Numbered from the whole stretch's first letter, positions 1 to 63,833 are shown. The stretch: 63,833 bases of DNA, filler included, from Perkinsus chesapeaki ATCC PRA-425 (GCA_013115145.1; 7 parts of 7 records of this genome joined end to end with filler, not necessarily neighbours in it), one strand, 5' to 3'. A program made the numbers and translations. Notes: generated by a model from the letters alone, not told the origin.

Positions 1-647
1 CACAAGTGATCTGAAGGGTATCAAAACTACTTGAGTCCGTGAATTGAGTTCTCGAGAGAGTTGGTTACAACAATAAGTGAAGCAGCACTTAAACGCAAGC
101 AGCAGGCAACAGCGAAAACAGTCAATTCGAGCAATCACAGTCACCCCATGAGTCGTCATCGAATCGCGCATTCTCTTCTATCCCTCCGACCATGGATAGG
201 ATACGTAGGGTTGGTCTGTGGACATCAGAGATGTAGCTTAAGGCCCAGTAGTACAAGGCCAGAACTGGTACAGGATTCCTACTAGTAGACAACATGCCAG
301 CGTACGCTGCCACCAGTGGTGGTGGCCCACCACCATGGCAGCCACTTCCCCGGCGACTCTCGCCCAAACTTCCGTGTCTTGGGGTTTCAGTGATCAGACT
401 CACAGTCTCATGATTCGCCAGCGTATATCTGTTGCTTATATTATGCTAAACGGTGTCAATCGTCGGCACTGGTTTCCTGGGACGGCACAGGCTCGTCCGG
501 TGGATTTTGCCACAGTTTTCATTCAACGGTAAATGACTATATTGGATCGCTAAATGGTACAAGCTTGTCATTGGTGCACTTAGGCAACTTAGAACTAAAC
601 AATACTTCCCCTCACAACTCACAAATGGCTAACATCTCAATACAAGT

Positions 648-763
648 GATATATGCTTTAATATATAAATAAAAGCGATAAATGCTTTAACTTCTTAATA
701 CAATTGATAAATGCTTTAATATATAAATGAAAGTGATAAATGCTTTAACTTCTTAATACAGGT
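648..763. repeat. 29-bp tandem repeat in an alternating A/B (58-bp higher-order) arrangement, 4 units
   Basis: gatatatgctttaatatataaataaaagc / gataaatgctttaacttcttaatacaatt / gataaatgctttaatatataaatgaaagt / gataaatgctttaacttcttaatacaggt. Confidence 0.9.
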
Positions 764-781
764 GAGAACTGATCATCACAT

Positions 782-1918
782 TCATACCAGTGATTCCTTA
801 TAGTTGGGCTTGTGAGCGTTGTGCAGTACTGCCCACTTACCGTGACGGAATACTACCATAGCCAGGGAGTTTGGACTGCCTTTCTTCGGTACAAAGGTGA
901 AAGCCTCTCCGTCATTATTACCAATAATATAAACACTCTGCACGATGTCATAACTTATCATCGTGGTCCGCTTTCGCATCCCCTGTACCACTTTTTCTCC
1001 ACCAGTGACCTCAGTAAACTTGAGTGCTTTCCCTCTGGGTAACCCCTTTCGCACCCCTTGGATCTCTGCCGTGTAAGCGGGACGTGTACTGACATAAGTC
1101 TGCATTCCATCAGTGCTCGCGTCTTGCGGAATAAGTCTACGGAATGTATACGTCTTGTCAGGATGACGATCTCGGCCAGTGAAGAAGAGGTTGAATTTGT
1201 CGGGTATCTCCCCGATCGGGTTCTGATAAGGGACGGATGTCATAAAGTCTAGTTCTGGTTGGTCTATATCACACGGCATGATTAACAGATGAGTGCGTTC
1301 GATTTGTTTGTTATCACCCTCGTTGTCCATTATTCTCATATAGCGGTTTGTGCCTTGAAAGGACCTTCTGATCTTCCTCCAAGCGAGCTTCTTCATATCA
1401 TTCCAGACGTCGGGTTTCTGCCCCTTCTTGACCCCACATCCCTTGAACTGTAATGAAGACTTCTGTTTCATCTTATCAACCCTCACAATAGGCGGGTAAG
1501 TGAGAACTTCACAGCTACGTGTTCCGGAACTTATACCTCCGTCTTTACCTGCGGTTGAATTGTAGATAAAGATATCCGTGAAATCGCCGTCCCGTTTCTT
1601 GGCCTCCCCAGCCATAGAGCCTCTCCCAAACCACGAAGGTGGCAGAAGACATCTGACGGTCCCTGGTTGTGTTCAGGAATATCCTCCGGTACACGAGCAC
1701 TGTCAGCCATGTCTCCACCCGGGGTGATATAGCAATCATCGGAGAGCTCGAGGCTACCGACAAAGCGTTTTTCGAATTCATCAAGTGACATTACGTTAGG
1801 CGAGGACTGTTGCTTGTGACTGGTGACTCACCAGTGGTGAGTAGACGATGACCATCCACACCGATAGCGAAGAGGATAAGTCTAATTTACGGCAACCAGC
1901 AGTAGAAGGAGACATCAT
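782..1918 (-). pseudogene. Frameshifted paralog of the secreted protein at 6790-7935 (only a 277-aa C-terminal ORF remains)
   Basis: Relative to copy 2: a 1-nt deletion near 1885, a 14-nt insertion at 1820-1841 and a 5-nt gain near 1610. The frame from the shared MMSPS start stops at 1796; ORFs 1531-1791 and 782-1615 carry the homologous sequence in different frames. Confidence 0.8.
1820..1841. other. +14-nt inverted-triplication scar, T=CTGGTGAG (putative transposon excision footprint)
   Basis: ctggtga-ctcaccag-tggtgag; the paralog has a single ctggtgag at 7850-7857. Confidence 0.8.
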
Positions 1919-2506
1919 AAACTTGGAAGCGCAAATGATAGTCCGTGACGGCCGGACTCTGCGAGAGAACAGACTCTCAAGAGGACTTTGCGCGACTACC
2001 GAATCTAGCCACCGCCACCACTTAACTGGACGCGTCAACCTATCTGAGCATGCCGATGAGTTCTCTAGTAGGCCCCAATACAGTATTATTGCCTCATTTT
2101 GCCAGTTGTAGAGGAGACAGAATGCCTAGCACTCTTTTCAGAAAGTGGCGAGTTCTGGTAGCCTACCTTCGTTCTAATATCAACTTTCTTCGCAAATGTT
2201 AAGGCGGGAAGTATACTATGCAAAGGTTGAGCTTTCAGATGAGAGTAGCTTGGAATAATTTGATGCTAGACCAGGGTATGCGAGAACTATATGCAAGTGA
2301 CGCGGGTAGACATTTCTTAGCTCTGCCGCTGAAAAGATGAACTTGTAACAGCTGTTTTGTGTCTTTTATAATTTATAACGGAAGAAATGTCCCAAAGGGA
2401 TTTTTCAAGTATCGTAATGGCTCTTAAAAGCAGGAATCCGCGAGTCCAGTATCAATGCCTCACCCTCAGCGAACGATTTACGCTGAGCGAGGTCGATCTA
2501 TGACGG

Positions 2507-2528
2507 CTCCAGGCCCTGGAGTCCAGGG
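2507..2528. other. +14-nt scar, T=CTCCAGGG
   Basis: ctccagg-ccctggag-tccaggg, a perfect match to the T1-7/rc(T)/T2-8 pattern. Confidence 0.75.
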
Positions 2529-2537
2529 CACGCATGC

Positions 2538-5216
2538 GTGCACATTTGTCGGCCCCGTTGCCTCAGTACTACTTGCCCTGTGCATACTTGGGTATGTATG
2601 GCTTTGTGTTTGTTCGTCTTAACCTTTCTTGGCAGCGAATCCCAGGTAGCTAGCGATGACCTCTGTGGACGCTTAAGCCGCTCTGGTGGGCGTACAGTTG
2701 TGGAAGAGTACGCAGTGGTGGACTTTCTCTGGGGGAGAGCTGACGAATTGAGCGATTGCCTCAACAGCCTCACTATGAGCAAGTTCAGCGCTCTGTTCAC
2801 TCTCCACAACTTGAAATATGGCGTAGCGGAATCGTATGCCTTCACCGACATGGCTGATGGTCTGAACCGCTCCATCGAGAACAACACGTGCGGTTTTAAG
2901 CTTCACGACCTCGACGTCGACCTCAAGGGTTTTATTGATGCTCAGATAAAAGCGTTCTCCGATATACTGCATCCTCTGACAATTGATGAGCAGTTAAATG
3001 TCCTCAAAGAAGATATGAAGGCAGCTCCTTTTCACTTTGGCCTGCTGCGTGAGTTCAATCGTCTCAATGATGCTCATACGATATATCTCGCACCCTTTGA
3101 TCCATTCTACTATGTGTTACCGATACGCTTCAACTCTCGTATGGATGGCAACAACCAGGTTATTACACTCGAACTTGTCGACCATGCTTCATACTATGAG
3201 CCGGTGTATAATTCCACTATCCTCCATAAAGATGGTGATATCGTGACCGAGATTGATGGTAAACCCGTGCTCCAGTGGATGCAAGACATGGTCTCCAACG
3301 ATTATGCTGGAACGTTGCAGGGTATGTTGCAGAGGATCAACCTTCGCTTTTTCGTAAACCGATATGTGAACCGTCCAGCGCTGCTCACTCCCCCACCAAC
3401 TGGACCTCTCGAGATCACCTTCAGCGACGGATCCACTGAGACCATCCATTGGCTAGGCGTTCTGACCGACTACAGCAAGATAGCTGGAAGAGATGTCGTG
3501 AATACGTCAGCTCTCAGTGAACTGTCGAACTATAATCCGGCTTTCGATGAAGCACTCAAGTTCGAGGAGAAATTCTATCCGGAGAGGCTTGAAACTCTCT
3601 GGAATACCATGAGAGCATCCATGCCACTAATGCGCAGGGAAGCTGCCGAGTTCATTAAAGCTATACATGATTCAAGTCGTCACGATGATACAAGAGAAGA
3701 TCCTCTAGGATATCTGAAAGCTCAGATGGCTCAGCCATCTGCAGCCGCAGCCATCATGGCTGCTGCTGATGCTGCTGCAGATCGGTGGGTCCAAGGTGTT
3801 GGCTACAGTTACTCTACTATCGGTGACGCAGTCGTCGTGTCCGTCCCCAGTTTCAAGCCAGTTGAGGCAATAGATAGTGAGGAAACTTTCGCTTCAGCAC
3901 TCTTCCTTGGGTTTCCCCAAGTTCAGGATTATGCACGTCAGCACGGTGTAACTCGGCTGCTCTTGGATGTCTCATCCAACGGCGGAGGTTTTGGTTGGTC
4001 GGTTTATGCCTTCTTGTGGTATTTTGTCGGCTCCGAGGAAGAAACATGCTCCCCTACGGTCCGGCGCATGACACAGACCTGGCAAACATGGGTTTCTTCT
4101 TTCGGCGTGAACTACAATCAGACGATCGATGAGTTCTTCTGTGAGAACCCTCTACTCGGTGGGTACAAGGGCTTCATTAAAGAAAGGTTTGAGATGCTGT
4201 ATGACTTGTTACGGTATGGTGAGCAGCACTTGGGCGTGCAATTCGATGAGGCAGGTGAGCTCTCGAGGTTGCATGACATCGAAGATAGAATACTCTCCAA
4301 GAGGCCGGTGACTAGAAGAGCAGCTGCTTTCAAGCAGTTTTTGAAAGAGAGACTTTTCCTGAACAGATCGACTGCGATCGGCCAACAGCTTGCCCCACAG
4401 TACGGTTGGTTTCTCTTCGATAACACAGGTATAATCAACCGAACTACTGGTGAACAATTCGTCCCTCCTCTCTCACAATACCAAAATGTTGACCTGCGCC
4501 ATTGGGGTACACCTTCCAATTACTCGACGCCAGGTATGGATGCTGGATGTGCATTTGTAATGGAGATGATGCCGAACATTGTCCCTTCGAGCTACGATAG
4601 GGAGTATTGGTCTGAGGTTTCTTTCGTGACGGATGGTAATTGTGGATCAGCATGTTCTATATTCACCCAAGTTCTCCAACTATCTGGCGCGGCCACTGCC
4701 TTCACATTTGGTTCCCTCGCTGATCAACCTATGGACGTCGCCTCTTTCGGGGGAGGCAACGTTCTCGCTTATGACGATGTTTCACCTTTACTCAACATGG
4801 CGGGTCATCTGGGTCACTGGGCTACCTTTGGAAGATCTGAGTGGTCTCAGATTACCAGAGAGTCGTGGGTGAACAAGCCTATGCCTTTCCCCACTTCGGC
4901 TACAGCATCATACACTTGGAACATTCTGCTGGCCAGTCAGCTAGGGCCAGACTCAATGCCCCGCCAGTTCTACAAGATTCCTGGTCACAAGCATTTGAAT
5001 ATGTGGGCTCGCAATTTGTCGGAGCGGAGCAGCATCCATGAGGCTATAGTCGAGTTCAACAGCTGGGATAGTTTAAAAGCAAACCCCCAGTTTAGGGAAT
5101 TTGGTGACTGCCCAGCCTATCACCTTACCAAGGAGCATGCGAGCTTCTCTGCTCGCGGGTCCTTTGTGCAGGTCGGCGTTATGGTGATCATCTCTGTCCT
5201 CTGGTGGGTGCACTAG
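2538..5216 (+). CDS. Intronless secreted or surface-anchored S41-family (tail-specific protease-like) serine peptidase; likely start at 2598
   Basis: 892-aa ORF with a signal-like MALCLFVLTFLG, a PDZ-like segment (GDIVTEIDGKP), the S41 motifs LLDVSSNGGG and VTDGNCGSACS, and a hydrophobic C-terminus (VGVMVIISVLWWVH). Confidence 0.8.
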   Translation: MHICRPRCLSTTCPVHTWVCMALCLFVLTFLGSESQVASDDLCGRLSRSGGRTVVEEYAVVDFLWGRADELSDCLNSLTMSKFSALFTLHNLKYGVAESYAFTDMADGLNRSIENNTCGFKLHDLDVDLKGFIDAQIKAFSDILHPLTIDEQLNVLKEDMKAAPFHFGLLREFNRLNDAHTIYLAPFDPFYYVLPIRFNSRMDGNNQVITLELVDHASYYEPVYNSTILHKDGDIVTEIDGKPVLQWMQDMVSNDYAGTLQGMLQRINLRFFVNRYVNRPALLTPPPTGPLEITFSDGSTETIHWLGVLTDYSKIAGRDVVNTSALSELSNYNPAFDEALKFEEKFYPERLETLWNTMRASMPLMRREAAEFIKAIHDSSRHDDTREDPLGYLKAQMAQPSAAAAIMAAADAAADRWVQGVGYSYSTIGDAVVVSVPSFKPVEAIDSEETFASALFLGFPQVQDYARQHGVTRLLLDVSSNGGGFGWSVYAFLWYFVGSEEETCSPTVRRMTQTWQTWVSSFGVNYNQTIDEFFCENPLLGGYKGFIKERFEMLYDLLRYGEQHLGVQFDEAGELSRLHDIEDRILSKRPVTRRAAAFKQFLKERLFLNRSTAIGQQLAPQYGWFLFDNTGIINRTTGEQFVPPLSQYQNVDLRHWGTPSNYSTPGMDAGCAFVMEMMPNIVPSSYDREYWSEVSFVTDGNCGSACSIFTQVLQLSGAATAFTFGSLADQPMDVASFGGGNVLAYDDVSPLLNMAGHLGHWATFGRSEWSQITRESWVNKPMPFPTSATASYTWNILLASQLGPDSMPRQFYKIPGHKHLNMWARNLSERSSIHEAIVEFNSWDSLKANPQFREFGDCPAYHLTKEHASFSARGSFVQVGVMVIISVLWWVH

Positions 5217-5280
5217 GAACAACTTGGTTAGGTCCCTAGGATTCAGCCATTTTTGTCGTCTGTTAACATAAGGAGTGTCT

Positions 5281-5372
5281 AGTCTTGTACTTATGGATTG
5301 TCCAGGCTTGTACTTCTGTATTATCCAGGCTTGTACTTATGGATTATCCAGTCTTGTTTTTTATGTTATTGA
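5281..5372. repeat. 23-bp tandem repeat, about 4 units
   Basis: ag(t/g)cttgtactt(a/c)tg(g/t)att(g/a)tcc repeated downstream of the protease stop. Confidence 0.8.
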
Positions 5373-6577
5373 TCAAGGAGTGATCGAGGAACATCAGATA
5401 GTTGTGGCGGGAATTGATTTGAAGTTCCCCTTTCGATCACGGAACGCATTTGTGGTAACCACTAGTACTATTGAACTGCTCATCGTTCCATTATACCTCC
5501 TTGTTAGAGGTTCCCTTCTCACACCTGGGAAACTCATTTCTGTGCGGCTGAATGAGTGGTTATTTTTCTTTTTTGTATTTTGTTGTCACAATACATGTGT
5601 GTCGAGTTTATGAGTGAAATGTAGCCACAGAGCTCCCTCATTGTAATTCACATGTGTAGGATTCTATCACAATGCCTTATGAAGGCGAGCTATTCTTCCA
5701 CGTGTGATGGCAAGAATAAATTATTTTGAATGATAACCTGGACGAGTTTCCTCGCATGTTGATAGTATCAGCATGCAAGCCTGAGCACCGGCATGTGTAT
5801 GCGTTCAATATATACGTGAGTGAGTTCCGCAAGATAGGCGCATTGTCGCCTACCTGAAGTAGAAACACACCCTTGAATATATGAGTGATTTCGAGCAGGG
5901 TAATCGACGAGAGTCGAGTCCCAGAGAGAGAGGGATACATATGCCACAAAAGCGCGCCGCAATGAGTGAAGCAGCACCCGAAGGCAAGCGAGCAACAGCG
6001 GATATAGACATCCGAGCAATTTCAGTCACCCCGTGAGTCTTCACCGAATCGCGCACTCTCTTCTCCTATCCCTCCGCAAAGGGGTAGGATACGGAGGCTC
6101 GGTCCGTGGAAATCAGTGATGTAACTCAAAGCCCAGTAGCATAAGGCCAGGGCGGATACAGGCTTCCTCCTAGTAGACATACTGCCAGCGTGGGCTGCCA
6201 CTGTGGCAGCCGCTAACCCGTCAACCCTCCATAATACTTTCGCCAAAGCTGTTATATGAGGCATATGGAGAAACAAGCGTGAGCATCGTCCTCCCTCCCT
6301 GGTTAAATATGTAACTATTGGTATCTTCGCAGCCTCTACTGACGGTCTTTGTTTCACTGAATGAAAGTCAAAATATGTCTGCATTTCCTTTCCTCTTTTC
6401 GCGGCCTGTAATACCTCAGAACAGACTCGTCCGGTGGATTGTGCTACAGTGACCATTCTACGGTAAATGGCGATATCGGATCGCTAATTGGTACAAGCTC
6501 GTCATTATGGTGCACTATTGGCAACTTGGAACTAAACAATACTTACCCTAACAACTGGCAAATAGCTAACATCTGAA

Positions 6578-6751
6578 TACAAGTGATAAATGCTTTAATA
6601 CCTCAGTACAAGTGATAAATGCTTTAATACCTCAGTACAAGTGATAAATGCTTTAATACCTCAGTACAAGTGATAAATGCTTTAATACCTCAATACAAGT
6701 GATAAATGCTTTAATACCTCAGTACAAGTGATAAATGATTAACATCCTGAT
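6578..6751. repeat. 29-bp tandem repeat, 5 near-identical units plus 1 degenerate
   Basis: tacaagtgataaatgctttaatacctcag repeated. Confidence 0.95.
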
Positions 6752-6789
6752 CCAAGTGAGAACTGGTCATCACCTAACGTGATTCACCT

Positions 6790-7935
6790 TCATACAAGTG
6801 ATTCATTATATTTGGGCTTGTAAGCGTTCTGCAGCACTGCCCACTTGCCGTGGCGGAATACCACCATGGCTCGAAAGTTCTGCTTCTTGTGTAGAAAGGT
6901 AAAAGCTTCTCCTTCATTATCACCAATAGTATAAACAGTGTGCACGATTCCATTATCTACCGTCGTATGTTTCCTTTTAATTCTCTGTTCCACTTTTTCC
7001 CCACCAATTTCCTCAGTGAACTTGAGTGCTTTCCTTCTGGGTACCCCATTTCGCAACCCTTCTTGGATCACTGCCGTATAAGCCGGGCGTGTACTGACAT
7101 AAGTCTGCATCCGTGTCTCATCTCTCATCTCTGACGTAGTCTCATCCGTGCCTACGTCTTGCGGAATAAGTCTACGGAAGGTATACGTCTGATCGTGGTG
7201 CCCATCTCGTCCAGTGAAGAAGAGGTTGAATTTGTCGGGTATCCCACCTATCGGGTTCTCATAAGCGACGGATGTCATAAAGTCTATTTTTGGTTGGTCT
7301 ATATCACACGGCATGATTAATAGATGGGTGCGTTCGATTTGTTTGCCATCGCCCTCGTTGTCTATCATTCTCATATTGCGGTATGTGTCTTTCAAGGCTT
7401 TTCTGATCTTCCTCCAAGCGAGCTTCTTCATATCATTCCAGACGTCGCGTTTCTGTGCCTTCTTGACCCCACATCCCTTGAACAGCAATGAAGACTCCTG
7501 TTTCATCTTATCAACGCTCACAATAGGCGGGTTAGTGAGAACTTCACAGCTACGTGTTTCGGAACTTATACCTCCGTGTTTATCTGCAGTTGAATTGTAC
7601 ATGAACATATCCGTGAAATCGCCGTCCCGTTTCTTGGCCACACATAGAGCCTCTCCCAAACCACGAAAGTGACAGAAGACATCTGACGGTCCCTGGTTGT
7701 GTTCAGGGATATCCTCCGGTACACGAGCACTGTCAACCATGTCTCCACCCGGGGTGATATAGCAATCATCGGAGAGCTCGAGGCTACCGACAAAGCGTTT
7801 TTCGAATTCATCAAGTGATATTACGTTAGGCGAGGACTGTTGCTTGTGACTGGTGAGTAGACGACGACCTTCCACACCGACGGTGAGGAGGATAAGGCTG
7901 ATCTTGCGGTAACCAGCAGTAGAAGGAGACATCAT
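6790..7935 (-). CDS. Intronless lineage-specific secreted protein, 381 aa, function unknown
   Basis: Open ORF with an N-terminal hydrophobic signal (ISLILLTVGVEG) followed by RRLL, and a paralog at 782-1918. Confidence 0.75.
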   Translation of the reverse strand: MMSPSTAGYRKISLILLTVGVEGRRLLTSHKQQSSPNVISLDEFEKRFVGSLELSDDCYITPGGDMVDSARVPEDIPEHNQGPSDVFCHFRGLGEALCVAKKRDGDFTDMFMYNSTADKHGGISSETRSCEVLTNPPIVSVDKMKQESSLLFKGCGVKKAQKRDVWNDMKKLAWRKIRKALKDTYRNMRMIDNEGDGKQIERTHLLIMPCDIDQPKIDFMTSVAYENPIGGIPDKFNLFFTGRDGHHDQTYTFRRLIPQDVGTDETTSEMRDETRMQTYVSTRPAYTAVIQEGLRNGVPRRKALKFTEEIGGEKVEQRIKRKHTTVDNGIVHTVYTIGDNEGEAFTFLHKKQNFRAMVVFRHGKWAVLQNAYKPKYNESLV

Positions 7936-9167
7936 AAACTTGGAAGCGCAAATAATAGGTAAACTTATTATTGGGCGAGCTCGTACAATTCTGCGCGATA
8001 TGCAGCGGAGCGAAGCGATTCATGAATAACACTTTTAATTTCTGCATTTTGCTTGCGCAAGTATTGTATGTTTCTCCGGCATCGTTCACACCGGTTCTCG
8101 CTGAGGAAGGTCCAGTCAGTATACGAGAAGTTTTCGAAGCCCATGGGCTGGTCCGACTGGCAGCGCTCCTCACCTGACGAACCTCTTGGCAATCCTGACC
8201 TACAAACAACCGAAGATGATGCAATACGTAAGCGAGCACTGAAATAAGGAGGAATAATCACAGTATTTCGAACAATCGCACTTTCGGACCGTTTGTGGGT
8301 CCTTGGGCCGTTAAGTGGGCGCGTGGGGCGGCTGTGATGAGCCGACTGAGAATATCGTAACGAATGCCGCTCGGACTCGATGTTTTCCAGGATGGCCACC
8401 AAACGCCCTATCAGTTCTGATCGAGCAGCTCTCGATCAACCTCGGACGTAAATCTAAATTGAGCCAATTGGATACTCTGACAACCGGTTTTGTTAATTGC
8501 TACCAATAGGCAATGCAGCACAATTCGCAAACTCTATATAGGCCACCTCAAAACTTTTTATTAGAGCTTAATTATCGGAATAGTAGGCTGTAGATCGTGC
8601 AGTGTGGGAGGTGGTCCGATGAGTGTGATGATGATAGTTGGTCAATTTAATTGTTACTTTACGAGGCCATGAAGTCTGAGATGTCAACGTCATCCAACCC
8701 GGGTGAACATTGACGGTGTCTTGGTCAGGTAAGAGGAGAAAACTAGATTCGATGGTGGGCGGTGCGCTCTTGTCGATATGGCTCTTGATGATGATTTATG
8801 CCCGAAACGATCGGTCGATGGTGGCCCTTGGCAACGAGGGGGGCAATCGAAAAGTTGACGACTGGGCGGACGAGTTCAAAGAATAGAGGTTCCCCGCGGT
8901 GCGGAGTTTTGAGAAGATGTGGGCGTTTCAGGACGGTCTGCTGCCCTGTGTCGCGATAGAAGGGCTCGGCCAAGGGTAACTGATTTGGTGATTCTTCTGC
9001 ACGCATGCGCAACGAACTATCTTAGATGTTGATATAATATAAATGTTTCTGACGTATTTCCTAGCTGAGTTGTTGATGTACATAACAAAGCTAAATGATA
9101 ATGAAGACTACCTCAGCTGCTTGCAGAGCAGTGCCACTGCCTGCGAAACGGTTTTAGCAGACTGCCA

Positions 9168-11415
9168 ATGCGATTTCGTACCTTGGCTTCTCGTGGCCGG
9201 CGAGGTTTGCTGCTGTCCGTGCCGGCAGATCTCCTTTAAAATGCACCGTCTCTCTAAAGCCACTTACGTGCACCCATTGTCTTATCTCTATGGCCGATCA
9301 ACCTGCAGTGGATGATGCCAGGTCGGACCTGGACGCTCGCCTTGCTTCCGTGATGAAGGCTTCTCCGGCGGTCGTCGAGAAACTGAGTGAGGTTTGCTGG
9401 CTTACGGCCATCGTGCTCATACCGCTCCTTTGTAGAATCACGAGGGAAGATGCTGGCACGCGACCGTCTCGCGCATCTGGCTGACGAAGAGAATGGATCG
9501 ATTCTTGAGCTCAGCACCCTCGCCGCCGACGGCCTCTATGAAGGCCGATTCCCCAGCGCTGGACTCGTGACCGCTATTGCCAAGGTGCGCGGGCAAATGT
9601 TCGACTTTGGTGATAGTTGAACTAGGTTTGCGGCGTGTGGTGCGCAGTTATGATCAACGAAGGCTCTACGATGGGCGGTACTTGGGTTGGTCTCTCCTGC
9701 GAGAAGGTAAATCTTGGGTGAGCTGGTCGGTCATTCAGCAAGATATATTTGTATGTAAAGTGAGGGCAAGAATGGTCGTCATTGTTCTCCCCTCGCGGAC
9801 GTATTAATTTCCCGGCTGCTGTATCGGCCAAGTTCTCACCTGACACACAGTTCACTAAAAATAGAACTGTTAAGTCGATCGATTCCCAATCCCTACTAGC
9901 GCCCTCCCTAGGCACTCCGTCTCCAAGAGATAGCGATGAAGCTCGGTCTACCAGCACTGTAAGCAGAAGCAGCAGCAGCATCTTTTCTGTCGCCATCGAC
10001 TCAGCATTAGTTACATAGTCGATTCCGGTGGAGCATTCTTGCATACTCAAGCGGAGACATTCCCAGAAAAATTCGGGCGCATTTTTGCCAACGAAGCTAA
10101 GATGTCCGTAAGCCCTGCCCTTCACCGCGTGTGTTCGATGAGCCCTGGCCGCCGCCCCACAGGCGCAGGGAAGACCTCAGCTGGCAGCAGTGGTCGGCAT
10201 GTCGACAGCTGGAGGGGCTTACGTAATGACAAAGATCGATCTACGGGCTAGAAGTGTCAGATCCCTGCCATGTGCGACGAGATTGTCATGTGCGAAACAA
10301 ACGGCACAATTTACCTTGCGGGTCCCCCGCTGGTCAGAGCGGCCACAGGAGAAGTCGTCACCGAACAGGATCTTGGCGGTGCAGTTGTCCACAACAACAT
10401 CAGTGGTAAAAGGTTCAACCCGTGTAGAGGGCCAGGTATCTCTCAGGCGTGTCCGACCAGATTTCACCTCTGCCGCAAGGTTGCAAGGGCCCGGTCCCCC
10501 TGGAGGTCGAGAAGTCGGCCATTGCTATGTTGAGGCAGCTGACAGAAGCCCACTGTGAAAGATTTAAAAGCTCTTTTGTCACTCCATTGCCGACCATTGA
10601 ACGAGGCAAGAACCATCCTAGAGATGCAATAGAAGTAAATACAACTCTCGGGAACGCAGGCAGTCTTGGTTCAGCTCCTGGACGAGCTGCTAGATGGAGG
10701 TGTCACGAAAGGCTTCAAAGAGTTCATGCCCGACGCTGGTCAGGTGGGGACAAGCACAATCCACTTTGTCAGATGTTGCATCAGTCTATCCTTGCTGGTT
10801 TCGGGCAACTAACGGCCCACGGTGGCGAAGTTGCATTCATGGTCGGCCGGAGTGGGCAGTTGTCGAGAGAAGATGCCCAGAAGGGGGTGAGTATCCTCCG
10901 CGCTTCGTGATGGCACGCTTTGGTAGATTCGTTTTATAAAAATGCTGAACAAGAAGGCCGCCCGATTCCACCATCTCTGCCTCGTTGTTGTCCACACCAA
11001 AAGAGTCTTAAACGAGGACGATCGCGCCAGCGCGGAGTTTTATAGGAAGCTCCACTTGATCAAGGTCCCGAAGATCGCCGTTGTTACCGGAGATAGTTTC
11101 ATAAATGCCAAATTGCCCAGCCTAAGAACTGCCCGAGTACGCCCGATGAAGCCAACGGTATCTTTCAGCCACTCTTCCTCAGTTGGCTCTCCCAGCCTCC
11201 CCGACGGCGAGCTGCCTGGATTTCGCATTTCGGTTTCAATGGCCTGAAGCCACCGATGCTTATAAAGGTAGATGAAGTTACTAATCGATTCACTTCTGGC
11301 GCCAGATACCGCTCTCCTTCTCGACGATGGCGTGATCGACGCTCGGGACACTAAGTTGGTTGTGACGCAATGTGCCAGCATATGCAGGCAGCGTTCTGTT
11401 TCCGCATGTCTGTAG
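9168..11415 (+). CDS. MCCC2: Methylcrotonyl-CoA carboxylase beta (carboxyltransferase) subunit, multi-exon; boundaries approximate
   Basis: Exon peptides LARDRLAHLAD, ILELSTLAADGLYEGRFPSAGLVTAI, VMINEGSTMGGT, YIVDSGGAFLHTQAETFP, FGRIFANEAKMS, TAGGAYV, IYLAGPPLVRAATGEVVTEQDLGGA, VPKIAVVTGDSF, DDGVIDARDT; Arg-rich transit-like N-terminus MRFRTLASRGRR. Confidence 0.85.
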
Positions 11416-13034
11416 ACTTTTTCAATCGTCCTTGATGCGTCTTGTTCCCCGAGTCTCAACACCTCGATATCACCGTCTACTAGTTCAACACAAAACGCTG
11501 ACAACGGCGAGAATCAGCCACCACCGCATGTGTCACCGTGAAATCGTTTCAAAACCCTCTTCATGGAACCGATCAGCTGAAAGCGGACACCTCAGTCGAA
11601 TACCGAGTTATAACGGCCCGTAAGAGAAGGCTCATAAATGCTTTCGGCGGAGCAGACGCTGAATCAACTCCTCACTTCGTCGTCATCGGCATAGAAATAA
11701 GGAAACCTATCCTCTCGTCCGCTGGTCACATCTTCCATCAGTTTTCCCATTTTGTCGTAGAAATAGGCACGAGGATAGTACTTGCTGGTGTTCACCACTG
11801 GAGTCCTAGAACGAACAAATGCAAACCGCCAGTTTGAAGCGTTACAGTTCGTCTGGTAATTCTCGGAGATTGCCAGCGTCCAGCATAACAAAGTGCCTAA
11901 AAGTCTGCTGGTGGAGCTCCTTCATTATGAGGCACTTACCCGGCTAACAACTGTACGTCGATCGAGCTACGGACTCTAGCGGCAAGCTGCCGACTTGCTG
12001 AGGACCAATGCTGGTGAACAACCGCCATGATAGGCTTCCTTGTACCTAAGTCGAGGAAGCATTCGAGAATCGAATGGAGCAAAGACCGGAATGGCTGTGA
12101 GAACATTCACACCGTGGGGTTAAGCTGAGTCGGGTTAATTAGTGATGGCAACGAACAGCTGACTGAGAAAGTCACTCTCATCAGAACGGTTAATGTGAAA
12201 CTTATACTTTACGCACTCAGCATTGAAGTAGACAAGAGAACTATGTCTTCACCAGCTTACGTTGAGCGATGGCTCTGGCATCATCGAAGTCACCCAGCCA
12301 ATCAATAACACTTTCGGCCCACCCAGCGCCGACATTCAAGTACGACCTGGTGGATTTGTTCCACGAAGTACGGTGTGGTACTACAGTCTTACTTTGTTCC
12401 GATGGTCATCCTAACAAGGCACAATAATACCATCATTGGTTGGATGAAAGTACAATGCTATGAAGCTTATCTCTCACAGACACGACAGATTTCTGTTTCT
12501 CCATACGAAACCTTTCTACGCGTTCTTCCTGTTGTCTAGTAAGTATCATTCAGTTTCACAATAACAATGACGAAGTTTACAGAAACGCTTGTGAACCGAA
12601 CTTTGTCAAGAAGATGCGGGCCGACTATGACGCTGGAAAACGTCAAGCCCTTGAAGTGTTGCCAATCTTTACGAATTGATCACCATCGCAGATATTAGCT
12701 TTAATATATCGATAATTTATGATATCCCACGTTATCATGATAATCGCGCCAATTGCCTTTACCCGGTTCTTCTCGGTGAGTGTGAGCGAGTGACTACTGA
12801 GTAACCCAACACTGTTGCAAGTATATGGTATTTAAATCTACGGCGGCAGTCGGTACTGGCAAAGGTCTGGAGTCAAAAAAGAACGACTCTGGCAGCTGAT
12901 CACTTCTCACTCGCCGGCGGCAGGCCGGACCCTCCAAGGGCCCTCATCAGAGGATTCTCGAGCTGGTCTCCTTCTGGGATGCTATTTGTAGTGCCTGAAA
13001 ACAAACCAACGATCCAAGGAGCCCGACAGGAGCG

Positions 13035-16000
13035 TCAAAGGTTCCTTTTGCTTATTTGCTCTGCAGTGGAAAGATGCCTCTCAAACTTCCTATCAAATCC
13101 GACCACTCTTTGACCATGAACGAATACATTTTCGTGACACTGGGTGACTCCCCGCGACAAGTGGCATGCCCCTACCCAAAAGAGATGCCAGCGCCGGTGG
13201 CATTCCCGGCGTCGAGGCCGCGGATGGCTGGCTGCTGCTGTTCGACGAGTGATGTTGGTGACCGGAAGAGGAAGTCGGCGGGCCACCGTCTGAGCTTGGT
13301 TTTTTACCTACAATTCGTTCCAACTAAACCGCCACAGTTTCGAGCTCACCATCATCAACCACACCGATATCCTTTTCGACAACCTCAATAGGCAACGTGC
13401 CGTGCAACATCCTACCAGCAAAGCACACAGACACGTCGTAGTCGCCTGGTGGCAAGTCGCCACGAATCTTCACTGCCAACTTCTTTCCTACAAAATAAAT
13501 CCTTCCCCAGCTGCGCCCTTATCCCACCTTTTCTGATGCCTTCTGGCTTGAAAGTCTTCACAAATCCAGCGGGTATCGCCTGTGGGCTGTCCGGCGGTCG
13601 AGCAGCGCCAAGCTGAGGGCCTGCGGAAATGAACCAAAGCTCGACAGGACGGCGGTCCAAGAGAAATTCCATCACGTTTTTCGTTTGTCCGAAATTATTT
13701 CCCGTACTACGCACGCCACAATTAAAATTGTAAAATGCCCGAACAAGACTGGTGGTAATACCCTCGTGACCAAAGCAGGTCCACCTAAACCCAACTTCTG
13801 GACCGAACCCAGTCCTACTGCTGCGAGTCGTCGGTCTGCGATCGTGCCGCCGAAACACTATTTCCAACGCATTCCACATATCCTGCGGAATCTCCTTCTT
13901 CAACCCGACAACCTAAATCCAGATCCATGCCATCATCACTCTGTAGCCTACCACAGTGGTGCCTCCCTTGGCCGGAATACAATCTGGTTTAACGTAATGA
14001 ATTCGCTGGCCCTGCAGCCAATTCCCAGATATCGTCACTCCGCTCGAGAGGGATATTTTAGAGTAGACTCCGCTGGACAAAGCTCCGCTTGTCATCCTGG
14101 ATGTCGCCTAAAGCCCACCGTCAGCCCCCCCCCGAATTTGATCGGCTTACCTGTGACCACACACTGGGCATGCTGCCCGCCTCGCTGGGCTCCCAGGCCC
14201 AACAGAAGGTGCACTTCTCCCCAGCTGCCCGATTGCAAGTGCAAAAACTCGTCGGCATCGCGGCGGGCGGGCCGCTCAACTTCGGTGGCTCCAACGACGT
14301 CGGTCCGCCCCGGGCCAGAGCCGCCATCGGGTTCGTCTGAACGTAATTTCACGGCGCGTGACTTTGCAAGCCCTGAATGGTTCAGGCTGAATTCTTACCA
14401 CATTGGCCTGTGCTGCCAGGGAATGGGGAACTTTCGGTGCATTTGGCACGAAAAACGCCGGAGCTGGGTTCTCGAGGGTCGCCTGTTAGACGGAAAAGCA
14501 TTCATACGTCAACGACGAGGAACCTCGCTGCGAGTACCGTACTATATATACCGTAATATAGTACTATTATTTAACCCTACACCGACGCAATCACCCATTT
14601 CGCAGGCATCGGAACGCATATATATTTAATACAATTTCCATATACCCAATTTTCGAAAGAAATCTTACCCACCGCCCCCGTAACCCACTTTATTACCTCC
14701 AGCATGGAAAACATATCACTATTCCGATCTCCTGACTGAGAGCCCGACGATGTCCGACGAGGGACTGCGCTGGCTGCTGCTGCTGGTTGCTGTTGTGGGG
14801 GCTTCCCGTCAGCCGCCGGTACTGCTACTGCTGCTGCTGCCGATGCGTGCTGTAGTTTAGGTGGGGATGGAGACATTCAATTACACAACAAAACTTAGGA
14901 CGAGTAGTACAATAGAATTCCATGACTTGTAATATGGGGGAGCAAGATGGGGCAGGCTACAAAGGGAAGGACGGTAGTAGTAGGAAGACGGTTGAGCGAA
15001 AGCATCTACGTTCAACAAGATACAACCGTTGTAAGCAGTATGGCAAGATAGTGGCCAGACCGCACTGAAAAAGAAACCTGCCAAGCTACATGATACGGCA
15101 ATCACAACCTATCCTCGATACTGCCCCCCCATAAAAATGAAATACGACAGGAACGACTCCCCGTGGCGCATCAGCTTGTGCGGGAATATCCGGTATTATT
15201 CTGACACCACTAGCCATAGATCGCCAAACCAATCTAACAACAATTACAATTACTTCTAAAGACTGCAACGCAACACTGCCATTCCGCGGGCCAGAAACCT
15301 CCGGCTCCCCTACGAACTGTTGTGGATGCATGACGATGATAAACAGCTTGTGTGATAATGATGATGTTACACAGTTAATTACAAAACATCCTCAGCCTAC
15401 TCACGAACGCGGTGGTCCACTATAAACGAACATTCGCAACCCACACCACATCCACCCGAACCACCTTCTGAAGATTCCTTTCTCTCCGCCGGTCGATGAC
15501 CATCGCCGAAGTACGGCTGTGACGGCATCAGCCCTGCTGCACCTAGTACGTCCAGAACTCCCAGCCTGCCCGCTGATAGCTGCGCTCCTCCTCCGCCTTA
15601 CCTGTTTCCTGCTGCCTATGAGGATTCTCTGCATTGAACGTCCCTCTCCCAGGGCCTGTCGAATCGATCAAAGGCCTCCACAACATGCCCAAAATCTCAC
15701 TTGTTTGTTGAAGCTGCTCTTGAATATAAATTCCCAAATCGGTGGCGTCATCAGCCGCTGGGAATGCAGTCCCTTGGGCGGCGACCATTGGTGACATCAC
15801 ATCACACACTCCCGAGGACGTTCGCAAAGGGCTGGGATCGAGACAACCACCACGTCTGGTTCCTCCTAACAGTAACATTCTCAATACAAATATGTATGAA
15901 AATATCAGCATAAACGTCTATCTGGACCAATACCTGTTATATTATAATAAAGCTGCCCTGGATGGTAAAGCCATAAATCCCGAATTTCGAAGATGATAAG

Positions 16001-16410
16001 ATAACTTAAATTCTCCACCGCCTACTGTCCCCCGGTTACTGTTGCCTATCTCCGCTACAAGTGCCTCCTGCTGCACATAAGCCCCACCGGCTTGAGTAGC
16101 ATAGCCGGCCCCAACAAGGGCTCCAGTGACCGCACTTGCCGACGGCTGCAAAGGAGTGTTAGATCCGCTCACCAACGGACACCTGACTTCACGGAAACGC
16201 CGGTAGAGATGTAGAGTCTCTACCATTCCGAGCCCGCAGGTGGCATATAGCTGAGCTCTTGAGAAGATATGCCGGCGAAGGCAGGGTCATCGAAGCTGTC
16301 ACTGGAGCAGGAGGACTGAAAAAGTACACATAGCGTAATAAAGTAAATACCATTGAACGACTCTTTACAAATGCAGTATAATCTAGCTCTATTTGATCAT
16401 AATCTTTCAA
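13035..16410 (-). CDS. Multi-exon gene or genes of unknown function with low-complexity S/Q/P/A segments
   Basis: Successive short minus-strand ORF segments bounded by GT..AG; no family motif recognised with confidence. Confidence 0.35.
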
Positions 16411-17039
16411 TCAACTATACCACATATCTACAACTCCCTCAGAGTCATTTGTGTAGTACATGTTGGCTAAATGGTGACACTCTATCACGATTAGATCCTC
16501 CCAATCTTCGGTGATGTGCCGCAATCTGCATATGCACTCGGCCATGACCACCACCAGCCTAAAATGCAATACAAAAAACGCTTCGCTCCGCTAAGAAGCC
16601 ACCAACTTGCTGTAATATAGACGAGCTTCCTAGTCCTTGTTGCCGTTGACCATATTGACCTACCAGGATCCTCTACCCCTCCAAACCATCTTCTCTCATA
16701 CCGTGACTGCCACTACTGTGGACGCTTACTCCGGGCGATGGGGACTGATAGATCTGTTGTGACCTAGACTGTGCCGTCTGCAGCCCTCTGGGGCCGGCCT
16801 CTCCTCCTCCTCCCTAATAACATTCCTATAGCCAACACCATCAACTCCGCCTTACGTGACGGGCCTGGCTCGGTTTCGATCCATACAATCCAGCCGCTAG
16901 CTGTTGGTGCTGGTGATGCCCCACCGAGCCTGAATCCGACGGCTTATACTCACCAAGTCCCTCGTTCACTGGCGTAGCTTTCGGGTTTTCGGGTTTCGGG
17001 TTTTGATTTCCTTAGCTGTTTGACGACGACCATCATTTA

Positions 17040-22093
<5,054 letters not shown>

Positions 22094-22666
22094 TCAAAAT
22101 GGTAAGAGGCGTCGCTCTGATGAGTAAGTAACTTAAACGCAAATACAGTGTGGTGGAAGAACAAAGCTCGAAAGTTCCAAAAAGTAGGGCTTTCTAGGGA
22201 GGTATTATTATCACCGCTTTCGTCGTTAGATCTTTTCTAATTGAGTGTTGAGTGTGCGCAACACAATTTAATACTTAACATTTCTGTCCTTAAAGGGATT
22301 GGAAGCTCCAAATGATACCTGGAAGAACAAATAAGAAGATGTAAAGGTTAATCCTGTAATTCAACCCACAATACCAACAAGCATGCGCCGTGGTGGAAGA
22401 GACCACCGAAGAGACCGGTGACAACACCTTTTCCTGCAATTTGCACGAACGGATTTTCCTCGCCAACTGACCATAGACCTCCTCATTACTGCCACTAGTG
22501 GAACCCGTCGCTCCGCTCCAGTGTTATATTCCCATTTGATGTAGTAGAATAATGTGTATATAGATGNNNNNNNNNNNNNNNNNNNNNNNNNNNNNNNNNN
22601 NNNNNNNNNNTTAATTAATTAANNNNNNNNNNNNNNNNNNNNNNNNNNNNNNNNNNNNNNNNNNNN

Positions 22667-23139
22667 TCATTGGCAGTATCTTGGGTATCGTATCATTAGT
22701 TTGTGCTATTATAGTGGAACTACAAATCAAGTCAAGACCCCTCTTCACCGTTTCAGTCTGGTGGCTTATTCCGCAGTTCTGGGCTGTGGCTGCCGGTGAA
22801 GTGTTCCTCCTCTCAACGGAGTACGAAATTGCCTTCACATTTTCTCCGGAGTCTCTAAAAGCAGTGGCCTCTGCGGTGTCTCTGCTTTTTATTGCTGCAG
22901 CATTTGGCTTATCTGCGGTTCTGTTCGACCTTTGTGCTCCGTGGCTGCCAGATTTCGACCCCAGCAACCCATCACAAGTCTCTCACAAGGGAAGCCATTA
23001 TGAATACTTTTATTTGGTTCTTATTGCTTTATGTGCAATAGGAGCAGTTGCATGTTTGGCGTTAATTCCTTACTTCAAGCGAGTTAGTGAAGCCAAACAT
23101 CAAATTGAGGTTGATAAAACAACTAACGAAAAAAACTAG
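22667..23139 (+). CDS. POT/PTR proton-dependent oligopeptide transporter, 3' part (5' part lost in gap)
   Basis: Near-identical to the C-terminus of 26684-28201 (VAAGEVFL..YEIAFTFSPESLKAVASA). Confidence 0.9.
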
Positions 23140-24463
23140 GTCGGAATGAGACTAGAGGGCTTGTGGCCACGGAGAATGACTTTATATTGGTCATATGGAA
23201 CGTCCCGATTTATTCCGTTCTGCGCTTGGCACACACGCTTAGCAGACAGTTTCTCAGCGTCAGCTCGGCATCGTTGTGCTCAGTTATCTAGTTCATTGAC
23301 AGAGGCATGGTGGGAGAAGCTGTTCAAGCCACACGGGCTACCTTACCATGAACCTTTCAGCTGAGGCCGTCAAGGAAGAATCGACCGATAGCTTAGGAGG
23401 CGGACGCTGAGGACTCGGAGCCCTATGATGACCTAGAGTTGGCGATACTCGATCATCCAGCCACGTGGATCTCAGTCATCGGCATTAGAACTCAGTTTCG
23501 AATCACGCAATTCATGAATAACCACTGAATTTTTCGCGTCGGGAAACGATATCCCTATGGAATGAAGAACGGTTTTGCGCTACAGTACCACACATCGAGC
23601 TGGGCATGAGTTATCTTATTTGAAGTGCAATTCAAAAAGCAGAGATAAAGGCAGGATACAGGATTAGTTTAAAGACAGCCCAACAATGATCACTCGGCTC
23701 GAATCTGCCCAGTCGATGTCCCTGGGGAATATTGTAAGTCCTAAGAATATGTTACATGACCACCGGGTACGACTTGAGCTTGTTACTATAGATGGTTGAT
23801 GGCCTGATGTTCACGATCACTTCCTATGCATGCTTCGAACGGTGTACTGGGTACAGTGCCCGCGGGACACCGGATATGGCATCGCAGCAGCGCTATGGGG
23901 AACCTCGATAAAGGGCTCCCCATGAGAAGGGAAATAAGGCTTATAGCTCCATCACAGACGAAAACTTGACACTGTTGGAAATATGGGCCTGGCAAGCCCA
24001 TGCAAGCCCGGCTTGAATGAATGCGCAATCGGATGCAACGAGTGCATTAATTGAGCCAGAGGGGTGCTACTACTCTCAAGGGAACAGTCTCAGCTCTCGA
24101 GACATTCTCTTTATGCCGGTTTGATCATTAGTCATACTACAACCAAATTCCACACATCCCATGAAAGATGTAAGATCTTATCTTCAAGGTAACTAAATTT
24201 ATAACAACGTAGAGCTTCCTTCAATGATTAGTACTGAGGCTACTAGCATCGTTCTACGATACAAAGATAGCATCACAATCATTCATACCTCGTGCACGAA
24301 AGCAGACAGCACAGATCACTCAGCTGCTGAATCCAGTACACGTTCATGATGCTACCGACACATAGACTAAATGGAGGGGCTGGGACTCCCACAAAAGACT
24401 CTGGTGGAAGATTCCTGTAGTCCTCTAGACTGAGTCCAGGAAGAATGGATCGGCTCGCTTGTG

Positions 24464-24503
24464 CTCGATACTATCGAGTCGATAGTATGATACTATTAGT
24501 ATC
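24464..24503. other. Two overlapping perfect +14-nt scars (T=CTCGATAG at 24464-24485; T=ATAGTATC at 24482-24503)
   Basis: ctcgata-ctatcgag-tcgatag and atagtat-gatactat-tagtatc. Confidence 0.75.
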
Positions 24504-26683
24504 GAGGTTATAATTCGGGTTTTAATTCGGGTTTTCGGCAATGCTAAGTTAGCATCGAAGAAGCATTCAAATGAAGAAGCCTATCTGGTTTCGCCAGCAA
24601 CCTGCTGTCAGCAAGTTTAGAGCAAGGTAATTGCGTTAGCGATTGGCGCGTTAAAAATGTGGTAGGTCGAGCTGTAGAGGTTTCGAGGCGCGCTACGCGC
24701 TTGCTCATCCCGCGCGCCCCCCGTTCGATCACGCTATAACGCGCGGGCCAGACAAACTCCCAGCTAGTTTGTCTGCTCGGTCTCCTTTTTAGATATGCCA
24801 GAGGAAAGAAAAAATCCCATCCCACCCGGGGTGTTGCGCTGATCTTCGAAGCCCGAAATATCTGGGAAACTCTTATGCTCGGGTTGCCGAGTTTGGCATT
24901 CCTCGATACCCACAGCACGGCTAAGTCTTCGGGTCTCTATGTTTGTCAGTGATTTAGGATATTCCCGGAATAGAGCTGACTCCGTCCGGGTCTCGGGTTT
25001 GACTGTTGGTAGTTTACCCCTTGAACCACTAGTCATACCTCGCGGCTCGAACGTTATGCACTGTTTTATGTGAGAATGTGTACATAAATAGGTTTGCTTA
25101 CGATAGAAGCTTTGAAGCACAATTTGTGCTGCACAAAAGATAGAACACAAACCCGGAGCCGAGTTTTCCCTGATAGTAACTGCGATAGGACACTCCTATT
25201 GGGAGAAGGTTTGCAACACATAACCTTAACAGTTAAGGCTAAACTATGTCGACGGAGGGGCTGTGAAGTCACGACTAACGGAATAAGTAGGCGGAATGCG
25301 ATGCGAGTTGGAGAGTATCGCATACAGACGATCAAGCAAAACGGACACTGTTTGGTTAGATGGTTGTACGCAATGGAATCAAGCTACTCTACCCGCGCCT
25401 TGGTATATATAAATTTATGTTAAGGCCCTTAACTTAAGGGCACTACTGACACTTACAGTGTCTCGACTCGAGACGCCTCAGTCGACTCGAGGCTCTCGAG
25501 TCATCCACTGCACAGACATGGAATCCCAAACTGAAACCCGTGATACTCCTCACCTATTCAGTGTGCTCGGGTTTCAGGTTTGTGACCGATAAGTCGATTG
25601 ATACTATCGGTAGACGATGGCCGACTCTGGTAACACGATTCCAAAGGCTTTATACGAAGCAGTGCTTACAATGTCTTGAGACCACGGAGACGAGTAACGA
25701 AGCGTAGGTGAAGCTAATTCACCAACAGCACGGATAAAACATTCCGGCGAATCTTCTCTTTGCGACTCATGCCGTGCGTGTGCGCACTGACCTAATTTAG
25801 GTGAGTGCGCAGACGTAGGGGACCTAAGTCACACAAAAAAAAGCCACGCCTGCGACCGACTACAAATGCAGGGGGAACGCAAAGACTGGTAGCTACATGT
25901 GGCAGAACAGAATCGATTAACGTACCATATAGCAGGCACACAGCTACAAATAGGTACACGTAGAAGGAATACAGGAACCTCCTGAAGCCGTAGAAGGAAA
26001 GCATTTTGTCCGGGAAAGTCTTTCCCGCACAAAACGCGGCGCATCTAATATTGTGCGGACCCTTTCGATTTTGAGGGTTAGGTAGTACTATTCTCCTGTT
26101 TAGTGGAGAGTGTTTGGATGGTGGTCAACGAAGGTTAGGTGACAGACCGATTCAAACGCATCAATGAGATTTGCTACGGCCGCCTAGTCAACGATCCGGT
26201 CAATCGACCGCACGCATGAACATCCGTGACATGTGTCGCTCATGTCGTGTCGACATTGTCGACACACGGAAGTTGGAAGGTTCTAGCGTGTAAGGAGCAA
26301 ACTATCGACCCAAGTGACCTGATCACCGCCCTTTCCACTTGAGCTAAGCCCAAGTGATTTTGGGTCATTAGTAATGACTCGTTACGGTGGGGAGTCCCAG
26401 CTTCGGACGACGTAACAATTACTCCAAGCTTGGACCACATACCGCGGACCTTCGCACTTTGAAGAGTTTCAGAGCAAAACTCGATAGTTTTTGCTGTCCA
26501 GTGAGTGTGGAATAGTAGCGCTGGAATGGAGCAGGTCGAAAGTGAGATTTCCAATTCCAGTTGTTGCTCGCTACTCCAATTCAGATTTACTTCTCTCTAG
26601 TGTGGTATTATTTAGTAGTGGTTTGACAGTAGTACTTATGCAGGTAGTCCGCTCTCGGCGTTTTCCTTGCACCTCCAAGTTCA

Positions 26684-28201
26684 ATGCCCGCCAAGCAAGA
26701 CTCCCTCTCATGGACTGACTCGTCTGGTAATGTGTACCATTACTACCAGAGGCCGATGCTTAACGCTGTTATCTTCATTCTTTTTCTAGAGTTTGGGGAA
26801 CGTCTAGCACTCTATGCTATAGTCCCCAATGCTCAGGCCTTCCTGAAGGAGTACCTCGGTTACACTGACGTTCAAGCTAACTCATACATTGGCGCCTTCC
26901 AGGCAATACTTTATGTAACTCCTTTGATGGCGGCTGCATTGGCCGACAGTCTGCTGGGAATTTATGCTACAATTATGTCATTTTCACTCCTCTATCTTGC
27001 CGGGCTTTTTTTGCTCTTTCTTTCTACCATCAAAACCATCAGTAGTCCGTGGATGGTTCATCTATCTCTACTTGTTATGATCACCCTTGGTGGAGGTGCC
27101 ATCAAGGCATGTGTGAATGTGATGGGGGCACAACAGTTCCATCCTGAGTATCATAAGGAAGGCATCACAACTTACTATACGATGTATTATGGCGCTATCA
27201 ATATCGGGAGTATGGTGGGGGCTCTTGTCACTCCTTTCGTTCTACAAGACACTAACTTCACGGTCGCTTTCATTATCCCCCTGGTGGCTTTTGGTGCGGC
27301 AACGGCTTCAGTGCTCATCGGGGGCTTGCTTGGTCGATTTGTGAAAGCAAAACCTCAGGGATCTGCCGTCCTCGAGATTTTACGGGTGATGCTTTCGGCT
27401 GTCAAGAAATGTTCATTGGAGAGAAATAAGAAATCTCATGGTGGCCATTATGATGACGGATTTATAGAAGACGTGAAGGCTTTGCTGCGATTGGTTCCAT
27501 TATTCTGCCTCATTATCCCATTTATGATCGCGTATAACAACCTTCTCACAGCTTATCTCACACAGGCTCAAAAAATGGACAGAAGGACATTCAATTTTGA
27601 GATACCTGCCTCACTTATGGTGAACGTCGATCCCATCGCGGTGGTCATCACTTCCTTGCTCGTCAGCTCACTTCTCTATCCAATGCTTAAGAAGCGCGGT
27701 ATAGTTATCCCAGTTCTGGTCAGATGCTTCATTGGCAGTATCTTGGGTATCGTATCATTAGTTTGTGCTATTATAGTGGAACTACAAATCAAGTCAAGAC
27801 CCCTCTTCACCGTTTCAGTCTGGTGGCTTATTCCGCAGTTTTGGGCTGTGGCTGCCGGTGAAGTGTTCCTCATCTCAACCGCGTACGAAATTGCCTTCAC
27901 ATTTTCTCCGGAGTCTCTAAAAGCAGTGGCCTCTGCGGTTTCTCTGCTTTTCATTGCTGCAGAATTTGGCTTATCTGCGGTTCTGTTCGGTCTCTGTGCC
28001 CCGTGGCTGCCAGATTTCGACCCTCGAAGTCCGTCAGAAGTCTCTCACAAGGGAAGCCATTATGAATACTTCTATTTGGTTCTTATTGCTTTATGTACAA
28101 TAGGAAGTGTTGCATGTTTGGCGTTGATTCCTTACTTCAGGCGAGTTGGTGGAGCCAGACATCAGATTGAGGTTGATGAAGCAAGTAACGAGAAAGAATA
28201 G
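26684..28201 (+). CDS. POT/PTR oligopeptide transporter (MFS), intronless, 505 aa
   Basis: ExxER motif (EFGERL), LADSLLG, GGGAIKACV..MGAQQF, YYGAINIGSM PTR2 signature, about 12 hydrophobic segments. Confidence 0.95.
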   Translation: MPAKQDSLSWTDSSGNVYHYYQRPMLNAVIFILFLEFGERLALYAIVPNAQAFLKEYLGYTDVQANSYIGAFQAILYVTPLMAAALADSLLGIYATIMSFSLLYLAGLFLLFLSTIKTISSPWMVHLSLLVMITLGGGAIKACVNVMGAQQFHPEYHKEGITTYYTMYYGAINIGSMVGALVTPFVLQDTNFTVAFIIPLVAFGAATASVLIGGLLGRFVKAKPQGSAVLEILRVMLSAVKKCSLERNKKSHGGHYDDGFIEDVKALLRLVPLFCLIIPFMIAYNNLLTAYLTQAQKMDRRTFNFEIPASLMVNVDPIAVVITSLLVSSLLYPMLKKRGIVIPVLVRCFIGSILGIVSLVCAIIVELQIKSRPLFTVSVWWLIPQFWAVAAGEVFLISTAYEIAFTFSPESLKAVASAVSLLFIAAEFGLSAVLFGLCAPWLPDFDPRSPSEVSHKGSHYEYFYLVLIALCTIGSVACLALIPYFRRVGGARHQIEVDEASNEKE

Positions 28202-29312
28202 GTCGGAATATACCCAGGGAGCTTGTGCCCTGGGATAATCCTTAACCAAGAATGTCTTTATGCAAGTCGTTGACATTCCTGGCTAATCCCGCGTGACTCT
28301 CACGCTTAGCAAATAGTTTTCCAGTATTATCGCACTATCGTTGCGCTCAGTTGCCACAATTTTCTAATGAACGGCACCGCGGGAGGGTTATTAGCCGCGC
28401 GCTTCTCGAAAGCTTGGCTTCTGCTAGATTTGAGCTGGTTCACTCGATATTATCAAGTTGATAATTGGCTTTTTGCAGATGAGACGAAACCCTATGTTGG
28501 TCAAACAATCCTATCCTCTTTGACATTGAGACTTGGGCAACCGGCTGCTAAAGACATGCGCTGTAAAGCAATGTGTTATATTTTTAACTGACCTTCTAGC
28601 AGTTGGCTCCGACTGGCCATCATAACCCATGATCCACGGGTCCGAACGAATGCGCGGCGCGCGCAAGGTTCATCTGCGCGAGATACAGTAATACTGTACT
28701 TATGTTCTCACCGGCGTAGCTCTTCAGTCGCTGTTCCCTCGTTCGAGGCTCCGAAGGAGCAAGCATATAATCCTAAGCAACTAGGTCTGGAGAACTAGGC
28801 TTAAACAACTTATGATTGTGTAAAACCCGCAAAGTACATGCGTGCTAACCGCCAGGCTGGAGCCTGCGCACGCGTGCTCATGATTGCGGCAGGTGGCGTG
28901 TCACGACTTTGCTCAACGCCTCCGCCTCTTTGTTACCAGGAGCTCTCATATAACTTCAGTCAGGCTTCATAATCGCTTCGTAAAAATGAAGTGCATTTGG
29001 TATTCCCGCATTCCGATTTTCGTTTTGAATCCACCGTTCATTCAGGAGTAACCCGTTGAAAGTCTTCAATAACCTGTATTGTGTTGATTCCACGCTTGTA
29101 GTGTTATCTTTCTCAAGTCAAGAATTAACAGGGATATCGATAGCTGTGGTTCGAAGAGGGCGAAGCTCCCTCACTTAACTGGGTATCTTAGAAGCAACTT
29201 ATCTTACTTTTCACATTATAACTAGGGTTCAAAGGCGTTCCAAATTTCTGCTATTCCCTCCGTCCAAAGCTTCTGCTCCTGGTTTGTTTTAGTACCATTC
29301 TAGGTCAGTATA

Positions 29313-30863
29313 ATGCTGTCTAAACGAGACTCCCTCTCCTGGACGGACGCATCTGGCAATGTCTACTATTACTACCAAAGGCCTATGATGAATGCCGTCA
29401 TCTTTATCCTTCTGCAGGAGCTTTGTGAGCGTCTGGCATTCTACGGAATCTCTCCAAATGCACAGACGTTTCTGAAGGAGTATCTCGGTTACACAGACGT
29501 TCAAGCTAACTCCTATATTGCCACTTTTCAGGCAATACTTTATGTAACGCCTTTATTTGCAGCTGTACTAGCCGACACTGTACTGGGCGTTTATACTACA
29601 ATTCTATCATTTTCACTACTTTATATGGCGGGACTTGTCCTCCTAGTTGTGTCATCTGTAAAAAGTATCAGTCAACCGTGGATGGTTCACTTATCTCTAC
29701 TTGTTCTCATCACAATTGGTGGTGGTGGAATTAAGAGTTGTGTGAATGTGATGGGTGCATATCAGTTCCATCCTGAATATCATAAGGATGGCATCACTAA
29801 GTACTATACCTACTTTTATGCTTCAATCAATGTGGGCTCCCTGATTGGAGGAATTGCAACACCTATAGCTCTGCAAGAGGCTAACTTCACCGTCGCGCTC
29901 ATCATCCCTCTGGTCGCTTTCTTTGTTGCAACATTGTCATTTGTTGTGGGAGGCTTACTTGGTCGATTTGTGAAGGCAAAGCCTCAGGGATCTGCTGTTC
30001 TCAAGATCTTACAAGTGATGATTTCATCTGTTAGGAAGTGTTCATTGGAAAAGAATAAGAAATCTCGTGGTGGGCAATATGATGATGGATTTATAGAAGA
30101 TGTGAAGGCTTTGCTACGATTGGTTCCGTTATTCTGTCTCATTATCCCATTTGTTATCGCTTATGTTAACCTGTCTACGGCTTACCTAACGCAGGCTCAA
30201 AAAATGAACAGAAGAACCTTCAACTTCGAGATACCTCCTGCACTTATGGTGAACGTCGATCCAATCGCGGTGGTAATCAACTCCCTCATCATCAGCTCCC
30301 TTCTCTATCCCATGCTGAAGAAGCGCGGCATAGTTCTTCCAGTTCTAGTGAGGTCTTTCATTGGAAGTAAGTTGGGCATCGTATCATTGGTTTGTGCTAC
30401 TATAGTGGAACTGCAAATCAAGTCGAACCCCCTCTTCACGGTATCGATATGGTGGCAAGTTCCCCAATTCTGGATTGTAGCTGCCGGTGAGATATTCCTT
30501 ATCTCTACTTCATATGAAATCGCCTTTACATTTTCCCCAAGTTCATTGAAGGCTGTGGCTTCTGCTGTCAACCTACTGTTCTTCGCCGTTGGTTACGCAC
30601 TAGCTGGAGTTATCTTCCAGCTATGCTCGCCGTGGTTACCAGACTTTGACCCCAGGAACCCGACTGTGAAGTCTCATAAGGGTGCTCACTATGAAAATTT
30701 TTACGCGGTTCTCATTGCTTTGTGCTTCATTGGCGCAATTGCCTGCCTGGCTTTGATCCCGTACTTCAAGCGAGTAACTAGAGATATTACACCGGAGAGA
30801 GTGGCATCCTGTCAAAGCGGCGAGCTCATGAAAGACGAAGACGAGAAGAAAGACTCTACATAA
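29313..30863 (+). CDS. POT/PTR oligopeptide transporter (MFS), intronless, 516 aa
   Basis: ELCERLAFYG, GGGGIKSCV, FYASINVGSL; paralog of the preceding gene. Confidence 0.95.
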   Translation: MLSKRDSLSWTDASGNVYYYYQRPMMNAVIFILLQELCERLAFYGISPNAQTFLKEYLGYTDVQANSYIATFQAILYVTPLFAAVLADTVLGVYTTILSFSLLYMAGLVLLVVSSVKSISQPWMVHLSLLVLITIGGGGIKSCVNVMGAYQFHPEYHKDGITKYYTYFYASINVGSLIGGIATPIALQEANFTVALIIPLVAFFVATLSFVVGGLLGRFVKAKPQGSAVLKILQVMISSVRKCSLEKNKKSRGGQYDDGFIEDVKALLRLVPLFCLIIPFVIAYVNLSTAYLTQAQKMNRRTFNFEIPPALMVNVDPIAVVINSLIISSLLYPMLKKRGIVLPVLVRSFIGSKLGIVSLVCATIVELQIKSNPLFTVSIWWQVPQFWIVAAGEIFLISTSYEIAFTFSPSSLKAVASAVNLLFFAVGYALAGVIFQLCSPWLPDFDPRNPTVKSHKGAHYENFYAVLIALCFIGAIACLALIPYFKRVTRDITPERVASCQSGELMKDEDEKKDST

Positions 30864-31487
30864 GTTAGTTGTAGACTTAGTACGACTTGGTGCACAGAAG
30901 TATGTATAAAGCCTAGCATGTGCATCACCTTCACGCTAGACTTATTTAGATGTTACTTCTCGACGACCTATCGAGGATGGATCGACACAACATTAGCCTT
31001 TTTATTGCAATATTTTCGGGACTAAGGTGATACCTGACAGTCAGACCGCCTATCGCCGGTCTTTGGTCGCTTTCATACATCCTAAAACCCAACCTCGGTA
31101 TTCTCGCTCCCTGCTGGACTTGAGTTTCCTTCGTTTAATGAGCGCCCAGAAACGTGATGTGGTCGCGTTGCACAAATTGCGCGCAGTCTGTCCCCGAGAG
31201 AGAATTAGGTTGTATTCACTTTGACCAAGGTAAAGCACTCGAGCCATTTATTGGGTTAACATACATCCGCTAGAGATATAGACACCGTGGTCAGTTTGAC
31301 GAGTCTGAATCTCCAGGGAATTCTTTGATAATCGAGGAGATTATACCATACCTATGCGCTGGAGGAAAGGAGACAACACGCATGTACACACAGCATAAGC
31401 TCACACACTTCACGCTAGCAGCGGGTAGATACTTATTACTAGCAGTTCATCCCTTTCAACCCATTTTCGTTTTATTCACCGACAGCA

Positions 31488-31584
31488 ATGGCCGTCGCCT
31501 CTTCTAATAATAATGATAAGCCATATACATGGACTGATGTATCCGGTAACGTCTACTATTACTACAAGCATCCTATGGCAAAGG
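31488..31584 (+). CDS. 5' end of a further POT/PTR paralog, truncated by a gap
   Basis: MAVASSNNNDKPYTWTDVSGNVYYYYKHPMAK matches LSWTDASGNVYYYYQRPM of the neighbouring copies. Confidence 0.85.
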
Positions 31585-31837
31585 NNNNNNNNNNNNNNNN
31601 NNNNNNNNNNNNNNNNNNNNNNNNNNNNTTAATTAATTAANNNNNNNNNNNNNNNNNNNNNNNNNNNNNNNNNNNNNNNNNNNNAGATATAATAGAAAGG
31701 AGTTTGATAGGAAATATGTTACTAGTGATACAGAGGAGGAGATATAATAGAAAGGAGCTTGATAGTTTTGATAGTTTTCGTATTAATAGTCCATTTCTCC
31801 TTCACATTCGTCTACGATCCCCTTGCCTAGATTCGAA

Positions 31838-32640
31838 CCCGTGCCTCTTACTTTTAATAATGCCTTGCATGCTGGTAATCCACCTGTTCTCTCAGTAACT
31901 GCCCACATCATCAGCCAATCCATACCAGCTATGTGGTTTGATAACACAATCGCTCTGTCCCTAAAAATATACCTCAATCCAGTAGTGTTGTAATTCATAT
32001 ATCAAAACACCCTATCCGCTCCAAACTAGGTTCGGGGTCTTCGAGCATCTCCGCGACTTTTGCGACTATTGAACAACTTTCGGAGGGATTCACTCCCGAG
32101 AACCAAATGTCGAAGCAATCTCTCGGATGCGGCAGCGGCAGGGCTGCCAAATCGAACCACAGCTAGATTTTAAGATGATGTCGAACAATTGAATTAGAAA
32201 ACCCACCTTGCAAGCTTTGCCCATGCAGTAGGATCTCCATGCATTATCAACTTAGTGCTCATTTCCCCCCATGCCACCAAAGGGGCCCATGTTAAATAAC
32301 AAATATACCTAACAAGTTAAGAGTGGGAAAGCAAGCTTGCATCTTGGCTAAACGAACAAGTTACAAAGCCCTTGAATCAAGCTAAGATACGAATCAGGAG
32401 GACTTAAACCCAGCGCATAAAATGCCACCCGAACAGTATCCGCATCGAACCGCTTTAACGAGCTCTGAGGTGAAGATTCCAACGCCATTGTTCTCACCAG
32501 TTGAGCCGTCTGAAGGCATCCCTACTGAAGGGTGCCACCAATCCATAAGCCATAAGTTGAATAATATTCATAATAACACCATGAACCATCAATGATAGCA
32601 TACCAGTTGAACCATCCAATGTTGATAGTATAGTACCCAT
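31838..32640 (-). CDS. 1-acylglycerol-3-phosphate/lysophospholipid acyltransferase (AGPAT3/4 or LCLAT type), 5' exons; 3' part in gap
   Basis: N-terminal TM segment followed by RDAFRRLN; acyltransferase block I NHxxxxD (AIVLSNHIAGMDWLMMW) and CKALLK. Confidence 0.75.
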
Positions 32641-35600
32641 TGTTAGGCGGAAAATGAAAAATACAGTATGACACGGAGTAGGGTACACTTCACAATTTGC
32701 AATAATTTGGAGAGCAGTCTCAACTCGAGATCGAGTAGAGTTCGACGCGAAGCTTTCGCGGCGAAAGTGAAGTGGGTTTAGGACTTCCTTTGTGGGAAGA
32801 AGCTATATAATATATAAGAGAGATATACAGTATTAAAATAGAGGTAATTCGGTGAAGTAAGCCAGCATTATCCAAACTCGATTATCAATACAATATAAAT
32901 ACCGTATGAAATATGAAATTGTAAATTAATTACTCTGACTATATATTATTTATATTACTAGTCAACAGGTAGTAAAGATGTGTTAAAAGAAACGTTCACA
33001 TATATTAAAAAGTATGGTATGCTATAAGTCAATCAAACATGCATTATTATTTGATACAGCAGAAGATGCCGCCGCTCGGGATCGAACCTACGACCATTCG
33101 ATATAGAAACTCTCAACCTTCCATCTTACTGTATCAAACTCTGACCTTTCCTCGCTGGAATGAAGGAGCTCATCGAACTAAAAATAGGAAGTATAACGCT
33201 AATCCTATTGAGACTTTATTCGACAACCCGCTTTGTTGAATGTATACTTGCCATACTATACTATTTGCGTACTTCTCTTATTACTTTTGATCTAGGATTA
33301 AAAGTTGGATAATTAGTAGGAACTAGTAACAACTAAGATACCTCCCCATGCAGTGACTATTTCCATTATAAGGAGAATGCAAAATGATCTCCGACGACAG
33401 CATTTAACTCATCTATGTCATAGATTCTATGAGGCTTTGCCAATTTTCCAACCACCACAGTTGTAAAAGAAACAAAGGATATGATTTCTTGCATTTAATC
33501 ACAAAGTAATAACCCAAAACCCGAAGGAATAACGATAATGTGGTACCCAGATGAACGTGAGCGAGGACCCTTACACATGTCACTTGCTCTTCTTGCACAT
33601 CTTGCATTTTCTCAACGCTGAGTAAATCTGCTGATGGGTCACCACACTGTTCGTCACCGATTTCCGTACCGATAGAATTAAAACTATTGAAGACCTGCAT
33701 TAAGTGTGACCAATGAGAATGGATATTATTCATCCAGACTCTGATATATCTCATTTGTATATCCCCAATTCTATAATAAGAGGCTGAGGTTTATAAGACA
33801 TCTTGCATCGGCTCTGGTTTACTAGTACACCTCACGCGGCCAACCGTACAGATTAGTGTTCTTCGAGGATCAAAAGTGTTCCAAGCGCCGAAGTGCAACT
33901 TAATGCCCGACAATTATGTTAAGAGGAAAGATCACATTGTACTGCAACCATTTCATGTTTCCCTGTGACTTCCTGTTAAATAGGGCACTGACTGGATGAT
34001 GGTCACAGGTTCGAATCCCAGAGGGTCAATTTCGACACCCCAAAAACTGACATGTAAATGACCCAACTTGCTTACTTCTCGAAATGGTCCTCTTGTTAAC
34101 CTTTTATAATTCTTATTAAACCACATATCGTCATACTCTCTATGAAAATACCTCAACCATGAGACAAAGACATCCTAAGAAGTATAAGCATGAGTGATGA
34201 TGAAATAAATATTATTGTGGAATATGAGCTATTAATACTCAACACTGTTGAACTTGACTAAACTTCATACAATGGTTACCCGACAAATTCTTAGAAGCTC
34301 AAGATTAGTTTAACATATTCGATGACATCTCAAGGCCATTGCGGATTTTGAGATCAGTTTGGATACATGAATTTAGTTCCAACTGAAAGGTCAAAAGGGA
34401 AAAGGTTTGGTTTGAGAGCCACCAGGGAGTATCATTCAGGCCCGACAGGAACAATGAATCCTTTGTTCATTTTAAAGTACGTCTCATCTTAAATCGAAAT
34501 TTAAATTGTATTTCCGCCACATTAGGAACATATTTCTGTGAGGTCACATTAGGTTGTCGGTCAGGAAACGACACGACAGTGATAGAGCAAGAACGACGGG
34601 GAAAGTGGGAGTTATTTTACCTCACTCGAGCAATCCAGAGTGGGCTCCTTTTTCTTCAATTTACGAATGTATCTGCCAGGGAACGAACTTGTGCGGGTTA
34701 ACAGACGGATATACACAACGACTTGCACAACCTATTCGACTAATAACATTAGCAATGATAATTCATACGAGCCCATATCAAGGAAACCCCCAATTCCTCA
34801 CAGTCTTTGTATGCGTTTCAGTAGTTGAAACGAAAGCGAGTAAGCAGCAAGATGAGGATTCATCCTAGCCTCAGGTTCTGAGGGTCAATGCAGCTTCAGG
34901 TGGGCACCAAAAAACCGAACTACGCTCTAGTAAAAGCAAGAAAATTATATTTTTTCTCGATAATTTCCGGAGAAATTGCTTTACCAAGATTTTTTTCACG
35001 ACCTCAATTGAAGAAAGCGTAATAGTTGTTGTTGTTACCTTTGTAGATTTTCTTCGATTACCATTCGCCCTCGAGCCCTCCCTTCCAGTCGTAGCAACGC
35101 ATCCCTGTCAACTGAAGGATAATAAATGGAACAAATTAGTGTTTTTATACAAAATAAACGCTTCACTGGATTATCACAGATTCAAGGGAGTCCAACCCCC
35201 ACTCCGCACATATGAGTGAAGGAGTTATGTAAGGATTCATATTATATATTAACCAAGTTATACACGGAAACTGCAATGACTTATACTCTCAATTGAATGT
35301 TGAGAAGAGATAACTTGACGAATCTTAACTTGAAGAATGCATCTTGTAAAGCGAATATCTTCAAAATCCCTACTATCACCTAATCACGAAAACTGGTAAA
35401 ATCTGCCAATGCTTTCATCTTAAACCACTATGCCACACTCCGATATTCAGCGATCAGTTGTTGACTATAGAAATTCAGACATGGAGGAGGAGGAAGAATG
35501 GAAAGAACAAGATGGTAAATCTTTGATTTTGGACCGTCTTAACATCTTACTAGAGAAGTAAGCTATATGGCGAAATGGACTCTGGATTGCAGATGCGCAG

Positions 35601-38585
35601 GTAGGCGGTAAACTACTATGGTGGTGCTATCCAGTACCGATAAACTGGTAAACGTGACTCGCGAAGTAGGTATTATTATTCAATGGAAGAAAACATATCC
35701 TTTAACCATCGATCCCTATCCCCATTACCACCATGCTCCTTTTTGTCTTGCTTAATTGCATTATTACCAACATAACAACTGCTAGGTATCTTAGGTTGAT
35801 GCGAGCCTCTCGCAAGCTGCCGATGAGTATCCGGTGAATCTTACAAAGTGGCACAATACAGGGATGCTTTCCATAGTCAAGAAGACGCCAAAAAATCATC
35901 GATAACCTTGGAATAACGACTAGAAGGAATTTCGCAATTTTGCGGGTTTTGCCAGTCCGAGGTATTTCATAGGACGCTTACATTCATTTATTCGAGTTAG
36001 TTGGTTAATATTTTATTGCACTGAAATTGCCATTATATTCTACATCGATGAGTCAAACTTCCATGCCTAGTGAGATGCACCAGGTGAGTTGCTTACTGAG
36101 ATCAATCCGAGCAGGCAAGGCACTGGGCTGATATAACTGTTGGGGCCTTCTAGAGTCCATTATCAATCAAAGTTAGATGAGAAATGACAAACACGGTATG
36201 AAAACAGTTCTTATCATTTGTAATTCAGCGCACTTGAGTTGCAAAATGAGGTCTCAATATAAATCAGATGTATCAATATTATATTCAACCAGACCCAGAG
36301 GAACATATTTCCTCGAGGTTCTATTAAGCAAATCAATTGATTCTTTCTCGTGAATCCATACGCCCATACCGTTAATGTTGTATATAACAAAATAAATGAT
36401 CCTCGGCTATAATATATGTGAAAAAATTCGAACCCTATCAGCCGCCTGACAGCATCGAATATCGATATTATAGGTCCTTAAGCCGAGCAGCATAGATGTT
36501 TTACAGAGTAACATAACACACTTATAATTCTTTTTACCACCTACCCTTGAAGCACCGGAGCTAAATTACACAATAACTGTCCCACTCAACCGCCAACGTT
36601 TTCGTAATTAGAACTTTAGCTCAGATCAACACACAACGGTGAAAGCGTCGAGTTGTGCTCCATAAAAGACGACTCGTTCAACATCGTACTCAGTGACTTT
36701 TCCGGGAGGATTTAAGACTTTCTATTCCTAGAGGAACTCACCTTTGCCAGAAAAATACGCGAAGAAAATCCCTGGGCAATACTGGTGAACGGTGAAGGGC
36801 TGCTATATAAAGCAACCCACATAGATTACGAGGCTAATCGTAATCCATGACATCGGTGAACTTTGTGCAAGGCCCTTTCTGCAAGGCTCTCAAGGTCTCC
36901 CGCTCCTCGAAGCCTTTAATGAATCGAGTTACTCCCGCTCATTACTCCGTTATAGTATATTGATAATATCAGCTTTATGATATTATTAACTTTTGCTATT
37001 TTTCCAGTTAAGTATAATTCATTCACAGTCGATCAGTGACAAGTTGTTACAACTGACTCTCTTGTTTAACTGATGCGAGTAAACAATACTTCTAGAGAGT
37101 AGTGCAACTATGGTGCTACTGGGATGATGAGATTAAGATACAATTGAGTTATTAAAGGAATTTCACGGTGGTACGAGGTCAACTTCGCTCGCTCCCTAAC
37201 CGTCTCGTAATTCACATCCCACTGAAACTATGTATTACTATATGATACAAATATGCCACCCCTCCGAATCTCAGAGCAATACCCTCAAAACTGGTTGAGA
37301 AATAAAAAAGCTTCACTGATCGCCTAAGCCGAAACATGACCGTTCCTATCAGCGAGCGACTTTTCATTTAAGCTTGCACAATGACCTCAATAAGTTGGAG
37401 AATAACGAATAACACGCAACAGTTCATGCAGTCATCATCCGAGCCTCTTCGCGAATGTCCTCCTGAAACCTCCTTATAAACGTTGAAATGCTTTCAATTA
37501 TAGAATCTTGCGAGGCTCCTCTTAAAGCCTCTTCACTATTGATAGCATTATGCAAGGAGTTGACCAAATCCTATTAAAAGATATTTCCAACCTCACTTCA
37601 GTTTCACCCTACATGCGTCCATCTTTGCACCTTAAGTTGTCTTTTCGTTATCTCCTCGTGATTCACCGACATGTCTTTTTCGACTCGAGTGCAAAGCACA
37701 TCTCGCTTGAATTTTTCTTCGTCAAGCTGTTTGTTTATATCTTCAATTGAGTCCGACAGCTTCTTCTCGAGAACCTTCCAGTCGATGGAAAAATAAAGGA
37801 ACTTTCACGGCTTCAATGAGACTTCTGTACAAAACAGAAAGAGCGTGAATCCCTTCATGCCTATTCCAGCAATCCGATGAAAGAAACAAGCGAATTGATT
37901 GAGTTAAGGTCGGTGAAATAAGGTTAAAGTAATTCAATTAATTAAAGTTCAAGTTGCTATATTGAGGTTGTTAGTTGCAGCTTGCTTCAGAGTGTCGTTC
38001 CAACTAACCAGCCTCACTCGGAAAAAAAATCCCAACGAAAGTTCATAAAGTATCTTCGTGTCATGCTGTTTGCCTACATTAGCCCATGAGTTGACTACCT
38101 CGTGGTTCTGCTTCCTGATGACAGTCTCTGTGCTGAGAGGAGCAGAAATTTCGTCAACCTGCGATGCAAAAAAATATTATTAAAATGACAGGGCCAGGGA
38201 TAGAACCTGCGTAAGTCGAAAATCGATGCCCTGTTACCCAAAAGTCCAAGGTTCACTAGGCGAGAAAGTAGGATGTGAAATGAGCTCCAATACAAGTAGT
38301 TCGTGCCGATTCTGTCTTTAGCATAAGTCACATAATTATCAAGGTTACGCCAAATCAGCAAGTCCTTTGGCCCCACGACAACAGCCCCGAAATGTTTGCA
38401 ATTCAGAAAAGTTGGAGATGTTCCCAAGCCGAGCAGATCACATGCTTTGAAATAATCTCACTTGGTGTTGTAACATTCCCAACACCTCTTCAGTGTTCTT
38501 CTTTCTTTCTTCGATCTCATCAACTAATGCCTTCTCAACCTCAGCACATCTTACCTATTTCACCGGTGATACATACGGAACTATA

Positions 38586-38660
38586 GAGGGAATGATATAT
38601 AATTATTATAGAGGAAATGATATATAATTATTATATAGGAAATGATACATGATTATTATG
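38586..38660. repeat. 25-bp AT-rich tandem repeat, 3 units
   Basis: gagg(g/a)aatgatatataattattata repeated. Confidence 0.8.
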
Positions 38661-39632
38661 AAAGGAATCGTGCATAATTCCTTGATAGATATACCTCAAG
38701 TGCCTCTATACGATCCATGGCCGTAGAGTGTTTCGTTTCCAAAAGAGCGAGCATATCTTTTCTGAGTTGTTCAAGTTCATACTGAGTCTTCGCTTCATAC
38801 GACTCTATCGTACTCTTCAATCGTGCTGCTTCGGCAATTACGTCATTTCTGAGCGGAATCACACAGGACGCAGTTCAATGAAGGCAATCGGTGAAATCTA
38901 TTGACAATTGTTGAGTGGAACCATTAACGTGAATAAGGATTATTGTATCAGTGTAGTATCCAATCTCGAATGACGGATGCCCGCTTCTGAAATCTCAAAC
39001 AAAGCCTTGAGGATGTCTTACTTAGTGTCTTCAATACACGAAAGAACATTTGAATGCTTCTGACGCAGCACAGCCCTTTCTTCCTCTCGAGCAGCATTAG
39101 CATCAGCAAATACAGACGCCATACTTGTAACCTACAAAATATCTTTATAGCTTAACCTCAAGATACGCACTTTCGCAGCTAAATCTTCCAACATGTCCAC
39201 CTTCTTATGCCCTGATTCTGTGGCGCCGTCATTCGCTGTCATAGTTGAGTACTTCTTGCGAGTTCGAAGATCAAAATGTGGCAAAGCGATGGCCAACAAA
39301 TTCAGAGCGGTCTCTTTATGAAATTCTGTGATCTCAATGACAGAAGTAAAATCCAAAAAATGTTGAAATTAAATAAAGTTATTGATCGAAGAAAAAATGT
39401 CAAGATGCTGATTACAGAAGAAATCCCTTCGTTGGAATATTGGGTGACTCTGTGAATGAACTAGTGTGATAAAAGAAGCACTCCTTCATCATAGCTTTCC
39501 TGTCTATCAGGAACATGACTTCAATTCCTGTAATAAACTCAGCACATTGATAGTAAATAAAGTCAACTAATTAAAATAATATTCTACCAAAAAATGCATC
39601 ATTTATGTACCGAAATAAGAATAATAATCAAC

Positions 39633-40949
39633 CTACATAACCACACATTCATTTCTTCGCACATCACTGTCATCAGATTCTGGGCTTCGGGACGACGCAT
39701 CACTATCGTAACCATAACGGAAGTGGAACTTCCTCTCTTTCATGCCCACGGTAGCAGCATCATCAGCAGCAGCACACTTCATCTCATGTCTATTCAGGAA
39801 GCCTTGTTTCTTGTATTTTTTACCACAATTCTTACAATAGAAACCATCCACAGCAGTAATAGTAGCGGACATAGCAAAAGTAATCCCTTTACCGTATCTA
39901 CTTGGGAACAACATAATCGCCTTAACCTCGCCTCCTTTAATACTAACGGACATCGCGGAGATATGGGAAGTTCGATAGTTGTAATCGAAACGACTTATGA
40001 AACAACCGGTCTCGAAATCCAATATTCCGATTCCAGCGCCGAAACGATGGCCTCCGTGACCTTTACCTTGTTGGGATATCAGAGCGACGATTGCTTTATT
40101 ATTCGACCGCGGGCAGAACTTGACAACTTCCGGACTCAGGTGCTTCAGTTTCTTCTCCATCATAATCCCATGAGGATGATCCCTATCGTCACTTCCACGC
40201 CAAAGCGCCACTTTATTGAGGAGACCATCAGCTGGCGTGAAGAGCAGCTCTAGTTTAGGGAACGCATACTTTCCTTCAGGCCAATGTTCACCAGCAAACC
40301 TCGCATCAAGGTTTTCAATCGAGCATGCTACATCAGCTACCTCCCACCATTCCATGGTATCTAACCTTAAACCATACACACAGGAACGAGTCGGTTGCCA
40401 AGCCACCAGCACACCACCGATATCGATAATACGGTCTGGCACGAGGAATTCATCTAATTCGATTTCCTCTGGCTCATAATCTCCTGGACCGTCGATTGGC
40501 ACACGATAGATAGAACGATCATCGGCATCTTCTTGAAAATAAACCATGTCCCCAGCGACACAAAAGAGATCCGGAGCTCTCTCGTGATTAGCAATGACCT
40601 GCGGCGCAGCACTCAAATCATTTGTATTAAATAGCAGTGTTCGGCCAGGCCTCGGGAACACCGCTTCATCAGATCTATCCAGAGCAATGATTCTTCCGGG
40701 TCTGATCTCCTCGGCGTAAACAATACGATTTTCGGTGGATATCTTAACGCAATCGTTAAGGGTGATGGTATTGGGTTCCTCTCTGATAGGAGGAACATAT
40801 TTCCACACCATAGAAGCAACGTCAGCAAGTCGGCGATTCTGCATCATATTGACCACATATTGTATTCTAATAATATCATCAGAACGACACAACTCTCTAG
40901 TGGTCGGCTGATTCAACAGCTCTTCTATACGACTGGGATCCAATGACAT
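39633..40949 (-). CDS. Intronless 438-aa protein with a probable beta-propeller-like core and a C-terminal C2HC zinc finger
   Basis: Open ORF; beta-strand-rich repeats (FCVAGDMVYF, IIDIGGVLVAW, GIGILDFETG); FYCKNCGKKYKKQGFLNRHEMKC. Confidence 0.65.
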   Translation of the reverse strand: MSLDPSRIEELLNQPTTRELCRSDDIIRIQYVVNMMQNRRLADVASMVWKYVPPIREEPNTITLNDCVKISTENRIVYAEEIRPGRIIALDRSDEAVFPRPGRTLLFNTNDLSAAPQVIANHERAPDLFCVAGDMVYFQEDADDRSIYRVPIDGPGDYEPEEIELDEFLVPDRIIDIGGVLVAWQPTRSCVYGLRLDTMEWWEVADVACSIENLDARFAGEHWPEGKYAFPKLELLFTPADGLLNKVALWRGSDDRDHPHGIMMEKKLKHLSPEVVKFCPRSNNKAIVALISQQGKGHGGHRFGAGIGILDFETGCFISRFDYNYRTSHISAMSVSIKGGEVKAIMLFPSRYGKGITFAMSATITAVDGFYCKNCGKKYKKQGFLNRHEMKCAAADDAATVGMKERKFHFRYGYDSDASSRSPESDDSDVRRNECVVM

Positions 40950-42479
40950 TTGGTAAGCTTGTCTTAAGACTATAATGGATAAGGTATGCTAGTTAACACA
41001 ACGCTGTGGGATGATACTTCTGAGAGTAAAGTAGCAATAAAAAGATGAAGAACACACTATAACACATTTGAAGGCATAATAAGGCATAGTAATAATAAAT
41101 GAAGATAAATCATAGTAATTAATGATAACTGATAATACATGATAATGAATAGTAAAATTAAATTGTAATAAATGATAAATGATGATAATTATTAATAATT
41201 ATAATTAATAATACGAGTTAACATGCAGACGCGAGTCACCCTTACCCTTGCTTGAGAACTCCCTTGCAAACACAACATTTATAACAGCAACGACCATCAC
41301 AGATCATTCCCTGGCAAGTGGGGAGAAGGACATGCCATCAACGGTATTGGAGATCGTTTGACCGAAAGACGTCACATTGAGGACCTTCTTAGGGAACCGA
41401 TACAGACTCTCAGAGCCTCGAATCTGAGAAGTAATCTGTGCAAGATTCTAAATAGGTTGACTAATGCTCACAAGCGAGGTATCTCCATATTTTGATACTT
41501 GTGCAATTTGCTGAGACATCGACTCGCATGTTCTGAAATGATTGAAATATATATAACAACCGAATAATGCATTCCCCTAAAGAGACGGCATTTAGAGCAA
41601 GATTAGCTGATATAAATGTTAACGATATTATATTAAGTAGATCTCAAACCATGTTTGTCATTCACTGATAACATCAAGAGAACCCGGAAAACGTGAAGGG
41701 ACTATGCGCTTGTATATATGAGTATGGTATAGGTGACGAATTCTGTCCAGTCACTCTCTCCCGGACAAGTGTGCCGGATGAAGAAAATGGCACTCGCGGA
41801 GTTGCTTAGGATACGGGTAAGGTTGAATGTCAAATTGATGACACGCTTCAATGGGCAAGGTCCTCTGAAACATGTCTCGGCATTGCTCTTCACTGAAGAG
41901 CAGGAATCAGGAATTACAATTATCTCAAGGGTGAGCAAATCTCTCCTTGTCAATCGGGAAGCTGCTGCTCACCTAGCGTAAAAATCATTTAATTTCCAAA
42001 TAGGCTTCCTCCCTCTCTCATCCGTCTCAGTTGGATCAGCACCGTAATCTATTAATAATTGTAGTAGTTCACCGTAACCCATGGATGCACATACGTGCGC
42101 TGGCCTAACCGCAAGGAGGGGAGGATTTCCAATCACTTGTTAAAATCTGATTACTATTGAGGTCTGCGTGTAGAGGATAATAGTACAATCCCCTTTACAG
42201 AGTCATACGACCTCTACATTATTAAGCATCCAATACTAACATAGACGAGAGTTAGAGCTTAATTTCCTAAGAGCAATTCCTTCCTGATCTAAACTGTGAT
42301 ATTATGTACTATAGTAGAAATCTACTTATACACTGCAAATTCCAATTGTTATTTTTGAAAATAGAAAACCATCGAAGACGTCTACGTTGAAACGTACTCA
42401 ACAAGGAAAGGTTGATTTCCATTGGAAGGTTTCAAATATAACGAAGCCAACAACAGCCTGTCGAGAGGTACCAGAAACT

Positions 42480-42690
42480 CACCTTGCCGAAATTGGCTTG
42501 ATAAATGGACATGATGGATGCGCCATATTATTGTCCAATAGATATTGAACAACAGCAATCCTATTGAAGTGGCATGCTCTTAATAAGGTAACATGCGTGC
42601 ATCTTAATAATGTTGCCTCCAATCCAAAGCGTTTGCAGGTTGCCCCGAAGGACTCTAGTGTCTGAAAGCCATGGCGAATTCCCATAGCTT
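42480..42690 (-). CDS. Ankyrin-repeat exon, probably part of a larger multi-exon gene
   Basis: TLLRACHFNRIAVVQYLLDN ankyrin-like consensus. Confidence 0.5.
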
Positions 42691-44065
42691 TACGGAACGC
42701 ATCATAACTCTAACAACATCTATGATGAGTTCATCCGTTGATTTTCCCACAAGTTGAATATTTTAAGTCTTATCATTTCCCCTCATTCTCATTATTAATT
42801 TTTTCGGTGTGTGTGAGTTTGAAGTCCAACGCCAAAGAAGGCTTAGTTAGACTATCCATACTATGTGCAACTTCCGAACGGCAGTTTAATACCTATACTG
42901 TTATTTCCACTGTACGGTTCACTCAAGGGAATTTAACTAGTCAAAAGAGATCCTACTTCTCCTAGCAGAATTCCCTTACGCATCCAAGGGCCTGTGTACA
43001 ACTACAAAAACACAGCGGCTCCAAAGGTACAGTTTTCCGGTATACTCAATTATTTCAACTCCGTTCCACCAATTCCACCCGAAATGACTGTGGAATTAGC
43101 GGTACGCATTTCGTAAAGAATTATTCTGTTATGAACGATTTCGGCAATCAAGGATCACATTTCCGTGATGCCAGATGAATGTAATGGTTTTTGAAACGGA
43201 ATGAGAGCTGCACATGGATGACAGAACGTGTGACTAATGTCAGATAATCGGTCCAAATTGCATAGCAAAAATGTTTCAGGAAAATTCCGCATGCTCGTGT
43301 ATTTTACCCGTGATGAAAGATCACGGATCCTGAGGACTTACCTTAATACAGAGAGATTGGCAAACTCGATCAAGTCTCTGAGGTATCGGCGGCGGGCTCT
43401 CGCTGTCTTCACCAAAGCAACTTCTACCGCTACGACTCAACTCACCAAATATGTGGTTAACTACCTAATTCGGAAAACGTAAGGATTGCAACTATTTCCA
43501 GAGTTCTATTGCTGTCTTTGCGCAGTTTGTCAGTTTGTCTGGGCCCGAGTTCGGTATCTCAGGATTTTCCGTCGAGGAATAAATTTCTGGAGTAATCAAT
43601 CCGAAGCTTATTTTCAATTATGACCCTCGCTTAGTTGTACACTGAGTTCGCATTTGTTGTTAGGTGAGTAGTTCCTACCGAAGGTGATGCGCCCAGAGTC
43701 CGAATCATATAATAAACATTCAAAGTTTGAATGGTGTTGGATAAGGCTTATTTGGGAGCAAACGGCACCGTGCCCACTACCTATGAGCATGAGTTTGCAC
43801 CCTGCCCCTTGCCTGGGCACTATGCCCTAATGGCCTAGCATCCAGTGGGAGTCAACCGACCTATGTTCTCAACCTTGTCCAGTTCCGAGTTGGAACTTGG
43901 AATTGCGCATCAAACTACGATATCGCAAGGTTTCAAGTTACAGCAAGTGCGCAAGAGTTCTCGAGTTTTGCAATCCGTAGTTCGGATTCCGAACGTCAGA
44001 AGTCATAATTAAACTACCTCTACAGTTCATCTTTGAACGCGTCTTTCTCGACAGAACGCTCTCTA

Positions 44066-46263
44066 ATGCCAACGTCTGATCGCATCAGAAAGAGAAAGGA
44101 GAAGGAGTTGTCAGCTCTCAAGGATCAGAATAGGAACATCAGAGAAATGTTCAAGGCTATGAAGTCTAGAGAACAATGTAGTTGGGAAAATAGTGTACAA
44201 TACCAAATTCATATCATGGATGCGATAATTATAGCACCACATCATGTTGTAATAACATTGTCATTGAGCCAGTTCGAAGCTCGAACTTCGAGGCCATTGA
44301 TCCGGCCAGAAGTAATCTAACGGTTTCAGGCTCGTCCTCATCGTCTGTAAATCCCTCTTCTCGTCCAAGCTCATCTTCTTCGTCCAGCTCCGCAGCAAAT
44401 GAGTCTGCGGAGTTGCCCGGTGGCAGTAGCGGTGATAACATTGCTACCGCTAACGATGTCAATCCTACCGGAGAACCACCCATCACCAGCGATGTCGAAG
44501 AGAATGAGCGTGGGTCACGGCATACTCGATTGAAATTTACAGCTATCTGTTAGATTCAGAAATAACTACCAATCGCAAGAGAAAGCGCGATGAAGAGGCT
44601 GCCGAGGCGAAACTATTGAAGTGGCAAACACTCTATCCAAGCCTGAAATGTTTCGAAGTCAAGCAACATGATAGTGACCCCACTGCGTCCGTAGCATACT
44701 GCAAGTCATGCAGAGCCCAAGCCCAATTGAAACTGAGCATCTTGAAGAAACACTCTGAGTCCAAATTATATCTTGCTCGAGCATCTAATCAAGCTGGCAG
44801 TATGATCGAAAAAATGAAGCGGCCGGTGATCGAGAGAGTGTGCGTTATTATACATGCTGTTTTGGTTGCAATGGTGGTGGGAGCGGCACAGCGTGCAACC
44901 CATCACTTGTTGGCAAGCTTCCAACATTACGGGGCCTGTGTCAGCTCATCCTGGATGAGCTACGGATATTCATGGGAATTCGTGGTAGCTGCTGCCCGGA
45001 TCGTCACAAAAAAACTGGTTAACGGCGTGAATGCTAGTGCAGCCCATCACATTAACTATGATTTATCCACTGATATAGCAACCAAAAAAAGGCTGGCCGT
45101 GATATTTACCTACTTCGATAGCACTGTCGGCCGCGTGAAACAGAATCTTATCGGCTTTATGGGCACTATTGGTAATGGGTTGGAAACAAAAAAGAAAATC
45201 ATGGATCTCTACAACACAGCTGGCATAAACCCCGATAAATGTGTTGGTGCGTGCACTGATGGTGGTGGTCCCGAGAAGAAAGCGTTCGAGTTACTGGTTC
45301 AAGACTCCTTCTTCCATGCTGACGCACAATGGAGTCACTGCTTGGTTCACAGGATTGCTCTGGCGGTAGAAGACGCGTGGTCGGGCTCTGAGTTCTGCAA
45401 GCGCGTAGAGAGCCTCTTCATCAGCATCTACAGTGAGTTCAGTAGATCGTCTCCGCGTGTCGGCACATTAAAAGAACTTCAAGAACAATTGGATGACGGT
45501 GTTGCAGATATGAACAGGTTTACTAAGTACTATCGGGTTCGCTGGCTGGGCAAGATCTCTTGCCTATCCCCTATCCTCAAACATAGTGCAGCGCTGCTGT
45601 TGTATTTTGAAAAACAAGAAAATCAACATCGAGCCCCACTCCACATTGGTTTGCTCCGGGATGAAACGGGAGATGGTGAGGTGGCTAAGCTATGGCTGGT
45701 TCTGACGAAAATTTGAGAGCACGTAGTTCGGCTTCAAAGCCAATCTTTGAATCTCTCCGATGCTTGCCGCCTGGTCGATGATCTTGAGGCTTCCATCTCC
45801 TTTGTTATCAGATCCGGTAGCCGTTACGTCTGCTAAAGGGATGCAGGTCGGTGCCGACAGTTCAGTTGCTGTACAAGAATATGTTATCAAATGCCGCAAT
45901 TTGAGATCTAGAGGAGACTCGCTAGAAGTAAAGGATCTTGCGGAGTTGGCGGCTCAGTCCGGGAATGAGGATTTGATCTATCGGGTAATATCTGGCCTGA
46001 TAAGGGCTCCTACGAGTTGTGGGGCCGAGAGGAGCTTTTCTGTATTGACCCGTGAGTTGTCGAAAAGTCAAAACCGCCTGGACAATGACCATTTACAGAG
46101 TGATACCATACTCTGTGCTAATCGCGATCTTTTACTGGAACTAATCGCACCTGATCGCACTGGTTTGGTGGAGGTCGCTCATGAATGGATGAGTATGAAG
46201 GATAGAAGAGAGAAGATATGCAAGTCCTCTGAAGATTTGAAGCAAGCAAGTCCTATCGATTGA
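44066..46263 (+). mobile_element. Decayed hAT-superfamily transposase (TTF-type zinc finger, ZNF862-like); TIRs not located
   Basis: KWQTLYPSL..AYCKSC..LKKHSES zinc finger; catalytic-type motifs DLSTD, CTDGGG, HCLVHRIALA (CxxH), VRWL; hATC dimerisation motif PTSCGAERSFS. An in-frame TGA at 45714-45716 is followed by continued homologous sequence (RLQSQSLNLSDA), then a frame change. Confidence 0.9.
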
Positions 46264-47399
46264 AGACTGTATACTATACAGTCTATGAGTCATGTGACAT
46301 GACTTATGCAGCATAAGCTATGCTGCATGGCTTGCCATGTCTACACATGACATTCGTTGCAGGCAAGTAACATGCCGCATGTTGCTCATGATATTACTCA
46401 GTAATAATTATTGCATGAGATATTATTTCATTAAGTTGATCATTAGCTGTAGGAGTGTGGTAGTTAGCTGAAGCTATGCCATAGAACCATTTGTGATAAC
46501 ACTATTAAAGTATTTATCACGCTCATTGCAGCGGTAGTCAACTCATCCCGATAATGTGTTGAGTTTATCACAACGAAACATTAGTGGAGACCGTGCCTTC
46601 TCAAGTGGATACTAATGCAGAACCCTGCCCTCGGATGCTTCTACAATGCCCTTGCGAAAAAAGGATGCTTAGCCAACACGTTTGAATTTCAAACCCACTT
46701 GTTCAATAATCTCTAAAGCCAAGTAAGCGCTCACCTCCTTCCTGTTGCACGTCTCCTTATTGGCAATAGTTCCCTTAACGAATCTAAGCTGTAGACGGGT
46801 TTCAGGATCAACGGTATGCAGTAAAACAGCAAGAGCCGCACATGACCTATCATCACCATAACATCAAAAATGATATCATCTCCTTACCAGCCCTGAGCGG
46901 TCAGAAGCCCCAATGGATCGTTACGCTTATTATCATTCGCATTCTTATTTATCTGAATAAACCTACACTGTATGATATAATGTTCGGCTTGTCTCGGCGG
47001 GGGCGGGTAATCTTAAAGATGTATAATTATGCAGCACGGGAATAACACGGAATGCATTACACCTGTATGTTTGATTACTTCGCATATCTCAGTCACCGAG
47101 GGTGGATTATTCCAGGAAAACAGATCCCAAGTTTAAATGTTGAGAACTAAGCCAGTTCAACAGAGTCTTTCACTTATTGCCATTCGGAAATACCGCCTTG
47201 AGTGGTTCAATTGATATTATTTAAGTGCTTGTGCACTACATTATGCATACTTAAACAGGCCACTAATGGCGGGGGTCATATCCTCTAGAACAGAGTTCAA
47301 CCTATACATTCACATTACGTAGGCTATAGAGTATAAATTAATATGCTAATTTCGAGCACCTCAAAAAAGGGGATCGTCAATGAACTTACAAATCCAACA

Positions 47400-49910
47400 T
47401 CAGCAGCTAACCCTTTCCGATCACTTCCAGACTTAAGGGAGCCTTTAGCAGCCAATACTTCTTCCCGACGGTGCCTTTCACTAACGATGGGGACCTAAAC
47501 GACCTTGCTGTGATAAACTTCTACTATAGAGACTCTATATGGATATATTTCACCATGACAATCGAACCTCAAACATCTCACAAGGAAGGGACATGAATGC
47601 ATCTATCCCCACGGAAATGAGTCTCGACTACCAACGCTTGAACAAAATACTTTTGTTAAGAAATGTGACCAACTACATTCCTCATTCCTCTTTAACGCCA
47701 TGGAAGGTAGACGTTAAAGTGATGGAACACCTTCTAACATTCAATTATAGCATGCTTACTAAACATCGTAGCATCGCAAGGTCACCAGCAACAACGGCTA
47801 AATGCATCAAGGTTATATCATCATCCTCAGTACTCCAATCACATGGGCAATCTCCGCTCTGATCGTGAATCTCGGGGTAGTTCGATACGAACTGGGTCCC
47901 TGAAAGCCTATTGTGTATCGAACGGTATGCACTTGGAGCTTCATTCTAGTGCGGGAATTCCCAAAAATGCTTCCAGTGGGAAATTGCTGCACTTTTCGTT
48001 GGTATAAATTTACAATAATATGTTATTGGAGAGTAACTTACTAAGGGGGACTTACCTGGGAAATCGGCGAGCTTAATTGTCTCGGTAGGATCGGCACCAA
48101 AGGAAAGTAAACATTGCACCTATAAAACGATGCATATCGGGCGCCATAAAGGAACATTCTCGAGATTCTTCGAGGTTCACAAGCAGTTGGGTGCCCCCCT
48201 GTCGCTAGGAACCAGTGCTACGGCAGTGTATGTAGTCGATTCGGTGATAAAAGAAATTTTCGGAAACTCTTGAGCGAGTGGTTTATACTCAGGCATCGGA
48301 AAGGTAGCTTCATGTACGATATAATATGAAGATTCTAGAACTGAGCGGAGGAAGCCCCATAGTATCCCAACACTGGAGACACCATAGTTTTCCTAGTACA
48401 TCTTAACAGTATAACAACGCTGAAAAATCCTTAATAGGGATTCCCTATCCCCTTAATTGATTATATTCCAGCCAAAGTACTCCAATTTTAATGTAGAGAT
48501 AACATGTAGGAATTAAGAAATAAAAATCAGGATAATATGAGAAATAATTCACTCCACTGCTAGCTTCGTACCTTCTCGGCTATTCGACAATTTTTAAACT
48601 TCTTACCATTTCTATATTCTGCCTTGCCACTGCGATGGCGATCGGCGTCCATTGGCTGCCATCACTTCTACGATCTCGAGTATTAACAAATTTACGATTG
48701 GTTATACGGCAAATTTCCTGATGAAAAAATTAAATATCATTCCTAGAATAATAACCCCACTTGCACAAGAGCGACATTCCCTCCCCATACGGCGCAATGC
48801 AACAGTGTCCAGTGGTGCTTCAAGGTCATCACCGCAGACATATCGCCGCCGCTGGAGTACTTCAACTACAGGCAGGGTAAATGACCTAATAGTGAAGGAT
48901 TGTCTTACCAGCATCGTAACAGTATTATAGTGTCCTCCGAGGGCTGCTAAGTGAATTGGAAGAAGACCTTCATCAGTCATGTCAAGGTCACTCGCACCTG
49001 CTACCGGACATTATTACACATGCGTACTGGAGAACACTAGGACATCTTTCAGGAATATCATCGTCACATGCATGAGCTGGCAAGGTGGGACAACATTTAA
49101 AAGTATCGAAGAATTGAACTAGAAGAGTAACTTTATAATTGTGTAAATTGGGAAAAAGTCTGGTTGCAATTTGCACCCTCCAACAGCAGCAAATAGTCTC
49201 ACAGCCACTGAGAAATTCAGTTATAAGTGACTTGAAAGCCTTCCAAGGAAGGCAAGCTGTACAAGCACACGTAGCGGCATATTTTATATTTCCATAATAT
49301 CTCCTCCTCCGCACTAGTAAAATATTCCCTATCAAACTTCCTATTCCCATACTGGTCACACATTCCCTTTAGTTTGCATGGTTCCCTCTAGGTCACCTTC
49401 ATCCGCATCATTATCAGGATCAATTTTATCGACTCGGACTCTCCCACTCGATATATCGTTAAATGTTACAGAATGTATACAAACAGCACCGGTTCTTGCG
49501 GAGGCCTGAGAATAGGCAGTCCTGTGGATCGAACCCGGAACCTTTCGGACCTTAGCCCCCGCTTTTAATAGAAGCTGAGCAGCTCTAACTTTCCCCTTCA
49601 AACAACAAATGTGAAGTGGTGTCCAGTCATACATCAATTTTCCTCGAGTCGATCTATCATTGACCAATCCACGGTAATATCTAATAGGTTAAGTGCAGAG
49701 TGAACGAGCGGCTCAAGTCGCACTGCGCATGCGTGCCAAATTGTGCACTCGCGCGCAAGTGCTGGTCGCGAACTTATGTTGAATAATGCTTATAATTGAT
49801 ACATTCACGAAGAGACCCAAGCCATCCATCTCGGGTTGGTACTCGGGAAGTTCTCCAACACTTTCGTACAGCTCCAGAAACACTCTTGAAATCGACCAAA
49901 ACCGCTCCAC
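47400..49910 (-). CDS. Multi-exon ankyrin-repeat protein; ends approximate
   Basis: YDWTPLHICCLKGKVRAAQLLLKAGAKV; GLLPIHLAALGGHYNTVTMLV; ITLMHLAVVAGDLAMLRC. Confidence 0.75.
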
Positions 49911-50379
49911 ACCGTTCTGGCGCGTAAAATTAGCGCCAACTTTGCATTCGGTCGGTTTCGAGAACTTCTCCTAGCGGCGACCTGACGCTGGTCCGCTGTT
50001 GGGAGGCTTAGGGAGATCGCCTTGTAGTCCTTTGGTGGACGCTAGGATGGCCATGCACTATCGAACACTGGAAAAGCCGAGCCAATTCATCGCAGTCGTT
50101 GGAAACTTACTCTTTTGTATTGCCGGCTCTGGCTTAAGCCCCCGCATATTCAAAACTTTGGATTATGAAACGACTGGATTAAAGCGGAATGTTGACTGGG
50201 CAGCGGAAAGATGAATGATTGTTAGTGCAGCATCGCGTGCGAAGAGAACTTCCCAAAGAAGTGCAACTGCTTGGCCGGGCCAAGTTGGCCCAATGACACA
50301 AATGTGGAACACGACCGCCATGGCTGGACCACGACGACGTTTAGCAGATTGCTAAACACTTCGCGTTGAGGCTGTCTCA

Positions 50380-51800
50380 TTTAAGGGTATTACCCTCAAA
50401 GCTCGAGCCTCCTACCTCCTCGAAGCAAGTAGTTTCCTCGGCGAGGAATCCTCGGACCTCCCATTCGTCATTCCCTTACTTTAGAGCCTCGGCCATTACA
50501 TCAGCTCCATCATTCCCTAGCCTTTTATTGCACACCTCTGCCACTATATGTAACTAGGATGGATTTCACAAATCAACATCAGAGAATACACCTACCACTC
50601 CAAAGCCGTCGAATCTGGCGCTACTGTGAACGTCGGCTGACTTTGTCAGGAAGGTGATTAGGATTTCATCTTGGCCTTGAAAGGCGGCTGAATGAATGGC
50701 CGACCAGCCATCATCGGTGTACTGAGAATAACATTCTGGAGGTTGTGCTGAAATTTAGATAACACGACCTGCAGTTTCGAATAACGATATGTATTCCTCG
50801 GCGAACGGGACAATCGCGGTACTTTAATCGAGATATAGTAGTCTACCCGATTCGTAGTTCCGGCGTGGAAGAGTCAATACCCGTGTGGGCATGATAGACG
50901 AACTGGTATACTTGGAAGTTAAAGATGGAATAAAGGAATAAATTTTCAGTTGAGGTATAAAACGATGCATGAACAAGTCTCGCAAGCACGCAGCGTACTC
51001 TATAGTAAATTATGTGGTACTTTAAGGTGGAATATAAGAGTATAGTTAGGTCATAGTATACTTTAGGAGTATATTCTAATTCATACCCTTACATGTGCCA
51101 TTGCTGAAGTACGAGGCTGTTCCAATAGTGTTTCGACTATCCTTGCATTACCACGGAAGGCTGCATGTCTGAGGATACACCTAGATGACCTTCACAGGCA
51201 CTCGCATACCTTAGTGGAGTTCTACAGCTTCGAACGGCGTGAGGGGAATAACATTCATCTAGCACTAACGCATCGGGTGAGCTAATGGCGAGTTGGCGAT
51301 TGACGGCAGACTGAGGAACGGCTAAGAATGATCATGAAAGATGTCTTGGTGCATACGAGCTGATTTTTCTCGATGGCGGCATGAAGTGCTTCAAGCCTCG
51401 TCTCGTATAAGACCCCATCTATTGGAATGTGGATTTCTCCACAGATAGCAGTAGGGGAAGGAACACCTCTCAAATTGGAGTCAGATACAACCATCAAGGT
51501 TTCCATAGATGAGCAAGTGAAACTAACAAGGCCTCAGCGAAGACCCTGAGAACCAAAAGAACACTGATAGCAAATCTGAGCTTGAACGTGAGCTAGTGCG
51601 CTTAGGGCACTGCCCTGAGGCCCTAGTCCGTCTGCCGTGCAATGGTACCTTGACCACTTTAATTGTGGTCGTCGGACAGGCTCATAAGACAAATGAAGGT
51701 GCCTTGTTGGGTGATCGCTATGACAATAATGAATGGTATATTTAAGTTTCACTTTCCAATTGATATCTGTGCGCTCCCCTAGCAATAAAATGGGATGCCT
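50380..51800 (-). CDS. Exons with RNI-like LRR and ankyrin-like motifs (same gene as 47400-49910 or an adjacent gene)
   Basis: LGNDGADVMAEALK (RNI-type LRR) and LEALHAAIEKNQL (ankyrin-like); exon joins unresolved. Confidence 0.4.
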
Positions 51801-52366
51801 CATGCAACGAGCAAGGTATTACACTATTACATTATTACGCCATTGTATTACAAGGTCTTATACTAAACGGGTTCAGGCTCTCATGCCAGACAGTCCAACT
51901 TAGACTAGTGGGTTTTCGGGGAAAAACTTTTCTTGCCTACTATTGGTATTACAAGTGATATCTTTGAATTCTCACCATAGCAGAACCTGGTTCACGCGGA
52001 GTGGTGTTTGTGGAGAACGCCAAGTGTTACAGTCAGAAATCTTTTGGCGTTGGAACATTGTATGTAAGAGCCGCGATAGCACAGAGACCACCTTCGCCGT
52101 ATTGCGTTCTGAGTTACAACGCACAAAATGAAATTCGCCTGCGCACATTCATGCTACGCTACCATTGCTACCTATGAGATCGAGAAATAGCGCGACATAA
52201 CAGCCCAATCTACAAAGGCTCCATACAGAAAAAAAGGAAGCCCGAAGCCCACCTCAGAAAGGATGTCAATAATATCACGGTCATCACTAGCGTTGAACTA
52301 TTGCATTGGTGCGAGGCAATGGGAGTCCATTGAATGGACGTCTTAGACGCCACGTCTAAGAATCTA

Positions 52367-52388
52367 CAGATAGACTATCTGAGATAGT
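52367..52388. other. +14-nt scar, T=CAGATAGT
   Basis: cagatag-actatctg-agatagt, perfect. Confidence 0.75.
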
Positions 52389-52703
52389 CTTTGTGCGGAG
52401 GGCGCCTTTAGGCACCTCTATAGGGTATTGATGGAGTAAGACGTGCGCCAGCAAAATCCTTATCTCCGATCATCCTTCATCCCGAACTAGCGGATCAACC
52501 AAATAGTCAAGAGGGGCCACTAGGCCGATTCTGATAAGCGGATTGAGCTTGCGAATGTAGCGGCTGTGAAATCTCCAGAGATTAAGGGAGTACCGCACGC
52601 ANNNNNNNNNNNNNNNNNNNNNNNNNNNNNNNNNNNNNNNNNNNNTTAATTAATTAANNNNNNNNNNNNNNNNNNNNNNNNNNNNNNNNNNNNNNNNNNN
52701 NGT

Positions 52704-55540
52704 CGAGGGTTCATTAATGGAAGATGTGTTTACCGTAACGATGCTCTCAGCGACGACCCAGCGGTTCCTGACGACGCGGTCTTCCGAATTATTGAGCCAA
52801 TCGGCCCGGTCGATGATGTTCTCTGTCATGTTACACCTGCTTCAGGAATCGACGTTCCCCCTATGCCATCAGTCGAGGCCAGTGGATTGTTACTGCCTAA
52901 GCTGACGGAGCAGGAGGACCGGTATGTCGATCGACTACTGAGCTCTGTGGAAGATGAAGGGTGGGCGCCTTTGCCCCGGACTAACCAGGCATATCATAGT
53001 AGAGTGCGTAAGCTGCTGCCCTGCGAGTTTATAGATCTCCCCGGCATACAGACGCACGTCTGCGAAGTGCGAGTCCCCGATCGGATTGTTTCTAATGATC
53101 GTGGAGCCTCATATGCACGGTCCCTGTATCTACGTCTACCCGACGAGCTCAAGAAAGAGTATTCGAGGTTGGTCTCAGATTATCTAGCTTCTCGCTGGTG
53201 GGTCCCCGTTGCGCGTGGTGCTGTAGAGTCTAGACAGCATGGTCAGTCACGTGCGGCCGCCCAAGTTTTTCTCATCCCTCCAGGAGGGACTAGGCGTAAA
53301 GCTAGATTGGTGGTGGATTTTAGAGCGTTAAATCGCGGGCTTCCTCCCGCAGGAAACAACCAGCCCCCGATCTCATTTGTCATTGGTGCCCTGAGAGCTG
53401 AAGCTCGGGAATGCATCGCCCTGGCAGATGCTCGATCAGCGTTCTATAAATGTCGCTTGTCTAACACCACATTACTTCTGGAGACTGGTGATAACCTCGA
53501 GTTTATATTCCAGAGCATCAGGATGTGTTTTGGAGTGGTTTTCGGACCCTCAGGCTTGAGTGGCAATATGGGCCGCCTCGGTGATTCGTTGAGATCATGC
53601 GATTTGCCCATCGCCCTATTATGTCTGGTGCTATTGGTCATTTTTGTGGATGATCTATGCGTCTCTGGTCCTACCAGAGCCACGATTATCGTTTTCAAGC
53701 TGCTGCTGTTCGTGCTCGCGAGAGCTGGATTCGATGCACAGCTTAAGAAGGTATTTGTCCTGTGTGTTGATCGCTGCCGACGAGAGGTTCGTGGTTCCCT
53801 GTTGGAGGCCCGTCTAGATTTAGAGATCGCTGATGAAGGGACCCTCCTGGGTGTAAAGCTCCGTTTTAGTGGAGATCGACTCCTTCTAGACTGTGACCGC
53901 TCTAGACATATTCGTCAAGTGGTTGCATTTCTGGAGGACATCTCTCGCAAGGAGATCACTACCAAGCGAGTGTGTTTCAAGTGCTCTGGCTGTCTTGCTT
54001 TTGACCCAGCTCAGCAGCACGTGTGGGCTCGTATTTGTGCCGATGGGTTGCGTGCATTGGTTGGGAAGCTGTATGCCAAGTTTGAGTGGTCTTCAGCTAT
54101 TGATCTTGGTGCTCTCAATGGTGATGCCAGGTCTGCTCTTGATTGTATCCTGAACTGGATGAAGAAGCTCTGCTCCGAGACCTGCAATCACTCTTCCCCT
54201 GTTCGATTTGGCGATAGTCCTTGCCTAGAGTTAGAGGCGGTTTGCGATGCGTCAAATAGCGGAGGTGGTTATGTGATTCGCACCCCTGATGGCACGGTTA
54301 TTCTTTCTTGCGCAGTGAGATGGCGTAAGGGAGAGCGGCGCTCTCAGAGCGCCTATGGCACAGTAACAGGCGAGAGTTATGCATGTTGCTTCGCATGCTC
54401 CAAGACCTGAGTGATTTCCTACAATTTCGTGCGAAGAGCACATGTGGTTCTGCCCAGAGAGCATCTGTCACGGTTTTATGTGACAATAAATCTTGTGTCC
54501 TTTGGTCACAAAGTAGTGACAGTCCTGATATTGTCGAGGCTTCTCGAGCTGTTGAACGAAGAGCCATTGCGCGACTCCTCAGCGGACTTCACGGCGAGTT
54601 GGTTGCTCTCAAGACAGTGTGTTCTTTGCGTATTTCTCACTTGGCTGGTCATCAGAACAAGTTAGCGGACTCGCTTTCAAGAGCATATGATAGAGTGACT
54701 CCATGCGGCAAGAGTCTGGCTGATTGTCTGAGTGGCATCGGCGATATAAGTGAGGAGGTTCCGAGAGACCCTACAAGAAGTGGCATAGGTTGGACAAAGC
54801 CTGACTCGAGGGATCCTTTGGATCCAGATTGGGAGCCTGACGCTGCTGATGTAGTGGTCACTGACGAAGCTTTATGTGCTCTAGATTTGGCTCAAGCTAC
54901 TCCTGACAAACCTCTTGAATACCCGTTCAGTCTGGCTGCTCACGGTTTATCAAGAGGGGCGTCCTGTTTTGATACGGTTTGCTTACTTCGATGTGACAGA
55001 GATAAGGTCTTTCGCGTATGCAATCCGGCAGCTGTTGGCGCTGAGCCTATCATAGAGAGGTTCGCGCGTCATTGCTTCGACATCTCACAGCTAGCTCGTC
55101 TCGTTTGGTCGGCCAGAAACGTTTTCGCCCTTCTGGGCTGCAATAGGATGAGCAGAGAGTTTGAGATGTTGGACTTTGACCGAGAGCAATGCCACCAGCT
55201 TGCGGCTCGATGTTTGCAGCAGTGTGAAGTACGGCTCAGCCGTGGATGACGGGAAGAGCCCTGTTCTACGCCCTTGTGGTCCTGTCTTCCGACGATCGGT
55301 TCGCGGAATGCAAGATGTGTTTTATCTGGCGTACCGTACAGGATCGGCGGCAGGGTCAGTTTCCTTCTGTCCAGTTGTCCCGAAGGATACTCCCACTACC
55401 TTTTTGAGAGCTCTGATCATCCGGAGTGCCCACCGAGAAACCCGGCATGGAAGCATTCCTGCTACCACAGCTCTGGTCACCGACTTCCATCTGCCTTCTA
55501 TTAATCAGGATGCTAGGAAACTGTCTAGAAGTTGTCTTGT
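52704..55540 (+). mobile_element. LTR retrotransposon pol (RT, RNase H, start of integrase), BEL/Pao-like, frameshifted; both ends in gaps
   Basis: RLVVDFRALN, AFYKCRL, RMCFGVVFGP, FVDD; Pao-type TKR..AFDP connection; RNase H CDAS, WHSNRREL, CDNKS, HLAGHQNKLADSLSR; integrase zinc finger IIRSAHRETRHG..SC. Frame changes near 54340 and 55235. Confidence 0.9.
54331..54352. other. +14-nt scar, T=GAGAGCGC, causing the RNase H frameshift
   Basis: gagagcg-gcgctctc-agagcgc; collapsing it restores WRKGERLWHSNRRE, colinear with WRQKHPRWHSNRRE of the second element. Confidence 0.8.
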
Positions 55541-55640
55541 NNNNNNNNNNNNNNNNNNNNNNNNNNNNNNNNNNNNNNNNNNNNTTAATTAATTAANNNN
55601 NNNNNNNNNNNNNNNNNNNNNNNNNNNNNNNNNNNNNNNN

Positions 55641-57556
55641 ACCGTGAGCTTTGGCGTCTTCGCTGATCGGAATTGATGTCATCGGGAGCGTCGGTGTTAC
55701 GATAGCGTCAACCTTCTCAAATATCGCTGTCCTGCACAAGGTTTACGGAGCAGGGCTTCTCGAGGGTGGCTGACCATTTTTCCATTGCCCAACCTTTGAG
55801 ACGTTCCATAGAAAGCCTTTCAACGGCCGTGACGTCTCTACCTATCCCCAATTGGATCTGCAAGCTATGAATACGTCAACCGCCCACGAACACTATCATC
55901 CAACCTGAGTTCCTGGCTCCAATCGTCGGATAACTTCGTAGTCAAGGGCTTTAGAGAATTCAGCTGAGATGGTGAGAGCTGAAAGAAAGACAAAAGGTCG
56001 ACTTGAGATGTACCGTGGAAGGACTATAGTAGTTTACCGTGTGAGAAAGATTGCGCACGCATGTTTGGCATAGTGAAGTTCTGCACATTCCATCCCAAAG
56101 TAACAATAGTCTTCTGGAACGCCTGATAAACATCATTAGCCATCACAAGGGAGTTCAACACTTACATTGTAGACTTCGGGTGAGCTATCTTGAACCCAAT
56201 CCTGGAAGACACCAACGGTGACATCGGTCTTGGTCTCACCCGTCAAAGCGTGTAGATTCACCGCCGGACGGCCGTTGGGACCATAAAGACGGTCATATAT
56301 GTGGGGCACTGAAAAGGACAAGATAAAACTAAATCCAGATGATGATGATGTTACCTTCATGTTGGGTATTGCCAATAACTCTGAGAACATGTGCTGCATC
56401 CGCTACAGTAGCTGTAATCGGGCCACAGTGGATCACAGTGAAAATGGGAGTGCTGCCAGTTTCAAAATTAACCTGTCATTGGAGTTGGTAACTTGGATTC
56501 TATCTGTCGCTCAACTTACTCGGCCGAAGGTTGGAGCTAGTCCAACTACTCCTGACCATGAAGAAGGTATACGGATTGATCCGCCGCCATCGAAGCCTAT
56601 CGCGAAAGGTACCTGAAAGTAGTAACAGTAAACTCGTGTTCAGATTGAATCTCACCAATCCAGCAGCCACCGCCGTAGCGCTCCCGCTGGAGCTTCCGCC
56701 GGTATAATACGAAGTGTTAAAGGCATTCACCGGACCTTGGTACCAACCTGAAGACCAGTTCAACCATTATCTCTTTGTCCCCTACTGTTGAAGCCTAGAG
56801 GTGATACGCCATACTCGTGTAGAGTTGTAGTTCCAAGCAGGATGGCCCCTGCATCTAGTAGACTTTGGACCACGGGGTCATTCTTTTCCTGGCGGCAAAC
56901 AGACAAACACATCAACTACACTCACTCTACTCAACTTACTGCGTCCTTTGTCCCTGGCAGTGGATCGTTCGGATTGGTGCCGCAGAGGTTCCGAAGACCT
57001 TTTACCTACGATGGAGGGAATGCATTGATAAGCCTCAACAGAAGGCACTCTAAACTCTAGAGTCCAAGGAATAGCAGTCCCTTCGGAAGTTTGAACGCTC
57101 AACACATTTGGGCTTTGCGTTGAAAACTGAAATAACTAGCGATACGATTAGACGAGAAATTATCAATGATAATTATGAATAAATTATTAACTTATCATCG
57201 ACGGTGATTCACAGGCTCGTCGAAAGAGGGAGGGCGACTTCGCCGGTGATAGGATTAACATTCAGTGGTTCTGTAGTACATCTAGACAAGTTCGGTTAGA
57301 TTGATGTATTTTTACTATGTTTGGTAAATGTTTCAAGTTGAAACCTTCAGGCATGTCGCCCTCAAAGTTTCAGAGGGAAACTCACTAAATTGGACAGTTT
57401 TGCTTGCATCTCATCCTTAAACTTTTCTAAGCCAACAATAAATGGTTTTATCCTATACGATACTTATTCATTGTTAGTCTGTTAAACATTAGGAAGGTAC
57501 ATATTATTGAGACTAAATACCCACTTGCATCTCATCCTTAACAGCGAAGGGTACAC
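55641..57556 (-). CDS. Amidase-signature family enzyme (FAAH-like), multi-exon, truncated by gaps
   Basis: [67 protein letters not shown]. Confidence 0.9.
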
Positions 57557-57751
57557 NNNNNNNNNNNNNNNNNNNNNNNNNNNNNNNNNNNNNNNNNNNN
57601 TTAATTAATTAANNNNNNNNNNNNNNNNNNNNNNNNNNNNNNNNNNNNNNNNNNNNTCTATGCTTATCTATAGACTACGTCCATTAGACTAAAACTGTTA
57701 CGCTTCTGGATCTATGAGCTTCTTCGCGTTCAGTATATCTAGGGTAGACTC

Positions 57752-57804
57752 TAGTCGGCCCGACTGAGTCGGGTTACCCGACTCGGGTATTACCCGGCGG
57801 GTAA
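57752..57804. other. Chain of three overlapping +14-nt scars (perfect T=GTCGGGTA at 57768-57789; one-mismatch scars at 57752-57773 and 57783-57804)
   Basis: gtcgggt-tacccgac-tcgggta; tagtcgg-cccgactg-agtcggg; tcgggta-ttacccgg-cgggtaa. Confidence 0.75.
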
Positions 57805-58049
57805 TAGTAAGCCGTACGGTAGTCAATTCCCCTACTGTACCCGGAAGAGTAAGGGAATTGACTACGATACCGGGGTGTCTTTTGCCGCTGTTTATGTTTC
57901 ACACACCTAATTTTCTTTCGTACACAAATTGTGTAACACAATATGATCATGTGTCGTACTATCACGTAATGTGATAGTATGCGTGCCGCCGCGATCGATT
58001 TTCCTGGTCTCATCTTTGCCATTCCTCACTAATTCCTTTTGAATCACCT

Positions 58050-58615
58050 CAGTTTGACTCACCTCGGTATATTAACATGCCTTTAAGGCATTGCCTTATA
58101 AACGAACCGTACGTTCGGTATGTTCCCTACATGTGTTCATGTCCGAGGTATGGACAGCTCGGCACATGCTATCATATACACATGGTAGAAAATCGTATGA
58201 ATAATGATAGCGTGGTACGCAATGCTGCCGAGTCAGTTGGCAGTGCCGAGCCTGAAGCTGACTCGGTCCTCGGCAGAGGCTCCTCGCAAGACATGGGATC
58301 TTGTGCCGGAGGAGCGGCAGTGCCTGTGCAGTGACGGGAGAGCGGTCCCAACCAAGCAGCGCCATTGATACTCTCATCGCGGATGGTAGTAAGCGCAAGA
58401 AAGGGAGGCCTGGCCGCAAGCCGCCTGCTCTAAAATGTTCTAAGACTGATGTTACTCCACTACTTCCTACAAAGTCCCTGCCTGAGGAGCTGCTGAACTT
58501 TTCAGCTCCAAGCGGCTGCAGTCAAGCCGCTGAACCATCGAACTGCGGAGATTCGTATGTGGATGAAAGTGACCTTCCTCCGAGTGTGGACGCAACTATA
58601 AGGAGGCGTCAGTGA
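58050..58615 (+). mobile_element. SWIM zinc-finger remnant, probably the C-terminus of a Mutator/MULE transposase
   Basis: MCSCPRYGQLGTCYHI (CxC..CxH) followed by basic KRKKGRPGRK; no DDE core seen. Confidence 0.55.
58077..58098. other. +14-nt scar, T=ATGCCTTA
   Basis: atgcctt-taaggcat-tgcctta, perfect. Confidence 0.75.
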
Positions 58616-61082
58616 TGGGTTTCATCGAATGTGGGTAGGTAAAGTCTGAATTAGCCGATGTATAACTGTTTTTTCTGTTCAAGTTACGGTTGCGAGAATG
58701 CGGTTAGGTAATGCCGCTGAATTAATGAGCTGAATTTTATCTTCTTTTTCAAACAATTTGATTACACTGTGCTTCACTGGGTGCACTGCTGACCGCATCA
58801 GCGGTTGACATCCGTTTCTTGAAAAAAGTGTACTGGTTTCGTAGTAAATTTGATTAGCTTCGCGTTCATACTAGCAGTTTTGTAGATNNNNNNNNNNNNN
58901 NNNNNNNNNNNNNNNNNNNNNNNNNNNNNNNNNNNNNNNNNNNNNNNNNNNNNNNNNNNNNNNNNNNNNNNNNNNNNNNNNNCATGGCAAAATCTTACCT
59001 CTTCCATTGAAACCGATTTTTTGGAGTTTTAAAAATCAGATTTCTCGCCAACCCAATCGAATATCATCATGGGCCGTATGCCGTTAGAAACTCACTCTCG
59101 AGGGCTTTCGAACGTCGCACGTGTCGTCGAAATATTCGCCCTCCTGAGAAAGTTATTCAAAAAGGCCATTTTTTGGGACACCCTGTATATGTTGCATCGG
59201 AGATTGCCCACGCCAGCTACTGGCTGTGTTAGGATAAGTGTACTATCGAGCCTAAGCCCAATATCTGCGTATGGGGCCTCCTTGCGAAGGGAAGGGCCGC
59301 GATAGCCCATCGCTAATGAGTGAACCTGCTTTCTCAGGGCAAAAGTAGGTTCTACAGGGCCTCATTAAAGCTAGTGCCCTAGGCACCAATATCTTGGTAA
59401 AAGAAGGATTTACCACAGGGAGGTCGTCAGCTCCACTCATTGAGTTGAACTTCTCGAGGATCACAATGGCACTCTATGTAATCATTGAAATGCAATGTAA
59501 TCATACACCTAATGTAATCGTAGTATAGCGATATCTCTTGGTGATGAGCACTAAGTGCTCACTTTTTGCGTTAACACTCCGGATTGGCTTGTCACATGCA
59601 TCAATCAGATGAAACCCTCTTAGAGGATAGCTCCCGTATGCAATGCAGGGCAGCCACGGTATTCAATGGAAACTCTTCGTGGGCGTTCTTTTTTGGCGTG
59701 GAAATATGAACTCGCTCAGAGAGTCATTCATACATCCTAGCCACGACAGCTAGTAGCTCTTGAACGTTGCTAATACCTTTTCAGTGCACGCATTCACAAG
59801 CAAGTTCTGTCTCACAAGCAATAAACAGAGTGGGTACTTTGTTCCACAACAGATTACAGTCTCCACTCCGAGCAACTAGCGCATAGGTACCTATTAAGAA
59901 CTTTTAAAACCCGGCCACGAAGGTCATGAACCAGAAAAGGACCGAGGCCCCTTTCGTGTAAAGACTATATCAACGGTAATGGAAACGTGATCAAACGTAA
60001 ACGTATACATAAACGTACACTAACGTGATTTTCATACCAATCACATCCGAATAGCAAAAACGGTACCTCACCATAAGGAATCAGTATGCTACGGAAAAAA
60101 CTCATATATTTGTTAACTGGATAATATGTCAACAACGAGCATATTCCGTAGGCATTAGCATTAGGACTTCGGTATAGTGCTTACTGCGTGTCTAGGCCCA
60201 GCCTAGTAGGCTGTTCTATGAGCCCAGACGGCTAAATTGTGGCTGGTCGGCATTGGGAACCCTCAAGTCGTCTGGCAGACCGTAGCACTTAGTCACGAAA
60301 AGCCAAAACTGCAGATTCGAGTTTCATCAACCTGCGACTCCATCATCCTGCTTTTTCCTCATCGCGAGAGGACGTCCCGGAAGATTTCATTGCGCATTTT
60401 GTCCAGTACCTGAGGCATACCAGAGCTTCTAAGAACTAGTGGTCATGAACTAATAACCCTTTAGTGTACTGCTTCTCACGAAAATCGGATGGTGTACAGA
60501 CTCGATCGCAATCCCTCCACGACTGCAATGGAGACAATCGGATGCTATCTTGTTGAGAACAAAGATTTATGTTCCAAGCCTCTTCAAGTGGAGGACTCTG
60601 AGTAAACCACTTGTGCGCCGGCCCGGACATGAGCCTGATCCACCTCGAGCTTGTAGAAAACTCAAATAGAAGCCAGATCAGAACGCCCATAAGAATTACA
60701 AAACACCGCCCNNNNNNNNNNNNNNNNNNNNNNNNNNNNNNNNNNNNNNNNNNNNNNNNNNNNNNNNNNNNNNNNNNNNNNNNNNNNNNNNNNNNNNNNN
60801 NNNNNNCCCCCGATTCGATGCCACCGACAGCCGGGTCGTTCCACATCTAGCTCCGATTTAGATGGTGTAACCTTGTAGGCTTTATCCGTGTAGAATGAAA
60901 ACTGCGGCATATTACTCGCAGAGTTCCTGCGCGGCACAGCCACGCGAGGGTTGAAGCACTCTGGAAAATGTGCGTGCAGCACGCAGGCCCCCGAAAAGTA
61001 TGTACTGTGCTTCAATGATTCCATTGGATCACTCCGTGTTCACATGGAAAGCTCATGGTGAAACAATCGCTCACGAATCGCG

Positions 61083-62173
61083 ATGAACTTGATCGTTTTC
61101 AGCTTCGCTTTCCCTATTATTTCAACAAAATCTATGAAGCTCTTTTCCGCGTCGATCCTAATCTTACTCTTCGGCGAGTTCCCAATTACAATAGCCCAGA
61201 CAACCCCCTCGATGCTAGATAGAAGTGTTATGTCTGAGTTATTGGTCAATAGTAGCATGTACAATAAGATGATACCTGGTAATGCGAGTAATGTCGTGCT
61301 ACGCGGGGTCGACCCACTAGGACGCTTGGTGTTCTCTGGTCGCGTAAGCGACTCTACCTCCAGCATCTGGAGGTCTTCTGCTGAGCTCAAATCCTTCGAT
61401 TATATTTTACATCATAGCAACATCGACATTATAGATTTAGATGCTAGTCATAGCTTGTCTGAGATTTTCTTTGTTACTGCCTCTGAATTCGGTATTATCG
61501 ATGCTCATAGTTTCAGCATTACTTACATTGACAATATTCGTTACTCTCATCTTTCTGGAGTAGTATTTGATAGTGACAACGATGCGGTTTATCTCAGTAG
61601 TCAGTCTGATCACGTAGTTTTTCGTTATAAGCGTATATCTGGTGTGTGGATGCCTAAAGAAGTATTGGTTGGTGAGATTGGTATTTCCGGTAGTAACGGT
61701 ATTCTCATTGACACTCCTACCTCGCTGGACATCCTACATGGTACGCTAACTATTCGGGTGGCTGGTGGTGTAAGTATGTTCGATCTATCTAGTGAGAAGG
61801 GAAGTCTATTTCCACTGCCATTCGCCAGCGCCTCTCAGGCCTCTGATGCCATCCTCGTGGCTAACGATAGACTGGTTGCTGTATCCGGTGCGCCAACGCA
61901 TCTTTCGTTCCTAAACCCTTACGACATCGATTGCGAAGCCGTTCACATTCCACTCGACCTCTGTTCGGTTGTTGAGAAGGAGCTTACCCTTAAGAGTCCG
62001 CAGTGTGTTGTATCTCTGGTTCGCGGCCCTTCAGGAGTGGTTATTGCTCAAGACGTCAGTGATACTACCACGTGGCATGCTTCTATACTTTCAATCCATC
62101 CTTTGATTGGTTTGAGCATCGACACTGAGGAGCCCTTGAGGCTGCTGTTCGACGACGCCGTGACCACATTGTC
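61083..62173 (+). CDS. Intronless secreted beta-propeller-like (NHL/6-bladed-like) protein; likely start 61134; 3' end in gap
   Basis: Signal-like MKLFSASILILLFG; beta-rich repeats (LSGVVFDSDNDAVYLS, LVGEIGISGSNGILIDTPTSL). Confidence 0.6.
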
Positions 62174-62274
62174 NNNNNNNNNNNNNNNNNNNNNNNNNNN
62201 NNNNNNNNNNNNNNNNNTTAATTAATTAANNNNNNNNNNNNNNNNNNNNNNNNNNNNNNNNNNNNNNNNNNNNG

Positions 62275-63833
62275 TATCTGGACTCGGGTTGGTGGTTTGA
62301 GGCACCACCTGATGGGAGAGAGGTACCACTACCACCAAGCCAGGTTGTTGTGCTGACCAAGGCAAAAAAACCGAGGCTGGTGATAGATTGCCGACCACTA
62401 AACAAGCTGTATCAGAGGAGTTCGTCCCCCTCTCTAAAGATTTGGATACTTCTGATGAATATGCGGATGCTAGGGCCGCAAAAAGCTGTATTTGTAGATG
62501 TGAAGGCTGCTTTCTATCGGGTGCGGCAGGAACCGCCCCCGGTAATAGTCGGAAAGAGCCGATGGATAACATGGAGAATGCCATTTGGGGTAAAGTGGGG
62601 GCCTGCGGGTCTGTTTTCTTCATTAGGTCTATCCATCGGGGCCGTAGAGGCTGACATCCTCGAACTAGTCGCATACATTCTCGTGCTACTGTTCGTTGAT
62701 GATCTAACCCTTGCAGGAAGCAGACTAGGAGCCGTGCTGAGGTTCATAATAATTTTCCTACGCGCAATGGGGTTTGCAATTGCGCTCAAGAAGTTTAAGG
62801 CTATCACCAGCATTAACGATGATGCGGACCTCCTAGATATTGGAGTCCCTATCAGCGATAAAGCTGAATTACTGAGTTGTGAGCTGTCGTATGCACGCAA
62901 TGAGAGTCAAGAGACCGTGCTGTGTATAGACTGTTGTCGAGAGCCAAGGCTGTCTAAATGTCGGGACTGGTTGGACAGTGGAGCCCTCCCGACGAAAGCT
63001 GTGATGTATTCCCTTGCCGGGAACCTTTCCTACGACCCTTTGAGGCTCCACCCGGTTGAACGTCTGTTAGCGGATGAGATACGAGCCGCTACAGCTGGGT
63101 GGCCTGACTGGTCTAAAGTTGCGTCTCTCACGGGAGACAAACAGAAGCACTATGAAGCTGTGATGGCCTGGATGGCTGAGGTTACCCAAGAGGGGCCAGC
63201 CGTGACTCCAGGATGTAAGCATACCTCCCCCCTCTACGAGTCCCATGAGTTGTTAATCGAAGCATTTTCTGACGCCTCGCTTGTCGGGTCGGGTTTCGCG
63301 ATATACTGTCGTCGCCCAACCGATCCAATAGAAGCTCGCGTCCCCTTGTGGTTAGAGGCTTGGCGTCAGAAGCATCCACGCTGGCACTCTAATAGGAGGG
63401 AGTTGGCCGCGGCGCTGCGATGTGTACAAGCGACGGTGGACCTGCTTAAGGTGCGGCAGGAACACTTGAGCCCCTATTGTCCTTCGAAAGTGCTCTTCTA
63501 CTGTGATAACAAGTCCACAGTTCAATGGAGCAACACAGAGGGCATCGGTGACCAAGTTCTGGCAGGCAAAGCTGTGGAGCGTCGTGCACTAGCAAGGCAC
63601 ATTTTCTCTATCCAGAGCGAACTACGGGCTTTGCGCTGCGAGTTACAGTGTCCGACTGAGGTCGTTCATGTGGAGGGGGCAAGTAACCACTCTGCCGATT
63701 GGTTAAGCAGGCTAGGGGAACGTCTGAGCACGTTCGCTATCCAGACGGACGACAGTGAGGATGAGGAACACCTTACTGACCGGTCATGGATGATCGAACA
63801 TGAGTTGTACCAAGAATATAGCCACGAAGCCGA
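62275..63833 (+). mobile_element. Second BEL/Pao-like pol (RT plus RNase H), uninterrupted ORF of ~519 codons running off the window (absent from the ORF track)
   Basis: Hand translation: PRLVIDCRPLN, DVKAAFY, RMPFGVKWGP, LFVDDL, SLAGNLSYDPL, FSDAS, WHSNRRELAA, CDNKS, HVEGASNHSADWLSR; no stop codon. Confidence 0.92.

Follow-up and report, generated by a model that had tools for sequence, protein, structure and literature searches.

The window analysed here comprises 63,833 nucleotides of Perkinsus chesapeaki, filler included, and is not a single stretch but seven contigs joined by N44-TTAATTAATTAA-N44 spacers. It carries a hAT element of 2,947 bp (43733..46679, + strand), delimited by its TIR (11 of 12 positions matching, GTGTTGG(A/C)TAAG, plus an additional G on the left) and by a direct repeat. 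Of the 22 listed pairs of exact 8-bp direct repeats, the one around the element had the highest TIR score. Alignments with other genomic copies of the element start at 43734 and extend to 46679, and in a related locus 249 letters separate the counterparts of 43452 and 46730.

Within the element lies a broken hAT transposase gene (44066..46263, + strand), assigned by its D, D, CxxH, RW and E motifs, its frames and its relatives. D271, D336, C363, H366, RW and E605 are conserved across 41 sequences. PF05699 (Dimer_Tnp_hAT) matches 16 of the 20 relatives scanned, a MULE domain none of them, and its cut-off is passed by protein P0003 but not by the window copy. The motifs and the domain matches of the relatives confirm the hAT transposase of the original prediction. 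The gene has a stop at the end of 44508-45716 and a frame change with a missing segment near 45810; judged from these lesions, the window transposase would be neither intact nor active. Searching PDB sequences with P0003 produced no meaningful match, and alignments revealed no related loci for the hAT element in metagenome_contigs or viral_contigs, nor for the POT transporter in metagenome_contigs.

The window is further marked by a 22-bp motif, hereafter scar, composed of T1-7 + rcT + T2-8, where T is an 8-base site, with a net gain of 14 bases. Scanning of the whole window (63,043 non-N bases) returned 13 perfect, 14 one-mismatch and 8 two-mismatch rows, against 0.0, 0.0 and 0.2 in 10 local dinucleotide shuffles. 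Two of the two-mismatch rows (43980 and 46310) were overlapping re-reads and were removed, leaving 6 such scars and 33 sites in total, or approximately one per 1.9 kb, which add about 0.7% of the window bases. The apparent additional scars at 24468 and 57755 after collapsing were known overlapping scars. All eight perfect coordinates initially predicted are perfect 22-mers, and five more were found (25116, 25419, 33411, 50270 and 57921). Seven of the eight predicted one-mismatch sites score as such; at 52337 a single change in the middle block is counted double, which raises its score to two.

No strand is assigned to the individual scars. Isolated perfect scars lie at 2507..2528, 25116..25137, 25419..25440, 33411..33432, 50270..50291, 57921..57942 and 58077..58098, and isolated one-mismatch scars at 25224..25245, 26242..26263, 26364..26385, 28443..28464, 32746..32767, 48427..48448, 50434..50455 and 60192..60213; those at 51596..51617 and 59539..59560 have two mismatches. 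Scars cluster locally, with 7 of the 32 gaps being no longer than 100 bp against 1.6 expected (p=0.0012). Two perfect scars (24464, 24482) overlap at 24464..24503, and 52337..52388 pairs the two-mismatch 52337 with the perfect 52367. The hAT element itself contains two two-mismatch scars (44244, 44272; 44244..44293) and, at its 3' end, a cluster (46267..46413) of one-mismatch scars at 46303, 46362 and 46392 with older three-mismatch candidates at 46267 and 46289. The three overlapping scars chained at 57752..57804 (57752, 57768 and 57783) are a single 11-bp site struck repeatedly. Folding of four scar regions merely reproduces the palindromes and adds no evidence.

The length of the repeated unit is sharply defined. 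When k was varied from 4 to 12 over the whole window, perfect motifs numbered 21 at k=4 (18.2 in shuffles), 2 at k=5 (1.3) and 13 at k=8 (0.0), and were absent at k=6, k=7 and k=9-12, which is the k=8 peak that had been predicted. With two mismatches allowed, k=7 gave 11 against 3.3, a count that may include partial reads of k=8 scars. The two odd-centred palindromes 7 bp apart described in the original prediction occur 16 times against 0.15 in shuffles, and even-centred palindromes show no excess over shuffles across the window. Among symmetric P-type footprints, +14 is the sole class clearly in excess (13 versus 0). The short classical footprints from +8 to +13 are not above expectation in the window (+8, 2 versus 2.5); the +7 class reaches 21 against 8.8, yet 7-bp-spaced repeats overall reach 58 against 18. 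The +14 class is dominant only among detectable classes, since precise excisions and deletion footprints leave no visible mark here. Finally, some 17 palindromes with arms of at least 7 have no clean partner (23 minus 6 halves of spaced scars), with about 4 expected by chance.

The gain of 14 nucleotides is directly visible at three scars with paralogous empty sites, each exactly 14 nt shorter, as had been anticipated. The perfect scar at 1820..1841 lies in a duplicated gene whose counterpart keeps a single T (7850..7857), and a frame change occurs there by tblastn. The two-mismatch scar at 6769..6790 has a paralog near 770 without the 14 nt, and the one-mismatch scar at 43973..43994, within the hAT element, is matched by an internally deleted copy that also lacks them. 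Furthermore, the perfect scar at 54331..54352 separates two frames of a reverse-transcriptase-like gene, of which a second copy (62274-63833) matches both flanking frames with a single one. Frame changes thus fall at scars in coding DNA, in agreement with the predicted frameshifting, and scars are under-represented in open frames. Mismatches are present in 20 of the 33 scars, which show mutational decay. All 14 scars of 32602-52601 recur without change in contigs from two samples, which belong to different studies and are near-identical yet differ from each other at other positions; the predicted presence in other contigs was borne out for this segment. No allelic trio was found between the two samples, with 14/14 scars common to both (12 of 26 indel rows seen).

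The hAT element occupies the interior of a split scar. It is preceded by T1-7 + rcT (43718-43732) and followed by rcT + T2-8 (46680-46694), forming a filled scar (43718..46694, + strand) with 0 mismatches in its half-scars, in which T is ATTCAAAC and the flanking 8-bp direct repeat is GTTTGAAT. This is the only half-scar pair of its type in the window, with 0 in 10 shuffles. The hAT element with 8-bp direct repeats that had been expected is therefore present, at 43733-46679. However, a strict search of the window for 8-bp TSD plus TIR at k=8 recovered no element; it was recovered at k=7, and at k=8 with a 1-nt offset permitted. The window yielded no ordinary hAT insertion flanked by a plain TSD with which target logos could be compared.

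The ends of the element appear to differ from those of other copies. The hAT terminal consensus is (T/C)A(A/G)NG; the window copy begins GGTGTTGG, and other copies permit TGTGTTGG or CAGTGTGTTGG. At both ends the window copy appears to lack a terminal base present in other copies, and its extra left-end G is the next base of the palindrome. Inspection of the loose ends by eye showed a half-scar (6/7 match) plus 1 nt ahead of a second copy of the left end elsewhere in the genome, with one more perfect 22-bp scar after it. At the right end of the internally deleted copy, no in-register half-scar is present. An in-place flip through a hybrid joint was rejected on paper as the source of the filled scar, as it would leave a plain TSD.

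The bases at the palindrome centres carry a second signature. In 53 of 58 cases the centre complements the outer TSD base, with 2 identical and 3 other, which fits the hairpin signature of hAT excision; in the available parts of PMC5873905, palindromes of Ds footprints likewise centre on the complement of the element-adjacent base. The form with a 5' overhang, in which the centre would equal the TSD base, was rejected on these 2/58 cases. Moreover, T at position 2 or A at position 7 occupies 32 of 66 positions against a 27% background (p=1.4e-4), consistent with the predicted resemblance to nTnnnnAn, the target preference given for Hermes in the portions available of PMC2803484 and PMC6900584. 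The preference is weak per site, with both bases together in 7 of the 33 T 8-mers.

Rarer forms depart from the 22-bp register. At 309..333 (no strand assigned) the palindrome centres lie 10 bp apart, with 3 extra nt in a TGG repeat; a paralog near 6200 is shorter there and aligns poorly beyond that site. At 3725..3762 (+ strand), within an open reading frame for a 'tail specific protease domain', the arrangement is T1-7 + rcT + 8 nt + rcT + T2-8, an in-frame gain of 30 nt that falls in a 14-aa insertion missing from 8/8 aligned relatives. These spaced scars imply tails of 10-14 nt. An odd-centred inverted repeat with 28-nt arms, 82% complementary (57814..57870, no strand assigned), may possibly be a one-sided long-tail footprint.

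Taken together, it is highly probable that the 22-bp motifs are footprints of hAT excision, in which hairpins on the flanks were probably opened into long 3' tails that would anneal over the inverted copy of the TSD. The scars are passive mutations rather than functional elements. The hairpin-annealing reading of the original prediction is supported by its testable predictions, the annealing step itself being inferred. A hAT element would insert at T and duplicate it, as is established for the family. The transposase would then nick 1 nt into each flank and seal hairpins, as established for hAT, with the complement of the element-adjacent base at the tip; the centre bases agree with this. Host nucleases may next nick each hairpin away from its centre, towards the 3' side, to give tails reading rcT and T, a step suggested by the identity of the centre bases and by the spaced scars with tails of 10-14 nt. 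Annealing would occur where the tails match over the greatest length, as a rule in the TSD register, and after gap filling many nick positions would yield the same +14 product. In a toy model, whose premise is annealing at the longest match, this product arose mostly or always once the combined length of the 3' tails reached 8 plus the minimum overlap. The fixed length thus needs no opening exactly 8 nt from the tip, and longer tails are indeed seen. Rarely, another register might be caught in triplet repeats (309-333 and 3725-3762), or the element might be left between two tails, a possible route to the arrangement observed at 43718-46694.

An improbable variant keeps the hAT origin but has the opened tail prime on the TSD copy of a sister chromatid or homologue and then switch back. 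With an intact sister the product would be T1-7 + rc(T-element-T) + T2-8, the form taken by the filled scar with its exact 8-nt flanks, and sister templating also predicts the half-scar before the left end of the second copy. It predicts intact element ends, however, whereas the window copy is apparently trimmed at both and has the extra left G, and no nested 36-bp scar in register occurs in the window. A MULE is a very doubtful source, even if Muta1, in the accessible parts of PMC5499845 and PMC5225508, forms flank hairpins and TSDs of 8 or 9 bp, for these same parts describe no target preference and about 90% precise excision. Mixed 8/9-10-bp TSDs and long TIRs would be expected of a MULE; in the window, by contrast, k=9 and k=10 are absent, T2/A7 is enriched, the TIR is 12 bp and the element in the filled scar is a hAT, with Dimer_Tnp_hAT in 16/20 relatives and a MULE domain in 0.

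Any direct-inverted-direct triplication can be expressed as a template switch, and generic replication template switching or snap-back synthesis by Pol theta, without a transposon, could draw on the POLA/POLQ-positive score of the relative P. marinus. Nevertheless, it offers no reason for a fixed k=8 or for symmetric 1-nt offsets with complementary centres, leaves the T2/A7 bias and the hAT bracketed by half-scars unexplained, and is largely ruled out already by the single-length spectrum; we regard it as extremely improbable. Least credible of all is an artefact of library or assembly (transposase-based preparation, hairpin chimeras). The evidence does come from contigs only, and both samples are flagged as possible sources of this DNA, but the same 14 scars recur in two samples of two studies that differ elsewhere, and the mismatched scars, the paralogs lacking scars site by site and the depletion in open frames all speak against it.

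The hairpin-annealing reading raises the question of the host end-joining genes, for which Ku70/80 and Lig4 versus Pol theta had been suggested as a check. In Table S1 of PMC6635534, P. marinus is scored 1/1/1 for Ku70, Ku80 and Lig4 and positive for the POLA/POLQ group, so that all are scored present in this relative; this table was built on COGs and gives Toxoplasma Ku80 a 0. P. marinus also appears in the Ku tree files of PMC11936186. Loss of NHEJ as the cause of the uniform scars is thus unsupported. A literature search on Perkinsus end joining found nothing. A bolder proposal, to which we give somewhat less than even credence, is that Perkinsus, keeping Ku and Lig4, opens hairpins far from the tip and so obtains one +14 product. 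The filled scar would then be an arrested event, with the hAT rejoined between the tails or copied inverted from the sister, and its '8-bp TSD' would be P-nucleotides and not a mark of insertion. If so, a single genome would suffice to count and date every past excision, and there would be a class of false TSDs.

Excision marks of cut-and-paste transposons are normally unrecognisable without the ancestral allele, whereas the Perkinsus mark is self-identifying. A single assembly gives the number of past excisions, their target 8-mers, hot spots and relative ages, and purifying selection becomes measurable on a defined +14 frameshift. The scars also inform on hairpin opening in an early-branching alveolate (long 3' tails, microhomology) with a relative scored C-NHEJ-positive. 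In this shellfish parasite the reading frame changes at scars in a duplicated gene and in a retroelement; one scar variant adds in-frame residues to a protease-like open reading frame.

Inverted duplications of flanking DNA at excision sites are known for Ascot-1 (Ascobolus) and Tam3 (Antirrhinum). At V(D)J coding joints, palindromic bases are added when hairpins open, and the excised piece can be rejoined in open-and-shut or hybrid joints. With short tails and without a TSD, these joints have no built-in 8-bp annealing register. The hairpin parallel between V(D)J and hAT is drawn in the available text of PMC6900584. Muta1, the MULE of Aedes aegypti, likewise has flank hairpins, a possible 8-bp TSD and TSD-guided repair, but with 8 or 9 bp, no target preference and mostly precise excision in the accessible parts of PMC5499845 and PMC5225508. 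TcBuster, Tol2 and Hermes share flank hairpins and the 8-bp TSD, with element ends blunt or carrying a 1-nt 5' overhang, and differ in their small variable insertions and deletions, without a fixed full-TSD inversion in the portions available (PMC3499496, PMC8151067, PMC6900584, PMC2803484).

The closest parallel is Ac/Ds in S. cerevisiae, Arabidopsis and Candida albicans, with complement-centred palindromic P-nucleotides, microhomology joining after hairpin opening and an 8-bp TSD. As far as PMC5873905 and PMC1978519 are available, its footprints are mixed (no more than 3 P-nucleotides in Candida, yeast arms reaching 20 nt), with 28 types among 128 clones, and assayed hATs yield short, mixed footprints (also PMC3499496, in part). 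In Perkinsus, unlike Ac/Ds, a single product that inverts the entire TSD (+14) is the sole symmetric class clearly in excess, and it is fixed at about one per 1.9 kb. The excision chemistry is already known; the filled scar, of which the look-ups made returned no earlier case, is new in this work, and the uniformity and density of the scars are unusual.

Scars, 22-bp motifs that lay out an 8-bp target site (T) as T1-7 + rc(T1-8) + T2-8, stand far above shuffled expectation. A scan of 63,043 bases of the window, whose seven contig pieces are separated by N44-TTAATTAATTAA-N44 spacers, detected 13 perfect copies, 14 with one mismatch and 8 two-mismatch rows; two of the latter are overlapping re-reads, leaving 33 sites. 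Ten local dinucleotide shuffles gave control means of 0.0, 0.0 and 0.2, respectively. The original prediction of a peak at unit length k=8 was borne out within the window: perfect motifs were at chance for k=4 (21 vs 18.2 shuffled) and k=5 (2 vs 1.3), and none was found at k=6, 7 or 9-12. Odd-centred palindromes lie 7 bp apart in 16 pairs (0.15 in shuffles), no such pairing is seen among the window's even-centred palindromes, and looser scoring yields 43 candidates against 2.4 in shuffles. The motif is confirmed, and its interpretation as a hAT excision footprint is supported, with refinements.

The scars represent inserted sequence. In a duplicated gene with no Pfam hit (487-1960 and 6421-8019, minus strand; compared over 487-1941 and 6421-7958), each copy carries one scar, and the paralogous sites of the scars at 1820 and 6769 (7850 and about 770, respectively) each hold a single 8-mer, 14 nt shorter. 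Since the remaining indels in this alignment measure 1 to 57 nt, scars are not the sole source of indels; the first copy changes frame twice, at scar 1820 and through an indel of 5 nt near 1670. A 29-bp tandem repeat follows both genes. In runs X1, X2 and X4, which align sample contigs to the window, a hAT element copy with an internal deletion is without the 14 nt at 43974. The reading frame shifts at the scar at 1820; it also shifts across the one at 54331, and here a single frame of a second reverse-transcriptase-like copy matches the frames on either side. These two divergent reverse-transcriptase/RNase H-like copies (52702-55249 and 62274-63833, labelled from motifs by eye) share 26-41% identity, and a Pfam search of the former at E<=0.01 gave no match. 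Long open frames (24% of bases) contain just 2 of the 33 scars (p=0.007), a depletion that becomes p=0.15 once three more scars in broken coding regions are counted. The 14 scars of 32602-52601 all recur without change in contigs from two samples, each from a different study and each a possible source of the window, with no polymorphic scar seen among them.

The centre bases, left free in the scoring, are the complement of the outer target-site base in 53 of 58 cases, the same base in 2 and another in 3. PMC8151067 and PMC6900584 describe hairpinned flanks together with ends that are blunt or have a 1-nt 5' overhang; on paper, complementary centres arise solely from 3' tails of both hairpins. 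A bias of T resembling the Hermes preference, given as nTnnnnAn (PMC2803484), was seen: T at position 2 or A at position 7 is enriched overall (32 of 66 positions, p=1.4e-4), but both occur in just 7 of 33 sites. Scars are clustered, with 7 of 32 gaps <=100 bp (1.6 expected), and six of the 33 lie in the hAT element itself (p=0.004). Scars and palindromes are dense at 57657-58200, an apparent insertion hot spot directly before a G+C-richer stretch. Lone odd-centred palindromes with 7-9-nt arms and no clean partner (9325, 24548, 25467, 26019, 28691, 41893, 44952, 47532, 52332, 53282, 57166, 57337 and 60978) can be explained by scar decay, one-sided footprints or chance, which should give about 4.

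The hAT transposase noted earlier in the window is upheld by D, D, CxxH, RW and E motifs at 44066-46263 and by relatives with PF05699: a P. olseni relative scores above the cut-off, and 16 of 20 distant relatives scanned out of 150 listed carry the domain. The window copy is broken. The element ends at 43733/43734 and 46679, with an 11/12 TIR that outscores those of the other 8-bp repeat pairs in a list of 22; alignments of other copies start or stop at 43734 and 46679, and a related locus has 249 letters in place of 3,277. A high-copy short repeat lies at 42807-43028, where dozens of contigs start at 42807 and summed depth far exceeds single-copy; no TIR or TSD was established for it, and in one contig it is fused, in reverse, to the hAT left-end piece. 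Depth and loose ends mark further multi-copy pieces at 39052-39149, 49277-49340 and 51945-52601.

Other sources of the scars fit less well. A MULE is conceivable, as Muta1 is also described as hairpinning its flanks; however, the same accounts (PMC5499845, PMC5225508) give it 8- or 9-bp TSDs, no target preference and about 90% precise excision, and the MULE domain was absent from the 20 distant transposase relatives scanned (of 150 listed). Generic template switching would leave k and the centre bases unfixed, and an artefact would be expected neither to decay nor to be absent from paralogs. Loss of C-NHEJ in the host is not a likely cause, judging from a relative, because P. marinus is scored with Ku70, Ku80 and Lig4 in PMC6635534 Table S1, a table that seems to have missed at least Toxoplasma Ku80; P. 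marinus is also present in two Ku tree files (PMC11936186).

The single length could follow from annealing of hairpin tails. In a toy model where 3' tail pairs of varied length anneal at their longest match, the +14 product forms in 53-100% of cases when the combined tail length is no less than 8 plus the minimum overlap, and in 97-100% once each tail reaches at least 6 nt. Long tails are seen in the filled scar (43718-46694) and in two spaced scars with exact outer arms, both within triplet repeats: 309-333 (centres 10 bp apart) and 3725-3762 (23 bp apart). The latter overlaps a 14-residue insertion, missing from 8 of 8 relatives, in a member (2487-5216; 14 relatives) of a family expanded in Perkinsus and named by a source 'tail specific protease domain'; of the insertion's 42 nt, 30 would come from the footprint and the remainder from an adjacent repeat. 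Among symmetric P-type footprints, whose counts are blind to precise and deletion outcomes, +14 occurs 13 times vs 0 and +8 to +13 are at chance; the +7 class is raised (21 vs 8.8) but tracks a general excess of 7-bp repeats.

The filled scar holds the hAT element between T1-7 + rcT and rcT + T2-8 with zero mismatches, the sole pair of this kind in the window at spacings of 30 bp to 15 kb; shuffles gave none. By eye, in loose ends, a second hAT copy has a half-scar (6/7 match) plus one base before its left end, and no half-scar of this type was found at the deleted copy's right end. Three routes fit, weighed here from one complete case. Reinsertion into an older scar is rather unlikely: four events overlap a scar already present, never in the central register, and a central hit should therefore be rare. 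An excision-coupled origin is probable, in which the excised element would be captured by end joining between opened tails, which would explain both the extra G, identical to the base that comes next in the palindrome, and the terminal bases that appear to be lost, or would be inverted by copying from the sister, accounting for the exact 8-nt flanks.

Elsewhere, the window contains POT/PTR2 peptide transporter genes arrayed in tandem (22667-23139, 26684-28201, 29316-30863 and 31530-31577) and a minus-strand 451-aa ORF (39633-40988) whose C-terminal C2H2 zinc finger is weak, scoring under the cut-off. At 24510-25000 and 25559-25580, words like CTCGGGTT recur and there is a CAGTGTG start, a pattern resembling another element's subterminal motifs; no partner end was found for this region.

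The mechanism invoked here, hairpins plus microhomology, is a known one, and published footprint collections may already include the exact +14 product. Among the papers listed by literature searches, none dealt with such Perkinsus scars or with genome-wide fixed full-TSD inversion. In contrast to the scars, the TcBuster and Ds footprints described in PMC3499496 and PMC1978519 are short and mixed.
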